Origin: Amoebophrya sp. A120 | Lineage: Eukaryota; Protista; Dinoflagellata | DNA: 64,000 nucleotides | NCBI GenBank assembly: GCA_905178155.1 | Contig: CAJINV010000019.1 | Coordinates: forward strand, 76,237-140,236 | Direction of reading: 5' to 3' | Shown here: positions 1 to 64,000 of the stretch, one piece after another | Position numbering within the stretch: position 1 is the first letter of the stretch | Layout of the letters: each line of letters starts with the position of its first letter | Program-made: the position numbers and the translations under genes | The notes under the pieces: model-generated | Told to the model about the DNA's origin: nothing | Database searches by the model: none | Seen by the model: only the letters and a program-made list of their open reading frames with translations

Positions 1-71
1 AGCTTTCATTTGGAAACTTTGCATGACAAACTTTTGCAAATTTCAGGGTCGGGGCATTTTTCATTGTAGTA
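1..71. mobile_element. Introner family B, right end only (truncated by window)
   Basis: gcatgacaaa motif and a B-type right end ggtcggggcatttttcattgtagta. Confidence 0.55.
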
Positions 72-1319
72 TGCTGCTCCTCCACGTACTTCCGACACTG
101 GTTTGCGAGCGAGCGATATCAACTGGAAATACGTCTGGATCTGGAAACTTATGATGCAAGGAAGGGAATAGTGAAAACACTGTATAAAAAATGCGCTGCC
201 CAACATGACAAGTTTTGCTATGTTGGTTCTGCTTCTGAGTTGCGTACTCCGCATGAGAAACTGCGTTTTTGCATGGCTGGCAAGCGGAGTTCTTCGCGGC
301 CACGCATTACAGAGTTCCGAGTCATGCCAGACGAGCATCACATTCACAAATCTCGCATTCTCCCCGACCCTGACATATTTGCAGTTGATAAGCGACAGGC
401 GTCTTTGGAAATCGCTTCCGGGTACTGCGAGCCCACGCGGTGCAGGAACCGCTCCCAATTGCGGCCAAGCGACGAAGATTGGGATGTAGACGAGGACGAA
501 GAAGAACCGTGCTCGCTCGTGCCGACCTATCCTGTGTAAAAACGTTCCCACCTCCCCAGAGGCAAGATGGAAAATCTGCTACACAAATCAGCCAGCTTTG
601 GTTGTTGCGCATGACAAGTTTTGCCTCGTAGTGTAATGCTGTTTAGCTGGTCCAGCAGCATCACAGATCTAGCATATCATGCTTATTGGAGCATGACAAA
701 TTCCGAAACACAAGTAGAAAATGCTTCTCATGGGGCTGCGCATGAGAAACATTCTCAGCATGCGGATTAGCATTACAACTATGGGGTGGGGACGTTTTTA
801 CTCAGGATACGACCACGTCGTTGCACACTTTTTTGAAGTCTTCGTTCCGCTTCCGCGCGTAGTCGTTTTCCCTTTGCAGGTATCAAGTGCAAAAGTGTCT
901 GGGTCTGGAAGAATGCAGACTTGTCATGCATATTTTGTATGATGATTGATGCCTCTAATGCATGATCTAGCAACACAGATTTTTAGAGGGGTTCCTAATG
1001 CCTATTCCGCATGAGAAATGCCCTCTCCACGTAACACAAACTGGAGTCCTGTTGCTGGTCATGCAATACAGATTTTTTTGGAATCCAAAGACAGAATTAC
1101 AAGTTACAATCCTCCAGACCCAGACATATTTGCAATCCATAGCAGGCCGAAAACTTGGGACTGCCCTTTGACTTCGAAAAAGGTGCGCTGCTGGTTCCGT
1201 GCGGTTTGCCGAATCTGGAGTTTCTCTTTGTACTTGCGAATTTCCAGATCCAGCTCGTCTCGCCGCTGCTCCAGCTGCAGGAAAAGGTCGCCCGAGTCAG
1301 CGACAAACGAGGACGTCAT
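1..1319 (-). CDS. Coiled-coil hypothetical protein, 5' part (continues past window start); interrupted by introners at 881, 528, 117 and 1-71
   Basis: ATG at 1319. Removing each element plus 5 bp gives an open frame: MTSSFVADSGDLFLQLEQRRDEL...QVFGL|QRENDYARKRNEDFKKVCNDVV|GTSEHG...KDACR|SLANQCRKYVEEQ. Confidence 0.8.
117..390. mobile_element. Introner family A
   Basis: tatcaactggaaatacgtctggatctggaa...cccgaccctgacatatttgcagttgata; DR agcga/agcga. Confidence 0.9.
528..809. mobile_element. Introner family B
   Basis: tatcctgtgtaaaaacgttcccacc...ggtggggacgtttttactcaggata; DR cgacc/cgacc. Confidence 0.9.
881..1141. mobile_element. Introner family A
   Basis: tatcaagtgcaaaagtgtctgggtctggaa...ccagacccagacatatttgcaatccata; DR gcagg/gcagg. 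Confidence 0.9.
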
Positions 1320-2231
1320 GTTTGTCCAGATTTTTAGGAAAGTAAAATTTTCTACAGCATCAACAAGAACTGATCAACAAATTTTACATTAGAAGTTGTG
1401 GACGGAAGTTAGAAGTAAGTACAAAACGTAGGTGTTGTCTGCTTGTTTGGCAAACACACTGCGATTACATCTTCGAGCAGGAGATTTTTTTTTTGGCCAG
1501 ATGGTGCATCATCAATGCAGGAGCAACCCAACTCTCTTCGCCCGGGACCGCCCTCGTCGTGTGGTCACAACATTCTTTATCCGCCTGCACTTGGGCGAGA
1601 TGTGCTCTTATTATTGAAACTACACGACAGTTAAACTTGTTGTAAAAGCACTCTGTTTGTGAGAAATTTCAATTTGCACCGCTCCACATCGTAGTTTGCT
1701 CTCGAAAGTTTTAATGTTTTCGAAGAGGCAGCGCAGCCGCCGGTCTTGTTGCTGCGTGCGGTTAACATACTAAGTTCTATTTCTACGTAGCGTACTGCAC
1801 CTACTCACGAAGAGAGACGACGGAGAGGCTACAGAACAATTGGGTTCATGTTTATACGGTATAGAAAAAAAACACTTAAAGTGTTTTTTATGAGCAGAGG
1901 AGGCGCAGACGAACGAACAGAGACCGTGGCATCTTTGGGAATGACTTGCTCACGTCGGTCAACAACGTCGAACCACGAAAAGCGGAGGCCGAATTTTTTT
2001 CTAGAACCAGCAAACATTTGCATTCTTGGAACGGGAGCCTGGCGGTTATCATACACAATTTTTACAACACATCATCAATTCTTTATCTTTACAAGGATTG
2101 GATACAAGAAGCAGGGGGAGTAAGTACATTGATACGAACAGTGTTGTCACGTCAAAACACAAATAAGAGAGTCATTCTCATATTATTTCATTCCCCTTTT
2201 TTCTTCCGTGTCCCTATCGGGATTCGATCCA

Positions 2232-4822
2232 CTACGAGGAAATCTTCTCCAACTTTCACGTCCCCCCATCTCCCTCGGTCGCTGCCGGTGAAGCCGTATC
2301 AAATGCAAACCTGTCTGGGTTTGTCATGCTAATACATGGATGAACAGCTGCTGAATCCAGTACGCAGCCGAGCATGAGAAATTCCAGGGGTGCTGGAGTG
2401 GGTGTGCAAGCACGATCCGCATAAGAGATCGAGTATTATTTACACGAAAAACTGACAGGAGGGCTCTTCCGTCACATTACATGCATAGAATACATTTTAT
2501 TACAGACTTCTGCAGCTGCTGCATGAGCATGCAAGTGCAGCATTACAAATCCTCACGCAACCTTCCAAATCCAGGCATACTTGCAATGCATAAGCCCCTG
2601 CACCACCAGCCGCGTCTCCCGGATGGTTGCTGGCGCCATCTTCTGAAACCGATGCAGCCTCAGCCATGACTTCGTGGGTAATGTTGCCACCTGGGGTAAG
2701 TAAGTAGTTTGTTGTTCTCTTCTTCTTCATGCATGGCAAAGAAACATAAAATGTGCGATAAACTGGAACTGCATGGGTACTATCAGGGTCATGAAGAACA
2801 AAGGATCATCTCCATTTTTCTGTAATGCTTGCCTGCAAAAGGAAAAGCAAAGAGAAAGAAAAGAATAGCTCAATAATGAATGTAGCTTCAACATCTTTGA
2901 TACTTCCCTTCTTCCCTGCCTCATCCGTTCCGCCGGCCGCTACCGCTGCAGCGAAGTGGTTTTCCACGTTCGCTTCCGTTAGTGCCTGGTGAATTTCCTT
3001 TTCCTCGTCTCGCATGTCTTGTCGCGACCGGCAATACGCATAGACACACAAGTATGCATTGCAAAAGCATCTTCGCGCTTGTAGTAAATTGCACATATGC
3101 TTACAAATAATTTTTCCGAAAACAAATCATGCAGATGATTCAGGTGATACAAGATTGAAATATACTACGAGTTCGATACTCTTGCACAGGATAAGATGCT
3201 GCAGCAGCACGCGATAATTACGCCAAAAATGACCAGGTCGACGACAATAAAACCTGACAAATCATGTGAAGAAGGCGCTTTGTCCAAATTTTTTTCAAAA
3301 ATTCCGCATTTTTAAACGACAACTGCACGACGATTTATTTCACACGCTACTATAACAAAAACTAAAAGAATGAAGAGCCATGCAGGGCTTGTAATACGCT
3401 ACAGAGTCAGATTCGATTTGTGCTGAAAGTAGTAAAACGACGGAGTAATTTGATGTGAAAACAGTTCTGTACCAGCCATTGTGAAGGGGTGCTTTTCTAG
3501 CTCCTCTATGCCCTCCTCCACAGTCTCGTTCACACTTTTGTTCGCGCTCGTGTCGTGGTTCAAAGCCGCCTGTTGTGTCGCGTTATTTTGCGTCACGGTC
3601 ACGTTTTTGCCGTTTTTTGCGATGTCCAGCCGGGAAAAATGCAGCCCGCTTCGTTTTTCTTCCAGCAGAATCTGTCGCTGGTCGTTCTTGCCGCCCTCCT
3701 CGACTTGTTCCTGTTCTTCTCTTCTCACCAGCGATGACGTTAAGCTTCTACCACGTTTCGTCTCTATTTCTCCGGCCGTCGTTGCAGTGCTTGTTGTGCC
3801 GTCCTCGAAATCAACCAGGATTTCTTGTTGTTTTTCTGCAACAGCTTTGGCGGTGGAGAACTTAATATGAGTTCTATCTTTTTCATTTTCATCTTTGCTG
3901 TTCTTGCGGGAAGACGAAGAAGTACTAGAGGAGAAAGGAATACTTGAAGGACCACTGCTTGTTCTTTTACTTTTTTGTGAAAAAAATTCTTCTCTTTGTT
4001 CCTGTAGTTGCTGGTGTTCTCCTGTTGTGGCCGCGTCCCCGGCTACGACGACAGAAGATGTTGAAAGGGGAGAAGATGAAGATGCTCTTGCTTGTTTCTT
4101 GTTTTGAAATATTGACTCGGTGTTTATTGTTCTTGACGGTATTGTTTTTCCTGCTCCGCCGCCAGTGCCGAGAAGACTGTCACGATCATGCTCATCAGGA
4201 TTTATTTGCAGCCGCGGGTAGTTCTGGTGCTTCTGCTTCTCAATCATATGCCTATGCGGTCTTCGTCGCATCTTCACTTGATCTTGTTCCGGTTGCTGCA
4301 TTTTTAAGACTGCGTGCTCCTGTAGAAGTCCGGCCCCCGCGTAGAGATCTGGGTTCTTCTATCCTGAGTAAAAACGTCCCCACACCAGAGCTGTAATGCA
4401 GATTTGCAAAGACAGGAAGACTTGGAATGCGCATCCCCATGCGAGCCATTTCGAGTCGTGTTTTGGAATTTGTGATGCTGTGAACAGGATGAGTAGATGA
4501 ATCTGTGATACGGCTGCACTTGCTAACCTGCACTACACTGCAGAGCGCAACTTGTCATGCGTGACTCACAAAACTCCTAGGCTTGTGTTGCAAAATCCCC
4601 ATCCTGACTCTGGTGTGGGAACGTTTTTACTCAGGATATCTTCACTGGGTCATCTTTGTGCAGCTGCGCGGCCTCGAGAGCTTCTACTACGCAATTATTT
4701 CCGGTGCTGGAAAGAGAGGCTGCGAAATAGATGAAAATCGCAGGGTGGGCGAAGAAGCAAAAGCCACGAGGAGCGCAGGGTCGCCCGATGACCCGGGGGA
4801 CTTTTCGTAAAGTCATTTTCAT
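2232..4822 (-). CDS. Probable type-I membrane protein with S/T/E-rich ectodomain; 3' exon structure below ~2900 uncertain
   Basis: Removing element 4360 joins ORF 4631-4894 to ORF 3399-4301 (DDPVK|NPDLYAGAGLLQEHAVLKMQQPE). GT-AG intron 3254-3472 leads in frame to a TM segment FIVVDLVIFGVIIACCCSI|CVYAYCRSRQ. Confidence 0.65.
2297..2592. mobile_element. Introner family A, diverged
   Basis: tatcaaatgcaaacctgtctgggt...ccaggcatacttgcaatgcata; DR agccg/agccc. Confidence 0.8.
3053..3193. mobile_element. Introner family C, diverged
   Basis: tatgcattgcaaaagcatc...cgatactcttgcacaggata; DR degenerate acaag/agatg; removal of element plus 5 bp keeps frame. Confidence 0.75.
3254..3472 (-). other. Canonical GT-AG spliceosomal intron (predicted)
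   Basis: Minus strand g|gtacag...ttgtcag|gt; joins exons in frame. Confidence 0.6.
4360..4638. mobile_element. Introner family B
   Basis: tatcctgagtaaaaacgtccccacaccagag...ctctggtgtgggaacgtttttactcaggata; DR tcttc/tcttc. Confidence 0.92.
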
Positions 4823-6108
4823 CTTGAGCGGCCTTTCCTTCGTGTGCGGTCCAATCGATTGATAGATTTCTATTTTTCCATTGTTCATCGTCACACTTTC
4901 TTGCGATAATTGATACCGAAATTATACGATGAAATAAAACGATCGAAAAATCAAAATCGCGCAGAGCTCGGAAGACACATGGAGTTGTAGCCTTTTGCCC
5001 CCTCATCTCTCCGATCAATGTCCTTGGCGATGGAGCCACGATGCCAATCCGATTATACGAAGTGCCGAAAAAACATCATTCCACAAAACTATATCACAAG
5101 CACCTCAACGTCAACAAGAACCACATGCTTAACGCCCGTTTTCTAGACGTTGTACTCTCTTTTTTTTTTACATTTACCTGCAATAATCACAAATTTACGC
5201 TCGACTGCTGACCCTCCGACCCTCTCGCTAACGAGTGTTCTTCGATAAATGCGGAAAGCAGAGGACAAGAATTTCTTGGTAGTTTTCAAGGGTTCTTCCG
5301 CATCCTCTTTTACTTCCGACACCGCAATGATAGTTCTTTCTAATCCTCTACAATGACAATCATCGCAGTGGTTAATGTTTGATGTTCACGTCTTCTTTCC
5401 TTTGTAAGAACTACGACCATGTCGATGTCCGTGGCGGGAAAGCTTTTTTACATCATAGATGGGAACGGCAAAAAGGTACTGCTTCATACTCAAGCCGACG
5501 TCAGCTCTGAGGAAAACGAATGTAGCGCAAGCTTCTATAGACAAAAACGAATTGTCAGGCGAGCTTGAAAGCTGCTCTCGTTCTGCCTTTGGATTCCTGA
5601 ACAAGGTTATAAAATCGTCTGTACTGTATTGCATTGAGAGCTGCAAGGCATGATCTGAGGAAAAACAAAATTATGCGTGTTCGCTTCTAGGTGAGCGAGA
5701 TCATGGCATTGTCAGATCATAATTTTTGCCAAGTTTTCTGCGAGTTCGTGTCTACTGCTGAAAATAAATCCATATGAAAGCAAAAGACACAAGCATGGTA
5801 CAACGCACAGATTTCTGTACTGGTCAAAAATGTCGATCCTGATCCAAATCAGAAAACATACACTCCGTTTCGTTCCTTTCATGTGGTATAATCCCGGAAC
5901 CCGAGCGGCCCGTTGGACCGCGCCGCTGGGGCTGGGTATAAAAGCGTACTGGGCCTAGAAAACAACACCGAGGCCCAGCAACTAAAAAGATGATTAAAAG
6001 CCAGTAACACAGAAAAAACATTTTTTCATGTGAAGAAGATGAACAAAAATCTTTCAATTTGCAAGTATATATCAGAGTAGTCTCGGGTCCCACCCACGGA
6101 AGAGGCTC

Positions 6109-7361
6109 TTAGCTGCGAAGAACGACGACGTCGCAGAACCGAAACCTGGTCGCTGTCGTTGGGTCCGGGCGTGGTTCTTCGAAAATTAAAAGGGCTTTTT
6201 GTGCTTGTTTAGTGGATCTGTCTTGACTTGCGACGCCGTGAAGTTTAAGTGTCACGTGCTGGCTGGGCATATCAAATGCAAATATGTCATCTGGTTCTGG
6301 AAGATTGCAGGAGTAGGCTTGGCATGCTCTGCTAGCAGGACTCCAAAGTCTGTCATGGACGTTACCTCCCAAAAGCCTTATTCTGCAGCTGTCATTCAGA
6401 GCCGCGATTTGTTTATGGAGAATACACAACACCTAGCAAGAACTCAGAAACTTGTCATGCTGAGCCGTCACATCTGGTTGTGGCGTCCTCAGGATTCGCC
6501 AATAAGCACACCAGCATCACAAGTTTCCAGACCCAGACATATTTGCAGTGCATAGGGCAACCACGACGTCGAGAAATATGCGCGCAGGAAGTGTTCCAAG
6601 GTATCCTCTGGGCTGCTGGTGACCATACTCTCTCTATCTGAATACACCACCTGCCTCGGGAAATGCCGCGGCACGATTGTGAAGACCTCCGCATGCGAAT
6701 CTGGAAGGTTCGGATCAACCTTTTCGAGGAGGTTCTGAGCAGTCCAATCCTTCCACTCTTTGAAATCGTAATCGAATTCATGCATTAGCTTTCCGCCCCA
6801 GTCAACAAGCCGCAGTGTAGGCTGCTGCTCGGAGCATGCAGTGGGGCTACTTGAGCTGGCGCAAACGGACGACGAGCTTGGGGCGGTTTTTAGCTGCATG
6901 GCTACTGCGGGAGAACGAGGCTGACCTGCTCCTTGGTGTGCAGGAGCAGCAGGGTGAGATGATGCATCAGGCAGCATAGCTCCTGCGGGAGAAGAGCGCA
7001 GATATGGTGGGAGCACCACCTTTCTGAGAGTGTCTCTGTCACGACACCGATTTGAGTTTGGGTGCGCAGGAGCAGGAGGGTGAGACGATGTCTCAGGAGG
7101 AATAGCTCCTGCGGGAGAAGAGGGCAGATATGCTCGGCGCACAATGTTTTTTCCCACCCTGTCTCTGTCACGAAACTGATCTGTTCCTTGGTGCGCAGGA
7201 ACAGGAGAGTGAGACGATGTCTCAGGAACCGGATCTTCTCCTCCGCGCGCAGAAGACGCAGCCTGAGCCCTGCTACCTCCAGAACCGGAGGCGGCCGCGG
7301 CGTCGCAGACATGATGAACCACATACAATGTGAGGAACGACACGGCACCGGCACGCAGCAT
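6109..7361 (-). CDS. Secreted hypothetical protein (~320 aa) with internal ~42-aa repeats; one introner
   Basis: Signal-like N-terminus MLRAGAVSFLTLYVVHHVCDA; removing 6270 element plus 5 bp joins STSWLP|SQHVTLKLHG in frame. Confidence 0.75.
6270..6554. mobile_element. Introner family A
   Basis: A-type TIRs; DR gggca/gggca. Confidence 0.9.
6930..7230 (-). repeat. Coding tandem repeat, ~126-129 bp unit, ~2.5 copies
   Basis: gtgaga(t/c)gatg recurs near 6954, 7080 and 7209; peptide P(E/D)(T/A)SSHxxxPAH occurs three times. Confidence 0.75.
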
Positions 7362-8309
7362 GGTCGTTGATTGTGCGTCGACCTAATGGACAATTGGTAG
7401 ATTAAATTTATAAAGGACGAGCTCCTCCTCGTGCTTGTAGTTAGTTTAGTGGATTGGATATGTGTACGTAGTGAACTTTCGACGTTCGTTAAGTACTAGC
7501 AAAATACATAGTATTACTTAAATCGGTGACAGAGAAGATGAAATTCTTGCAAACAACTGCAAGAGTTGGTCCTAAAAGAGATCGGAGCTGCTTCCTGCGA
7601 GTTCTAATGAAAGGCACTATGATACCTAAAAATTGATGTCCTCGTCTGGGCAATGACGTTGCCATGCAAATGCCTCGCTAAAACGAGAAATAGAATTGAA
7701 AGGGATCACAACAAATTTGAGCACACACGATGGTGATTTGATGAAAATCACGTAGATCAACAATAATGTATTTTTTTGTTGTCACCGATAATTCTAATAA
7801 ATTGTGCGATCGAATGGCCTTGCTGTAAGTATGTGTTGAACTGGATCCGACGCTGGGGATGCAAGGAGATCAGGAAACTTTGATGCTGGACCGAGTTTTT
7901 TCCTTGCATTTTTTTTGATCATCGACTCCAGGGCCGAGGGGGCCGAAAGCTGCAGTTTCATTTTTGATCCGCGACACACGATGCGTGTGATCTTTATCAA
8001 GACTCATAACCTCAACAGTTGGTAAAGAAGAGCCGAAGCCTGACCTTGCGGCGCCTCTCCAGAGAATTATCAACACGTGTGCTGCCTTTCTTAATCTTCA
8101 ATGCACTGCATCGTCTCGTCAGAAGCTAGAAGAACTGACGCTTCGAGGCGTCGCAGTTATTTGATGTTCCTGTTCTCGGAACTGTAGCAGCTATAAAAAG
8201 GTCATTTCAACATCAACACTCAGGATCAACAGCAGGAGCACCGCAAGAGGGGCACGTAACCGTAAGTTCTATGTGATCATGTGAACTACGACTTCTCGTG
8301 TCCTCTACT

Positions 8310-11300
8310 TCACGGCTTCACCCCCATCCAAAAGTTCGCGCCCAGAATGTTCGAGACGTAGTCTGTATGCATTGCAAATATGTACTGCGCGTCTGAAAAT
8401 TTTTTGCAAGATTTGTAATGCGAAAGTGCGAGCACTGCTCGTTCTCACACAGAATACGCAACACAGGGAATGGAAAAAACTTGTCATGCCTACCTGCTAA
8501 TGTTGCAGTCTGTTCATCATTTGCAGTAGCATCACAAGTTCTTCAAATTCCAGACCCACGCATATTCGCAATGGATAGTCCGTGGTGGGTTGGGTGGTTT
8601 GCCCCACCGCCGCGAGGACGATGTTCTTGGATTCCATCATTTGCACAAAGTTCCGCTTCTCAAAGTTCAGTTTCCTCAGTTCTCATCCTGAGTAAAAACG
8701 TCCCTACCGCAGAGTTGTCATGCAAATCCAAATGCGCAATAACAGGAACATTTGTAATGCGCAGCTCCATGAAAGGTATTTCCAGTCGTGTTTTGGAATT
8801 TGTAATGCTGTCAACCGGATGAGAAAATGGCTGTCTCGTGCGGCTTCCGTTGCCAACCAGCACTACACTGCAGAGGGAGACTTGTCATGCACAGCTCGCA
8901 AAGCTTGGAGATTTGTGTTGCTAGATTCCCAACTTGACTATGAGGTGGGGACGTTTTTACACGGGATAGCTCTGACTCTTTCATCATCCAAAATTTGAAC
9001 AGCTTCTCTCGCTCCTTGTTCAAGTCGATCTGCAGGGTTATGCACCGCAAATATTTCTGGGTCTGGAAGAATGCAAGTTTGTCTTGCTCGGCTAGCATGA
9101 CTGCCAAGTCTGTCACTCACGTTACCCAAAAGCACCAATTTTCTGTCATGCAAAACAAAAGTTTGTCATGCTCAATAGACAGTGCCTAGCTCTACTCAGA
9201 CACTTGTCATGCTGAGCCGTCATTTGTGGCGTCCTCGTGATTCCTCGCCAGTCAGTATCACAAGTTTCCAGACCCAGATGACGTGTTTGCATGTGATAAG
9301 TGTCCTCAAGTTCTGCAGCCGCTCCTGTCTCAGATGCCGTTGGTGCATGCTGAAGCCCAGCGTCTCGTCATCTTCCAGCAGCTTCAGGACCTGCTGCTCC
9401 GGTTCCGACCGGTCTTCCGCTCCGCCGCGCTCCAGTCTGACAACTTCCTCGTCTATCAGGTCGAGCTTCAAAATCAACCGTGAGTATAGGCTATGCATTG
9501 CAAAAGTATAATCGCACTAGTAGTAACTCTAACTCCTGCACATACAAATTCGTCTGCATGAGAAATCGAATTTGGTGCAATACGGATTTACCTTAAGAAA
9601 AGAAAATGCAAAAGATTTGCAAAAATGCATGTACTGCAATTTTTACCACGAGTACGATACTTTTGCACTTTTGCATACAGGCCCTCGAGCTCCGTCAGGT
9701 CCGAGAGTAGCGCCGACTATGAAATGCAGAAGTGTCTGGGTCTGGAAACTTGTGATGCTAAAATGTGCATGATGAAAACCCTTCCGAATGCAGTCCGGCA
9801 TGACAACTTCCCAAAACGCTTTCGCATAGGCAATCCGCATGAGAAACTGCGTTTTTGCATGACAAAAGAGCCTGCTGCTTTTGTTGGTTATGCAATACAG
9901 AGTATCTAGGAATGGAATGCTAGCATTACAAGTTCCAACCTTCGTCCAGACCCAGACATTTTTACAATCCATACCGACTGGTGCTCCTCGATATCGGACA
10001 GCAGCCCGGTTCGCTTCCTGTCTCTGATTCTCAACTTGTAAAATCTGTCCAGCAGCTCATCTGTCTCCGCTTTTCTGTATCCTATGGAAAAACGCCCCCA
10101 CCCCATAGTTGTCATGCAAATTTGCATGCGGAAAATGTTTCTCATGCGGAGACACATGGGAAGCATTTCCTAATCGCGTTTTGGAATTTGAAATGCTCCA
10201 AGTCCAATCAGCGTCATAGGCTAGATTTGTGATGCTGCTGGACGACGTAAAGAGCATTACATTACAAGCCCAAATTTGTCATGCGCAACAGCCCAAGCTC
10301 GTTGATTTGTCTAGCAGATTCCGCATCTTGACTATGGGGTGGGGATGTTTTTACTCAGGATATCCTCCGAATGGAATTCACGGTGTTCAGCGCCCGCATC
10401 ATGTCAATGCCTTGTCTTCTCCCCGCCATTATCAAATGCAAATATGTCTGGGTCTGGAAAGATGCAACTTGTCATGCGCATTTTAGATCATGAAAAAATC
10501 TGTCATGCACTGGGAGCAAAAGCAGCCCTTTTTCTGGTCTCCGAAAGAAGGGATTTCTCATGCGGATTAGGCATTGAGAAACCTCCTGCTCAAAACCTGT
10601 GTTGCTGGGGCTTGCATGCCAGACCTTCTGTGTGACGCAGACTCTGCATCACAATCTTCCAGACCCAGACATTTTTGCATTTGATAGCCATCTCGAGCCT
10701 TTCCTCCTCGGTGCGCACCTGGCCCCAGCAGACGTCCGGCGACGGGGCGTTCTGCTTCGTTTTCCCGAACTTCTTTTCGTACCGGTGGTCGGGCTGGTAG
10801 AACCCGCCCCGCGCTAGGGACGCGGCGGAAAAGTCCATGTCGTCCTCTCTCGGGTCTTGGAACTGCGCATATCCTCATCAAGAACGTCCCCACACCAGAG
10901 TTAAGATGGGAAATCTGCTAGACAAATCGACTAGCTTTGGTTGTTTGGCATGACAAGTTTTTGTCCGCGGAGTGTAAAAATCCTGTTTCGCTAGTTCAGA
11001 AGCATCGCAGATCTAGCTTAGCATGCTGATTCTAGCATTGCAAATTCCAAAACACGAGTAGAAAATGCTTCTCATTGAGCTCCGCATGAGAAACTTTTTT
11101 GGCATGCAGAATTGCATGACAACTATGGGGTGGGGACGTTTTTGCATATGATAGCGCAATCGAGGGGTTTATCCCCGCCGAGGCCTGCATCACCCCGCCC
11201 AACAGCTGCATATCCTGAGTAAAAACGTCCCCACCCCAGAGTTGTCATGCAGATTTGCAAAGACAGGAAGACTTGTAATGCGCATCCCCATGAAAGCCAT

Positions 11301-14300
11301 TTCCCATCGTGTTTTGGAATTTGTGACTCTGCAAAGAGGATGAGGAGATGGCTTTGTGATGCGGCTGTCCTTGCGAAACTGGACTACAATATAGAGGGGA
11401 ACTTGTCATGCCTGACTCCCAAAACTTCCGGATTTGTGTTGCAGATTTCCCATCTTGACTATGGGGTGGGGACATTTTTCCTCACAATACTGCACCCCCT
11501 GGACCTTGTCTTGGTCCACGTTTTTCAAAAGTGTCCGGCTGTAAATCCCACCTCCCTCCACGAAGCGGGCCTCTCGCTGGATCATGACCCGTTCGTTCAG
11601 CGTTTTCTGCGATTGCACCACGGCGGCCAAGGGGGTGGTCGACTCCGTCCGCATCGCGTTTTGCAGGTCCAAAATCCGGCTCAACACCTCCGCCTTTCGC
11701 CGCAAGAGCCGGAGCTCGCCCGCGGCCCGGGCGCGCTGCTCCTCGGTCACGTATGGAGCCGTCAGGTTTGAAATCGACAAAGTTGAAATGATTTGCCATG
11801 CATAAAATGGATGCCAGTTGTAACCCAGTTTCCAACTGGCGCATGACAAATTGGGGTAGAGCCGAGATGCAGTTTGTCATGCTGTTTCGGCAAAGAAGAC
11901 TGCTCTTGTCATGCTATTTCAGCAGCTCAGTTGCTACCCCTCAACAGGCTTACAATCTGCCTCACTTGCCTACTCTGCAAGGCAGGCACTTTGTGGGCTG
12001 TATTTTTTGCATAACAAACTATTTCAACTCTGACTATTTCAATCCTGACACATCCATATCACGTAGCGTTCCAGAATGAACTCCTGGTCTGAGGTGAAGT
12101 CGAAAGGTTTGTACAGGACTGACGGCTCCACCACGGTGTTGTGCAGCGCGATATCAACTGCAAATATGTCTGGGTCTGGAAACTTGTAATGTTGCGCTGG
12201 GAATAGTGAATCAATGCTCTGTAATGCACAGCCAAGCATGAGAAATGTCTGCGCTTCTTTATTGTGTTGCGTGTTTCGCATCACAGACTGCGTTTTTGCA
12301 TGACAGGCAAAAGGGAAAAGGGTCTCTTCTTTGACACGCATCACAAACTTTTTGGTCATGCCAGACAAGCATGACAAATCTCGCAATCTTCCAGACCCAG
12401 ACATTTTTGCATTTGATATGCGACGTACCGGAGCAACTCGCTGAGGTCACTGGACCCCCGCTCGAGCAGGTGCACCTTCCGTATGGCGTTCTCAAACGTT
12501 ACATTCTCAACTGTTACATGAATTTGTGATGCAAGAGCCGCAACAGTCAAAGGTGAAAGCTTGCTGCTTTCGCATCACAGATTTGGCACGGATTTAGATG
12601 CTGTTTAGCCCTTCGGAAATGTGTCATGCCAAACAGCTTGATCATCTACCGGCTCAAGGTAGTTTTGCATGACAAATTCATGTAACAGTCGAGAATGTAA
12701 GTAACGTTTGAGAACGCCATATTCCGCTGGCACCGCTGTCGCGCTTCCGACGCGTTCAAAAATTGGTGTCTGCGGAAGGACAAGTTCGCATTCGGCGGGT
12801 TGGCCCGGGTCGTCAGCATCTCCTCGTACGAAATTTCCGCCGGCGTGAACTTGCCGCCGTGCTCCTCCTTGTGCGCCTTCGGAGGAAAATTGTGCGGATC
12901 GATGTACGTCGACGCCGGGTAGGAATGGAGTTCTTCGGAGTGGAGCAGGATCTGCAAATCCGACTCCTGCACGGTTGCGGCGGCCAGTTCCATCTCCGTC
13001 TCGACCAGGTTGTCACTGACCATCACCTGCAGGGTCAAGACCCGGCAGCGCTCCTGCACCGAGCGCCAGTAGTCGTGCACGCCGCGGGCAAACTTGAGGA
13101 CCGCGAGCCTCTCCGTCTCCGTCAAGTCCATCACGTCCTCCTTTTCCCCCGAGAACAAAATCTGGTGGAGGAAGATATCCAAGAAAAAAACTGTGTAAGT
13201 GTAAGTCTGTGATGCAGGAAGCGCTAAACTGCATACACTTGTCATGCTAGAGGTGCGTCATAGGCCACTTTCATAGGTGTTTCCACGTACTAGCTGCGCA
13301 TGACAGGTTTTCCCTGTAATGCAAAGCGAATTTGTGATGATGATCTTCCTACAAATTCACACTTACACAGTTTTTTTCCTGGATAGAAGAGCCCAACGGA
13401 CGACTCTTCTTGAATGATGCCCTCCCGCTTCAGCCCGAACGTTTTTTGCACGCTGGTCGCGAGGTAGGGGTCGAGTTTTTCGTCCACCCGCCGCAGCTCA
13501 TCCCGGAGGACCAGACGCTCGTGGTTGAAGCTTCCAAACTTCTGCTTGGCGTCCCGCAGCAATTTGTCGAGGTCTTCCCGGACCAAATCGAGGGTAAAAG
13601 CCGGCCGCTCCAGTGGCCAGTCGGGGTGGTCCCGCAAGTCTCGCAGATTGAACACCGGGGTGTAACTGGTCGACACCATCTGCATCTTCCCGGACTTCTG
13701 CCGTCCTCTGGGGAGAAAGGCAGAGGGAATGCGTGTCATCACGGAGTTGCCCGGACCCATGTCGAATGCGGCACCGGGTGATGCATCCGGTGCAAAAAGG
13801 AAACTCTGCGCTCCGCTATTTCTTGCAGATCCCGATGTGGAGGAAGAGGATTTGTTTCTACTGCCACCGTCTGCCGCCATAATTCCTCCGGACTTCACCT
13901 GCCCCCGGGAGGAGGAGGAGGAGGCGGGCATATTCATTCTCGTGCTGCTACTCTTGTTCCTGATGTTGGTAAGTGGTATATCCAGTGCGGGTTGCAGTGA
14001 CAACTCCAATTCCGCGATGGTCTTTTTCCTTCCATTCCTATCTCCCTGTCGTGGTCCCGGCACAGCACCACCTTTATTTTTCACGCTCCTACTCAAGGAC
14101 GTCGGAGCGGCAGAAGGTACAATTTCCGCTGTGAAAGGCGGGTTCTTCAAATCGTGCCATAGCTGCGTTGCCACTTCCGCGGCCGACTCTGTTTTTCGCA
14201 GTGGCGGAGAAGATGCAACTAGAGGTTCTGACGCCGGACTTGCTCCTGATGTTGCGGTAACTTCTCCGGTTGAAAATGCCGTTGACGGCCGTCCGGGGCG

Positions 14301-14477
14301 GTAAAAATTCTTACTGTTATCTTCTTGCCGGAGGTCATCGTCCTCGTCCTCGTTTTCTTCACTTTGCTGCAAGTCGATGTACCTGTCTACGACATTCGAA
14401 ATGCGGTTCGAGAGATCCTCTTTCTGCGGAAGGACTGGCACAGGGGCGGTCTCGGTCTCGCCGAAACGGAAAGCCAT
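8310..14477 (-). CDS. Hypothetical protein (924 aa; disordered N-terminus, helical C-terminal part), 14 exons separated by 13 introners
   Basis: ATG 14477 to TGA 8310-8312. Hand removal of 13 elements, each plus 5 bp, leaves 2775 nt (925 codons) with no internal stop. Confidence 0.88.
8366..8577. mobile_element. Introner family A, diverged
   Basis: tatgcattgcaaatatg...catattcgcaatggata; DR gtctg/gtccg (synonymous Thr). Confidence 0.85.
8684..8968. mobile_element. Introner family B (left end CATC)
   Basis: B-type TIRs; DR gttct/gctct (synonymous Glu). Confidence 0.88.
9039..9298. mobile_element. Introner family A
   Basis: A-type TIRs; DR agggt/agtgt (synonymous Thr). Confidence 0.88.
9492..9677. 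mobile_element. Introner family C
   Basis: tatgcattgcaaaagtat...gatacttttgcacttttgcata; DR taggc/caggc (synonymous Leu). Confidence 0.85.
9718..9973. mobile_element. Introner family A
   Basis: A-type TIRs; DR ccgac/ccgac. Confidence 0.9.
10078..10362. mobile_element. Introner family B
   Basis: B-type TIRs; DR ttctg/tcctc (two mismatches, both synonymous Arg). Confidence 0.88.
10430..10686. mobile_element. Introner family A
   Basis: A-type TIRs; DR gccat/gccat. Confidence 0.9.
10870..11153. mobile_element. Introner family B
   Basis: B-type TIRs; DR gcgca/gcgca. Confidence 0.9.
11211..11489. mobile_element. Introner family B
   Basis: B-type TIRs; DR ctgca/ctgca. Confidence 0.9.
11752..12058. 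mobile_element. Introner family F (single copy in window)
   Basis: tatggagccgtcaggtttgaaat...atttcaatcctgacacatccata; DR tcacg/tcacg; removal restores frame. Confidence 0.88.
12152..12418. mobile_element. Introner family A
   Basis: A-type TIRs; DR cgcga/tgcga (synonymous Ala). Confidence 0.9.
12482..12721. mobile_element. Introner family D
   Basis: tatggcgttctcaaacgttacattctc...gagaatgtaagtaacgtttgagaacgccata; DR ttccg/ttccg. Confidence 0.9.
13176..13385. mobile_element. Introner family E
   Basis: tatccaagaaaaaaactgtgtaagtg...cacttacacagttttttttcctggata; DR gaaga/gaaga. Confidence 0.9.
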
Positions 14478-15365
14478 TCTTTCTCCCCCCTGAGCCTACC
14501 GGGAAGATAACTGCTGTGTCACTCTGTACTTGTTCTTAAAATGGAACCCGAAACTACTGCACTGGGCAGTAACAGCATCAAGAACAGTCACAGTGTGCAG
14601 AAAGAGTGAGAGCAGCATGATAATTTTTTTGCTTTAGGAGATTTGTTGTGTTGGTATTCCTGTATCTTGCGACCATAGCAAGCTAGTACAAGAAGCTGTA
14701 ATGCGACGAGCGAACTCGAACTACCTTTCTTGCGCCTTCAGATGGGCAAGTACCAGGGTGGAAATTTGAGATTTAACCTGCTCGTCAAACTTCTTCTCAA
14801 CGCTCAAGTTTTGTCATTCTCAGCGCTCGTAAAAGCAGAGCGATCGACGACATTACCGCACTCCAAGCCAATAGTCACTCAACACCGAATGTCTCAAGTT
14901 TCGCTGCCTGAATTGATGCCTCCCCTGGTCGTGTAGAATTCGCTGCAAGTAAGCGAATGTTGAAGAGGACTTTTCACAGCCACAAGGGCGGGACTCGTCT
15001 GAGTCGACCAGACGGTGCGCTCATTGCGCTCATCGAAACGAGCCAAGGAGGCAGGACAGATTTTGGAGCTTTCTTTGTGCGTCGACCTTTCGAACAACAG
15101 CGCTACTTTTCGATAAAAGGAGCAGGCGTAAAGAATACGCAAATGTGGGGCCTTGTTGGCCTTCATTTGAAGCAACAGGTGCAGGAAGATACATAGGTTT
15201 CCGTTTGTGCTACTTGGTCCTTTTTGTTTGTCCAAAGAACTGAAATAAAATATTGATGAAGCGCAACCGAAAGTGTTTTGTAGTCAACGAACATGGTGAC
15301 GTTCGGGCCGATGGGTTGTTCGAAGAGCAAGAGATCAAAAACGCGTGGTCGTTATTTCCAATCAC

Positions 15366-18300
15366 CTAAGCTGCACACTCGTTGGCTGCACAATGATTCC
15401 TGTTGAGCACCAACAATCTGTCCCGTTCCCTCGTGACATCCAGCAGTTCCAGCTTCGTGTCTTTTAATTTCGCCTGCAGCTGCTCCACCAGTTCTGCGTA
15501 CGCGTCTAGTTCCGCTCCCGCATTCCAATTGTCGTCCTCATCGTTGAAATTCGTGTCGGAGTTGTCATCTTTTGGAACGTATGCATTTTTGCAAATTTCA
15601 ATCTGGGAGCTCTGGATCTGGAAGAACGCACGACCACATCACGTCCAAAATCTGTAATACTGCAAGATGAGCTCCACATAAAGCTGCCCACTCCTTGCTA
15701 CGGGAAGAGCGAAAAACTTACCGTTCGGGATAGACATTTTTGAAAAGCCTGCGCAAAACCTGTACATACTGTTTTTGCGTGCGTTCCAGATAATTCTGGT
15801 GCATGTCAGGTTAATGACATCTGGATCCTCTGCTTCATGCAAAACCTGCATCATCACAAGCATGTGTAATGTAAGTACTTATTTCATCCAGGCCCAGACA
15901 TGTTTGCAATGGATAGACAGGCAACGGCGACGGCCGCAGCTACTCTCGTGGTACATTTTTCCCCTGCAACTTCCTCGTCCTTGGACGAACAGTGTTGCGC
16001 CGCAGCAGCTTCCATGCTTTCGATTTTCTTCTTGAAGCCTAGCAGGACGTTCTGTAACAGGGCTTCAACAGGAGTGGCGTCGGAAGGTAAGGGCGGAAAT
16101 GAGGTTGCGGCTCCTGGGGTTGTTTTTCAATCGTCATTTCATAGGTCGTGGAAATGAATGATTAAACGACTACCTGGTATGTTGACGAGACCCAAGTACT
16201 TATATCCATAGTCGTCGAGCACGGATCATTCGTCGCTAAACATCGTGGTTGATTTGATAACTGATGAAAGCACTACAATTATGGATACCGTCGTCCATCT
16301 CAACGTCGTCCGTTCTTGCACGCGTTTCATCTTCCACACCACAGTTCTTCTTTATTTCATCGTCCGGTGTAGTTCTTGTTCTTCTCACCTCCCGCAGCAG
16401 AACTTCTCTGACTCTTTCGAGCGCTGAACTATACTCTTCGCACTTCTGATTCACCATGGAACAGTTGTTACTTTCCACCGCGCACTGCTTCCGCAGCTGA
16501 AACCCCTTTTCTTCCGCATCCGTCAGCTGCGCTTGGAGGAGGCAAACTTGTTGCTGCAAGTGTTCCACTAATTGCTGCTTCTCGGCAAGGGAAATAGTGG
16601 CTTCCTTCTGCCTCTTTTCCAAAACCGATTTAAGTTGCAAGTTGGCTTGCTGGAGCAAAGACGCCCGCTTTGTCAGGTCCTCGTTCATTTCGTCGTACTG
16701 ATCTCTTTCCAGATCCATCACTTTTTTCTGCTCCTCGATCTGCTGGGAGAAAATCTCGATCTTGTGCTGAATCTGCTCCTATGCATTGCAAATGTATCTG
16801 GGTGGTCCACCTCTGGAAGTTTGCAAAACATTTCATGCCCATTTTGCAAGGCCCATGATCGATCTGGGATGTAGTTTCCCCTAGCATCACAGCTCTTGCG
16901 AGGAATACTTTACTTCTTGATGCCTATATTGCATGAGAAATGCCTCCTCGTCAGCGTAAGAAAATCCGGACTCTTGTTGCTGCTCACGCAAGACAGATTT
17001 TTGCATCCTCCAAGGGCAGCATTACAAGTTGCACTCTTCCGGAGGACACCCAGGGTTCTTGGCAAAGGCATAGCTCCTTCTCCAACTTGCTTTGCGTTTG
17101 CTCCAGTTCCACCTTGCTGTACAGCTGTTGGATCTCGTGGTGAAGTTTTTGGTTGTCAAGGTTCAGCTTCTCGCTCTCGTTCTTGCCCTTCTGCTTTTCA
17201 TGGTGCAGTTCCCGTTCAAACTCCTCCCGAACTTTTCGTCCCTTTTCCGCTTCCGTCTCACGGCACCACTCGAACTGTTTCTGCTGTTCCTGCAGTTTCT
17301 TCTCGAGACCTTCTATCAAATCCGCTTGCTTGCCCTTTTCTTCGGTCAGCAGTCTGATTCTCTTTTCCAGTTGCGGGAACGCGCCCTCCGTGGTCGCCCG
17401 AAGCTCCAGCAAAGCCGCGGTCTGCTTTCCAAACTCGGCGTTTTTGGTCGCGACGAGGGTCTCGTAGCGCTGCAGCTCGGCAGCGTGTTTCGCTGACAGA
17501 GACGCGAGTTGCTCGTCGTGGCGCTGTTGGAGAGTTTGTTGCAATGTGTTCTCCTGGTGCTTCAGCCGTTCCGTGATCTCGAGCTCGTACTGCAGCTTCA
17601 ACTCGCAAAGCGCTTTTTCATGGAGCTGCTTCATCTGCCGCTCCACAAGCTCGTGTTCTTCTTCCCGCTTTTGCTGGACGAGAGATGCTTGCTCGTGTTC
17701 CATTTTGCTTTTCCATGCAGCAGCTGCGTCGTGGTCGGGATCTTGTTCCGGCACAGCAGCTGCTAAGATATTCACGTCTAGGCTCGTCGGGCTGCAGGAG
17801 AGGTTCTTTACCCTCCGTTTCTTCTTGTGTTCATCGTCTTCTTCAATGGGGTAGTTGCTAGTACTCGGCAACATTGGACTTGCGAGCGAAATCTGCTCCA
17901 GCTGTTTTTCGTTTTCTTGCTTCAGCTGCCTAAACTTCTCCTCGTGCTGGGCTTTTTCCCTTTGTCTTGCTTCCAGGTCAAATTCCTTTTCCTTGTCCCG
18001 CTTTGCCAACTCCAGCGTGAGTCGCGTGAGTTTCGTCTGCAGCTTCGCGAGTTCTTCGTCCTTTTTGCTCGCGATGCTCTTCACCTTACTCGCGGCGATC
18101 ATGCCAAAGCGAAAGAAATCCGAGTGCGTTTGCAATTCGTGAAAGGCCTTGTCCGTGTGATACTTCAGCTTGTTTTCGACCAGAGCAGATATGCATCCCA
18201 AATACAGTATGTTTAGATCCAGGGTCGTCCACTTGTGTTGGTGTGATGCAGACAGCGTCACCTCAAAGTCAAAACGCAGTGTAATGCTGTTCATGCACGG

Positions 18301-19777
18301 TCAAGGTCAAGCTACAGCAGGACGAGAATTTTCTGCCCGGCTAGAAGGCGCATGCGTAAGTATAGCCTGACTGGATGAACTTGAGTGACACTTCGCGTTC
18401 TTGCATGACAAGCAAACTTAAACTGCTGCTAGCACCTGCGCATCAGAAAGGTTTCAATTTTCCAATCACACACGTATTTTTGCACTGGTTAGCGGCAAAC
18501 TTTGACAGCGAGGCTTCGAGTTTCAGCCGCCGTTGCTGTTCCTTTACGCGCCGGAGCTCGGAGACCTGTAGTAGTTACCTTTTGAGTTCGATTCGCACCC
18601 ACGTAAGTACTATCCTTGTCATGCAGTAATAAACCTGGAGTAGCACTACAACAGCGGTCTTCACGACCGATGGAGGATTGCATGCAGTTTGATGTGGTCT
18701 TCGTCTTCCTGCATCAGAAGCACGTCAATGAGGCGTAATCAAGAACTTCTTTCAAAGAAATACCTTCTTCGCCAGCAACACAAAGCTCGCCCAGGAGCGA
18801 AAACTCAAATGCAGGAAGTGCCTCCTGGACCGGGCCAGCACCGTGTTTAAGGTGTCGCGCTTCCTTGCCAGATTGATCTCCAGCAGCTGAATCCTGCTTT
18901 CGCTGTCTGTTGATTGTCTGGCTAGGTGGTTGCTGTTCCTCAGAACGGAGGCTGCAAAAGAAAAATCCTGCATGGACGCTGACATGTTGTTCACTGTCGT
19001 TGCGGTGGTGCTGCAGGTGCTGTGAGATAGCAAAGGGTTATTTGCGATGTTTTTCACGAACTGAGCAGCACGGGTATTTCGACCTCCAGCATCATCTACA
19101 TTTATTTCCTCATATCGGCCGGGAAATATAGTATCAGAACTGGGAAGACCAGTTGATGTCCACGACCTGGTCGCTGTTGTTGTTGCGTAATGATTTCTAG
19201 CAGAATGCGTCCGCCTGCTGCCCCGACTTCCAGCACCTAGATGCGCGATGCGGCCTATGTCGGAGAGCATACTCGTGTGGACGACCCCGAGTGGCTTCTT
19301 GTGGCAGGCCTTGGACTTCATGCTACTTGACGACGACGACGCAGCGTCTCTTGAGGTTCTTCGTCTTGGGGACGAGAAATTATCATCGTCCGAAGCGCTC
19401 GATTGCTTGATATTCATCCCTATTGCGTGTTCAGCTCCCCGCTCCGGCGACGAAGGTTCTTGCCAGCTTTCCGTGAAGTTGTAATCTTCTACGTCGTCCT
19501 CGTGTTCGCCCGGCGACTGCTCGAGAAGCGTCTTCATTTTCTTCGACGGGTGATTACTAGACTCGGCCCGCGACGATGAAGGCGAGCTGGGACTAGATGA
19601 AGACATCAATAGTGGCGAGATGTGGTCTTCTGAAGGCCCCCTTGCAAAACTACATCTGGTCTCAGGGGCTGCAATGGCGTCGTCGGCCAATGAAGATCTT
19701 GTCGTGGTGCAGGATCTACTCCCCGCGGCGGGGGACGCACATCGTCCGCTAGAAGAGGTTCGTTGCGCTGCTGCCAT
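15366..19777 (-). CDS. Long coiled-coil protein (~1030 aa), S-rich N-terminus; 3 introners and 2 GT-AG introns
   Basis: ORFs 18752-19786, 16984-18294 and 16236-16721 join in frame after removing 18566-18763, element 18190+5, element 16780+5, 16114-16288 and element 15580+5 (3093 nt); E/Q/K heptad-rich. Confidence 0.75.
15580..15915. mobile_element. Introner family A, strongly decayed
   Basis: tatgcatttttgcaaat...cccagacatgtttgcaatggata; DR gaacg/gacag; frame restored. Confidence 0.7.
16114..16288 (-). other. Canonical GT-AG intron (predicted)
   Basis: g|gtatcc...ccccag|ga; in frame. Confidence 0.5.
16780..17072. mobile_element. Introner family A, diverged
   Basis: tatgcattgcaaatgtatctggg...ggcaaaggcata; DR gctcc/gctcc; KLEKE|QIQHK in frame. 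Confidence 0.85.
18190..18491. mobile_element. Introner, strongly decayed (family unclear)
   Basis: tatgcatcccaaatac...gtatttttgcactggtta; internal gcatgacaa; DR gcaga/gcggc; frame restored. Confidence 0.6.
18566..18763 (-). other. Canonical GT-AG intron (predicted)
   Basis: aag|gtattt...ctacag|gtc; phase 0, in frame. Confidence 0.6.
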
Positions 19778-20435
19778 CGGTTTCACATTCGAAGCCGTAA
19801 CGGTCTTTAGATGAGTTCAGAAATCTGATCGAAATCTTCAAACTAGAGCATAGAATTTGGTGAGTTTAGTACTAAGTAGCTCCAGCATATGAAAAAAGCT
19901 GAAATCTGCTCATCCCGGCATCAGTAGAATGCCTTTTTTTGGTTGTGGCTTGAAGGCTAAGCCGAGTTTTAGCAACTCAAATCCTTTGACTTGGTCTGGT
20001 GAAGCAGACGGAGCGCTACTGTGCGCAATGCGACCAAATCTTCGTAGTTTGTCGCTCGACTTGTTTTCTTGCATGTGGGGTGACTTTTGACATACTGGGA
20101 ATTTCTCGCAGCTTCAACGAACCGCTTAGTCTCCGGTTCTTTGAGGAACAAAGAATTAAGGCGATTTGAGAGAGAAGACGCTGAGACGATTTTCAATCTT
20201 TCTCGCGCACGAGACAGGAGAAGTCTCTTGGGAAACGGGACGACCACGCGAGGCCACTGTTTCATTTAGCGTAATACCACACGAGGATGCTGCACGATAC
20301 GGAAAGAACACAAACCAAACATCGCCATTTTAACGTTGTAGTTTCCGCACCGTCTGGCGGTTTCCTTTCGTTTGTTTCAGCTCTTGTGTAGTCTTTGGTA
20401 CTTGTTGTATCGGTTTGCGACCACTACTCTACTGC

Positions 20436-22295
20436 TTATGACAACGCGTCTAGATCTTCAACAGCTGCAGGTTTTACGCTTGCACTTTCAACATCATTAT
20501 TTTGGGCTTCTTGTTCACCAGCAAGCGGACCTCCACCTTCGGTTTTCTGCAAAATCTCCCCCCACACCGGATCTCCATTTTCGTCCAGCTCGCCCGCCTC
20601 CTTTTTCTTTTCGTATTCCTCGAACGCTTTTTGGAACCATTCTGGGGGCCCCTTCTCCTGGATCTCGTCCCAGTATTTGTCTGTGGGCGCGCCCATCTCG
20701 GCCTGCATCTTCTCCGCGTCGAGACCTGGGGTAGTGTTGTGCTATGCTGTTTATGCATCGGAAAGTATCGTGATCGTCCGTTCGTAGTATAAATCTCATG
20801 ACAAGAAATTTTCTCAAGAACAAGAAAAGTACAGGTTGTCATGCAGATTCAGGTAAGAAACACAACAAGCTATATAGAAGATCATTTCAGAAAAAAAGAA
20901 CTGTAGCACTCGTAAGAAGAAAGCTGCAGTAAAGAGTACCTCCTTGCTCAATGTACTCCAGTGCTTCTTTCCTGGACTTCTTCAGCCTCTTCATGATATC
21001 AACAATGACTTTCTCTTTTTCCTCCCGCCGACGCCGCTTTTGCTCCTTCGTCAGTTCGTGTTTGTCCAGCAACAGCTCGTCCTCAAATTGCTGTATCAAA
21101 TGCAAACATGTCATCTCGATCTGAATTCTGAAAACAGAAACCTGTGACGCTGGTTTGAGAAAAATACGAGGACACCGCAATTGACTGCCAAGAATGACAA
21201 GTTGTGGAGATGCTGGGCACAGGCGTTCCGTTGTCTATGGTGCATAGCATGACAAACTGGGCTTCTGCTTGACAGTGCCTTTGGCTCATGCGCATGACAG
21301 ACTTGTTGAGAGTTATGGTAGCCGAGCATAACAAACCTTGCATCTTTTTGAATTTGAACTCATCGATCCGACATATTCACATTTCATATGTTGTCTCGCT
21401 TTACTATTTCCAGTGGACGAGGAGGATGCTGAGTTCTTTGCAATTCCACTATCCCCGGCACTATCGGTACTGGGCAGTTCGGCTGCAACCTGGTCGCTGG
21501 TCGCCACCTGCAGCTTCTCCAGATCCTCCACTGTGTAGTACTTCTTTTCCTTGATGGAGTTCGTCTTCTCATCGAGCCCATGCATTGCAAAAGAATATGA
21601 TCCGCACCAATGCATCACGACCCGCATGAAGACCGTCGCACCAGATCATTTTGGTACGACAGAAAATACAACTGCGACTTCAACTCGTCATACTAGGTGA
21701 AGATAAACAAGAAGACAGGACGAAAATAACGATACTAGCAGTGCTAGTGCTGCAATTTGTAAGAATCTAATCAAGTGGTAGCGGAAGCGAATAAGCTTTT
21801 TGCACTGCATAAAGCCAGACGGTGTTCCCCTTCGCCCAGGCGGAGACGATTTGTCGCTGGTGCGCCGGGGTCAGGGATTTCTCTTTGACCAATTTTTTGA
21901 TCGCTGCCGAGGCATCCTTCAGATTCTCCTTGTCGAGCGCCAGGACGGTGGCTTCGTGCAGTTCCGCGTTGGTTGCTCCCACCACGGTATCAAATGTAAA
22001 AGTGTCTGGGTCTGGAAGATTCTGAGACTTGTCATGCATGTTTTGCATTGGCCATGATGCATGTCTGTGATGCATGCCCTAGCATCACAGATTTTTTGAG
22101 GGCTTCGTGATGCCTATTCCGCATGACAAATGCCCTCTCCGCGTAGCAAAAATTGCATTCCCTTTGCTGCTCATGCAATACAGATTTTTCTGGAATCCAA
22201 ATTCAGCATCGCCAGTTGCATTCTTCCAGACCCAGACACTTTTACACTTGATACACGGCGGAGGTAGAAGGGGACGCCGTGGTGGTCATCGCCAT
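20436..22295 (-). CDS. Hypothetical protein (278 aa, charged/helical); 3 introners and 1 GT-AG intron
   Basis: MAMTTTASPSTSAV|VGATNAEL...TVWL|DEKTN...ARQ|QFEDELL...EQG|GLDAEKMQAEMGAP; 837 nt after removal. Confidence 0.8.
20726..20939 (-). other. Canonical GT-AG intron containing a decayed family C introner relic
   Basis: g|gtactc...ccccag|gt in frame; internal tatgcatcggaaagtatcgtgatcg, catgacaag and ttgtcatgc. Confidence 0.65.
21094..21388. mobile_element. Introner family A, diverged
   Basis: tatcaaatgcaaacatgtc...gacatattcacatttcata; DR tgctg/tgttg (synonymous Gln). Confidence 0.82.
21579..21811. mobile_element. Introner family C, decayed (left end CATG)
   Basis: catgcattgcaaaag...ctttttgcactgcata; DR gagcc/aagcc (synonymous Leu). 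Confidence 0.78.
21988..22253. mobile_element. Introner family A
   Basis: A-type TIRs; DR cacgg/cacgg. Confidence 0.9.
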
Positions 22296-22959
22296 GGCTT
22301 GGACTGATGTAGTTCCGGCGCTCAAGTTGTACCAGTCCCGTTGCTGATACTTTTTGAAGATGCGCTTCACGACACAAGTGAACAAGGTGTTCAAAATGCG
22401 TGCGGTAGAAGCATGTAGTTCTTCTCTCTTAGTCTAGCGTCTACCACGTCACGGACAGCGGTATAGACCTCGATAAAGATTTTGCACAAGAAAAATACTA
22501 ACCCGCTATCTACATCCGCTTGCTGACTTCTTTTAATTTTACAGGAAAACAACCAAATCCCTCTTTGTCTTGGTTCTCCTTGTTCTCTCGGGGAGCTAGT
22601 AGCCCACGTAGTTGTAGTTCGTGAACTAATCCCCTAAACCCTAAGCCTGTCTCTCGTTCACGTTCACTCGTTGGTTTGGCTCCGCTTTCACTCCTGACGC
22701 CCTCCGTGAATATTCCGCTTGTGACGCCACACGTCTGCCGAATGAAAAAGATGCTTTTCCTTGGCCACTGCGGCATCGATCTGGGAAAATCAGGCGGAAG
22801 CCTACTGGCAAGCACAAAATGCGCAAAGGCCAGGGAAGAGAATGACCGTGGAGGTCGTTCTCAGTGCGCTGCTGGGTTTTTTCGGAGATGGCTGGCACCT
22901 CGCAGACCATTCAGGAATGCACCTTACAGGCCATTCAGGAATAAACATAGCACCACAGA

Positions 22960-24600
22960 ATGAGAGGTAGGCGCGCCGCTGCAATCATCGGACCTATCGA
23001 CACGTCGTTCGCCCGGCACACTTAGCAACACGACCCCAGCTTGCTCAGAGAGGAGCGAGGCGAGGGGGGCGGGGCAGCTACCCGGCGGCCAAGGGAAGAC
23101 ACCTCCTCCACGAGCCAGCATTCAGCAAGCTGCGGTGAGCGGGCCGCGTAAATAGCGGCGCAGGACCGACGGACTGCGCGCCCACCCCGGCTGTCAGTTC
23201 TCAACGGGGCGTAGATCCTCTCCCATGCCTAGCTGGGCGCGCCATACATTACAACAACCGGGGCCGCCCAACCAGCACGCAAACATGCAAAGTTGTCGGC
23301 TCGGCGCAAATGAAACGCGGGGCCCAGGCCCATGAATGGAAACCACCGGGCCGGGCCATGTCTTTGGTGGCGTGGGCGGGCCCCTGCGGTGTCGGGGTTG
23401 CGGGCTCGCCTCCGCGCCGGGGGGGGCGGGGCGCCGCCCGCCCGGCCTGCCAACAAAGGCGGGCCCATTGCCGCGCGCGGACACACGGACGCCATTCGCC
23501 ACCGGCTCGCACTTTCCCAGCTTGCAGAAGTAGCACACCGATCGGGCCCGCGGCGGGGGAAGGGCCCAACGTGGACGCGCCCGGCCCCTTGGCTTTTCTT
23601 TGCCCTACGTAGTCTACACCCACGCCGGCCATGTAGCGGGTTTTTTTGCAGAGAGAGGGAGCCCCCCCGGGCCGGCCGGGCTGTGTCGTTCGCAATTTTC
23701 TTCACGACTCAAACGCGGGGGCAAGCCCGCCGCGCGCGGGCGCCGGGCGACCGCCCGACGGCAAACCGGCAAGCCGCCCGCACGGCCGGCCGGGCAACTG
23801 CCCGACGGGCGCCTTTTTGCGAGCGGCCGGCGGCCGCTTGCAAAATAAAAGGCGCGCGGGCAGCCATCGCCGGAAGCAGGGCCCGGCTGATTGTACTCCC
23901 CCAACAAGGTACGAACACGACTAGCCGGCATTCCACAATCAACCCAAAGCATTGGGGCGGGCCGCCTTGGGCGCGCTGAGCAGGTTCTTGAAGACGCGGG
24001 CGCGAATTGGCCGGCGGGCGCGCATGCCCTTCGGCCAGGCCGACGCCTCGCACCCACCCGCCCGGGCGCGTGGCGTTTTCATGCCTGCGCGGCATTTACG
24101 CGCCGGCCACTTCACACGCCACCCGCCGCCCCAGCTTTTTGACATGCATCGCCGGGCGATCTGGCCAAGCCCTGACGCCAATCGAGGAAGCCACCGACGC
24201 GGACAAGATTCGCAATCTCGGAAAAATTGTTGCGCTTAGGTAGTTCGCACAGCCCTCGCCCTGCTCCCCGCCACCAGCCCACAGAACTCTGAGAGAGAAT
24301 GCGCCGCCCTCTTCTTCTCGTCGCGAAGAAACACGGGCCACACGAGTGGGCCCGCTTTCTCCTTCTCGCCCTGCTGCGGCCGCGGCAGCGGTTTCGCCCA
24401 GCGGCTTCGCCTTGGGCAACGTGATAGCCCGGAGACCCTTCGGGATGTCGTCAGTGGAGGCACGGCAGACCTTGTAGGCCAGCTTCCCCATCTCCAAATC
24501 ATCTCCACCGCCGGCGGTAGTCATCCAGACCAGCCGCGAACGAATTGGCGCGGGGGGCAAAGAACGGAGGAAGTGACAACACTCCTACGGCAGCGCCAAT
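22960..24600. other. Very GC-rich non-coding island, unexplained
   Basis: Dense ggcc/gcgc tracts broken by short A/T runs; only R/A/P/G-rich spurious ORFs; no introners. Confidence 0.5.
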
Positions 24601-25211
24601 CAGTTACCGCAAAGCAGACCTGTAGAAAGCAGAACAAGAAAGCCACAGAGGGGCGCTCGCTTTAAAGGAACATATCACAAGGAAGACGGAACGAGCGCCG
24701 CCACCGCGCTGCTGCGTATCGAAAGGTAGGCTGACTTTCAGTTCGGGCGTAAGTACCCGGCCTTGTTCCCTTCTTCGGAAAGCGAAGTGATGAAAGCATT
24801 AACACTACTTGCCGCCCTGATCTCGACGGTAATTCTAGTTGCTCATCCACCTTGTCTTGCGTCTATCTTGAAGCAACTTTGGTGCTCTTTATTGTGACAA
24901 GTCATCTTTTTGGCACTACGGATTCAATAGCTTTTGCAGCTAAAATCATTCTCATTTCTTCACTTTAAGTATTTGATTTGAACAAAAACCTACGAAAGAG
25001 AAAGCTTTGATTTTTGTCTGTCTACGTAGATCTTCCATGAAATTGCGAAACGATGTGCTTTGAAAAACTTGTGACTTTTTTCTGTGGTACACTTATATCA
25101 CTGAAACTTATTTGAGATTCTGATTCTGTACAGCCTGTTCATACTTGATGTCGATCCCGTTTTACCTGACTTACCATCCTCTGGTCCTGTTCTCCACCAC
25201 ATTTCTATACT

Positions 25212-28200
25212 TTACTTGTATGCCCTAGAAGAGGTACTCTCCCGCGACCCGCCAAAGAATCCGGTCACTGCTCCAACCGTGCTACCCATCGACGCCGCCC
25301 GCTTTCGCAAAAACCGAGCTTTCCCGTTACTCTGCAGGCGCCAATCGGCAAACGCAGTCGTTTTGTTTGCGCCAAAATCGTCCAAATCCGGATTTTTCCG
25401 ACTGGAGTCTCGAGTGCCTGGAGCGGCACTGTTGCTCTTCCGCGCAAAATACCCGGACCCCCCGACCACAGCCGTAGAACTCTCGTCATTCAGCAATAAT
25501 CCGGGTTTCTTCGTCGGATTCAGTAAGATTTCCGCGTTGCTCACCCCGCGATTACTGAACGCCGCGGTTTTCGTTCTATCCGCCTCGCGCCCAGCGTGGA
25601 AGGTTATCCACTGCAAAAGTATCGCACTCGTACTAATCGCAATCACGCATGTCAAGTCTGATGTTTCACCTGGATCTGCATGACAGATTTCAACTTTCTT
25701 CTAATTGAGAAAATTTGTCATGCGACTGATGCTAGTAGGTGTACGATATTACTTTTGCAATGCATAAAGGTGACCGCGTCCCGATTTTCGAGCAAAAGCT
25801 TTCCGCCGTACCTCTCCGCAACTCTCGAGTGGATCTGGTCCATCAGTTATTCCATGCAAATATGTCTGCTGGGTCTGGAAGGATGCAACTTGTCATGCTG
25901 CATCTGAATCATGTGAAAATCTGTGTTGCATGATTGCCAAAAGCTGTCCATTTTTGACCTAGTCGAGAGGTAGTTTCCAATGCAGAATAGGCATGATAGA
26001 ACTCTCACAGAGTCTGTCATGCTATGTCCTACACGCCAGACCTCATGGGTCATGGAAAACCTGCATGACAAACCTGGCATTCTTCCAGACCAAGGAATAT
26101 TTGCATTTGATATCAGCTCGCGCGCTGGGATTTGGCTTGCCAAGTCCTGGGAGGGAATCATCGGCGGGTGATTGTCGGTGTTCATAGAAGAAAAAATTTT
26201 CTGCGTCGCTGGCAAAGTAGTGCTATTCTTTCCACCCAGATTGCCAGCATTGCTGGTCGTTCTCCGCGTCGCTCGCCGGTTGGGGGAGAGAGAATTCTGC
26301 AACTGCAGATCCATCTTTGTGTACTGGAACTGAAAATCGGGATTCGCAGCAAACGCGCGCTCCTGCGCCGCGAGCGTCTTCTCCACGCTCTTCTGGATCA
26401 GTTGCGAAGAAGATGAAGTGTTGTGCTTGCTCGCTGCAACGTAGTTCTTTTTTGGCGTAGATAAAGTTTTTTTCACCGAAGTCGGGGAGAAGATTGAGGA
26501 CCGATTTCCACCAGCATCATACCCGGAGGGTCTACTTTTCCTCCCGTTATCAATTTCATTCTGGTCCTTCGCGCTCGGCCGACTTCTTGGCCTTGGGAGC
26601 TGGTTTGAGCTTGAAGATGTCAGCAAGGTTGGATTAGCTCCTGCACGGCTCTGACGCTGGTTCAGGTGCGACGTCGGTGAGGTACCAGTCGTGTTATTTG
26701 GGGACATATCGTAAAGAAAAATCCCCCCTCCCCATATTGAAAACGCATCCGTCTGAAAATTTGTGATGCACATTTGTGACCTCAAATCTTGTCTGTAAGT
26801 CCAGAGAGCCTCCTGCATTTTGCAGGCGGTTTGTGATGCTGTTGGGCTTAGAGAATACACGTTTATTGCCATGCTAGGCGCCTACGTCAAAACCCCTCGA
26901 CTGAGGCTTGCCACATTCCTGCAGTCCTCTACTGCAAAACAAATTTGATTTGTGTACGGAAATCCAGCATCAGAGACTTCGTTTCGATATCTATGGGGAG
27001 GGGAGATATTTCCTTTTGATAGGACAGTGTGAAAGTTCCATTGATGCTTGGACTCGATCGCGAAGTGGGTGACACTGTGGCCCTCCGCTGAGCGGACGGG
27101 CGGGCGCCGTCTTCTTCTTCTTCCTCGTCCGGTCCTCCTGCCGTCCCATCTTCCACAGAGATGATCGACCTGATCCGAGCGAGCTTTGGCTTTTTCGGCG
27201 AGGACATCTTCGTGGCAGATGAGTCCTCGTTGTTGCTTTTGTTGAACAAACCTGCTCCCTGCGATCGATCGTTTTGCAGTAGTCCACCAGCCCCTGCTCC
27301 TCCTACACTACTAGATGAAGCTGCTCCACCGCTAGTCCCCGCCGAGCGATCCGTGGTGCCACTAACATTCCGCACCAACAAAGCTCGTCCGGACTTTCTA
27401 CTTCCACTTCCACTGGTTCTTTGTTTCGGCGTACCAGATGATGCACCCGGAAAATAACCCGCAGAAGAAGACCCCCCACGGTCTGAACCTCCGGAAGAGC
27501 TGGGGGACGGCGAGCTGAGGAGAAGCGGGCTGTCGCTGTTTCCAGGAAAATTGTCCATTTCATCTTGTTCCTCTTCCAATGCCTCTTCTAGAGCGGATTT
27601 CGGTGCGGTGGATTTGTCTCTTGCGGAGGTAGACAAGATTTCCATCTCTGCGTTCCGAATGAACAAATGGTCCCGCGCAGACTGACGCGTGAAGCCTTTC
27701 TCTGTAGATTTTTGTGTTTTTGCCTTTTATTCGTTCGAAAATTGATGTACCCCATGCCCATGCCCATCAAGTCAGCGGAGGCCATTTTGATTCGGAGTTG
27801 CGAAATCTTCGAGAAAACAGTTCAACTTTCAAACTGCTTATTGAGCTTGCGTATGCAAGAAAGATCAAGCCTAGGTTTTCGAACAGAAAGCCTCGACGCA
27901 TCATGAAGTCGTTTGCTAAAAATTATGAGTACGCTTCTTCGTTTTTTCCCCGCTTTTCACGTTGGCGCTAGCCGGCCCGTACCGAAACGCGTTTTTCTTC
28001 AGTTGCGACACCGCCTGTCGTGTGTTATGAATTGCAAAAGCATTGCATCGTACTAGTATAAATTGCATTACAAATTAGCCCAGCATTACAAATTAAATTT
28101 GTAATGCTGATTTGCCTTGAGAAAAGAAATTTGTAATGCATAAATGCAATTACTACGAGTGCGATACTTTTGCAGTGGATACGTGTTCTTCTTTCGCAAT

Positions 28201-31200
28201 GCCGTTTGGTCCTGTTCGTACTCAATTTTGCTCACCACCTTCTTCTATCAAATGCAAAAGTGTCTGTGTCTGGAAGAGTGTGAACTTGTCATGCTAAATC
28301 TGAAGCATGCAAAAATCTGTGTTGCATGATTACCAAAAGCTGTCCACTTTTGACCTAATCGAGAGGCAGTTTCTCATGCAGGATAGGCATGATTATAGAA
28401 CTCTCACAAATCTGTCATGCTCTGTCCTACATACCAGACCTCATGAGTCATGTAAAATCTGCATGACAAGTCTGGCATTCATCTTCCAGACCCAGACATT
28501 TTTACAGTTGATATCTTCTGCTGTTTCCGCTCGTACCTGCGTCTGCTGAAAAACTGCTTCAACGTCTTATCAAATGTAAAAATGTCTGGGTCTGGAAAAG
28601 TGGAACATGTAATGCGTGTCATGCATTCCCAGAAAATCTGTGTTGCATGAGCAGCAAAAGAGAGGCTTGCTTTGTCATGCAAAAACGCAATTTGTAATGC
28701 GTGCTAGGCATCAGCAGGCCTCTCAAAAATTTGTCATGCTTGGCTGCCATTGGAAGCGCTGCAATCATGCGCAATTCAGCATCACAAGTTTCCAGACCCA
28801 GACATTTTTGCATTTGATACGTCTGCTTCATCTGCATCTTGTGCCGCTTTTCGTCCAGCCAGAGCTGCGTTTCGGTCAGTTCGTAATCGCGCGGCTCGAA
28901 TCGCTGCCCTGCATGTTCGGGTCGCTATGCATTTCAAAAGTATCGCATTCGTATGAATGCATTACAAATTTCCTCAGCATGAGAAATAAAATTTGTAATG
29001 CAGATTTGCCTTGGGAACAAGACTTGTAGTGCAACGCTTGCATTTATACGAGTGCGATACTTTTGTAGTTCATAGCCGCGGTGGCTCGACAAAATCTTCG
29101 TCGTCGTCGTCGAACGAATATCCTGTGCAAAAGTATCGTACTCGTACTAATCGCAGTCATGCATTACAAATTCTGTTCTCAATGTAAATCCGCATTACAA
29201 ATTTTATTTCTCATGCTGAGGGAGTTTGTCATGCATTTATACGAGTACGATGCTTTTGCATTCCATAATGAACAAAGATTCTTGGCGCTGTTGCTAAAAG
29301 CTGCGCCGTATCAAATGCAAAAGTGTCTGGGTCTGGAAGAATGCAAGATTTGTCATGCATATTTCTCATGACCCATGACTGTCTGTGATGTATGCCCTAG
29401 CATCACAGATTTTTAGAACCCTTCCTGATGCACCTTCCGCATGAGAAATGCCCTGTCCCCTCTTGCTGATCATGCAATACAAATTCTTCTAGAGTCCAAA
29501 AACAGCATGACAAGTTGCAATCTTCCAGACCCAGACATATTTGCACATGATACGCCGGCAGTGTTCGTCGTCACCGTCCCAACGACCGACTGTGCGTTGT
29601 TGATCTGATTCGGTCGCACCGGTAGCGTATCAAACGCAAATATGTCTGGGTCTGGAAACTTGTAATGCTGAATTGTGAATAGTGAATTCTCTGTAATGCA
29701 CAGCCAAGCATGAGAAATATTTGCGCTGCTTAGTGTTGCGCTCTCCGCATGACAAATTGCGTTTTGCATGACAAGCAAGAGGGTCTCTTCTTGGACACGC
29801 ATCACAAACTCTTCAGTTGTCATGCCAGACAAGCATGACAAACTTGCATTCTTCCAGACCCAGACATATTTGCAATCCATATAGCGCTTTCGAATCCGGC
29901 CGGTCGTCGTCTTCGATCGTCAAGAGCGCGGAACTATGAATTGCAAAAGTCTCGCACTCGTATTGCAATCATGCATTCGCAATTTCTTTTCCTTAACGTG
30001 AGTCCGCATTACAAATTTCATTTCTCATGCTGAGGAAATTTGTAAAGTGCATTTTTTATACGAATACGATACTTTTGCAATGCATAGGAACTCGCGGTTC
30101 TTTTCTTCGCGTTGCGGTAGTTCAAGTTGCGCATCAAGCTCCCCAACTCGATCTCCTTCCAAATCCGAAAAGCCAAATTCCCCGCGCGGTTGACGAAGTC
30201 CCGGCGCGGGACGCCTCCGCGCTGAAATAAATTTTCGGGTAAAACCTTCAACTCGAAGGCGTTTTGGTACCTCGTCTTCAGAACGTCGGTGAAAAACAAA
30301 TCTAACGGCATTTTCGTCGTCCCTTTTTGGTGCCGATATTCGTACAGTAACCGGAGCTGGTAGGTGTCGGGGTGGAGTTTTTTTTTCATCTTCCTCAACC
30401 CGTTGAAGTTGTATTCCTCCAGGCAATCCGCCAAGAACTTGCCCTCAGCTCGAAACGTGTGGATTTGCTTGTTCACCAGAGTGGACCAACGTTTGGAAAA
30501 TTGGTCCTGTAGCCGCTGTATCCTGTGCAAAAGTCTCGTACTCGTAGTAATTGCAACTATGCATGACAAGTTTTGTTCTTAAGGTAAAACAGCATGACAA
30601 GTTCCAGCTTTCATGCTGAGAAAATTTGTAATGCCATTTATACTAGTGCGATGGGATACTTTTGCAATGCATACGCTGCTTGCACAGGTCCTCACTTTGC
30701 TCCGCGAGGGTTTTTGTTTCATCTGCAGCAACATGATCTTGATGCTTTTTGTCTACTACACGGCCGTTATTTTTCGGAGAAGGAGACAACTTTGTCTTCG
30801 GACTCGAAGATTTCTGCGCATTTTTTCCAAATGCCGGCTGCTGCTGAAGTCCATCTCCGTCGCTGCCTATAGCCTCGTCCTCTGCTAATTCTTCCGCCTC
30901 ATCCTCGGAAGAGGACGAGTCCCAATGTCTCATCAATTCCGGCGGTACCCCGTTTTTCCACAACTTCCGCGCTTTTTCCTCTTTATGCACTGCAAAAGCA
31001 ACGCACTAGTATAAATTGCATTACAAATTAGCTCAGCATGAAAAATTGAATTTGTCATGCTAAATTACCTAAGAAACCAGATTTGTCATGCTAGCCTGGC
31101 ATTATTTATACGAGTACGATGCTTTTGCACAGGATACTCTTCCTCCATTCGGAACTTCGTCGGGTCGTACGCGTAGCCGCTTGAAGACGAATATGCATTG

Positions 31201-34200
31201 CAGAAGTATCGTACTGGTAGTAATTGCAGGTATGCATTACAAATCTCCATCCAAAGGTAAAACAGCATGACAAATTCGATTTGTCATGCTGAGCTAATTT
31301 GTAATGCAATTTACTACTAATACGATGCTTTTGCACAGGATAACGAAGTAGCGGCTCCACCTGCACCTCCAGTTGCTCTCCCGTCGTGTAGATCATCACC
31401 ATCATCGAAGTTGCGTTTTTTGTTCTTCCCGTGCTTGCTCGCCATCTTTCGCTTCCTCCTCTCCCCCAAGATACTCATCGGGGAAATCGAACTGGTACTT
31501 TGGTCGCCAGCATTCTGATTTTTCTCGTCATTCAAACTGTCTACTTCGCTGTTGTTATTTTCCAAGGCCAGCGTGATTGATTCATTTTTAGTCAGCTCCC
31601 GGACAAACCCGGGCGCTCGGCCCCGCGCGATATCCTGCTTGTTCAGTCCCGCTTTATACCAGCAAGACTCGCCCGAAATCGGGTTGTAGTAGTACAGTTT
31701 ACCCGTAGTTTTCGACCGGTGGAGCTCCCAAACCAACCGCGGATTGTAGTACCCTGGAGTGGCTTCTTCGACGGTGCCATCCGGATTGAAAATCGTTTTG
31801 GTTTTTCTGCTACTCGCGAAGGAAAGGGAGAGCTGGTGATTGTTGCTTCTTTCCGAGAAGCTTTTGTTCATGCTCATCTGGGCTGCAGTGGCACGCGCAG
31901 AAGGACCACCATGTAGCGAGTGTTGCTTTTGTAGCATGAGAGATGTCGACATTTGATCCTCTTCGTTGGTTCCTCCAAACAAGGATGAGTGGTCGGCATT
32001 TGTTTTTCGTGGCAGAAAAATTGTGGACCTGGATTTCTCCAGCATCTCTGTCTGGTCGGTTAAGTCGACGTCTAATTGCCGCTCGTAGAAATCAACCACT
32101 TCCTTCTCGTCTTCGTCCTCGGGCACGAAAATAGTTACCGACCTGGAAAACGCAAAGGCGTTTTCAAAATTTTTCAGAGTTTGCTCCAGTGCGTCATTTG
32201 CGCTGTGGCTTTCGTCCTCACCTTCGATTTCTGTATCATTTTGATTTTCCGGTCCAGTGGTAAGTTGCATCGTCGTGGTGTCGTCCTGGCTTGGTAGTCT
32301 CGTTGTGTCGTCCTTGCTACCACCTCCATAATGCTCATTCAGCCCGGTAGTGGTGGTGTCCAGCGTACCGTCTAGGTCAAAGCTGTCGAGGGAAAACTGC
32401 AGGGATTTATTCGTCGTGAATGTAGTGGGCTTCTTGCTCCCCCTTGTCGTCGTGCTGTCCTCATCATGATGTTCTACTTCTGTACCATCACCAGGCAGAA
32501 GCGCCTTCGGAGTAGTAGGAACCATAGGGTTCGCCTTCCCAGGATCGACTTCCTGCTCCGCAGCACCGGTGGTCTTTCGATGAAGATCTTGCAACGGCAG
32601 CTGCATCTTCCCCCAGCCCAGGGGGCCACTATCGCCGCCTGTTCTCTGCCGCTCCAGCGTAGAAGTCTGTTCGAACTGCGCGGCTTGAGACACACAGTCC
32701 GCCAGACTTGCCATCGTTTTCCTCAACCCTTTATTCGACTGGGTGATGCGTTTCGGGATTCTTTTTTTCCCGTAGCCGTAGTACATGGACTTCGTTTTTA
32801 TCAGGAACGACCGGCTCTCCGGATCGTACAAATACCCCCGCTTCCACATCCAATCAATCATGGACTTCGTCGGCTCCCGAAGGCTATGCAACGCAAAAGC
32901 ATCGTACTAGTATAAATTGCATTACAAATTTGCTCAGCATGACAAATGCAATTTGTAATGCTGTATTACGTTTGGAGGAAGATTTGTCATGCAGATTTGC
33001 AATTAGTATGAATACGATACTTTTGCACAGGATAAAGGCCCACCACGTGTCTCTTCGTCTCTTGCTGGATCTCGAAGATGTTTTCCAATTCCCTTAAGCC
33101 CTTCGTCGTCGAGGAAAGTGAGGATTTTTCCTCGTCGGAGTCGATCAGATTCTCTCCTGTGAGAATCATCTTCGTCTGCCGAAAGGCGCGCTGATCCTTC
33201 AACTTCTTCTCCTCAATGTCCTTCTTCTGCTTCGCGGTCAACGTCCACGGCTTGTCGGGGTCGATTTTAGAAATTTTCGCCGTCTTTTCTTTCATCTCCG
33301 TCGCCTGCTTTTCTACCCACTGCAGTTGTGCGAGTTGATTCTCTTTATCGGGTTTTTTGTTATCGTTGCCCAATCTCAGTAATGTGTTTTTCAGCATCAC
33401 CTTCCCCAAAACCTTCCGCCCGGCGTTCTGAAATTTCTGCTGTGCCGCTTTCTTCTTCTCCCTCCGTTTCCGTGCCTGGTCGCGATTCAAAATTTCTCTG
33501 ATCGTTTGCATCGGAACCAGGTCGCTGTTTCGGAAGACTTTCAAAAACGGATGGAGCTGTGTCGGGAACTGCTTCAGATCTTCTAGTGGGTGGAGGCTGT
33601 GGGTTCTGGCGTGGGTGAGGATCAATTTCGTCGAGGCGGAATGGGTAGCTTTTTTTTTCAAATTCGGGAGATAGTGCGCTGAGGATGACAGACTGGCGTT
33701 ATTTCCTGGCGCTGCTAAGCCTTTGCTAGGTGAGGAACCACCAACTGCGTTGGTCATTCCGGAGACAGTTGTCGTCTGCTTGTTCATTATTTCCGCGGGA
33801 AACATCGAACCTGCTCCAGGCACGGCTGGCGCGTTTGCAGCGACCAGAAGATGATGATCTACAGGTGCATTACTGCTGTGTAGTTCGTTACTACTCGGCA
33901 CCATCACCCCAGGGACTGCGGTGTTCTGCTCCAATCTCTGCAGCTCCCGCTCCTGTATGAATTGCAAAAGTATCGTACTCGTATAAATGCATTACAAATT
34001 TCCTCAGCATGAGAAATAAAATTTGTAATGCTGATTTACATTAAGAAAAAGATTTGTAATGCATGATTGCAATACGAGTACGATACTTTTGCACAGGATA
34101 TCCTGCTGCGCGATCACCGCGGCCGACGTCTGCACGCCCAGCACGCTGTCTATGGTGTTCTCAAGCGTTACATTCTCAAGTGTTACATGAATTTGTGATG

Positions 34201-37200
34201 CAAGAATGGGAAAAGTGAAAGGGGGGCACAGCGTGTCTTGCATGACAGATTTGGCACAGATTATCAGCCTGCTTGGCTCTTCCAGAATTTGTCATGCAGA
34301 ACAGCTTGATCGTGTAGATGATAATGCTAGTTTTGCATGACAAATCATGTAACAGTTGAGAATGTAACTTTTGAGAATCCACCCATACTGTCCCTCCGCC
34401 GTTGATCCGCGACTTTGCGGCTTTTCCGGATTTTTTCCTTCTCATTCTATTGTGAGGAAAATGTGCCCACCCCAGAGTCAAGATGGGGATTTCGCAACAC
34501 AAACCTAGAAGCTTTGGGAGTCACGCATGACAAGTTGCTGTCCGTAGTGTAGTGCAGGTTGGCAAGGACGGCCGCATTGAAAACCTATCTGCTTATCCTG
34601 TTTACAGCATCACAAATTCGAAAGCACGACTGCAAATGCCTATCATGGGGATGCGCATCACAAATGATCCTGCTATTGCAAATCAGCATGACAACTCTGG
34701 GGTGGGGATTTTTTTACTCAGAATACGTTCTCCACCGCCTTCATATGCACGGCGTACCGCCACACCAAGGCCTCTATCCTGTGCAAAAGTATCGCACTCG
34801 TAGCATTTGCATCCATGCATTACAAATCTTTTTCTTAAGGCAAATCCGCATTACAAATTTTGTTTCTCATGCTAGGGAAATTTGTCATGCGATTCATACT
34901 AGTACGATACTTTTGCAGTTCATAGCCTCGAACCCGGACTCGTAGGTCGTTTGTGGGATTTGCAGGAGCATGTTAGTGACAACCGCGAGAAAAGTCGCGA
35001 GCAGGAAGGTATTGTGCGTGAACTGCTGGAGTGTCGGCAAAGTTGCAAGTCTTTCCACATACTGCTCTTCGGTTTCTGACAGACCAAAATCCAGTTTGTA
35101 CACCAGAACGGCGAAAACCAGGGCGGGGAAAATGTGCATCGTGTGGTGGAGGAGAAAAACCAGGAACAGGTTTTGAAAAATGTCGGAAAGACTGGGCGTT
35201 TGATGCGCAGTTTCTGGTGGGATTTGATGTAGTTTTTCTGCTCGCCCTTCATGTTGATCCTTTTCGTCCATGAAGTTCTGTGTTAAGAACATGCTGTGGA
35301 CCTGCGTCGTCACAAATCTCTTCCGCCCGTAAAAAAAGCTCCGCTCTTCTTCCGGCCACATGGTAGGGACCGGTAAGCGCTTCGCTATTATCCCGGCTCG
35401 GTTCGCGCGCTGCATCACCTCCGCGACGACAGCATCCGTTATCGCGTCATACGCCGCCTGGCTCCGCGCGGCCTGGAGAATATCGGGGGAGGGGGTGGTG
35501 AGGGAGAAGTCGTCCGAAAGCGTAGTAGCGCCGGAGACCGGAGACGGGGTCGACGACGTGTAGGCGGCGCCGTGTAAAAATTCAGTGCTTTGTTGAACCA
35601 GTGGTTTTATCTCTTCAACTAGCGGGTTTTTTTCAGGAGCGACGGCTGCAGCTGCGCCATTGCCATTGCTAGAAGACGTCGCGGCCACTATCAAAGTGAA
35701 AAAAGCCCCCACCCCATACTAAAACGGAGATTTGTGTAGCATGATTTGCCACCACAAATCTGGTTGTCATGCTAGAAGGCAAAAGATGCGGACTGTAGTG
35801 CTGGCTGGCGTGGGAAAGCCTTGCACTTTCAGCATGAGAGGAGGCAGCTGGAAGTGGGCAACAGCACGACAAACTGCCTGCAGTTCAGGCCACAGCTGCG
35901 TCTCTTGGCATTCTAGCAATACAAGTCGATTTGTATACGCAAATCCAGCATCACAAGTTTCCTTTTCGATATGGGGAGGGAGGATTTTTCCTCGCAATAG
36001 CTACCGAAATAACCGGCGGCCGGTACCCTTGTGCCCACAGGGCGCTGGTTTCCTCAAAATTTGCCGTGGCCCACAGCCTATGAAATGCAAACGCATCGTA
36101 CTAGTAGAAATCGCATGACAAATTCTCTCAGCATGAAAAATGCAATTTGTATATGTGGATTGACGTTTAAGAGGGAGATTTGTAATGCATGACTGCGATT
36201 ACTACGAGTACGATACTTTTGCACAGGATACAGCCGGTGGGTCAAGGAGGAAAAGGGGGAAGATTGTTCGATGAGTTGGTACTGCCAGAAGAAGAGAAAC
36301 GCCAATGTCCCAATCGCGTTCCGCAAAACCCGCAAAACCGCGGTCAGGGCCAAGTCCGTCGCGAAGGTCATGTCCAAGGAACACGCCAACGAGCCCCAGG
36401 TTCTTCGCAAGAGGGGCAGCCAGGTTTCGTGGTTGGTCAGCTTGATGCCGTCGATAGTCTCGTCCACCACCGCGAAAAAGACGTGTCGGGAGGTTTTCAG
36501 CGGCGGATGCGGTTCCCACGTGTGGTCGAAAATTTTCAAGCAGCAGTAGCAAAACACATCCACCGGATCGCAGAGAAGTAAGATCGGAAACACGTAGTTG
36601 CGGAAGATGGAGAGAAAGGTCAAAGTTTTATTGTTTCCCGGTGAGTTCATGTCGCTATTTTCTCCGTCTTTAGACTTGTTTCCCATGCCAGGTTTCGGCT
36701 TCTTCTTCTTCCCCGCGTTCTCCTCGATGTTCTCTTTCGTTCGTTCGATTGTCAAAGCCCGGCGCCGCATTTCGGTCAGAAGTGACAGCGTCACGGTGCT
36801 CACCGCGACAAACTTGTAGACTTTGGTGATGAGAAAGACTGATTTTTTAACGGAACTTAAAAAGTTCAGCTTTCGGACAACTTTCCCAGGGTCGGTCGCG
36901 TAGGACTGGATTGCAAATCTCGCCTCGCTGAAGTGTTGCGAAGTCCTGGCTCGGATGGAGGTCGAGGTTGTTGAAGTAGTAGATCTTACTTTCCGCAAAG
37001 ACGTGGAGGTCGTCATGCGGGTGACCACCACGTTCGATGTTGAAGAGTCGTCGCTTTTTTCGCTAGAAGATCCTCGACCAAGAACACTCGACGAATCATT
37101 ATCGTCTAACAGTAGGTGGAGGTCCTCGTTCTGCTTGGTTTTCTTTTTGCCAGGAAAATCTGCCAGACTTTTGTGCTCTCCTTCGAACGCTACAGTTTTT

Positions 37201-40200
37201 CGCGGTGGCTGGTGTTCACCGATTTTGCTTGTTTCGACATCCGGTGCTGCATCAGTTTCTGCAGACGTCAAGTCCAGCACTGTCGTGTCACGAGCTTTGC
37301 TTGTGGACGCAGGCACAGCAACCTGTCGTGCTTGTTCCTCTTCCACTTCATTTTCGTCTTCTGGTAAGGGAGCCTCATGCTCATGTTGACCAGATGAACT
37401 TTGCACCGAGTGGTCCGTTTTATCTTTCGCGACCTTCTTCTCGGACAAGTTGCGCGAAAACGTAATCCCAGTAATGTACTTCTGCAGCCTGCTGCTCATT
37501 GTGGATTTTTGTGCAGCTATTCCACTAGCACCTCCCACACCCACACTGCTGGTCTTCTTCACCATTGCACCAATTCCGGCCATCGTCGAGCCCCTCTGTA
37601 GTTGTGCTAGTGGCAGCTGCTTGTTGATATTGCTTCGCTGCATCTCCTCTAGATGCCAGTACTCAAACGCGATAAAACCGACCGGAATGTGGATCAGATC
37701 CCGGAAGAACCCGAAGAGAACGACAAACAAAGCGCAAAACACCTGTCGCTCGACAAAGTAGGCGGACCGCAATTCGCACTTGTACAGGTGCTATCAAATG
37801 CAAAAGTGTCTGGGTCTGGAAACTTGTACTTGTGATGCTGGGTGGCGTATCATGAGGAGGCCACAAGTGCTCGCTCAGCATGACAAGTTTCTGAGCTTCT
37901 AGGTGTTGCCTATTCTGCATGACAAACTGCGTTCCTGCATGACAGAAAAATGGCGCTCTTGGGTAACGTGCATGACAGATTTGAAGGCCATGCCAGACAA
38001 GCATGACAAACATGCACTCTTCCAGACCCAGACACTTTTACATTTGATAGGTGTCCGCTTTTGTCGATAGTAGTTTCAAGGTCCGGGAGCAGCAGAACTT
38101 CCTTGGAGTTTGTCGACTCGAGCAGCACCGCAATGAAGCTGACGACGAAGAAAAAGCCGCAAAGACTATTGTGCAGAATATGGGGCTCTCAAACGTTACA
38201 TTCTCAACTGTTACATGAATTTGTCATGCAGAAGCACCATCATCATCCACTCGATCAAGCTGCTTGACATGACAAATTTGCCGAGGGCTAAACAGCGCCT
38301 AAATCTGTGCGGAATTTGTAATGTTACAGGCGCAATCTCCTCCCTTTCACTTTTCCCATTCTTGCATCACAAATCCATGTAACAGTTGAGAATGTAACAG
38401 TTGAGAACGCCATACAGAAACACGGTAGTCACCAGGCTGTTCTCCGTGAACAGCTGCGCAGCGATCGTAACCATATCCGCGGCTTCCGTGACGGTGGGGA
38501 GAGACAATACGATCAGCAGTGCGGCGACAAGAGTGAAGAGAGTTGCGGCGAACTTGAACAGCGCGGTGTGCTCGACCTTCAGATTGGAGCTGTGCGTGGA
38601 AGCGACCACGTCAACAGCAGTTCGTGTTCCATCTTGATCTTCCCCGCTTGTTGAAGCTGGGTTTATGCTGGATGTACCACGTTCCGTGAAGTACATTCTT
38701 GTTGCGCTAGTAGTCGTACTCAAATCCACATGTGTCAAGACCAAGTTGTCCAAAACCAGAAACAACAGACATAAACAAGCAACCGCCGTGCTGTACACCA
38801 CCAGAGGGCCGCTGTTGAAGCTGTTTTTCGCCGCCTGTTTGGTTGCCTCGAAAGTGGATTTCGTCGACTTCACCAGTTTTTCCGTGGGAAGTTTTTGCGT
38901 CACTACAGAGGCCAGAGACTTCGCGCGCAACATCACCATGGTGGACGTTCTCGATCGGCGGCCGATTTTTTGCTTAATTCGGTGGGACAAAGACCGCGCG
39001 GATGTTGAACTCGCGGTGCTTTGCTTCGAGTTGGACTTGGACAGGACGATTTGAAGGTCGTCGGGTTCCGCGTGTTGAACAGTAGTTGCAAAATTATCGA
39101 CACTGTGGTCATAAGTTGACACTTCGGTTGCGCGGTTATCAACTTGTAGATTCCCACCACTGCCACTGCTGCTGCTACTTTTCTCATCATCGCTGGTTTT
39201 CGACAAGCCAGGTTCCGACGGAGATCGTATTCCGGAGAGATGACGAGAAGTCGGTGTAATACCTGGCATGGCCTCAGCGTCTGGTCCTTGATGGGACAGC
39301 ACGCCCGAGCTACTGCCACGGTCAACATCCGGCAGGTCTTCAGTGGCAGGAACTTGCAAGGCGCCCGACCCACCTGCTGCGCCATCATTTGATAGGGAGT
39401 CTTCTGCGGCTTCGTGACTACCTTCGCGATAAAGATGCTGCTGTGCTGCTTCTGTCGCTGAGTGAAGACCCGGTTTGTAGTCATCATCTTCAGACGAGTT
39501 GTACGGCGAAAGACTACCGTTATTTTCATCGTCAAGACTGTCGTCCTCCTCCTCCAGCACCTTCCGCTTCGCTCCACCTCCGAGACGACCCAGTGGTCCT
39601 CGCGGTCTATTTTGCAGCTGCAAAGAACGTCGCGCCAAACACGCAGCACAAGAGCGGTAAACACTGACGCAACACAGGTCCCAGATGGGCTTGAACACCC
39701 ACTTCGTGAGGAACCGGCAGACCGAGTCGGTGAACACTGGGCTGAGCCAGAGCAGAAAAAGCGCGGAGATGATATAACCTGCTCAGCTGTTACAATTTCA
39801 AACGTTACAATAGAATCTGGAATTTGTGTTGCAAGAAGTGCATTATCTAGCCGTAGCCAACTCTCATAGGATTGCGCATGACAAGTTTCGGAGCTCCAAA
39901 CCGCAATATAATCTGGCGAAATTTGTATTGCAGAAAGTGGAACGCTCTGCGAGTCTGTCATGCTCATCATGCAACACAAATCCCAGATGCAGATCTTATT
40001 GTAACGTTTGAGATTGTAACGTTTGAGCAGGTCATAGATGAAGAGGAGAAACTGGTCGCGAAGCCCGTCATCGAGGATATCGTTGATGTCGTCCCAGGAG
40101 TATCAAATGCAAAAGTGTCTGGGTCTGGAAGTGTCATGCTGCTTTTGCATGACACAGAAGGTCTGGCATGGAAGCCCTAGCATCACAGGTTTCGAGAAGC

Positions 40201-41106
40201 TTCCGCAATACCGAATCCGCATGACAAATCCCCCATTTTGGTGACAGAAAGGGAGCAGCTTTTGCTGCCTGTGCATGAGAGATTTTTATGGGTTGTAAAA
40301 TACGCATCACAAGTTTGCACTCTTCCAGACCCAGACATATTTGCAATCCATAAGGAGTCATTTCGGATGGTCTGCACGTTGGAAATGACCTTGAAGAAGA
40401 TGTTGAAAAAGCTTGAAAAATATGCGAAAAAGAACGTCCGTTGACGAAAAACCAAGCTTGCAGTCTGAGGAACAGCACGTCATAGTAGTAAAAAGGCAAA
40501 TGAAAAAACTTCGTCGTGGTCTACGTCTACCCTGAAATAAATAATGTACAGTACCGAAGACGTCGACCCTGTCAGCCCCGAGGAACTTCCTCCTGCAAGA
40601 GCCTCCGCAGCTCCTGCGGACACCAGCCCTAATTGCACGGCCGCCGCGTTTCTGGTGTCTTTCTGCGTCTGGCACCGCGTCCAATCGCGTGAGAGAGTCG
40701 GTTCCAGGCACACGGTCCTGGAAAGTTTGGACGTATCCACTCCGCTCGATCGCACCGTGAGCCACGCCAGCGTGGATTCCTCGAGAAACCACAAATCCCG
40801 CCAGCCATCTGGGCAATTTTCGCTGTTGCGGGACAAGTAATCCAGCGCCTCGCCGCGGGAATCAATCGTTTTCCCGTCGGCCGAACTCGCAGTCCCGCTC
40901 TGCAGGAGGTCGTTGACGAGGGCGTCTTTGACCGCATCGAGACGTCGCTGCGATTGCGCTTGACCCGTGGTGAGGTACGTGTTTTGGGTGGACTTTTTGT
41001 TGGCGGAAAAGAAGAACACGACCGCTAGCCCGGCGTAAACGAGAATCGCGACGAGGATAAAGCCTGCAAAAATCCGCTCCGTTTCCTTGCGCTGGATAAT
41101 GACCAT
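25212..41106 (-). CDS. Giant (~3396 aa) multi-pass membrane protein with a WW domain and long low-complexity loops; 25 introners and 2 GT-AG introns
   Basis: Every junction checked by hand stays in frame (10191 nt remaining, divisible by 3). Many hydrophobic segments; WW motif WELHRSKTTGKLYYYNPISGESCW at 31659-31730. The link across 27702-27932 is the least certain, so this could be two genes. Confidence 0.75.
25605..25766. mobile_element. Introner family C
   Basis: C-type TIRs; DR aaggt/aaggt. Confidence 0.9.
25848..26112. mobile_element. Introner family A
   Basis: A-type TIRs; DR tcagt/tcagc (synonymous Glu). Confidence 0.88.
26707..27021. mobile_element. Introner family B variant
   Basis: tatcgtaaagaaaaatcccccctccccata...tatggggaggggagatatttccttttgata; DR ggaca/ggaca. 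Confidence 0.87.
27702..27932 (-). other. Canonical GT-AG intron (predicted)
   Basis: c|gtactc...ctacag|ag; in frame. Confidence 0.5.
28026..28181. mobile_element. Introner family C
   Basis: C-type TIRs; DR tgtgt/cgtgt (synonymous Thr). Confidence 0.88.
28246..28513. mobile_element. Introner family A
   Basis: A-type TIRs; DR tcttc/tcttc. Confidence 0.9.
28568..28819. mobile_element. Introner family A
   Basis: A-type TIRs; DR cgtct/cgtct. Confidence 0.9.
28926..29074. mobile_element. Introner family C
   Basis: C-type TIRs; DR gtcgc/gccgc (synonymous Arg). Confidence 0.88.
29119..29267. mobile_element. Introner family C
   Basis: C-type TIRs; DR acgaa/atgaa (synonymous Ser). Confidence 0.88.
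29309..29552. mobile_element. Introner family A
   Basis: A-type TIRs; DR cgccg/cgccg. Confidence 0.9.
29628..29881. mobile_element. Introner family A
   Basis: A-type TIRs; DR tagcg/tagcg. Confidence 0.9.
29935..30086. mobile_element. Introner family C
   Basis: C-type TIRs; DR ggaac/ggaac. Confidence 0.9.
30519..30673. mobile_element. Introner family C
   Basis: C-type TIRs; DR cgctg/cgctg. Confidence 0.9.
30984..31136. mobile_element. Introner family C
   Basis: C-type TIRs; DR ctctt/ctctt. Confidence 0.9.
31192..31342. mobile_element. Introner family C
   Basis: C-type TIRs; DR acgaa/acgaa. Confidence 0.9.
32885..33034. mobile_element. Introner family C
   Basis: C-type TIRs; DR aaggc/aaggc. 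Confidence 0.9.
33956..34100. mobile_element. Introner family C
   Basis: tatgaattgcaaaagtatcgtactcgta...tacgagtacgatacttttgcacaggata; DR tcctg/tcctg. Confidence 0.92.
34151..34387. mobile_element. Introner family D
   Basis: D-type TIRs; DR ctgtc/ctgtc. Confidence 0.9.
34448..34725. mobile_element. Introner family B
   Basis: B-type TIRs; DR cattc/cgttc (synonymous Asn). Confidence 0.88.
34775..34924. mobile_element. Introner family C
   Basis: C-type TIRs; DR gcctc/gcctc. Confidence 0.9.
35689..35999. mobile_element. Introner family B variant
   Basis: tatcaaagtgaaaaaagcccccaccccata...tatggggagggaggatttttcctcgcaata; DR gccac/gctac (synonymous Val). Confidence 0.87.
36079..36230. mobile_element. 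Introner family C
   Basis: C-type TIRs; DR cagcc/cagcc. Confidence 0.9.
37792..38049. mobile_element. Introner family A
   Basis: A-type TIRs; DR ggtgc/ggtgt (synonymous Gly). Confidence 0.9.
38179..38414. mobile_element. Introner family D (inverted relative to 12482 and 34151)
   Basis: D-type TIRs; DR cagaa/cagaa. Confidence 0.9.
39773..40036. mobile_element. Introner family D variant
   Basis: tataacctgctcagctgttacaatttcaaacgttacaa...ttgtaacgtttgagattgtaacgtttgagcaggtcata; DR gatga/gatga. Confidence 0.88.
40101..40352. mobile_element. Introner family A (inverted relative to 10430)
   Basis: A-type TIRs; DR aggag/aggag. Confidence 0.9.
40465..40554 (-). other. Canonical GT-AG intron (predicted)
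   Basis: tcg|gtactg...cctcag|act; phase 0, in frame. Confidence 0.55.
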
Positions 41107-41729
41107 CTGGCGGCGGCTTTGTTTGTGGGAGTAGCCATTGGGAGCTCTATTGTCCTACCTCTAGGCTCTTCTTGATTAGTGCAAACTATAATAATGGCAG
41201 CAGAAAAGTTTAAATTTAAGTAATTTTAAAGGCTATGCAACTCATATGGCTCTGGTCCTCCGAGGGACGTCCTATCCCCCTGCTTCCGCAAAAGTGTACT
41301 CATCCCTACAACCTTCCCAGTGACAGACGGTCTCTCCTTGCTCACCGAAGCAATGGAAAACCGCTCACATTGCAAGCAACGGCACGAAGCCGCAACGTAG
41401 CGAAATCTACTCTTCGGGAAGGTCCAAATGGTACTTGCGCTTGCGGTTGCGCACATCACATTCTTTCATAATAGAAACCGCCATTCGTCAATCGGGCAGA
41501 ACATCATACGCAGCCGCTTGAGCACGAAGGTGCTGCGAAAAGAGCTTTCCTGGAAGCGGCAGAGCCATCCTGGCTGGTCGCTAGCGCGCGCCATTGGCAA
41601 TGGCGAAGCGCCAACCTTCTACAGACATAGACACAGGATAACACGCGGAGCAAGCAGAGGTCGCCGGAGTAGCTTGGCGGGCACTGGTGCCAAACCCGCG
41701 AAGCGAAGGAAAAATGTGTACACTCACAC

Positions 41730-42970
41730 AACACGCGACAGCGGCGCAAGTGCGGCGCAGGGTGGAGTGGGTGCGCCAGGGAAGTGGCCGCCACCCGTGC
41801 TAGCTTGGGCGGCCGGGGCCAGCCCAGGTGCAGGAGCGGCGGCGGGCCGCGGCCGGGAAGCGGTGCGCCGCTGGCCCGCCGTCCCGCGCACTAAATAGGC
41901 AAAATAGCTGCGACAAAGACCAGGCTGCGCTTTGCCGCGGAGGAGCTGGGCCGGGCGCGCCCGCCAAGGCTACCAGCCGCCGCGGAATAAACAAGCAAAA
42001 TCCGGGCGCCCGGCCGCGCGCACGAACTGCACGCAACGAAGCAAGGAACGGCAAGGGCTCGGCGCGCCGGGCGATGCGTGGGGTCCCTCCTCAGCGGGGC
42101 CGCCCGCCCCCGCCTCAATACGCCACGCACCTTGCTGCGGCCCGGGCGGCGCCCGCCCCCGCGCCTCGTAGGCGCGTGCCTGCATACATTTGGCCGGCCC
42201 GGCCTTTGACGGGACCGGCGCCGTGCTCATGCCCCGCCCGGGGCCTGCCTGCGCCGCCGTAACTTCATCGCCGGCAGGCTCGAGCCGTGTCGCGGTGATC
42301 TTCAAGCTGCCGCGCTTCGCCCGCGCTTGGCTGCGTTGGATGCCTCTGCACAAGGCGGCGCGGCCGCCGGGCGCTGCGTACCCCCACCGACCCCCGCGGC
42401 CGGGCGGCCAACCAGACAGCGAGCGGGCGCCCGGTGCGGCGGGCACGCACATCAGCGCGCCGGCCGGCTTGATGGCCCGGCCCCTTTTCGGGGCCAGTAG
42501 CGCGGCCCGGGGCGGGCTTATGAGTTCGCGACACCCAGCCGGAGGGGACGCCGCCCGCGCCCCTCGCGGAGGCAATGCCCGGCCCCCCGAAAACACGCGC
42601 CGCCCCGCCAAGCCAGGCCCTTCGAACAGGCTGCGGATTTTGCTGGGGCGCGTCTGCCCCGCCCATCCTCCGGCAACAAGCGGCAAGAGCCCCCAAGTTA
42701 GCGCGGGCCGTATCTACCGATCAAGGGCGGCGGCCAAGGTGGCGGCCTCGCCGGCCCGGGTGATCCGGCAAACGAACACCGCCGCCGCCCGTCCTCCGCG
42801 CATGTCTGCGCGCCATGACACCGCCCAACGGAGCCACGCGCGCCGTCGCTTTGCGCCGGCCCCGAGGCCAGTGCGGGCGGTGGGTGCGGTTTTACGCGCA
42901 CCAGCCGCGCCGGCCCGCCGCTGTCGATCTCCGAAAGCCGGCGGCTGCGCCATGTGCCTGTGCGCTGTCT
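41730..42970. other. Second very GC-rich non-coding island, unexplained
   Basis: Same texture as 22960-24600; no credible ORF; no introners. Confidence 0.5.
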
Positions 42971-43156
42971 CCTGTTCCGATGGTATGCACAAAGGACAAC
43001 AAAAATCGCCATCAAGACGCCTTTCAGCTGCATGCGACCTCACTGTCGTCGTTATCTTAGGTGAGAAGCCTTTCGCCTCCAAGTTTAAGAACACAAGTGC
43101 ATGATCACACACACGCCATGGGACATCATCTACTTCGTCGTCCCACAACATAACAA

Positions 43157-46100
43157 TCAACAATTTTCCATCGCTATTGCCTGAAAACTTTCTGGATTCT
43201 TTGCAACTAGCTGTCGCGTTGTTTTTCTCAATTTTGTCCTCCAACAGTGAAAGAACCGCGACAGTAAAGAAGCTGCTTGAGAAGTAGAAGCAGGGTCTTC
43301 AACATTTCCACGTCGCGTTTTTAGGGCTACTAACGCCAGTTCAGTGCTTTCTGCTGTCTGTGTGGTTTCCACTTCTTCGATAGGCTGTTGAGAGGCAACA
43401 GCTTCAGCTTCATCTGCTCCACCCGACCCGAATACCCTCGGACTTTCCTCATCCTCGCGACCAAGGCAGAATGATCCGGCTTCTACTCCCTCGCCCGCCG
43501 CGCCCGGGCACTCCACCGTCCTCTTCCTCACGAGTTCGTGGACGGCCAGCAGGGAGAAATTGGCTTTCCAGAGAGTCTTACTCTGCCGGACCTGCGTCCG
43601 CCCGGAGGCCAGACTTCGGTGCGGATGGAAAGCAACCGGGTACTTGGACACCAGAGACTTCGCGACGGGTTTCGGGGTGACGATGGCATTCTGCTTTGGT
43701 TCTGGGCGCGTAATACTGGTGCTTCCTGATGATCCATCACGCTGCAGTTGTCTACTTGCATCTTCAGCCAGTTCCTGTACACCGCTCTCGTCGCTAATGT
43801 CCTGTCGGTTCATCTGCGGAGTCATGTCTTGCTTTGGTTGATGAAAATTCTGCGCCTGATCGATCGCACACCGCTCCCACAAGTGGTTGCTGCCCTCGAA
43901 AAAGAGCCAAAACGGCGCAGACGCGTTGTTCTTCAGTGTGTAGTGCTGCGGCTTGTTGTATACCAAAGAGCCAAATCGGTCACGAAAGATTTCGTCGGTG
44001 TTTTGCAAAATCTCGCCCAAGGACGTCCTATGTGATTTAGCTGCGCCAGTTGTACTTGTTGCTTCCACTTGCAGTTGCATACCTGGAGGTTCTTCACCGT
44101 CTTCTTCTCCGCCTCGACGTGCGATGGTAGTTGTACCAGCATTCCCGATCTTCCCGTGTGTTGAAGCGGTGACAATATCCTTCATCCGAATCTCCCCCAC
44201 ATTTCTCGACAGCCGGACCGTATGAATTGCAAAAGTATCGTACTCGTATAAATGCATTATTTCCTCAGCATGAGAGATAAAATTTGTAATGCTGATTTAC
44301 CTTGTAATGCATGATTGCTATACGAGTACGATACTTTTGCACAGGATAGACCAAGCTATCCAGGGCGTCGGCCCAGAATAATCTTCCAACCGAGTCCCTC
44401 GCGTCCGCTGGCGCGATGCCGCGCAGCCCCGCGTTCCGAAAGCACGTGTTGGCAATGAGTAAAACTTCCGTGTGCTGTTCCTTCGCGAAGGGGTCGCAGT
44501 CCAGCCCCGCGGGCGGCCAAGTGGAATCCAGGATGGCGGATTTCTTCCCGCTGTCACGCACCTCTGGGTTTTGCTGCCGGTTTTGTCTCAAGTCCTGCAG
44601 AAACAGAACCAGTTGCCGCAAACCTATTTGGTTCAAACACGTGCCCTGGCTCGGTTCGGTCAGGAATCCGTCCTGAAACACGGAGTGCGCCCAGGTCTGG
44701 CCGACGTAGAGGGGGCTTTGCTTCGTTTGCTCCGTCGCGAGGTTTTTCAGAAGCAGAAATCGTTTGAAATTTTCCGGGAAAAAGGCAACGTCGGACTCGA
44801 TGAAGCAGTACCAATAGTGGAGAGCGTCTTCCTGTTTGTGTTCGTCTGCGCCAGGACTTTCATCTGATTGTGGTCCGGCGTTCGTTGCAGCTTGGTTGTT
44901 TTGTTGAAAATTCTTGCGTTCTTGAAAGAAAAATCGTTCGGCGTCTAATATGCTCGTGTGAAATTTCTCGACTGTATTCGGCATTTTGTCCGCCTGTCTC
45001 CACACATCTTCCGCCATGGAAAAGCCGCCTTCTGCCTCGGATTTCGCGAGGTTCCGTACCGGGACGTTGTTGTATGTGGAGAAAGAAGCAGTCCCATCAT
45101 CCGTAGGAGATCCCGAAGTCCCTGATCCTACGACCGTTTTGTTCGCGATCACAAACGCCGCTTCATCGCAGTACGGTGCGGTGACGACACTATGAGCCCG
45201 CATCTCCGCCTCCTCGTGAGGCCAGACCGCTAGTAAGACGCAGGCGACGCGGATTTTCGCGAGGGTGTTTTGAATCTTCTCGTTCAACACACGGGAAGCT
45301 TGAGCTTCATGTTGTGTGGTGATTGCTGTGCTGCCGGGTATCTTTCTCCTTGAGTTTGTCTGTAGAAGTTCTTGTTCTGCAGCTGAAACGTCGACGCTCG
45401 CGCCAGGTTTTCCTTCGATCTTCCCTGCTGTACTCGAATGCTGGTGGTGTGCACGGTCTTGGAGGACTTGCAAACGCAGTTGCTTGTCCTCGGACAGGAC
45501 ACAGGAGGATGTTGCCCTGTCATGCCGCTCCGCGTGACCATAACTGTTTCTTCTGTCCACCGCAAACTGCCACTTCGGGCTGTGAAATCTCGACACAACG
45601 TCATTCTGCCCCCTTCCGTCCTCGCAGAACGTACTTAGCACGCGGAAAATCTTCTCCGTGAACTGGTCATTTCCAGGCTGATCCTTGTACACTACAATTC
45701 CCGTCCGGTCCGCTATCATGCAGTTCCAGGCCCAACACTCCATCGATTTGTCCGAAAACAAAGCCGTATTCGCGCCGGATTTCAGCAAAAAACGCTGGCA
45801 GTCCTCCGCGGTCTCCGCAAACCGGATACCCCCCTTGAAGTCCCCCGGCGGGCAGTCGAGGGAATAGATCAACTCCCCCTCTGGGAGGTATCAAACGTAA
45901 AAGTGTCTGGGTCTGGAAGAATGCAGCTTGAACTTGTCATGCTAAATCTGAAGCATGCAAAAATCTATGCTGCATGATTTTGATTACCAAAAGTCGTCCA
46001 GTTTATTTGACCAAGTCGGGAGGGAGTTTCTCATGCAGGATAGGCATGAGAGAGATCGAGCAGCATCTGTCATGCTAGGTCCTGCATTCCAGACCTCATG

Positions 46101-47321
46101 GGTCAGCGAAAAGCTGCATGAAAAGTCGCGCATTCTTCCAGACGCAGACCCAGACATTTTTGCATTTGATAGGAGGCAGTCTTTGACAAAGGGAGTTCGG
46201 AGCAACCGAGGTTTATTCTTTTCGTCATTGGTCACAGCTTGGTCCATTTCGATAATGTAAACGGGGCGGAAGGTGGCTTGCAGGAAGATGTTACGGACGT
46301 TGGTCTCGTAAGTCTCTATCACGTCGTGGTAGAACAGATCGGGCCAGAGCTCGAGGCTGACGTTTTCTACTTCATTGTGATGTGGATCGAGCTGAAGACG
46401 ATTCTGCACACCAGATCCACCGGCTTCAACAACAACGTTGTCCTCGTTCATAATTCGGGAGGTCCCCGTCGATGAAGGTGATTTCTGCATCAATTCCAGC
46501 CACACTTTTCTCTTCACCCGCCACCGCCTGGCTTCCTCCAGCATCAACTCGTTAAACCCCTGGTGGCACCACATCAGAGGCCCGATGTCGAGAAATTTTC
46601 CCTCTTGGAGGTTTTTCGTCACCGAGCGGGGAAGATCATAGTAGTACTCCGCCTGTTCGAGACAATAGTGCTGGCACAGGAAAGAAAGCATGATTTTCCC
46701 TGGGGCACACTGGGAGGTGTCGTATTCGTGGCCAGTGGTCGTGGAAGAAGTGCTGGATCTTCGGTCATTTATGTCAGGGAGGTTCGCCTGCTCCTGAAAC
46801 GCTGCATAAAAGTCCGGATACATCCGTTCCCACGCCCAGGTTTTCAACTCGTTCCCGGGGGCGCGGTCCGTCCACTGCATGTACAGCTGCGTGCACAGCG
46901 CGTAGCCAAACGCGTCGAGAAAGGCGAAGCCGTTGCGCCAATTCCGTAGAGAGTGATCGTTTTCCTCCAGTTGGATCTCCGTGAGAGATTTCCCCTCCAC
47001 CCGCATCTTCCGCCAGACGCGGGCGAGATCGGCTTTCAGAGGAGTTTCGTCCCAGCAGCTGTAGTCGGGGTAGCGGTCAGAGTGGCCGTCAGGTTCGTTC
47101 GACGATGTTGCAGGAGCTTCGCCGCGGTCCCCTGCTGGGGGAGTTGTACTTCTAAGCGTCGTCGCAGATAAATCGGAAGTTGTAGACAGCTGCTCATTGA
47201 TCGCGTCATCCGCGCTGGGCGGTTCTTGGCACAACGCAGTTCGCTCGGTGCCCAGGAAGATCAATAGGAGGAACAGGGGACAACTGACAAAGCGCCGGAT
47301 TAGAGCTAGATAAGGCGACAT
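43157..47321 (-). CDS. Secreted/luminal protein (~1247 aa) with a Fringe-like GT31 (core-1 beta-1,3-galactosyltransferase-like) domain and a possible PAN/apple-like module; 2 introners
   Basis: Signal peptide MSPYLALIRRFVSCPLFLLLIFLG. Motifs RVACVLLAV..YCDEAAFV, WYCFIESDVAFFPENFKRFL..PLYVG, GTCLNQIGLRQLV and CFRNAG..DARDSVGR parallel C1GALT1-type motifs recalled from memory. Junctions KDCL|PEGELIYS and DSLV|RLSRN are in frame. Confidence 0.7.
44221..44348. mobile_element. Introner family C, short (internal deletion)
   Basis: C-type TIRs, 128 bp; DR gaccg/gacca (non-synonymous Leu/Ser). Confidence 0.9.
45889..46171. mobile_element. Introner family A
   Basis: A-type TIRs; DR ggagg/ggagg. Confidence 0.9.
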
Positions 47322-47986
47322 CTTACTTGCCTGACGGAAGGACCGAAGAAATAAATTCAAAATAAAAAAAAAACCTCCGGCGCGGGCTCCGCCCGTATCC
47401 CCCCTAGCATTGAAACAGATGATTTATTTTCGTGAAGACAAACACAAATTGGCTTCTCGATCTCGTCAGGGTTGTAGCCTCGCGTCTTCGACTTCCAGAA
47501 GTGGTCAACGTCAAACGAAAACGCGCAAGCAATAAACTTGATGAAGCATCACCATGGGAAGTTCCGGATTTTTCATCCACTTATGTTCGGATCGCGAAAA
47601 ACTTCAACTTCTGGCATTCAATCACGTCACTGCAGGAACACAACGCGCATCAAAAAGCTCGGAAGAGCGGCACCACCCTCGCTACCTTCGTTTTTAGATC
47701 CGCCATCTTATCCCGTCACATGAAGCTACGATAAAGGCCATTCTTTCCTCAGCCTGCCAGCAGGAGCTCTACGGACTTGGCAAATACTATTTGCCACCAC
47801 TTAATGTTAATAGCGAAGAAGATTTGTTGAACTGGAGTTTCGTTGACTGATAAAGCCCTGAACAGCTTGTGCTTGACAACGCGAAACTTCATAATCTTAA
47901 TGATCATACAGCGGTTTATCTATAAGATCTTACATTTCGCTCATATATTCCACCCTTTTCTTTTCCTCCACCTTCAAGCTAAGTAT

Positions 47987-49063
47987 TCAGACCAGCGCCG
48001 CCAGTCCACTCAAAATGCCCACTGTCACCGAGACCGTCAGACTGACGCACTGCGTGATAACCCGCCACTTCGCCTCCTCCCCTTCCGCACCAGTCAACCC
48101 CGCAAGCTGCCGGTCATTTGCTCCGTTCAACCGCGTCTTCCAGCGCAGCCACCAGACCGCGTTACTATTCGGGTATAATTGTTCTTCTTCCCGTGAATCT
48201 AATAAAAGGAAAAAAACCAGGCAACAGACACGGTAGGACAAGACGGTTAGTAACGTGGCGATCAGGCCCTGGATTGCGTAGTCGAGTCGCACGAGGTTTT
48301 TCCGGGCGGCCGCGACCACAATTATTTCAGTGTTCGCACTCTTCACCTTTTTGCTCTTCAACAAATACACCCGGATCTCCTTCACTGCAGAATACAGCAG
48401 CCAGCACATAATCGACTGGCCCAGAATGCAGCCGAACCCCATCACCCCGTACGGATCGCGCATGTCCGTGTGGTCGCGCAACCGGTAGATGGCGTTCTCC
48501 GTGTGGTTTTGCACCGTGAAAAAGCCAAGAAGGATGGACGTGTAGAGAAGCTGGCTCAGAACGGTTCGCAGCTTGTTTTGATGATCCTGCTCGTTTATTT
48601 CTTTACTGTTGAGCTGAAAACCAAAACGCCGGAGATGATAGCCGCACAACAACACGATCGCCCAAAACTCGCCGCTGACGATTAGACCCCAGAGCCACTT
48701 CGCTTTCTGAAAGTGATTCAAATCCTGCCACAGCCTTACCGGGATGGGGTCCAGGCGCAACTCCGTGATGTTCCAGACGAGCGACAAAAGGCTCCGTGGG
48801 AGGATAAAAGCGAAGAAGGGGATGAGAGTAAGCAGGACTAGGACCTCGAAAGGACACATCCAACGGACTTGAAGCGGTAACTTATTTTGCTCGCCGTGCT
48901 TCAGTGAACGAGCCTCTGTGACAACAGAGGACTTGGCCTTCGACGGGGATACTTTATTTCTTGATGATGAGGTCGGTCGTGTAGGGAATCCAGCTGCGCC
49001 AGTACGCGTCGGCGTGCGACCGCGGCCACGAGCAGTTGCAAGGGTCTGTTTCGATGGAGCCAT
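47987..49063 (-). CDS. Intronless multi-pass membrane protein (358 aa, ~6 TM segments), function unknown
   Basis: Single ORF with ATG; basic N-terminal tail followed by several hydrophobic helices. Confidence 0.75.
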   Translation of the reverse strand: MAPSKQTLATARGRGRTPTRTGAAGFPTRPTSSSRNKVSPSKAKSSVVTEARSLKHGEQNKLPLQVRWMCPFEVLVLLTLIPFFAFILPRSLLSLVWNITELRLDPIPVRLWQDLNHFQKAKWLWGLIVSGEFWAIVLLCGYHLRRFGFQLNSKEINEQDHQNKLRTVLSQLLYTSILLGFFTVQNHTENAIYRLRDHTDMRDPYGVMGFGCILGQSIMCWLLYSAVKEIRVYLLKSKKVKSANTEIIVVAAARKNLVRLDYAIQGLIATLLTVLSYRVCCLVFFLLLDSREEEQLYPNSNAVWWLRWKTRLNGANDRQLAGLTGAEGEEAKWRVITQCVSLTVSVTVGILSGLAALV

Positions 49064-51202
49064 AATGGTGGTCTAATGTGAAATTAACTAATAAAAAGTT
49101 TGATTTTAACCATTACTACAGTGCCGTCAGTGGCGTCTGTGCGAGATAAAATGAATATTATGAATGCCGCTTCTAGAACGAGAAAGCTAGCTACTGGAGC
49201 GAGTTACGAAAAGTTGTGGTCGTGTACTACTGCTAGACAGCGCGCCATCTAGCCACGGCTTTCCATGTTTAAGTCTGCCTGACAATGGTGATCGTATGCT
49301 GTAGCAGTAGATCTAGAATGTAGGATTTTCATACCATTGTCCATTGAAAGTTCGGCTACTTACACCACGGTCCGATCGACTTCCAACGACGGTATAGGGA
49401 TCTAGTATCCACCTCATTCTGGAGCACCCCGAAGCCACAACTCTTTCGGATGATCGTTTGTGGCTCTACAACTTTTTGTGAACCAAAGACCGAGATGAAG
49501 ATGATCTTCCATAGCTATTTTTTGTAGTTTTATTCCCGGGCCCGAAATTGTTGGTATTTAAGCAGAGCGCCGCATACCCGACCCACTTCTTCCATATCTG
49601 ATTCATTGATTTGTCATTCCTGCTGGATTAGGCAGTGGATGCAGCTCCGACCGAATGATAGATCAGGTAGTTGCCGAAAACATGTGTGATGCACCGATAC
49701 TCATCGTGCATAATCGAGAGGAGATTCTTTGCTGTAGCAAGGAGGAAGGACTTTCTCATGCATCTTCCTGTACGCGGCTGATCGCCCGGCATACCTCACA
49801 GATGAATTGATTTTTAAACATCAGCTGCAAGCGGCAACCGGAATGCGTTTTCATGCACAATTTCATTGTTTCCTGTGTTTCTCTTTCTTTCAAGAGGCAT
49901 TTCGATTTCCGGGGTTCTCAAAATTGATACAAAGAGTGTGTGAAACAATGTGTCATGAAGATCGATGTGGATGTGTAATCTGGGTTATTTCAATTTTATT
50001 CATTTTGATTTATGTAGACTCACGGTTCGTAAAAAAGCATTTTTTCCGTCGGATCGCTCAATGCACCGGTTTCCGGCCCGAGCCTATGTCCATCATACAA
50101 ATATCAGTTCGACTAGTTTGTACAGGTGACACAGATGTTGTAATATTATATTGGTATTTTTGCGTATTGCATTTGCAATTGCAGTGGTGTAAAAATGCAT
50201 TTGACTTTCTACGAATTTTGGCGCATGAAGTCTTTCGATGATGCGTAGCTCTCAAGTGTGCTTCTTGTAAGTAATATAATGACATCCAGATTGTAAAATG
50301 ATTTTCAAAAATTCAACGGAGCACCAGCGGCCCTTTGGCTGCTTGGCAGCATGATATTTTTCACGACGTTGCCTCCGGATAAAGTGCAGTGCGGGTCCGA
50401 GAAGCACGAGAGGCTGCAGCAACGCTGCTCTATCCTCATCAAATCCTGTTCGCTTCGCGACCACCACCGCTCCCACCCAGGCACTTTCAATATTGTCCTC
50501 GTCCGTGGAAAAAAAACCGGTATCGGGATTACATTACTTGAGCTTCATCTTTGGAAGTCTAAGTGTGTAAAATTTTGTTTATCATCAATCTATTAAAAAG
50601 TTGTCAGCAGCTTCTATGTTAGCGGATTTAGTAGACCTGACACGAGGCCTTCTGAAAAAAATCAGTCTCCAATAGATATCGGCATGGCTTTTGAAAAGTT
50701 GTTAAAACACGAAGGAAAACACAAACTGTAAAATGATAATTGGTTTAGCTAAAAATGTTAAAAGTTGAACCTAAGTAGTTGCATAATTTCGTAAACTTAT
50801 CAATCTTGACTTTGTTCGAGTCTTCGTCCCTGGAATCGTTTCTTGTCTGTTTGTTTGTTTGTAGACATGCGGCAAGGTGGAAACGCGTCTACTCACCTTT
50901 TTTTCCCTAGCGCTACTTCAATAAAAACCCCTTTACGCAAAGATGCTTGAGAAAATCCTTAGGGGCTGCTACCGGTAGTGTACGACTTGCTTTAAAAATA
51001 ATTATACGGCCTGCTGGAAAGTGGTACTTTTATAAAGCGCCAAACTCCGTTGTAAATCTGTTGCGAATTTCCGTTGAAAAAAGGCTACTTCTTGGACCAC
51101 TTCTACCTTGCTTAGGAAGATCACGACACTTTGATCGTTCTGCTTTTGTTTTTCTTTTTAGCTCACTGTAAAGTTTTTAGATCGCCATAAGCTTCCAAGT
51201 AA

Positions 51203-51230
51203 AGTTCTCAACTAACAGTTCTCAACTAAC
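51203..51230. repeat. 14-bp tandem repeat x2 at retrotransposon 3' end
   Basis: agttctcaactaac agttctcaactaac, ~25 bp beyond the ORF stop. Confidence 0.7.
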
Positions 51231-51255
51231 ATAGACCGGAGCCTTTTGCAGAGCA

Positions 51256-52800
51256 TCACTCTTCAACCGCGCTGCGGCCTCGTCCATCGGACCACCACTG
51301 GTGCCGTATTGCCGGGAAGGGGCCGGCGAGTGGTGCGAGGGCGTCGTTGGCATCCACTAGGGCCCTCGCGACTTGGTTCGGTTTGTCGCGGCACTCCTCC
51401 ATGTGCCCGAGGTCCCAGGAGCGGAAGAATGACTGCGTGATCGGGCACTCATGCACGAAATGCGCCGTAGTCGCTTTCCCCTGCCCACATAGGGCACAGT
51501 CGAGGTCTTCTCCACTCGGCTGCGCCGCCAACAACCCAAAGCGCAGGGCGTAATACATGGTCTGGCCAACGCGGCCGCCGGCGTCGGTCACCAGATCACG
51601 CCCCCAGCCCCCTGTTTCCTGGAGCGTTTGCGCTGTTTTGCTCTTTGTCTTTTCGTCCCGTTGCCGTTCGGCCAGGTTCCGGCGGGCTTCGTTCCGCACG
51701 TAGCGGCGGGCCCCCGTCTTGAACTGCTTGCGCGTGATCGGTTCGCCCTCTTCCTGCAGGTCGCTGCGGTTGGCGTACCCCGCGAGGTGGTCGGCGACCA
51801 CGTTCCCCGCGATGCCGGAGTGCCCTGGCACATACCGGACGACCAGCTTGGCGCAGCTTTTCAGCGCGTCCGCTGCAGCCGTGTAGACCTCGGCGCCCAG
51901 GTCGTCCCGCAGTCTCGGATTGAGCAACGCCCGCACGTTGGACTGGCTGTCCGTGCAGATCGTCACCTGCTCGCTTTTCAGCGCGTGGCGTGCCACCGCT
52001 CGGAAGGCTGCGATGAGCGCCATGCGTTCGGTTTCGTACGAATCCGTGTGGAGCCCGATGGGCCACGCCGCCCCACACTGGATGCCGAACCCATGCAGAA
52101 AGACGCCACAAGACCCGGCAAAGTCTTTGACCGACCCGTCACAATACAGCACCAGGCTGGACTCCCGAAGGGTGTCCACCAGCGCCGGCGTGCCTTCGTT
52201 TTGCCACGTCGCCTGGAAGCGGCCCTGTTCCTCTGCTTCGTGGAGGACGGACCACCCGCGTCCTGCTCTTGCGCCGATCTCGGGGAGAACGGACGAAACC
52301 GCGACGTTAGAGTCGTCGATCACTTGCAAGCCGGTTTCTAGCCAGTCCACGCTCGAGGTGTTCGCTACCTCCCTCAAAGCGTCCCCGGGCGGTCGTGAGA
52401 AAGCACGGGCCGTGAGCGCCGTACTTTCCACCTGGTAGAGCTCCGGGAGCGACAAAAGGCCGGCCGCCATGAGTGCGCAGGCGCGGTTCACCTGTCTAAA
52501 CTTCGGAAAGCCCAGCACTTCTTTGGCCCCCTCCAGCTGGAAACTGTTCAGGGCGGCCGCCTCTTTCGCCCCGAGCCCGCTCCAGTATGTTGCTAGCCCA
52601 TACGTGAGGACGCTTTCGCAGAATAACTGGTAAAAAGCCCGGACGGACTTCGACCCGGCGCCCAACGCTCGCGATAGGATGCGCACTGCCGCCATTCGCT
52701 TGGTGAGGATTTCGGATATGACTTCAAAGTGCCGACAGAGTGTCAGCTTGCGATCAAACCACACACCGAGGAAGCGCGGGTGGGGGTCGTAGACGAGCTT
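51256..52800 (-). CDS. Retrotransposon RT thumb, RNase H and zinc knuckle segment
   Basis: FLGVWFDRKLT, YCDGS, ETERMAL, ICTDSQS, YVPGHSGIAGNVVADHLA, CALC..HFVHEC. Confidence 0.85.
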   Translation of the reverse strand, partial: KLVYDPHPRFLGVWFDRKLTLCRHFEVISEILTKRMAAVRILSRALGAGSKSVRAFYQLFCESVLTYGLATYWSGLGAKEAAALNSFQLEGAKEVLGFPKFRQVNRACALMAAGLLSLPELYQVESTALTARAFSRPPGDALREVANTSSVDWLETGLQVIDDSNVAVSSVLPEIGARAGRGWSVLHEAEEQGRFQATWQNEGTPALVDTLRESSLVLYCDGSVKDFAGSCGVFLHGFGIQCGAAWPIGLHTDSYETERMALIAAFRAVARHALKSEQVTICTDSQSNVRALLNPRLRDDLGAEVYTAAADALKSCAKLVVRYVPGHSGIAGNVVADHLAGYANRSDLQEEGEPITRKQFKTGARRYVRNEARRNLAERQRDEKTKSKTAQTLQETGGWGRDLVTDAGGRVGQTMYYALRFGLLAAQPSGEDLDCALCGQGKATTAHFVHECPITQSFFRSWDLGHMEECRDKPNQVARALVDANDALAPLAGPFPAIRHQWWSDGRGRSAVEE

Positions 52801-53910
52801 TTCCCACCCCGTCGTGGTGCAAGGCGAGTTCATCCAAGTCGCACGCAAACTCGTTCTGGAAGACGATATACGAGCACTTCCCGGGAGCAAGCTGCATATT
52901 GCTTCGGCTGCAGAAGTCGGCGACCACGTCCAGGGCGGCCTGGAGTAGTTTCTGCGCCTCCCCTGTCTCCCCGGACCCGTGCTCTAGCGTGAGCGCCAAG
53001 TCGTCCACGTACGCGAGGACTTGCACTCGTGGGCACTTCTTCTGCAGCTCTCGGAGCAGAATGTCGGCGAAACTGCACCAGACCAGCGGGCCGAGGCACG
53101 TGCCTTGCGGGACCCCCTGGCGCAGCGGGACGGCCTGGGAGATCTCGTCGCTGAACCTCACCACTCGGCGGCGGTTGGTGACGAAGGAGCAGATCCACCG
53201 CGTGAGCAGCAGGAGCTCCTGTTTTCGTGCCGGGTCTTTAAACTCGTGCCGCCGCTCCAGTAGTCCGCTGAGGAACAGCGGCGGGCAAACACGCTCGAAG
53301 GCCGAACTCAAGTCCAGGAAGCACGTCGCCCTCCGGCGATTCTTGCGCAGGGTGTCGGAGGCCAGGGCCCCCAGCGTTGCCGTGTGGTCCGTCGCGCTTC
53401 TTGCGGGTGTGTCCCCGTACTGGTTCTTGCTGTACAGCGGGGCGCCCTCCGCCTGGAAGGTTAGCCGCAGGCGCCGCAGCACTGTGCGTTCCCAGGCTTT
53501 CCCCAAGCACGACGTCAGGGCCACCGGCCGGAGGGATTTGGGTAGGTCCGCGGCACGGCCGGGCTTTGGTACTGGTACGCAGACTTCCAGCCGCATGACC
53601 TCCGGCGTCACGCCTTCGGTGACCCCTTGCTCGAAGGTTGCGCGCAAGAGCTGCTTGCCCTGTTGCGGGAGGTTTTTCAGCAGCACCCCGTGGATGCTGT
53701 CTGGCCCGGGAGCCCCGCCCGGCTTTTGGCCCCGTAGAGCGAACTCCACGTCATCCAGCTCCAAGCGCAGCGCTGTGCTCGGCGCTAGCTCTTCCGCTAG
53801 TGTGTGCTGGTATTGGTCCCAGGCCACTCGCTCTGCCCCGGGGTCCAACACCGGGTGGGACCCGTAGAAATGCGCCAAGACACACGCGAGCTTTTTGAAC
53901 ACCAGCTTCC
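52800..53910 (-). CDS. Retrotransposon reverse transcriptase segment
   Basis: APGPDSI, LRPVALTSCLGKAWER, FLDLSSAFERV, GVPQGTCLGP, YVDD. Confidence 0.9.
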
Positions 53911-56547
53911 CGGCGTATCGCAGCGCTGTGGTCTGCTGCTTCGGCGGCGGCCGCCCTTGTAGTTCCCACCCGCAAAAGCCGGAAGGCCCCGCTGGTTGTC
54001 TGCTCCGCTTGCTCGAGCTTTTGCCCGAACTCGTCGTCCCTCCTGCTGGCCTCGGCGTTTGCTACACGCGCCGTCGCGCGCCGTAACGCGGTGCGCCAGT
54101 ACAGTCGCTCCGCCGGCGGTGCGAAGGCCACGCGCTTGATGCACTCTCCCCGCTCTTTCAGTGCAAGGCCTAGCTCCGTGCCTGTTTGCCACCGCGGCTG
54201 CCTGTGTCTCTTTCTCGTTCTCGTGACATTGCTGCGCGGGATAGACCTGTGCGCGGCGGCTTGTATCGCAGCGCGGATGTGTGCGAACTTGTCCTCGACC
54301 GACGGTGGTGCCGGGTGGTCCCGGAGAAAGGTGCGCATCTCTGCGCGGTACAAGTCCCAGTCCGCCCGATTGAAGTTCAAGCGCGTGCGCCTCTTCGTTG
54401 TGGGGAGTGGTTCCTGCCACAAGTCCGGGCTCCACGGAGCTACCGTTGGGTCCGCCGGGAGGGCCACTACCGCCCCGGGGGCCGGCGCAGGTGGCGTTTT
54501 TGTGCTTGGTGTCGGGACCGGTGTGGGGCCGCCAAATGAAGGAACTATCGGCGCCAGCCCGGAGACTGCGGCAACTAGCAACCCCAGCCCCGGCAAGACC
54601 GGCAGTCGCTTCTCCCCTGTGTTGCTCTGCGCGTCCGCGCTGTGCTTGTTCGCGCGCTGGGCCCGAAGGCGCTCGAACTTCTCCTTGCGGAGAACCTTCT
54701 TTTGCCTCCCGGTGAGATTTACTTTCCCACCACCTCCTGCTGCTCCCTGTGTTTCGAAACTGGCGTCCTGTGTGCCCCGGAGGCCTTGGTTGGCCTTCTG
54801 CCCCGAGCCGGTAGCGCGGCCTCGTCCCGCCCCTCCTCCCCCGGCGTCGTCTTTTGCTGTGTTGCTGGCGGTGAAGTTCTGCTTCCCCGGACGCTGATCG
54901 GCACGTGGCTCGACCAAGTCGAAGACCAGGGCCGCATGGTCTCCGCCGACGAGGCACACTGCTGGCCCCTGCGGCTGTAGTTCGGCAGCCCGCGCGAGTA
55001 GTCTTCCGGTCAGCAAGACTACGTCCGGCGAGGTCTTCGACGCAGGCCGGGTCGGCAGCGGGGTGGTGTAGAACTCCAGCGCCTGCGCAGTTGCCCAGGT
55101 CTTCACCTGGGTCGCCCGTGGCTCCTGTGTGTGGTTCGCGTCCCAGGAAATTGCAATCTCCCTGCCCGGGGGCATGTTGATTGCCGGTAGGGTGGGAATT
55201 CCCGGAGGGGTGTAGACGTTCGCGCTTACGCCCCACTCCTTGCCCGTGTCGAGGTTGAACAGGGTGGCGCAGGTGGAGGCAACGTTCTTCCCGCCCTCCG
55301 CGACAATGCGGAAGTCCGGGTCTGACTTCACGACTCCCACTCGCCCCTCTCGGACGATGCTGGCAGCCCCTCCCCCGCTGCCTTCGGTCTCACAGACTTC
55401 AAGAACCTCCCAGCCCGGTACGTGGCGCTGGAGAAATTCGCGGAGGAAGTCTTCGCCGCACCAGGTTTCCTGGAGGTGGCACAAGTCCACCTCGTGCTCC
55501 TCGAGCAGCTGGCTCAACGCCGCCCCTTTCACAGAGGCCGCCGCTTCGTCGCTTTGGTTGAGCGACTGGCAGTTCCACTGCGCGACCCGCACCGCCCCTT
55601 GCACGACTGGGTGCTTCGCCCCATACTGCTCTTCCTCCGCTTTTGCTGCGCCCTTGGCCGGCCCGACTACGTGGCGCGTGTAGTACTTGACCTCCTTCCC
55701 CCGGCTACACTCGGGCAAGAGGAAGGTCGTGCACTTCTTGTGTGCCTTTGCGATGTGCTCGCTGAAACCCTGGACCCTACCCGCATACCCGCGGTTGTAT
55801 GGGCAGTGCGAGCAGTAGTAGCGCCGCGCTGCTGCAGCTTGTTTTAGCGTATCCCCCAGGCCAACCACAACGCAGGACTCGGCATTCTGGTAGTTTGGGA
55901 GGTCCTGGACGGACACAACGCCTTCGACCGCAGGCGCAGCTTCTTCCTGGTCTTCGTCCCCGTCGGGGCCAGCACTGGCGCGCCCTGTGCTGCTGCAGCT
56001 ATTCCCGCCCGCCTGCAGGCGGTTGGGTTGTTCCGCTTGTAGTGCAGGTGCTGCCAGGGCATTGGAAACGTTGTCGCCCAGGCCGGGCGGCTGGCGTAGA
56101 GCCTTCTTTTGCTCTGTTGTCGGATGCGCCGCTGCGAGCATTGCTCTGGTTCCGGAGTTGGAGATGTGCTGTGCGGCTCCCTCCTGTGCAGGTCCGCTTG
56201 CGACCTGTGTCCCGGCAACCTGCTCCAGACCAGGAGGTGTCTGTTGTGGCTGGACCTCCTGCTCCTGCTGGACCCGCGGGAGAGCAGGCTCTCTCGCTGC
56301 TGTTGTGCTGCTCACCTGAACCTGATGCATCGCCGGTACTGTTTCGTCATTTGCAGGAGGGGGAGGGGGGCCCAGCTGGATTTGTGTTGTCGCGCCGCCT
56401 AGTGCTTGTCGGCTGCTGTGTGCAGGGTGCAAGTCGTGCTGCATCGCCAGAACTTGGCGTGGGGCGGGGGTGTTTCCGTGGGCCTGTAGGCACGTGCGCT
56501 GTATCGGAGCAGCCACTGTGACTTCGGCGCCCCATCTTGTCTGTCAT
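53910..56547 (-). CDS. Retrotransposon N-terminal segment: Q/P-rich region, C2H2 finger, AP-type endonuclease
   Basis: VAQWNCQSL, HLQETW, NVYTPP, WDANH, SPDVVL, GDHAALV, LNFNRADW. Confidence 0.85.
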
Positions 56548-56639
56548 TTTAGACAGAGTATCATATTACTTTCTTCTACTTCTACTTCTTTGTTTATTCC
56601 CTTCTGAAATAACTAGAGTTTCCGCCCCTTCCCATCCGC

Positions 56640-59600
56640 TCAAATTTGCAGAAGCGCATCGCTCCCGTTTGCTGCCTCAACTCGCCCCCTCCAACTCCGC
56701 CCCTTGCAAGACTGCTGGAGGATTTTTCGGGTCAGGTATGCAGTGCAAAAAAACATCGTATTAAATGCAAGAGAAAACTGCATGACAAATCGCTTCCTGA
56801 AGCTAAATCAGTATCACAAGTGCGATTTTTCCATTTGCAGAAATCTGTCATGCGATTGTTGACCTACGAGTAGCACGACACATTTGCGATGCATATCAAG
56901 AAGATGATGGCGAAAGTGAAGAGGAGGATGATCCCGACCGTTGTCGCGGAACAGAATTCCATGAATTCCGCGTCTTGTTGCAGTTCCGGTTTATTGTCCC
57001 CGCTCTCCCGGATGAGATGACTCTTCGCACTGTTCATTCCCTGCGCCTGCTCGTTCTCCGAGGACCACCTCCCGTAGTTGAGCAGGAAATTCAGGTACGA
57101 TTGCGAAGTAGAGTCGGTCGCCGCAGAGGAAGTGGAGAGACTGCGAGTGTTTCCATCTTCACCATCTTCTTCAGCAAGAGCTGCTACATCCCCTACTTCA
57201 TTCGTCTCGGGGAAGTTGTTGTGTCCGCCCTGCTCCTCATCAGTTTGAGTTTCGACGATTCTGCTTTGTTTGAGGTTTTCGCCCTCGGATAGTTGTAGTT
57301 TTTGCGCCAGCTGCAAGTGTGGTGGTTCTTCTTCTTCTTTTCCCGCCTGCTCCTCAACATTGTCGTGTTCTTTTTTCTCTGATTCTTCGCCGAAGAAAAT
57401 TCGGTTGAAAAACGAAACCAGTTTCTGGTTAAACCGCGGACCACTTTTGCGTTGAAGGTGGTTCAAGTTCGACTTTGAAGACGTGGTCGACGTCGCTTGT
57501 TGTTGATCCAGGTCAGCTTTGTCGTCATTTACAGACTTATCAGCATCTTCATTTAAGACATCGGTTTCCCTTTCCTCGTCGACATCTTCCATGGACCCCG
57601 TCGCCGCGTACTGGGGGTTGCTGTACCCGCCCCGGAGATTTGAGGTTTTCTTAACAGCTGATGTTCTACTTCTTCTGGAAGCACCAGTGTTGACATGATC
57701 AACATCTGAGGATGAGGAAGACGTAGTTTCTATCTTTCTTGCCGAGGAGCTACTAGCCGCTCCTGCTGTGCTGGTGCTGGTTGCGGGAATTCCTGCACCA
57801 CTGGATGGAGTTGTAGATGAGGGCTTTGTTGTACTCTGCGCCACGTCGGAAGTAGATGCAGCTCCTGGTGAGCTGCTACCCGCTTGTTCATCGTCTACTT
57901 CGACGTGTTTTTCCGATGTCGCGGCACCCTTTGTAGGCGAAGAAGAAGATGAAACCGCGGCCGTACCACTGCTCTGTAGTTTCCGAGCAGCTTTACCTTG
58001 AGAAAGTCGTGCAGAAGTTGTAGTTGTTTTTGTGACGTCTTTCTTTTGGAGTTGCGTCTGATCCTGCTGCTGCTCGTCACCCTCCAACTGTAGGAATGCG
58101 GAGGAAAACGCAGTGGCTTCTGGGTCGAGGTCGTCCACATCATCTGCCTTTTTGTGATGATGATGATGATGGTGGTCGTGATGCTTGGCTGATTGTGGTT
58201 TTTCGGCAGGAGCATCCTCCTCGTCATCTACCTCTTCGTCCTTAGCCGCCGACGACGGCGCCTTCGCTTCTTTTTCATTCCCCGCGGCTGTACTAGCAGA
58301 TTTGCTTGTAGTTTTCGGTGCGGCAGCGGCAGAAGGACCAGCACCTCCTTTCGTTCGACCTTGGGTTTTTGTCTATCCTGTGGAAAAGTATCGCCCTCGT
58401 GCTAATGTAATACGGCGGATATCTTTGCATGACAGATCTGATTTTCTATTTCTAGTACCCGGGTTAGCATTGGAAGTATCATTTTCGATTCTGCAAAAAT
58501 TTGTAATCTGCAGTTGCTAGTACGTGTAGTACCACCAGTACGATAAGTATCGACGAGACTTTTCAACACTGCATATTTCCCCGCCCTTGCTGCCACCACC
58601 TTGCACATCTACCGTCGTCTTCGTTTGCGCAACAGGAGGCGTTGGTGCGCCGGCCGTCGCAGTCTGGCTGGCAGGAGGCAAAGTGGGCACGGAGAGGTCC
58701 ATTCCCGGTACCAGGCCGCTGACGACGTTCTTGCCACCAGCCTTGCTCCGCTGCGTGGAAATTTCCGGAATCTTTCCCGCGAGAAGATCCCGACCGGCTG
58801 GCGTTTCTCCCAGCACGGAGGGCGGCTCCTTTTCCACATCGTCGTGCCATTTTTTCTCCCGGTGTTTCGCAGTCGCCTTTTTGTGTTCTTTCTTCTTTTT
58901 AGCCGCTGCGCCTTCGCTGCTCTCGTCCTCGCTACTGCCGGTTGCTTTCTTCTTTTTCTTGTTCCTACTACGGGCGGCCTATCCTCTGCAAAAGTATCGT
59001 ACTCGTAGTGGCTGCTGCAGCTACTCCTGCATTACAGATTTCATGCTCTGTCTACCACAATCGCCAGCATTACAAATTCAATGCTTCAACTTGGGAAATA
59101 AATTTGTGATGCAATTTTGAATAGTAGCACGATGCTTTTGCATTGCATAGGGCTGCGACCAGTCCCAATCCCGTTGCTCCTGCTGCAACGCCGCCCGCGG
59201 CTACAAGTCCGGCCTGCAGCTTCTGATTCTTTTGGATCTCTTCTTGCAGCTCGTCGTATGAGAGTGCACAACTCTCCATCCTCCTTATTTGTCATGCAAA
59301 ACTACACCAAATCCAGTTGCTGCCTTGTAGCATTGTTTGCATGACAAACTCCGGAAGCCCAAGCAGTACTACACTAGGGACATAAATTTGTCATGCATCG
59401 GCTCCACGTGTGCTGGTGTTTGTATTGCTGTTCATGCCATGCAAATGAGGGGGAGGGGGAGTTCTGCATTGTCATAGGTTGTACAGCGTGTTGCCGTCAA
59501 GCTCGTGTTGCTATCGAATGCAAATGTGTCTGGGTCTGGAAACTTGTGATGCTGAGCCCCCCTTGGCTGAGCCTGTTCCAAGAGCCACCAAGCATGACAA

Positions 59601-60330
59601 GTTTTCGTCGAGCTTTCTTACTTTTATACGTAGCAAGCATAAGCATTACACGTGGCGTTTTTGCATGACAAAAAAGGCACAACTTGTGCTGGTCATGCAA
59701 TACAGACTTGGCACTCATGCAAGACAAGCAGCAGAACTTCCTCCTTTCCAGACCCAGACGTATTTGCAATGCATAGTTGCAAGTCTTCAATCTTCTGGTC
59801 GTCCCGGGCGTTCTCTGCTTCGGCGTTATCAGTTGCTGTTTTGGCTGCTTCTTTGGCCTTTTCGAGCTGCCTCCGCAACTGTTCGATAGTATTCTGGTCC
59901 TCATTGTGTTGTGTCTTGAGATCGTTCTTGTCACCTTGTATCCAAGAAAAAAATTGTGTAGGAAGAGCAGCGTCACAAATTTCGTTCTGCATCTACAGAA
60001 AACACCTGTCATGCGCAGCTAGTAGTGTACGTGAAAGCACGCATCAAGCGTCGGGTGGCTATGAACATGCAGCTTCGGCACGACATTGTCGTGCCGAAGC
60101 TGCTTCTTCTTCTTCCTCTACACTTGTCACAAGTGTAGCGGTTTTGCATTTTCTACATCTTTGCAAACTTACACTTACACAGTTTTTTTCTTGCACATCT
60201 TCCAGGTCGCTGATTTTGGCGTCGTCCGCTGCATCGTCTTCTCGGGCCTCCGCGGCGTCGGCATTAGCCTTCGTTAGTGCCGCCTGGTCCGTCTTATCCA
60301 GTTGCGCAAATCCAACGGACGTTGCTCAGG
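56640..60330 (-). CDS. Membrane-anchored low-complexity protein (coiled-coil N-terminal part, S/T/E-rich region, C-terminal TM); 6 introners; true start upstream and unresolved
   Basis: In-frame joins ISDLE|DDKND, EDLQ|HELDG, LYN|QLQEE, LVAA|PRSRN, KGGE|KTQG and IIFL|TRKILQ; stop at 56640-56642. Confidence 0.7.
56737..56895. mobile_element. Introner family C, diverged
   Basis: tatgcagtgcaaaaaaacatcgta...cacatttgcgatgcata; DR tcagg/tcaag (synonymous Leu TTG/CTG). Confidence 0.82.
58374..58575. mobile_element. Introner family C, decayed
   Basis: tatcctgtggaaaagtatcg...cgagacttttcaacactgcata; DR ttgtc/tttcc; frame restored. Confidence 0.75.
58980..59149. mobile_element. Introner family C, diverged
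   Basis: tatcctctgcaaaagtatcg...cgatgcttttgcattgcata; DR cggcc/gggct; frame restored. Confidence 0.82.
59257..59476. mobile_element. Introner, B-like, decayed
   Basis: tatgagagtgcacaactctcc...gggagttctgcattgtcata; internal ttgtcatgc/gcatgacaa; DR cgtcg/ggttg; frame restored. Confidence 0.7.
59512..59775. mobile_element. Introner family A
   Basis: A-type TIRs; DR gttgc/gttgc. Confidence 0.9.
59939..60197. mobile_element. Introner family E (inverted relative to 13176; right end ACA)
   Basis: tatccaagaaaaaattgtgtagg...cacttacacagtttttttcttgcaca; DR ccttg/tcttc; frame restored. Confidence 0.8.
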
Positions 60331-60819
60331 AGGTAGAGGCAGATTGATATTAGAATACAAGGTAAGCTACAACAGCTTCTTTTTACGTAGAAAACGACTC
60401 GAACTCAAAGCGCAAGTTGTTGAGGCTCAGACATACCACATCCGGCTGAGAACAAGAAGCTATACAAGAAGCAGCTACCGAAGTAGAATCGAAGGACTTT
60501 TACGTGTCGATGCTTTTACATGTCCTAACAATTGCGGAGAGGAACAAGAATTAAAACAGGAAAGCTCGTGCATACGAAAGAAAAAATACAACTGCAACTG
60601 CAATTGGTTTTGACAAGTAGTACATGGCACTGATTCAAATCCACCGACAACATCAACTTCTTCCTGCAGAGCTTCACCTGACATCCTGCAAGCCTCTCAC
60701 AAAGACAAATCAAAATTATAAACATGTCATTCATTACTATTTATTACATCTTGACGTGTTAATCCTATTCCTTGTCCCTGGCAACGTGCAGTGTGCCAGG
60801 CGTAGGCGGTGTGTTGGGT

Positions 60820-61150
60820 CGATCAACTGCAAATATCTCTGGGTCGGTGGTGCTGAATTGTGGATGAGACGCATTTAAGTATAGAAGATAGCGTCAAAGT
60901 GTATATGCATGTAGAAGCGAGCATGACAAGATGTTCTATTTTCTCATGCGTGGGACTGTACAAACACAAACAAACTGCTCTTCAGACGAGGAAAGGGTCA
61001 TGCAAGGAGATGAAAGATTCTACACTGGAATCTCTTTTTCATACATCTGATTTCCAGTGCCAGTCCAGGAACGAAAGCAAGACACGCAACACAAGTCCAC
61101 CTCAGCCCGACCCAGGATGGGAATGTTTTCACGAAGTAGATCTTCCAGAC
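60820..61150. mobile_element. Relic family A sequence, ends unresolved
   Basis: gatcaactgcaaatatctctgggtc, gcatgacaag and tcttccagac; no clean DR. Confidence 0.4.
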
Positions 61151-61844
61151 GGTCGATTTCCTCATTCCGGTCCGCCACGGAGGGGTCCCACTCCTGTGAG
61201 TAAGTGTTTTTTACGATAGTACCATACAAATTCTCAATAGAAAAAAGCGAGACCGCTTGTTTCTTTAATTCCGTTCTGCTCCGGACGGTTCTACTCGAGT
61301 ATGTTTGTCATTGATGTCAGTCGACTTTATCTCAAGCCGACCCTATTTTTAATACTGTTCGCTATCTCACCATGTAAGTACATGTTGGCCAGGGAGACGC
61401 TAGTAAGGCCCCAATTGGTATATATATTACCAATTCCTGCAGTGAAAGCAAAAGTAGAAGTCGGAAGCTGCTTTTTTTTTCTTGCGTTAAGAAAAAATAC
61501 CTACAACTGCAAAGCGGTAGATTCAAACCACAAACTCGAGATGCGACTTCCTGGACCAATATCGCATTAGATGCGACATTTCGCATGCATACATAAAAGC
61601 AATTGGTCCTGCAACACACTTGATGATGATTATGATGATGATGATTATGATGACTTAATACTTGTAAGACCCAGCTGTTTGGTCCATACGTTGTAAGGGT
61701 AAGCAAGTAAGTACTTACCGGCTGAACATCGAGGTGACTAATATGGAAAGAAAAAAACCCTGCACGTTCGTTCAATGCTGGTCTTTCTGCGGACTTATAT
61801 ATAGATACGCGCGCGGGCGCGCAAGTCGTTTGACAGCAGATCTT

Positions 61845-63388
61845 CAGCCATGACATCGAAGAAGTTTTGCCATTCCTGTTCTCATGATTGCAAAATTACG
61901 AGTACGATGGGCTTTTTTCTTCGGCTAGTTGTCTGGGTCCGATGCGCCGATGTATCAACTGCAAATATTTATATCCGGGTCTGGAAAGTTATCGTGCTAA
62001 TAGCTCCGTGCATGACAAAAGCAGCACGAGTAAAGGAATTATACTTACACAGGTAAGTAACATCACCCATTTGATGTGAGCGGTCCTGTTGTGCGTAAAA
62101 GACATGAGAAGCAGCGTTTTTGCATAGAAGAAAAAATCACCGCCATTGCGCAATATGTATTTACAGAATCCGGGAGCATAGAGGCTGCTGGTAGCTCAGC
62201 GTGACGATTTACAAGCCTGGAACCCTCCACGACCCAGACATATTTGCATTTAATACGATGTTCCAACCATGCGGGAATTGAGCCGCCCACTCAGCTTCGG
62301 TGTAGCATCCATCTTTGCCGGGACTCCATCAAAATGACAAATCTCCTCCCTCGACGTCCACACTCAAATACAAATTTGGGAAGCGGGTGAGGGATCTGTA
62401 GCGTGCACAATAACTCACTCTGCCATGCCAGAGAGAATATCACAGAAAAAGCAGAGCGTCGGAATGGATAGCGCCTAGACTCTTTGCTGGCTCAGCATGA
62501 CTGAAGAAGGCAGCAGAACAGCAGTTTTGCCCAGAATTGCCTAACAAATGGCAATGAGCCGATGCGTACTTACTATAGTGTCGTGTCACTTCGCGCTCGC
62601 CTTGTCGAAGGACAGAGCCGGTCTGTGGGTGTGGCGACAAATCAGCATGATAAAGAGATTTCGTTTTTGCGTCTGGGGAGAGGGGGAGAATTCCCGAGGA
62701 TAGATCGCCTGGAAGGGGCATGGGTCCCACTTCTGGAAAGAAAAATTCGCGACACGACAGTCACTATATTCATTTTGCTGGTTGTGCATGAGCGTGGCAT
62801 CACTCACAATTTTTCCTTGCATAGAAACGCGCCAAGTGTGAAAGAAATTCTCGGGGGAAAGAGCAAGAGCGTCACTGCTGTGCTCCCTCCTGTCGATCGT
62901 CGTGAATGTTGCATTTTTAAGCACCATGATAACCGTTTTTATCATGCAAGGATGGCACGAAGCGAACTTTGCGACGAACTTTTTGCGTTAGGTATCCAAT
63001 CGGCCTGGCACAATATGCCGTCATCCCCCGCCAGCATCCTACGAAAAAACGCCCCCCACCCATATTCAAGATGAGACCTTTGCGACACAAATCTTGTTCA
63101 ACCGGGGTGGCTAGAAGGTGCAGTCGCATCACGAATCCATTTTTTCTCCATTCTGATGCGGACATGATGAACTTCCAGAGAGATGAGCATCGAAAAACGT
63201 TTCGCATCCATGGAGCTGCGCATGAGAGATACATAATTTTGGCATGCAGACTCGCACGACAAACATGTTGGAGTGTTTTTGTTCTGCAAAAAAACCAAAA
63301 TGAGGCACAGCTTGGAGTTGGCCGACGGGACGTTTTTACTCAGGATAGCCAGCTTGGATGCTTCGTCCCAAGACATAACCTTGTCCAT
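61845..63388 (-). CDS. Probable short gene of unknown function; exon structure only partly resolved
   Basis: MDKVMSWDEASKLA|GDDGILCQ across element 63035 and PAWLEHR|RIGPRQL across element 61953; middle not resolved. Confidence 0.4.
61953..62255. mobile_element. Introner family A, diverged
   Basis: tatcaactgcaaatatt...gacccagacatatttgcatttaata; DR cgatg/cgatg. Confidence 0.85.
62327..62702. mobile_element. Possible decayed B-variant introner
   Basis: catcaaaatgacaaatctcctccc...ggggagagggggagaattcccgaggata; DR poor. Confidence 0.4.
63035..63347. mobile_element. Introner family B (left end CATC)
   Basis: catcctacgaaaaaacgccccccacc...gggacgtttttactcaggata; DR gccag/gccag. Confidence 0.85.
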
Positions 63389-64000
63389 GGTATGGGAGCG
63401 GCAGGAGGTGGGAAATCGACCAACTGAAAACATAATCTACCATGCAAAAAAGACACTTTGTTGACCAGTATGAAATGCGCCCACTAGCTTAGTTCGAGGC
63501 GCTCCACCTCGTTCATGGCAAATTCTCCCCACGCGTCGCGGCAAATTGGAAGGGAAGTGGGTCTATTGCTACCTGGGGGGGAAAAAGGTGAAATAATGTG
63601 GCGCGATTTTCCCGCCCACCATTTATGATGATAGATGAGACACCTGCGCGGCAAGAACTGCGGCGCCTCAAAGTCGGCGCCGGCAAGGATCGGGCCAGAC
63701 ACTCAGAATAAGTAGAAGGGCCGCCCACAGAAGTGACAAAAAATCAGCGGCAGGAGGAGACTGCATGTCCCCGCATGTGAAAGAGTGCGTCTCAGAGAGA
63801 GTGCCCATTTCCGTATATGGATGGCCGTGGAAAAATCGACGACAGAAAAAAGGCGCACGACTTAAATCTGAAAAGGCAGGAACTGGCAAGAAGGCGCAGC
63901 CGTTCACTCACTGAACATGCCCTCCAGAAAGCGCGCTCATTTTTTCACATGTGGGGAAATAGTCGCCAGAAAGAGAGCGCGCCCATCCGCATCCGACAAA

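Follow-up and report, generated by a model that had tools for sequence, protein, structure and literature searches.

Amoebophrya sp. A120 is known to harbour introner elements that form non-canonical introns (Farhat et al. 2021, PMC7789003; Gozashti et al. 2025, PMC12130899). In the accessible portions of these papers, the A120-type introners have inverted repeats that start with TAT followed by seven variable nucleotides and AAA, 5-bp direct repeats, non-canonical junctions and very many copies. The corresponding portions of Farhat et al. report no family-specific inverted-repeat motif, no detected U1 snRNA and no transposase in A120, and argue against a general mobilisation by transposases. 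A table of Gozashti et al. labels A120 family 38 as 'Ginger, 5-bp TSD, TA/TA termini', the same duplication and termini as in the elements studied here; the available main text describes family 38 as being without Ginger termini and TSDs. The Ginger/TDD transposons (Bao et al. 2010, PMC2836005) share with our elements terminal inverted repeats (TIRs) and a 5-bp duplication (TDD-4/5), which lies within the 4-5 bp of Ginger, and our TAT resembles their TGT; they differ in that Ginger termini are TGTNR, and we found here no integrase ORF and no strong target preference.

Two further systems are comparable, as far as the accessible parts of their descriptions go. Subterminal repeats of IS1535 (IS607 family) and hAT/Hermes elements (PMC6188088) are, like the sites described here, short repeats that start about 30-50 bp in from the ends, with helical phasing and, in hAT, mixed orientation; in IS1535 four helically phased 9-bp motifs nucleate the paired-end complex. 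The array described below differs in spanning the whole element, in being common to nine TIR groups and in lying in elements that are also introns, and IS607 differs further in having a serine recombinase and neither TIRs nor a TSD. The nonconventional introns of euglenids (PMC12501133, PMC11282704) are likewise MITE-like, with non-GT-AG ends that are defined by a short paired motif lying a constant distance from the junctions; their signature is N3-CDG…CHG-N5-6|R, whereas here it is TAT…ATA with flanks lacking a purine bias, and no internal array is reported for them in those parts.

Introners of the window

The analysed stretch of 64,000 nt (the window) contains 62 elements whose inverted ends read TAT…ATA and which are flanked by target duplications of 5 bp; they are inserted in either orientation and mostly in coding sequence: 57 of them lie in coding-like DNA, which makes up 63% of the window (p = 2e-7). 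Three nested entries of the 44 in the candidate list were set aside. The elements themselves are already known, because they match the published A120-type introners. Their lengths of 109, 149, 209, 235, 252-262, 279, 307 and 321 bp match A120 families listed, in the accessible part of the source, at 106-108, 148-149, 208-209, 234, 252-261, 278-279, 305 and 319-321, and the 5-nt direct repeats at the exon/intron borders fall within the published range of 3-5 nt. The families are given in Table 1; family G is a seventh one besides the six of the preliminary description, and the copy at 59257-59476, listed with F, has its own TIR group, named H in the wider set.

The consensus ends read TAT, seven variable nucleotides and an A-run in groups A, B, C, E, F and I; in groups D, G and H the TAT is kept and the A-run is shifted or absent. 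In the refined set of 512 copies, obtained after removal of 286 of 798 HMM matches (partial, at an edge or duplicated), the 5-bp duplication is perfect in 350 and has one mismatch in 97. In the DNA run, single-copy bins had a depth of about 25-34 and most element bins one of about 10^4-10^5, in line with repetition throughout the genome. The ends can form a hairpin, TIR positions 8-14 being closed in 59 of the 62 predicted folds. A test of TIR G·U versus A·C for selection on an RNA hairpin counted, outside positions 4-7, 221 against 200; this shows no clear bias, and the test is weak because most mismatches are inherited.

Table 1. Positions of introners, motif copies and restored host ORFs in the window
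Feature	Positions	Strand	Description
Family A introners (span 117..62255)	117-390, 881-1141, 2297-2592, 6270-6554, 8366-8577, 9039-9298, 9718-9973, 10430-10686, 12152-12418, 15580-15915, 16780-17072, 18190-18491, 21094-21388, 21988-22253, 25848-26112, 28246-28513, 28568-28819, 29309-29552, 29628-29881, 37792-38049, 40101-40352, 45889-46171, 59512-59775, 60821-61133 (ends doubtful), 61953-62255		25 copies, mostly 244-303 bp (range 212-336); end TATNNNNTGYAAAWRTGTCTGGGTCTGGAA; 85 strict motif copies; BLAST singletons 2297, 8366, 15580 and 18190 placed by eye
Family B introners (span 528..63347)	528-809, 4360-4638, 8684-8968, 10078-10362, 10870-11153, 11211-11489, 34448-34725, 63035-63347		8 copies, 278-313 bp; 29 strict copies
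Family C introners (span 3053..59149)	3053-3193, 9492-9677, 21579-21811 (placed by eye), 25605-25766, 28026-28181, 28926-29074, 29119-29267, 29935-30086, 30519-30673, 30984-31136, 31192-31342, 32885-33034, 33956-34100, 34775-34924, 36079-36230, 44221-44348, 56737-56895, 58374-58575, 58980-59149		19 copies, mostly 128-186 bp; layout > > < <; 49 strict copies
Family D introners	12482-12721, 34151-34387, 38179-38414, 39773-40036		11 strict copies
Family E introners	13176-13385, 59939-60197		5 strict copies
Family F introners	26707-27021, 35689-35999, plus 59257-59476		9 strict copies over the three
Family G introner	11752-12058		307 bp; 3 strict copies
Motif copies in 33956-34100	33989..34062		forward 33989, 34007; reverse 34023, 34054
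Two polar family-B copies	10870..11489	-	opposite orientations, one restored ORF; 10870-11153 with 3 forward and 0 reverse, 11211-11489 with 0 forward and 4 reverse strict copies
Old intron (family C)	21579..21811	-	paired ends, no internal motif >3.9 bits; skipped exactly (238 nt = element + 5)
Host ORF	27919..40479	-	2,645 aa once 22 elements are removed, each with one 5-bp duplication; WW domain in one exon
Host ORF	8313..14495	-	930 aa restored across 13 elements
Host ORF	43160..47423	-	1,281 aa restored across 2 elements
Host ORF	56643..60325	-	793 aa restored across 6 elements

One motif is arrayed in all families

The preliminary description had noticed a 9-bp motif in all its families that is rare elsewhere. 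By a position weight matrix, built from the same kind of sequences as those later scored, we refined it to the 10 bp G C A T/a N A C/g A A/g A/g, or GCA(T/A)NACA(A/G)(A/G) as a consensus, with seven near-invariant positions. The strict pattern matches the window 105 times in forward and 95 times in reverse orientation, and 191 of these 200 matches fall inside the 62 elements (14,743 bp, that is 14.7 of 64 kb), whereas dinucleotide shuffles of the elements gave a mean of 3.6 and a maximum of 8. At least one strict copy is present in 59 elements, and every family is represented. The nine matches outside are near chance (about 4.5 expected); three of them (18616, 18711 and 20836) are distributed over two GT-AG-like introns, of which one also contains the remnant of a decayed element, and one (position 21) belongs to a copy truncated by the window start. 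Of 357 further elements, taken from 167 metagenome loci that had been picked by a family-A pattern, 349 also contain a strict copy. Seven of the 357, longer than 360 bp, were set aside from the comparisons below.

The arrangement varies. The two forward and two reverse copies reported for 33956-34100 were recovered, and decayed copies do keep the motif as had been stated (two strict copies at 18190, three at 59257); it is lost from some other old copies, those at 3053 and 21579 having no site of at least 8 bits. Family B is polar, with nearly all sites in the same direction. A reverse copy inside the left end and a forward one inside the right, the layout proposed for family A, fits the strict copies in only 9 of its 25 elements.

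Between the interiors of the subfamily consensus sequences, BLAST gave 53 cross-group matches, and none after masking of the motif, a step that itself reduces BLAST power. Before masking, D and H share a 117-nt match of 69%. At the level of sequence, the motif is the only detectable similarity between the nine family groups. We saw no sign that the families are simple deletion derivatives of one ancestor, which had been named as a reading that would undercut a motif of its own standing.

The copies are also helically phased. The pitch of B-DNA is about 10.4 bp, and wrapped DNA has a 10.4-bp period too. Same-orientation pairs in 23 consensus sequences (154 pairs) peaked at 10.4 bp with a mean cosine of 0.49, against a random-placement maximum over all periods of 0.29. 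Seventy-three copies outside those subfamilies peaked at 10.5 (0.22), and with one consensus per group the best period was 10.5 in 49 of 50 draws (0.53 versus a null maximum of 0.41); these nulls ignore relatedness within groups. Phasing was positive in eight of the nine groups. Group B as a whole runs out of phase (-0.12), and no peak at 10.4 was seen in D, G, H or I when each was taken singly, with few pairs. The copies are commonly arranged as same-strand doublets spaced 31-33 bp (three turns), which have unrelated spacers and occur in eight of the nine groups. The same phasing would be expected from a host protein that binds DNA.

The shared internal motif, its conservation and its helical phasing are not described in the accessible portions of Farhat et al. 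2021 or Gozashti et al. 2025.

Conservation of the motif

In 312 copies of subfamilies with at least five members, the substitution rate was 0.050 in the motif core and 0.175 in the spacers, for GC and AT bases alike; the motif is 3.5-fold more conserved, and overall does not decay like its flanks, the other reading that had been held against it. In subfamilies with at least eight copies, the core/spacer ratio rose from 0.16 [0.11-0.22] on internal branches to 0.41 [0.37-0.46] on tips, so that constraint is 2.5-fold stronger on the former. TIR positions 15-30 moved alike, from 0.22 to 0.59; on tips the core is held more than these positions, the intervals not overlapping. The constraint is strongest in the lineages that kept copying.

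After insertion the motif core erodes as duplication mismatches accumulate (increment 0.027 [0.012-0.042]). With these mismatches as a clock, the core/spacer increment ratios were 0.86 [0.40-4.2] and 0.41 [0.15-1.0], and therefore some constraint, and a weak role for the motif, may persist after insertion. Private changes fell in core positions in 3 of 34 cases versus 18% expected (p = 0.26, not significant), the 34 coming from 40 listed places out of 310.

Removal of the elements from transcripts

IESs of Paramecium are TA-bounded insertions in coding DNA whose lengths have a roughly 10-bp periodicity; they leave the DNA, whereas the elements here stay in DNA contigs, which cross the exon-element borders unbroken (records 9, 12-16). 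RNA-like contigs skip exactly the element plus 5 nt at 12 of the 15 listed joints (19 in total), the remaining listed ones being a GT-AG intron and two repeat artefacts. These contigs come from three runs of one sample, X1-X3, none recorded as RNA. A GT-AG intron is also skipped in their contig sets, and on this ground we took them to be RNA; a raw-read run (X8, 206 partial reads) was left out. Removal was visible solely in contigs also missing a GT-AG intron. We concluded that removal takes place at the RNA level and includes one copy of the duplication, so that the reading frame is restored exactly.

Elimination from DNA, as of a ciliate-type IES, was rejected, since DNA contigs are continuous from exon to element and loss is tied to contigs lacking the GT-AG intron; contigs could miss rare excision.

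Three informative joints place the cut, probably, behind position 3 or 4 of the duplication. Mismatched duplications, when examined for codon fit, carried no signal for the cut site, and no flank consensus, including purine bias, was found at the splice sites. Motif polarity on the transcript is random: 210 copies lie in the same direction as the host gene and 189 in the opposite one (113 of the 512 left out for lack of a confident gene strand). Among 380 in-exon copies (132 of the 512 left out on the same ground), 70 have no sense-forward strict motif, 60 no sense-reverse one and 11 neither. The old intron at 21579 was skipped exactly in all three RNA-like runs.

Search for a transposase

No transposase or integrase was found by Pfam in 94 of the 108 long locus ORFs (at least 260 aa; the other 14 are overlapping or likely shadow frames), nor in 17 window ORFs, where only a LINE was seen. 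Three long elements (L018:1537-2349, L032:632-1465 and L023:505-1608) had no convincing ORF by eye, and about 0.6 Mb examined held no integrase coding partner. An Rfam search of the window and a search of viral contigs for the family-A end returned no matches.

Possible functions of the motif

The preliminary description proposed a shared trans-acting factor that binds the motif and either assembles the two ends or marks the segment for removal. Binding of a shared factor is supported by the motif-specific conservation, the lack of cross-family similarity once the motif is masked and the B-DNA phasing, and the part on end assembly stands with it. Marking for removal is disfavoured, because removal is at the RNA level, polarity is random, the intron at 21579 is spliced without the motif and constraint is relaxed on tips. 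We consider it probable that in these non-autonomous, transposon-like introns the motif array is bound, as double-stranded DNA, by a single mobilising protein common to all families, either a transposase or a cofactor required for transposition. Several protomers would occupy one helix face along the element of about 110-320 bp and bring both ends together for cut and paste, and a single binding specificity could move families with different TIR cores. The splice sites would be dictated by the paired ends, from which they lie at a constant distance, the cut falling in the duplication, and the motif would be largely a passenger after a copy lands; the array is likely a copying signal and not a splice-out signal. 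As to the enzyme, a DDE type related to integrases (Ginger-like) is no more than a lead.

It appears unlikely that a host or domesticated DNA-binding protein on the phased array instead marks the element co-transcriptionally for an unusual splicing machine. Such marking would also explain the orientation independence, and the residual constraint on tips, the few private changes in the core, the lack of a flank consensus, the bias to coding-like DNA, and the undetected U1 snRNA and unreported transposase in the accessible parts of PMC7789003 fit it; yet the intron at 21579 is skipped exactly with a best internal site of 3.9 bits, 11 in-exon copies have no strict motif, the core erodes with duplication mismatches and the constraint is stronger on internal branches. 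Rather improbable is a joint role, in which one factor reading the array would both mobilise tens of thousands of introners of many families and license U1-independent removal during transcription; if true, transposition and non-canonical splicing would be linked by one 'copy me and splice me' code written in the DNA.

We regard as very unlikely a chromatin or DNA-bending signal (nucleosome, DVNP or host architectural protein) that aids spread indirectly through access or protection. The period matches that of wrapped DNA, and in the available part of PMC9860276 the introners of other taxa are associated with nucleosome linkers; but the signal is a high-information 10-mer and not a dinucleotide bias, and element lengths of about 109-322 bp fit no single wrap.

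That motif copies serve only to pair with each other, so that the intron RNA, or the DNA as a single strand, folds into a hairpin, is hardly credible. Predicted pairing probability in the 62 elements is 0.75 at motifs versus 0.59 in spacers, 0.35 being with another motif; however, no covariation was seen between outer sites in mirror position (identity at position 5 of 0.37 versus 0.35 when shuffled; 246 of 412 elements), which largely refutes pairing, the polar family B has almost no partner copies, pairing needs no identical sequence in nine groups, and the period is 10.4, not 11. Equally remote is a motif without function, left over from a tandem repeat that all groups inherited, which the recurrent 31-33-bp doublet and the D-H match would suit but which is largely refuted by a core 3.5-fold more conserved than the spacers, and 6-fold on internal branches, and by doublet spacers that cannot be aligned between groups.

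The motif bears on the question of how non-canonical introners of the Amoebophrya type spread and are spliced. That families with nothing else in common carry one phased motif suggests a single mobilising protein, for which the motif is a defined bait, as well as a signature for finding the autonomous element. The motif offers a way of telling the copying signal (the internal array) from the splicing signal (the paired ends), and may show how one transposon system creates thousands of frame-preserving introns.

The elements are introns of high copy number

Each of the 62 elements delimited in the window starts with TAT, ends with ATA and carries a 5-bp duplication on both sides. Of 44 candidate TA…TA segments detected by their paired ends and flanking direct repeats, 3 were nested and left out, and 21 further elements were bounded by hand around residual motif clusters and repeat segments, giving a final set of 14,743 bp. 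Deletion of the element together with one duplication joins minus-strand fragments into ORFs of 2,645 (22 elements), 1,281, 930 (13 elements) and 793 aa. In the DNA-like run, read depth was ~25-34 in single-copy bins and reached ~10^4-10^5 in the majority of element bins, with contigs that crossed the exon-element borders; in three RNA-like runs from one sample, the element plus 5 nt was skipped exactly at 12 of the 15 joints listed, out of 19 in all. We therefore concluded that the elements are high-copy introns rather than eliminated DNA. A GT-AG intron was likewise skipped in two of the three RNA-like runs.

From three joints with unequal duplications, the splice cut was inferred to follow duplication position 3 or 4 in transcript sense. 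No flank consensus was seen around the elements. Insertion phase among 380 in-exon copies of the window and the metagenome loci is skewed (114/185/81, p = 2e-10); the skew would equal 49% phase 0 if the cut follows position 4, and it might alternatively stem from a slight preference for C…G targets. Element positions 4-7 from either end are more variable than spacers (ratio ~1.5) and often unpaired, so that a TAT/ATA clamp of 3 bp is followed by an internal loop and then by the stem, a shape that may be recognised in splicing or cleavage.

A motif shared by all groups

The strict motif, GCAT(G/T/C)A(C/G)A(A/G), has 105 forward and 95 reverse matches in the 64-kb window. The preliminary description held it to be recurrent in elements and rare elsewhere, which was borne out: 191 of the 200 matches lie within the 62 elements (3.6 ± 1.8 in shuffled sequence), 59 of which have at least one. 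The commonest shared 9-mer, GCATGACAA, is present in 42 of the 62 interiors. Two forward then two reverse copies were described for the family-C element at 33956, exactly as found; the layout described for family A, a reverse copy inside the left TIR and a forward copy inside the right, is a tendency, seen with strict motifs in 9 of 25 copies.

A pattern scan of metagenome contigs yielded at least 167 loci, and no overlap with window exons occurred among the matches listed. The loci listed contain 357 further elements, 349 with the strict motif. From 412 copies, 23 subfamilies of at least 3 copies were built and grouped into nine TIR groups, and profile searches gave 512 refined copies. Other features are summarized in the table.

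Other features of the window and the metagenome loci
Location	Feature	Observation
1-60	Partial family-A end	Outside the 62-element set
~62327-62682	Probable element	Profile match; outside the set
18567-18763 (ends approximate)	Apparently canonical GT-AG intron, minus strand	Contains strict motifs
20729-20938 (ends approximate)	Apparently canonical GT-AG intron, minus strand	Contains a strict motif; decayed family-C remnant (BLAST match 20785-20862)
51259-56543	LINE-like retroelement, minus strand	Three ORFs with Pfam matches to reverse transcriptase, RNase H and, weakly, endonuclease; no introner or strict motif
23000-24300; 41800-43000	GC-rich intergenic islands (<=74%)	No elements or strict motifs
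L032:632-1465; L034:10305-10761; L066:292-772; L019:1603-2034	Introners made longer by insertions nested in them	Array geometry disrupted; two of four have a common short word and (ATC)n/(ATG)n tail, suggesting a retroposed element
L030:11405-12270	TA-ended TIR element, 866 bp	Different ends, no motif; may serve as a negative control that belongs to a separate transposon system
L023:505-1608; L018:1537-2349	Long elements with TAT ends (1,104 and 813 bp)	Motif-bearing ends, unique GC-rich interiors; no convincing ORF found; lengths resemble published A120 families of ~810 and ~1,180 bp

Conservation and helical phasing

Against subfamily consensus (312 copies), substitution rates were 0.050 in the motif core, 0.141 at degenerate positions, 0.175 in spacers and 0.061 in TIR 15-30, so that the core changes far more slowly than the spacers. 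Masking motif sites reduced cross-group BLAST matches from 53 to 0, a masking that itself reduces power. As judged by these comparisons, the motif is specifically conserved and is the feature common to the families; that it is a mere relic is very unlikely.

Same-orientation distances cluster at 31-33, 39-42, 53-54, 64, 72-75, 82-85, 92-95, 103, 123-127 and 135 bp, and same-strand doublets spaced 31-33 bp occur in 8 of 9 groups. In consensus sequences the periodicity was strongest at 10.4 bp (mean cos 0.49 against a null maximum of 0.29), with a single offset aligning both orientations in phase (0.53). The 73 left-out copies peaked at 10.5, as did 49 of 50 draws of one consensus per group (0.53; null 95th percentile 0.37, maximum 0.41). 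Taken as a whole, group B falls out of phase, and in groups D, G, H and I the pairs are too few to give a peak of their own. By its spacing, the array is phased like a putative DNA-binding array.

On trees of 360 copies in 14 subfamilies, internal branches gave a core/spacer ratio of 0.16 and tips one of 0.41, with TIR 15-30 going from 0.22 to 0.59; stronger internal constraint on both is what would be predicted were copying the main route by which constraint acts. Against a clean copying-only result stand the better keeping of the core than of TIR 15-30 on tips, the duplication-mismatch clock (core/spacer ratios 0.86 [0.40-4.2] and 0.41 [0.15-1.0]) and the private changes (3 of 34 in core, 18% expected, p = 0.26). 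The motif decays following insertion.

The motif in transcripts

The motif is probably not read as RNA. Elements lie in both orientations relative to the host gene (210 vs 189, n=399), and the polar family-B copies 10870 and 11211 point in opposite directions inside one ORF; of the 380 in-exon copies, 70 are without a sense-forward strict motif, 60 without a sense-reverse one and 11 without either. Family-C intron 21579 has a best internal site of <=3.9 bits, yet was skipped exactly in 3 of 3 RNA-like runs. We consider it unlikely that the motif serves as a co-transcriptional splice mark, and more doubtful still that it is a chromatin signal. Predicted folds pair more at motifs (0.75) than in spacers (0.59), and no covariation of mirror-placed sites was seen; an RNA stem is highly improbable. 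The motif-bearing GT-AG introns may be introners turned canonical, or introners landed in canonical introns.

Relation to known systems and proposed mechanism

The elements are already known: they match the A120 introner elements in the text of Farhat et al. 2021 (TAT + 7 + AAA, 5-bp direct repeats, 29,850 copies; PMC7789003), and their lengths agree with families tabulated by Gozashti et al. 2025 (PMC12130899), where one A120 family is labelled 'Ginger, 5-bp TSD, TA/TA termini'. Because true Ginger termini are given as TGTNR (PMC2836005), we do not claim Ginger membership. The assignment of the host is inferred, and protein searches yielded no useful name. The motif and its phasing may be the new part; no description of either was found in the searched portions of the literature, including PMC12005148, PMC11282704 and PMC9860276, and no paper matched the literal 9-mers. 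Pfam searches of 17 ORFs of the window and of 94 of the 108 ORFs of at least 260 aa in the metagenome loci revealed no mobilising protein.

We lean towards a reading, somewhat probable on the present analysis, in which one shared protein would sit on the array along a single helix face and bring the element ends together for transposition, much as phased 9-bp motifs are described to pair the ends of IS1535 (PMC6188088). The paired ends would in turn direct splicing, comparable to the short paired motifs described to do so in Euglena (PMC12501133).

Follow-up and report, generated by a model that had tools for sequence, protein, structure and literature searches.

Short, non-coding elements sit in the exons of Amoebophrya sp. 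A120 in either orientation, and they are probably cut from pre-mRNA by machinery that reads the predicted hairpin of their two ends, having likely been inserted by a DNA transposase. The inserts themselves are already published, and the elements match the introner signature of Amoebophrya A120. Beyond the published introners, their unbiased orientation is a new detail, and a likely 3′ cut 4–5 nt past the stem is another. We found no paper on the orientation or junction register of these elements in the openly readable literature, and figures S19–S25 of Farhat et al. (2021) may bear on register.

Element Architecture and Orientation

The window (the whole stretch of DNA analyzed, 64 kb) holds 63 elements of 128–376 nt, which span positions 117..63347 and make up 23.6% of it. 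Their ends are inverted (TAT...ATA) and each is flanked by 5-nt direct repeats. By position counts the ends read TAT, 7 nt and AAA, a signature in part selected for by detection. The flanking repeat is an exact 5 nt in 344 of 449 elements; detection itself required a 5-nt repeat, and an open scan also returned 5 for TAT-ended elements. Repeat mismatches lie at third codon positions in 43/73, a pattern that a sliding register would equally give. The first U is invariant (274/274) and the last A is present in 266/274 (p 0.008, post hoc); the ends of three elements (59286, 60821, and 62327) are uncertain. Terminal inverted repeats (TIR), target duplication, short length, and multi-copy families are all found here and are traits of MITEs or non-autonomous TIR transposons. 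Orthologous exons that could represent an empty allele were not found among the fetched loci, and the viral contigs compared gave 0 matches.

The preliminary description of this DNA had proposed that homologous interiors occur both ways round, and every pair that it named scores far higher in opposite than in same orientation. Interiors were aligned with 32 nt trimmed per end, against a shuffle null with a mean of 19 and a maximum of 35 of 300. In family A, 10430..10686 (group minus) and 40101..40352 score 203 opposite vs. 36 same, and 12152..12418 (group plus) and 28568..28819 (group minus) score 103 vs. 49. The family B pair scores 260 vs. 29; its first member, 4360..4638 (group minus), has the repeat TCTTC on both sides and lies inside a 412-codon minus-strand frame after removal, and its second, 34448..34725, lies within a 2645-codon frame. 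Scores are 126 vs. 41 for family C (29119..29267, group minus; 33956..34100, group plus), 172 vs. 60 for family D (12482..12721, group plus; 38179..38414, group minus), and 86 vs. 25 for family E (13176..13385; 59939..60197, the latter with one degenerate end and 2 mismatches between its repeats). All features are listed on the minus strand. Family and orientation could be assigned to 46/63 elements with 0/163 inconsistent edges. Each of the five families is represented in both orientations, at 27:19 overall in the window (p 0.30; A 12:7, B 4:4, C 8:5, D 2:2, E 1:1), and a public assembly sharing the families gives 93:99 (p 0.72). The absence of orientation bias that had been anticipated is thus borne out in the window and in one public assembly.

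Besides these elements and those with contig joints described below, the window contains elements starting at 117, 528, 881, 2297, 3053, 6270, 8366, 8684, 9039, 9492, 9718, 10078, 10870, 11211, 11752, 21579, 21988, 25605, 26707, 28026, 29309, 29628, 29935, 30984, 31192, 32885, 34151, 34775, 35689, 36079, 37792, 39773, 56737, 58374, 58980, 59286, 59512, 60821, 61953, 62327, and 63035.

Probable Removal From the Transcript

When each element (length L) is removed together with 5 nt, minus-strand frames of 2645 codons (27916..40479, across 22 elements) and 930 codons (8310..14495, across 13 elements) open up; removal of L+3, L+4, L+6, or L+7 shrinks them to about 620 and 400 codons. The codon model favors the minus strand for 58/63 window elements. 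After L+5 removal an open frame of >250 nt is found for 83/85 and 72/78 elements in the two orientations, vs. 45–48 for L+3/4/6/7, a test that is partly circular in that strand calls in other loci used the L+5 sequence. It had been claimed that all elements restore the frame under one rule: an open minus-strand frame does result at 10/10 named elements, but L+2 and L+8 likewise leave the long frames open, and the exact removal rule therefore comes from contig joints rather than from the frame.

Contigs from three RNA-like runs (X1–X3; one sample, contigs only, assigned to RNA by guess) skip exactly element+5 nt at family A and family C elements of either orientation, and at least nine measured skips among the joints listed equal this length. 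In family A, 28568..28819 is skipped by 257 nt (252+5; joint 28561-28819 in X1 and X2) and is the only one of ten named elements considered with a joint among those listed; an X2 contig piece begins at 13386, next to the family E element at 13176. At 16780..17072 (family A, group plus) the X1–X3 pieces stop at 16774 and restart at 17073, a skip of 298 nt (293+5), whereas the X4 contig 13640-22011 keeps the element. Contig joints also give skips of 273 nt at 28246..28513, 288 nt at 45889..46171 (both family A, group minus), and 160 nt at 30519..30673 (family C, group minus). Partial reads number 8 and 2 in the raw-read runs X7 and X8.

Where the two repeat copies differ, the joints show which copy stays. 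The upstream letter is kept at sense position 4 for 28926..29074 (family C, group plus, imperfect repeat; joint 28920-29075, both=1), position 1 for 44221..44348 (family C, group plus; joint 44215-44349, both=4), positions 2 and 3 for the divergent A-like 15580..15915, positions 1 and 3 for the divergent A-like 18190..18491, position 3 for 21094..21388 (family A, group plus; piece stops at 21088), and position 1 for 25848..26112 (family A, group minus; piece begins at 26112). The upstream copy is thus kept at 6/6 informative junctions among the joints listed (chance 0.029 under a uniform register), so that removal follows transcription and not element orientation, which argues against excision from DNA. 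The junction register is at least 4 from one junction and at least 3 from three, and a purine bias at the exon start is not clear. Codon scores, tried as a means of telling which copy is exonic, were set aside (43:30, p 0.18; registers 4 and 5 not separable).

The same genes carry canonical GT-AG introns at 20726..20939, 16114..16288, and 18566..18763. The first serves as a control for strand and spliced RNA, its joint (20723-20938) being present in X1–X3 and absent in X4. X1–X3 skip GT-AG introns as well as elements, while the DNA-like X4 contig, which may be the window's own source, keeps five elements at even depth.

Candidate Recognition Signals

Ordinary splice sites are scarce at the element boundaries. 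A GT..AG pair is possible at any register in only 17/271 elements, a GT/GC/GA donor with an AG acceptor in 35/271 at best, and AG is absent at every register in 145/271. G[TCA]..AG combinations show a slight sense excess (35 vs. 20, p 0.058), which together with the invariant first U hints at a polar reading of sequence. The search that had been suggested for a sense-strand motif returned none that survives correction (4–6-mers, 12 scans). A GCAUGACA motif occurs on the sense strand of 232/271 elements, at a median of 51 nt and a range of about 30–210 nt from the 3′ end, and is missing from that strand in 39/271. Transcription-linked mutation bias was not seen in element interiors (108:102). 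Two further candidates were rejected: a branch A fixed at −7, to which three canonical introns had pointed, is present in only 14/53 noisy predicted canonical introns, and ATA followed by G as a hidden AG acceptor has the G in just 19/60 and 54/214. With no orientation bias, no sense motif, and no usable GT/AG, recognition must use features present on both strands, which upholds that part of the earlier proposal.

The ends are one such feature. They pair in the predicted fold of 99/99 and 90/93 elements of the two orientations, and the sense strands of the oppositely oriented 10430..10686 and 40101..40352 are both predicted to fold their ends together (z −7.98 and −5.96). Inverted repeats fold in any case. 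An excess of G-U over A-C among terminal pairs was considered as evidence for pairing in RNA: it appeared in the window (43:18 across 60 elements; 28:9 per element, p 0.003, with five window sizes tried) and did not replicate elsewhere (111:96 across 214 others; 69:59 per element, p 0.43), so the hairpin stays a predicted one. Folding energy did not differ significantly between sense and antisense for whole elements or termini (p 0.085, 0.055). Of the suggestion that element RNA folds through its ends, the hairpin in both orientations holds as a prediction; the sought signal of selection on RNA pairing does not.

Comparison With Known Systems

In the accessible part of Farhat et al. (2021; PMC7789003), Amoebophrya A120 introners have inverted ends of TAT, seven looser bases, and AAA, direct repeats of 3–5 nt (5 here), and lengths of about 240 nt, with non-canonical junctions, co-oriented gene blocks, and canonical introns alongside; no transposase is reported there for A120. 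The features of elements and genes just listed are shared here, the non-canonical junctions together with removal from RNA, the runs being taken as RNA by guess. In contrast, that part treats gene orientation rather than the element orientation counted here, and describes where splicing occurs along the hairpin as variable or unknown, whereas the upstream copy is kept in 6/6 here, among the joints listed. Introners of Polarella glacialis and Aureococcus, as far as the accessible text describes them, are also TIR elements with target duplications that form introns whichever way they lie, with the coding sequence restored; however, they use GT/GC/GA and AG from element or duplication and are reported to show a strand bias, neither of which is the pattern here (bioRxiv 2020.10.14.339549). 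The preliminary description had taken spliceosomal polarity to make two-way insertion strange, which falls away because inverted ends give each strand identical 5′ and 3′ sequences and because Polarella introner classes make introns with GT/GC/GA sites in either direction; orientation alone thus does not exclude the spliceosome.

Euglena nonconventional introns (code N3CDG...CH′GN5-6) share the lack of GT-AG, terminal pairing (predicted here), flanking repeats, a proposed MITE origin, and probably a 3′ cut several bases past the paired motif, 5–6 nt there, with a purine opening the exon, and likely 4–5 here (PMC12501133, accessible part). They differ in lineage and in placing CDG...CH′G three bases inside the 5′ end, whereas TAT...ATA lies at the very end here and the Euglena motif is absent; circles and mutational tests belong to Euglena only. 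Non-canonical introns of Fritillaria borealis have a similar TIR and target-duplication origin and are mostly non-GT-AG, but their preferred AG-AC/AG-AT ends come from a TAC target, unlike the arbitrary target here (PMC11282704, accessible part).

Models of Removal

In the scheme that we favor, a transposase would insert the element and make a 5-bp duplication irrespective of gene direction, and the element would form an identical terminal stem from either strand, with UAU/AUA at its start. One cut would be made at the 5′ end of the stem or a single base ahead of it, and the other 4–5 nt past the stem's 3′ end, positions that would leave the upstream repeat copy in the mRNA and restore the original coding sequence. 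By analogy with Euglena, we lean toward such a structure-guided ruler, with a putative enzyme, over ordinary splice-site reading. More tentatively, and with the balance of judgment against it, this may be an intron-removal system that exists alongside the spliceosome and is wholly independent of junction sequence. It would measure from the transposon hairpin end, cutting at the first U and 4–5 nt past the last A, so that every TAT...ATA transposon carrying a 5-bp duplication is erased from mRNA whichever way round it lies, and it would be convergent in geometry with the Euglena introns.

A modified U2 spliceosome lacking U1 could instead read the inverted-end sequence (5′ UAU, a run rich in U toward the 3′ end, and perhaps GCAUGACA as branch region), symmetry supplying the signals both ways and the hairpin helping at most; we consider this rather unlikely. 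According to the accessible part of PMC7789003, the set of spliceosomal proteins in A120 is nearly complete and U2, U4, U5, and U6 are retained, with U1 undetected, and a review indicates that Fritillaria's transposon-derived introns are apparently spliceosome-excised (PMC11282704, accessible part). The canonical introns in the same genes, the invariant first U, and the frequency and position of GCAUGACA also fit. However, more than half of the elements lack an AG in every register, the sequence at the 3′ junction is that of an arbitrary target, GCAUGACA is neither universal nor fixed in distance, and the branch A at −7 is unsupported. In another reading, improbable in our view, the two ends would be bound, either in RNA or in the DNA as it is transcribed, by a protein that recognizes their sequence and may be a domesticated transposase domain. 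This protein would bring in an activity that cuts and joins RNA, with pairing incidental. TAT/ATA and the A-run at positions 11–13 are conserved across unrelated interiors while stem positions 4–7 are often mismatched, one internal motif reaches 14.4 per kb inside elements vs. 0.23 outside, and the wobble signal did not replicate, all of which suit such a protein, but the needs of transposition alone predict the same conservation.

Excision from DNA by end pairing before transcription, as for the internal eliminated sequences of ciliates, appears very improbable. In its favor, inverted ends and duplicated targets are characteristic of DNA transposons, and contigs drop rare variants, with joints known only among those listed. 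Nonetheless, the ciliate hallmark, absence of the element from expressed DNA, is not seen in the DNA-like X4 contig with its five elements; the runs that skip elements skip GT-AG introns too, and which repeat copy stays depends on the direction of transcription at 6/6 informative junctions among the joints listed. The duplex-DNA alternative of the preliminary description is disfavored on these grounds.

Implications

How tens of thousands of non-canonical Amoebophrya introns are removed with no detected U1 is a stated open question in the accessible part of PMC7789003. Unbiased orientation, the lack of a polar motif, and the kept upstream copy narrow the removal mechanism. A structure-only ruler, if true, would give eukaryotes a second example of mRNA introns defined by structure, and would explain how transposons can fill a quarter of the window at little cost.

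Element Anatomy and Orientation

An open scan for inverted ends and direct repeats, followed by profile extension, placed 63 elements of 128–376 nt in the window, of which they make up 23.6%. Elements start with TAT and end with ATA, and a 5-nt direct repeat lies outside their imperfect inverted repeats of about 25–30 nt (end statistics for the window exclude three elements with uncertain ends). Once each element and one repeat copy are deleted (element length plus 5 nt, L+5), minus-strand frames of 2645 and 930 codons run over 22 and 13 elements, respectively; deletions of L+3, 4, 6, and 7 fail in the window, and L+2 and L+8 also keep the frames open.

The preliminary description held that homologous interiors occur both ways round relative to host genes, and the trimmed interiors of all six pairs it named indeed align in opposite orientation, far above shuffled controls. 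By interior homology, 46 of the 63 elements could be sorted into five groups with all 163 edges consistent; orientation counts were 12:7, 4:4, 8:5, 2:2, and 1:1 (pooled p = 0.30). The same ends were recovered by pattern scan in the public assembly JACKZZ01, possibly of the same strain as the window, whose loci hold the same families and share no exons with it. Strand was called for 214 of its 387 unique elements, the others being dropped for low coding score (140), short flank (24), or ambiguity (9), and calls were concordant within 41 of 42 multi-element loci. Among the 192 family-assigned elements, the sense strand was the reference in 93 and its complement in 99, and no family was biased. 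Where flank sufficed, the frame was open after L+5 in 83/85 and 72/78 elements of the two orientations vs. 45–48 at other deletion lengths, a test that is partly circular because the strand calls themselves used L+5. The 140 elements lacking clear coding context (loci L001–L164) may be untranslated, intergenic, or near undetected introns.

The motif GCAT[GTC]A[CG]A, a candidate transposase-binding or splicing signal, is common to otherwise unalignable families, at 14.4 per kb inside elements vs. 0.23 outside, and is present on both strands in 204 of 271 elements. Copies also lie in the canonical intron at 20726–20939, along with a stretch that by eye resembles a decayed family C end. In two family C copies (31192–31342 and 3053–3193) interior orientation disagrees with end types, which suggests that their ends were exchanged or that an inversion took place between the inverted repeats.

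Other features of the window include a GC-rich non-LTR-type retroelement at 51256–56543 (minus strand), in three frames, with RVT_1 (E = 1.2e-23), RNase_H (E = 1.6e-10), and a weak Exo_endo_phos match (E = 0.0025, below cut-off); no TAT...ATA elements were detected within it. GC-rich intergenic islands at about 22750–24600 and 41700–42900 are also without elements, and coverage of 22751–24024 by the DNA-like contig set (X4) is even. A Pfam scan of six host frames in 40483–49072 and 56867–58372 gave no match at E 0.01.

Contig Junctions and Repeat Register

Contigs of X1–X3, a single sample guessed to be RNA, pass over three minus-strand GT-AG introns, and the one such skip that is listed is absent from X4; X1–X3 therefore behave as spliced transcripts. 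Exact skips of element plus 5 nt were seen for at least 6 of 24 elements in 27800–46400 (among the joints listed) and at least 3 of 22 in 8100–27200 (from the contig pieces listed), where pieces stop at the direct repeat for at least four further elements among those listed. Both orientations are skipped in family A (starts 16780 vs. 28246, 28568, and 45889) and family C (28926 and 44221 vs. 30519). A 3135-nt contig has, by length bookkeeping only, the size of the 930-codon gene minus all 13 elements. A single contig of X4, which may be the window's own source, is continuous over 13640–22011 and retains five elements.

In all six informative elements, whose two repeat copies differ, contigs keep the upstream (sense) letter: at repeat position 4 in 28926, 2 and 3 in 15580, 1 and 3 in 18190, 3 in 21094, and 1 in both 44221 and 25848 (chance 0.029 under uniform register). 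These junctions span both orientation groups, 15580 and 18190 being weakly assigned. If the register is fixed, cuts fall at TAT or one base before it and 4–5 nt beyond ATA; codon scoring of repeat mismatches did not separate registers 4 and 5. Third codon positions hold 43 of 73 mismatches, above one third (p = 9e-6) but not significantly above one half, the maximum if a single copy is free to vary (p = 0.16), so the register may instead slide.

Splice Signals and Folding

At any register, GT..AG is attainable in 17 of 271 elements on the sense strand and 9 on the antisense, and G[TCA]..AG in 35 vs. 20 (p = 0.058). The search for strand-specific motifs advocated earlier returned no polar 4–6-mer after correction (12 scans, 271 elements), and the only polar hint found, post hoc, is an invariant first U (274/274, vs. 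266/274 for the last A). G flanks on both sides (GTAT...ATAG) occur in 27 of 271 elements, with 16 on the antisense strand; one example is a predicted intron in JACKZZ01 locus L057. GT-AG splicing of these elements is conceivable and would leave an additional codon behind; they may be related to the repeat-bearing canonical introns described in A120.

As for the proposed RNA hairpin, element ends are paired in 189 of 192 predicted folds. A G-U excess in terminal pairs of window elements, for which interior mutation bias was tested and excluded as the cause, failed to replicate in the JACKZZ01 elements, and selection for RNA pairing is therefore not supported.

Mechanism of Removal

We lean toward a two-step origin and removal, in which a TIR transposase would insert elements in random orientation and removal would follow at the RNA level, guided by paired element ends with a fixed offset. 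Recognition of symmetric ends had been proposed through either an RNA hairpin or duplex DNA; the RNA route is the one favored here. The polarity of the kept repeat copy is set by transcription, which fits RNA processing and not symmetric excision, and excision of elements from DNA is accordingly very improbable. A U1-less spliceosome reading sequence within the symmetric ends is a less probable but serious contender. Inverted ends give any terminal signal to both strands, so two-way function alone cannot exclude it, and the earlier argument needs correcting on this point. A protein recognizing the end sequence seems unlikely.

The element ends match the A120 introner signature, a match that also underlies the presumed host name, of Farhat et al. 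(2021; PMC7789003), whose accessible text describes non-canonical introns, hairpins, undetected U1, and a removal mechanism stated as unknown, and there applies "orientation" to genes. According to the accessible parts of other reports, A120 introners belong to several transposon types (PMC12130899), such elements are restricted to part of the genus (PMC12005148), and for nonconventional introns of Euglena a code with a 3' offset of 5–6 nt has been tested (PMC12501133). Polarella classes are described as creating introns in either orientation, with canonical-type sites and strand bias (bioRxiv 2020.10.14.339549). On orientation or register of Amoebophrya elements our search of freely accessible text found nothing. 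The two-way elements are real and the element system itself is already published. What is added here is modest: orientation is unbiased, polar signals are lacking, and the repeat copy retained is the upstream one, findings by which the unsettled question of splicing can be put to the test.

Follow-up and report, generated by a model that had tools for sequence, protein, structure and literature searches.

Introners of an Amoebophrya sp. A120 gene are cut in a fixed register, and a lariat-like loop points to a candidate branch adenosine in their inverted repeat

The closest described system comes from the same organism. Introners of Amoebophrya sp. A120 are about 240 nt long, carry inverted repeats composed of TAT, seven variable bases and AAA, lie between direct repeats of 3–5 nt and are removed from transcripts according to RNA-seq (PMC7789003); tens of them have already been recorded in single A120 genes (PMC12130899). 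More than 60% of Amoebophrya introns lack GT-AG ends, and their route of removal is left open in the sections of PMC7789003 drawn on here, as the preliminary description of this locus had held. According to the same sections, A120 has most spliceosomal proteins together with U2, U4, U5 and U6, whereas U1 was undetected and no minor spliceosome is reported.

We analyzed a 64,000-nt stretch of A120 DNA (the window), within which all coordinates are given. One of its genes lies on the minus strand, is read from 14477 to 8310 and contains 13 TAT...ATA elements between 8366 and 13385, all present as originally claimed. These elements measure 186–307 bp, match between their arms at 11–24 of 25 positions and take up 3,328 of the 6,168 bp of the gene. 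Their direct repeats of 5 nt fall within the range of A120 introners and are perfect at seven sites, with one mismatch at five and two mismatches at one. TAT stands at both ends of 12 of the 13 elements, element 8684 ending in ATG, and it is followed by seven variable bases and an A-run, the latter being weak in elements 11752 and 12482. The initial assignment to the introner class was thus right: the elements belong to the A120 introners described by Farhat et al. 2021, and neither their class nor their density in one gene is new.

A window scan for TAT...ATA pairs whose arms match and whose 5-bp flanking repeats are perfect returned 34 calls, while the shuffle control returned none in 19 of 20 shuffles and one in the other. 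A relaxed scan raised the number to 59 elements, and mapping an annotated protein added three degenerate ones, for a total of 62. Elements in the window range from 128 to 376 bp and comprise several unrelated families with only their ends in common, one of which was found in both orientations within minus-strand genes. Relatives with 69–84% identity exist within the window for 10 of the 13 elements, and element bins attract very many contigs in the DNA-like run X1. Six families had been proposed for the gene; BLAST clustering gives seven groups, or six if element 8366 joins the largest family by virtue of a common end motif. We infer a transposon origin, the inserts being likely non-autonomous DNA transposons.

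Deleting each element plus 5 bp at all 13 sites yields, as stated before, a single ORF from 14477 to 8310, encoding 924 aa plus a stop. With any one element kept, the reading frame closes within that element or close by (395–934 aa), in agreement with the claim that retention breaks the reading frame. The frame also stays open when element +2 (937 aa) or element +8 (911 aa) is removed, other lengths breaking it. The ORF therefore tests the removed length only modulo 3, and the value +5 comes from the RNA contigs; exact 5-bp removal holds on their account, and the earlier argument from the ORF does not suffice. The shortest exon had been given as 40 bp (9678–9717), a figure that counts both repeats; the true shortest exon is 35 nt (9679–9713).

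The RNA evidence consists of assembled contigs from four runs (X3–X6; two samples of one study), whose RNA label is our guess. In these runs two GT-AG introns at 2691–2903 and 3254–3472 are skipped, which marks the runs as processed RNA, and most intergenic bins are empty. In the mapping on 2150–10429, each of the four runs lacks 217, 290, 265, 191, 261 and 290 nt where the six target elements lie; element +5 is likewise skipped at three neighboring elements in all four runs and at a fourth in X6 only. A 2,014-nt X5 contig carries window positions 9299, 10687, 11490, 12722 and 13386 at its record positions 378, 762, 992, 1395 and 1844, values equal to the prediction for element +5 at 13 of 13 sites; piece coordinates alone were used from this mapping, its joint table being swamped by repeats of other loci. 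Overall, eight of the 13 junctions are fixed singly and five as two sums (introns 2–4 and introns 5–6; Table 1). The raw-read runs X9 and X10 matched element ends only (96 and 5 reads) and are uninformative on the gene. Transcripts thus lack the elements by one rule, element +5 nt, as anticipated, and that rule is not GT-AG. The preliminary description understated this point in saying that many junctions lack GT..AG: a GT donor alone occurs at three of the 13 introns and GT-AG at none in any of six registers, on which ground standard U2 GT/GC-AG introns were rejected. Frame-keeping GT..AG pairs, suggested as a rival source of the transcripts, lie near all 13 elements, yet none yields the observed skips.

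Table 1. Features of the minus-strand gene, with window coordinates; p1 to p5 are positions of the 5-nt direct repeat in gene sense.
Feature	Coordinates	Strand	Element	Intron ends	Length (nt)	Evidence and remarks
Protein-coding gene	8310..14477	-				14 exons, 924 aa; RNA contigs over about 8066-14506
Intron 1	13172..13386	-	13176-13385	CT..TT	215	215 skip in X5 contig; ends via fixed register
Intron 2	12478..12722	-	12482-12721	AT..GA	245	RNA sum with introns 3-4; P0002 identical across
Intron 3	12148..12419	-	12152-12418	AT..GC	272	RNA sum with introns 2 and 4; P0002 alignment; has repeat mismatch
Intron 4	11748..12059	-	11752-12058	AT..TG	312	RNA sum with introns 2-3; P0002 alignment
Intron 5	11207..11490	-	11211-11489	GT..CA	284	RNA sum with intron 6; P0002 alignment
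Intron 6	10866..11154	-	10870-11153	CT..CG	289	RNA sum with intron 5; P0002 alignment
Intron 7	10426..10687	-	10430-10686	CT..GG	262	By subtraction from contig coordinates
Intron 8	10074..10363	-	10078-10362	AT..GA	290	Joint 10072-10363, 4/4 runs; p1, p4 = upstream copy
Intron 9	9714..9974	-	9718-9973	GT..CG	261	Joint 9712-9974; in-frame AG 3 nt earlier unused
Intron 10	9488..9678	-	9492-9677	GT..CT	191	Joint 9487-9679; p5 = downstream copy; in-frame AG 3 nt earlier unused
Intron 11	9035..9299	-	9039-9298	TT..CC	265	Joint 9033-9299; p3 = upstream copy
Intron 12	8680..8969	-	8684-8968 (ends ATG)	CT..AA	290	Joint 8677-8968; p4 = upstream copy
Intron 13	8362..8578	-	8366-8577	CT..GA	217	Joint 8358-8576; p2 = upstream copy; retained in public 934-aa model
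Lariat-like loop	8369..8578	-			212	X5 contig round intron 13, closed through one non-genomic letter
Inferred branch adenosine	8368	-				-7 from 3' splice site; replaced by extra letter; A in 52/52 long-ORF elements

In ciliates, short repeat pointers flank the precisely removed inserts known as internal eliminated sequences (IES), and precise removal between short repeats resembles them. We give next to no credence to such programmed DNA elimination here. Pieces of run X1, one of four DNA-like runs, span element ends without a break at a depth of 23–43, about that of unique DNA, which makes elimination from DNA unlikely, bearing in mind that contigs miss rare forms; the skipping contigs also lack the GT-AG introns and end near gene ends. 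Membership in the ciliate IES class, which entails absence from somatic DNA, was accordingly rejected, the elements being kept in X1.

Mismatched repeats show which copy is kept. A single register accounts for nine of nine informative RNA positions in seven elements and in all four runs: positions 1–4 come from the upstream copy in gene sense (2297 p1; 3053 p2, p4; 8366 p2; 8684 p4; 9039 p3; 10078 p1, p4), and for position 5 the copy kept is the downstream one, as seen at 9492, the sole RNA site that bounds the cut from above, itself a GT donor, to which the loop described below adds. In the 13-element gene all mismatches are synonymous, so the protein sequence cannot fix the register there. 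In another gene, with annotated protein P0004, seven of seven non-synonymous positions in four elements fit the same cut; three of them are position 5, with first base C, C or A, and supply the other three upper-bound sites, the peptide at element 59257 was read by eye, and the annotation was possibly built on the same RNA. Given that contigs drop minority forms, the register seen is the dominant one. The intron is D5 + element + D1–D4: it opens with N-T-A-T, one nucleotide ahead of TAT, and closes four nucleotides past ATA, without an AG. Among the 52 elements inside ORFs of at least 240 aa, the +1 base is C in 19, A in 13, G in 13 and T in seven, and the last two intron bases take 15 of 16 possible values. 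At 9492 and 9718 a GT donor could be paired with an in-frame AG lying 3 nt before the cut, and both options are passed over. Table S4 of PMC7789003 lists nine top A120 non-canonical ends, with T second in all of them, whereas the legend of its Fig. 3 describes splice sites as variable relative to the hairpin, which counts against a fixed cut. The mismatched repeats sharpen the cut beyond the preliminary description, to a fixed position inside the repeat, and this is new here.

Evidence on the chemistry of removal comes from intron 13. An X5 contig of depth 3.1 runs through 8457–8578, adds one letter A and goes back 210, resuming at 8369. Read in the direction of the gene, it connects the 3' arm with 8578, the C predicted as +1; a start at exactly this nucleotide has a chance of 1 in 217. 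The contig shows a T at 8368, where the genome has the first A of the terminal ATA, at −7 relative to the 3' cut. The cDNA has A opposite A here, and a misincorporated A in cDNA is the mark by which branch points are pinpointed (PMC2367711). The contig, the only circle-like one, contains neither exon sequence nor a full direct repeat and misses the final 6 nt of the intron, which makes it unlike unspliced RNA, repeat slippage or a full-length circle. It suggests the signature of a lariat, with a library chimera as the alternative for an assembled contig of this depth. The loop was seen in one of four runs (X5) and at one of 10 elements covered, with none in X6 from the same sample; on the earlier question of a lariat versus a linear or circular product, one lariat-like contig may point to the lariat and the other three runs show none. 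The loop belongs to the last intron, which is retained in annotation, and might represent a slow or stable intermediate.

The pattern of change at the element ends bears on the same nucleotides. Departures from TAT/ATA in the 62 elements number eight (four at −5, two at +4, one at +3 and one at −6) after one end was corrected by hand by 2 nt, using intron length; the program counted nine. None of the eight falls at +2 or −7 (p about 0.04 if uniform), and degenerate introns with eroded repeats still have +2 T and −7 A. The three canonical introns of the window end CTTACCCCAG, CTTACTCACAG and TGATTTGTCAG, with candidate branch adenosines predicted from sequence at −7, −8 and −9, so the spliceosome apparently tolerates a short branch-to-acceptor distance. 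A neighboring canonical intron has a GTATC donor, with the same T, A, T at +2 to +4. Intron 13 is predicted to fold into a long hairpin (z = −4.2) with the terminal UAU paired with AUA; in this fold the branch adenosine is paired, not bulged, so the stem end would need opening for branching.

We consider relaxed U2-type spliceosomal lariat splicing the probable route of removal, in which the inverted repeat would hold both donor and branch point and distance from the branch would set the 3' cut. An element would first insert with a 5-bp target duplication, D1–D5. Contigs show the resulting intron to be D5 + TAT...ATA + D1–D4, so that its removal leaves the coding sequence precisely as it was before insertion. 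The 5' arm would give the T, A and T at donor positions +2 to +4, any base serving at +1, and the 3' arm would supply the branch adenosine, for which one type of molecule was seen. The second cut would then be placed by distance, 6 nt past the branch, with no need for AG, and the arm hairpin may join donor and branch, perhaps substituting for U1. Because both arms read TAT, insertion in either orientation, and at any sequence, would create a ready-made intron. Against this reading, a spliceosome without G+1 and AG loses its usual step-2 contacts. On balance we lean toward the specific proposal that the A120 spliceosome has dropped the donor G and the acceptor AG and needs N-T-A-T plus a branch adenosine 7 nt from the 3' end, both drawn from the symmetric repeat.

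Three other readings of the same evidence have to be weighed. A lariat would show the chemistry, not which machine performs it. The same cut and lariat chemistry might belong to a separate hairpin-reading machine, either a second divergent spliceosome or a protein-assisted structure, and a branch at −7 does bring group II introns to mind; the intron 13 hairpin is strong (z = −4.2), U1 is undetected and the authors of PMC7789003 expect a distinct mechanism. We nonetheless regard such a machine as unlikely: no Rfam family occurs in the window, the elements (128–376 bp) come from unrelated families alike only at their ends, canonical introns have similar donor and branch spacing, and no minor spliceosome is reported. 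Group II introns themselves were rejected: the elements are too short for a six-domain ribozyme, and nothing in the window reached an Rfam gathering score.

Euglenid-like cut-and-ligate removal, which yields full-length circles and no lariat, would make the loop contig an artifact. It is improbable in our judgment, since a full-length circle would retain the last 6 nt that the loop lacks and the invariant A at which it shows a mismatch, and since changes hit the partner −5 A but in no case +2 T or −7 A; on its side, the loop was seen once, and euglenid introns also have terminal inverted repeats (TIRs), repeats resembling target-site duplications (TSDs), non-canonical ends and circles without lariats (PMC11282704). 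Very improbable indeed is a polymerase or reverse-transcriptase jump between direct repeats over the hairpin, as transcriptional skipping or a template-switch artifact. Direct repeats do border a stable hairpin, and the synonymous-only mismatches of four genes would suit reading of either copy, but a single register holds in all runs, an intron-only excised loop exists, the annotation also removes degenerate introns that retain little of their repeats, and a protein conserved with A25 across the covered junctions means that removal must be real.

Relaxed spliceosomal splicing with a strictly fixed cut leaves the synonymous-only mismatches unexplained. All seven repeat mismatches of the 13-element gene are at synonymous third positions. 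Across four genes, grouped post hoc, mismatches occur at 16 of 72 third positions and 0 of 133 others, and 16 of 16 are synonymous; across all 52 elements the figures are 17 of 93 and nine of 167, a difference without significance (p 0.14 under a null of a neutral intron-side copy). The exceptions fall into three places: a low-complexity gene, another long ORF and the neighboring gene at 2297/3053, which has three non-synonymous mismatches, one of them read by hand. The synonymous excess could stem from a cut that slides at a low level or from recombination with alleles lacking the element. As an addition to the relaxed-spliceosome reading, coding constraint on both repeat copies because the cut sometimes slides seems doubtful.

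At the protein level, an exon 2 query gave two matches among 558 candidates, P0002 from Amoebophrya sp. A120 (100%) and P0003 from A25 (49%). P0002 equals the spliced translation up to about residue 909 and then continues into the last element; keeping that element (intron 13) alone gives exactly 934 aa, the length of the public P0002 model. Given that this model enters intron 13, the intron may be kept in part of the transcripts. The A25 alignment spans the first 10 junctions and stops short of the last three, and P0003 is the A25 ortholog of the gene product. Strain A25 itself has TTA repeats and TT-NN ends. A Pfam search of P0002 and P0003 returned no families, and the best Atlas match, a Cfap43 coiled-coil cluster (0.78), fell below the bar and serves as a lead only.

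The fixed register and the proposed branch assignment appear to be new, in distinction to the elements and to how densely they fill one gene, both already known. In the openly searchable literature we found neither of the two for A120 introners and no lariat report for Amoebophrya; a phrase search of the text of PMC7789003, figures excluded, returned no use of 'branch point'. A fixed register and a named branch nucleotide make the question of removal directly testable. If true, the proposed splicing would indicate the extent to which terminal-nucleotide rules of the spliceosome can relax, a route by which a transposon turns harmless at any coding position and an exact rule for re-annotating Amoebophrya genes. 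If the reading of N-T-A-T plus a branch adenosine is true, it would account for tens of thousands of introners and amount to a general splicing code of the genome.

Several known systems share features with the elements. IS3EU/GingerRoot, IS481EU and Ginger2 are integrase-like, with TA..TA or TNT..AYA termini similar to those in A120 and duplications of 4–6 bp; IS3EU duplications are usually 6 bp, compared with 5 bp here, where no transposase was seen (PMC10045372). Membership in IS3EU/GingerRoot was rejected on the length of the duplication; the termini fit. The TIR/TSD introners of algae and dinoflagellates are likewise non-autonomous DNA transposons that leave the mRNA restored and have boundaries within the target duplication, but they carry or co-opt GY/AG sites, whereas the A120 elements have any base at +1 and varied ends (PMC9860276). 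In Fritillaria borealis, non-GT-AG introns are also derived from MITEs and are handled by a conserved U2 spliceosome; preferred ends there are AG-AC and AG-AT, with U1 present, whereas A120 keeps only the +2 T and a branch adenosine at fixed distance (PMC11282704, PMC13326754). The nonconventional introns of euglenids similarly combine a TIR hairpin with fixed splice-site offsets and TSD-like repeats; they are reported to form full-length circles and no lariats, in contrast to the A120 loop without a 3' tail and with a branch-type mismatch (PMC11282704). The A120 introners of PMC7789003 share organism, inverted repeats, direct repeats, size and removal with the elements described here. In the sections of that source drawn on, the intron border is 'unknown' or 'variable'; at this locus the cut is fixed at −1/+4 and is accompanied by a lariat-like loop.

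Elements, the terminal-inverted-repeat introners flanked by 5-bp direct repeats, occupy approximately 23% of the window, and almost every long ORF in it is encoded on the minus strand. No elements were detected in three GC-rich stretches (up to 74%) that carry long ORFs, at 23001-25000, 41800-43100 and 51259-56543.

Where the two repeat copies of an element differ, all mismatches (16/16; elements in 8310-14477, 20890-22433, 25215-27726 and 27919-40479) fall on synonymous third positions, as if coding constraint acted on both copies in these four regions. This synonymous-only pattern is absent from the low-complexity gene at 56643-63385.

Canonical and degenerate element-derived introns, with +1 the nucleotide before the TAT that opens the element
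Type	Position	Feature
Canonical GT-AG	2691-2903	Candidate branch A 7-9 nt from acceptor
Canonical GT-AG	3254-3472	Candidate branch A 7-9 nt from acceptor
Canonical GT-AG	61194-61718	Candidate branch A 7-9 nt from acceptor
Degenerate element-derived	61737-61927	Direct repeats eroded; +2 T and -7 A kept
Degenerate element-derived	62323-62703	Direct repeats eroded; +2 T and -7 A kept
Degenerate element-derived	62728-62995	Direct repeats eroded; +2 T and -7 A kept

One of the degenerate introns can be read as CT..AG, and its sequence may reflect drift towards canonical ends; the donor of one canonical intron, GTATCA, resembles element ends.

The last intron of the main gene, element 8366-8577, is kept in the public 934-aa model yet spliced in RNA contigs, a discrepancy for which an alternative C-terminus or an annotation error is possible. 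At 12385-12419, 84 raw RNA reads of run X9 (same species label) match only an element end and then diverge into other sequence; they may represent unspliced or free element of the same family, from another locus or strain.

At 2150-4889 (-), three element introns and two canonical introns occur in one transcript in 4/4 runs (runs presumed to be RNA). Removal of 22 elements from 27919-40479 (-) leaves a single 2,645-codon reading frame, and as a case of an element-rich gene this locus exceeds the main gene at 8310-14477.
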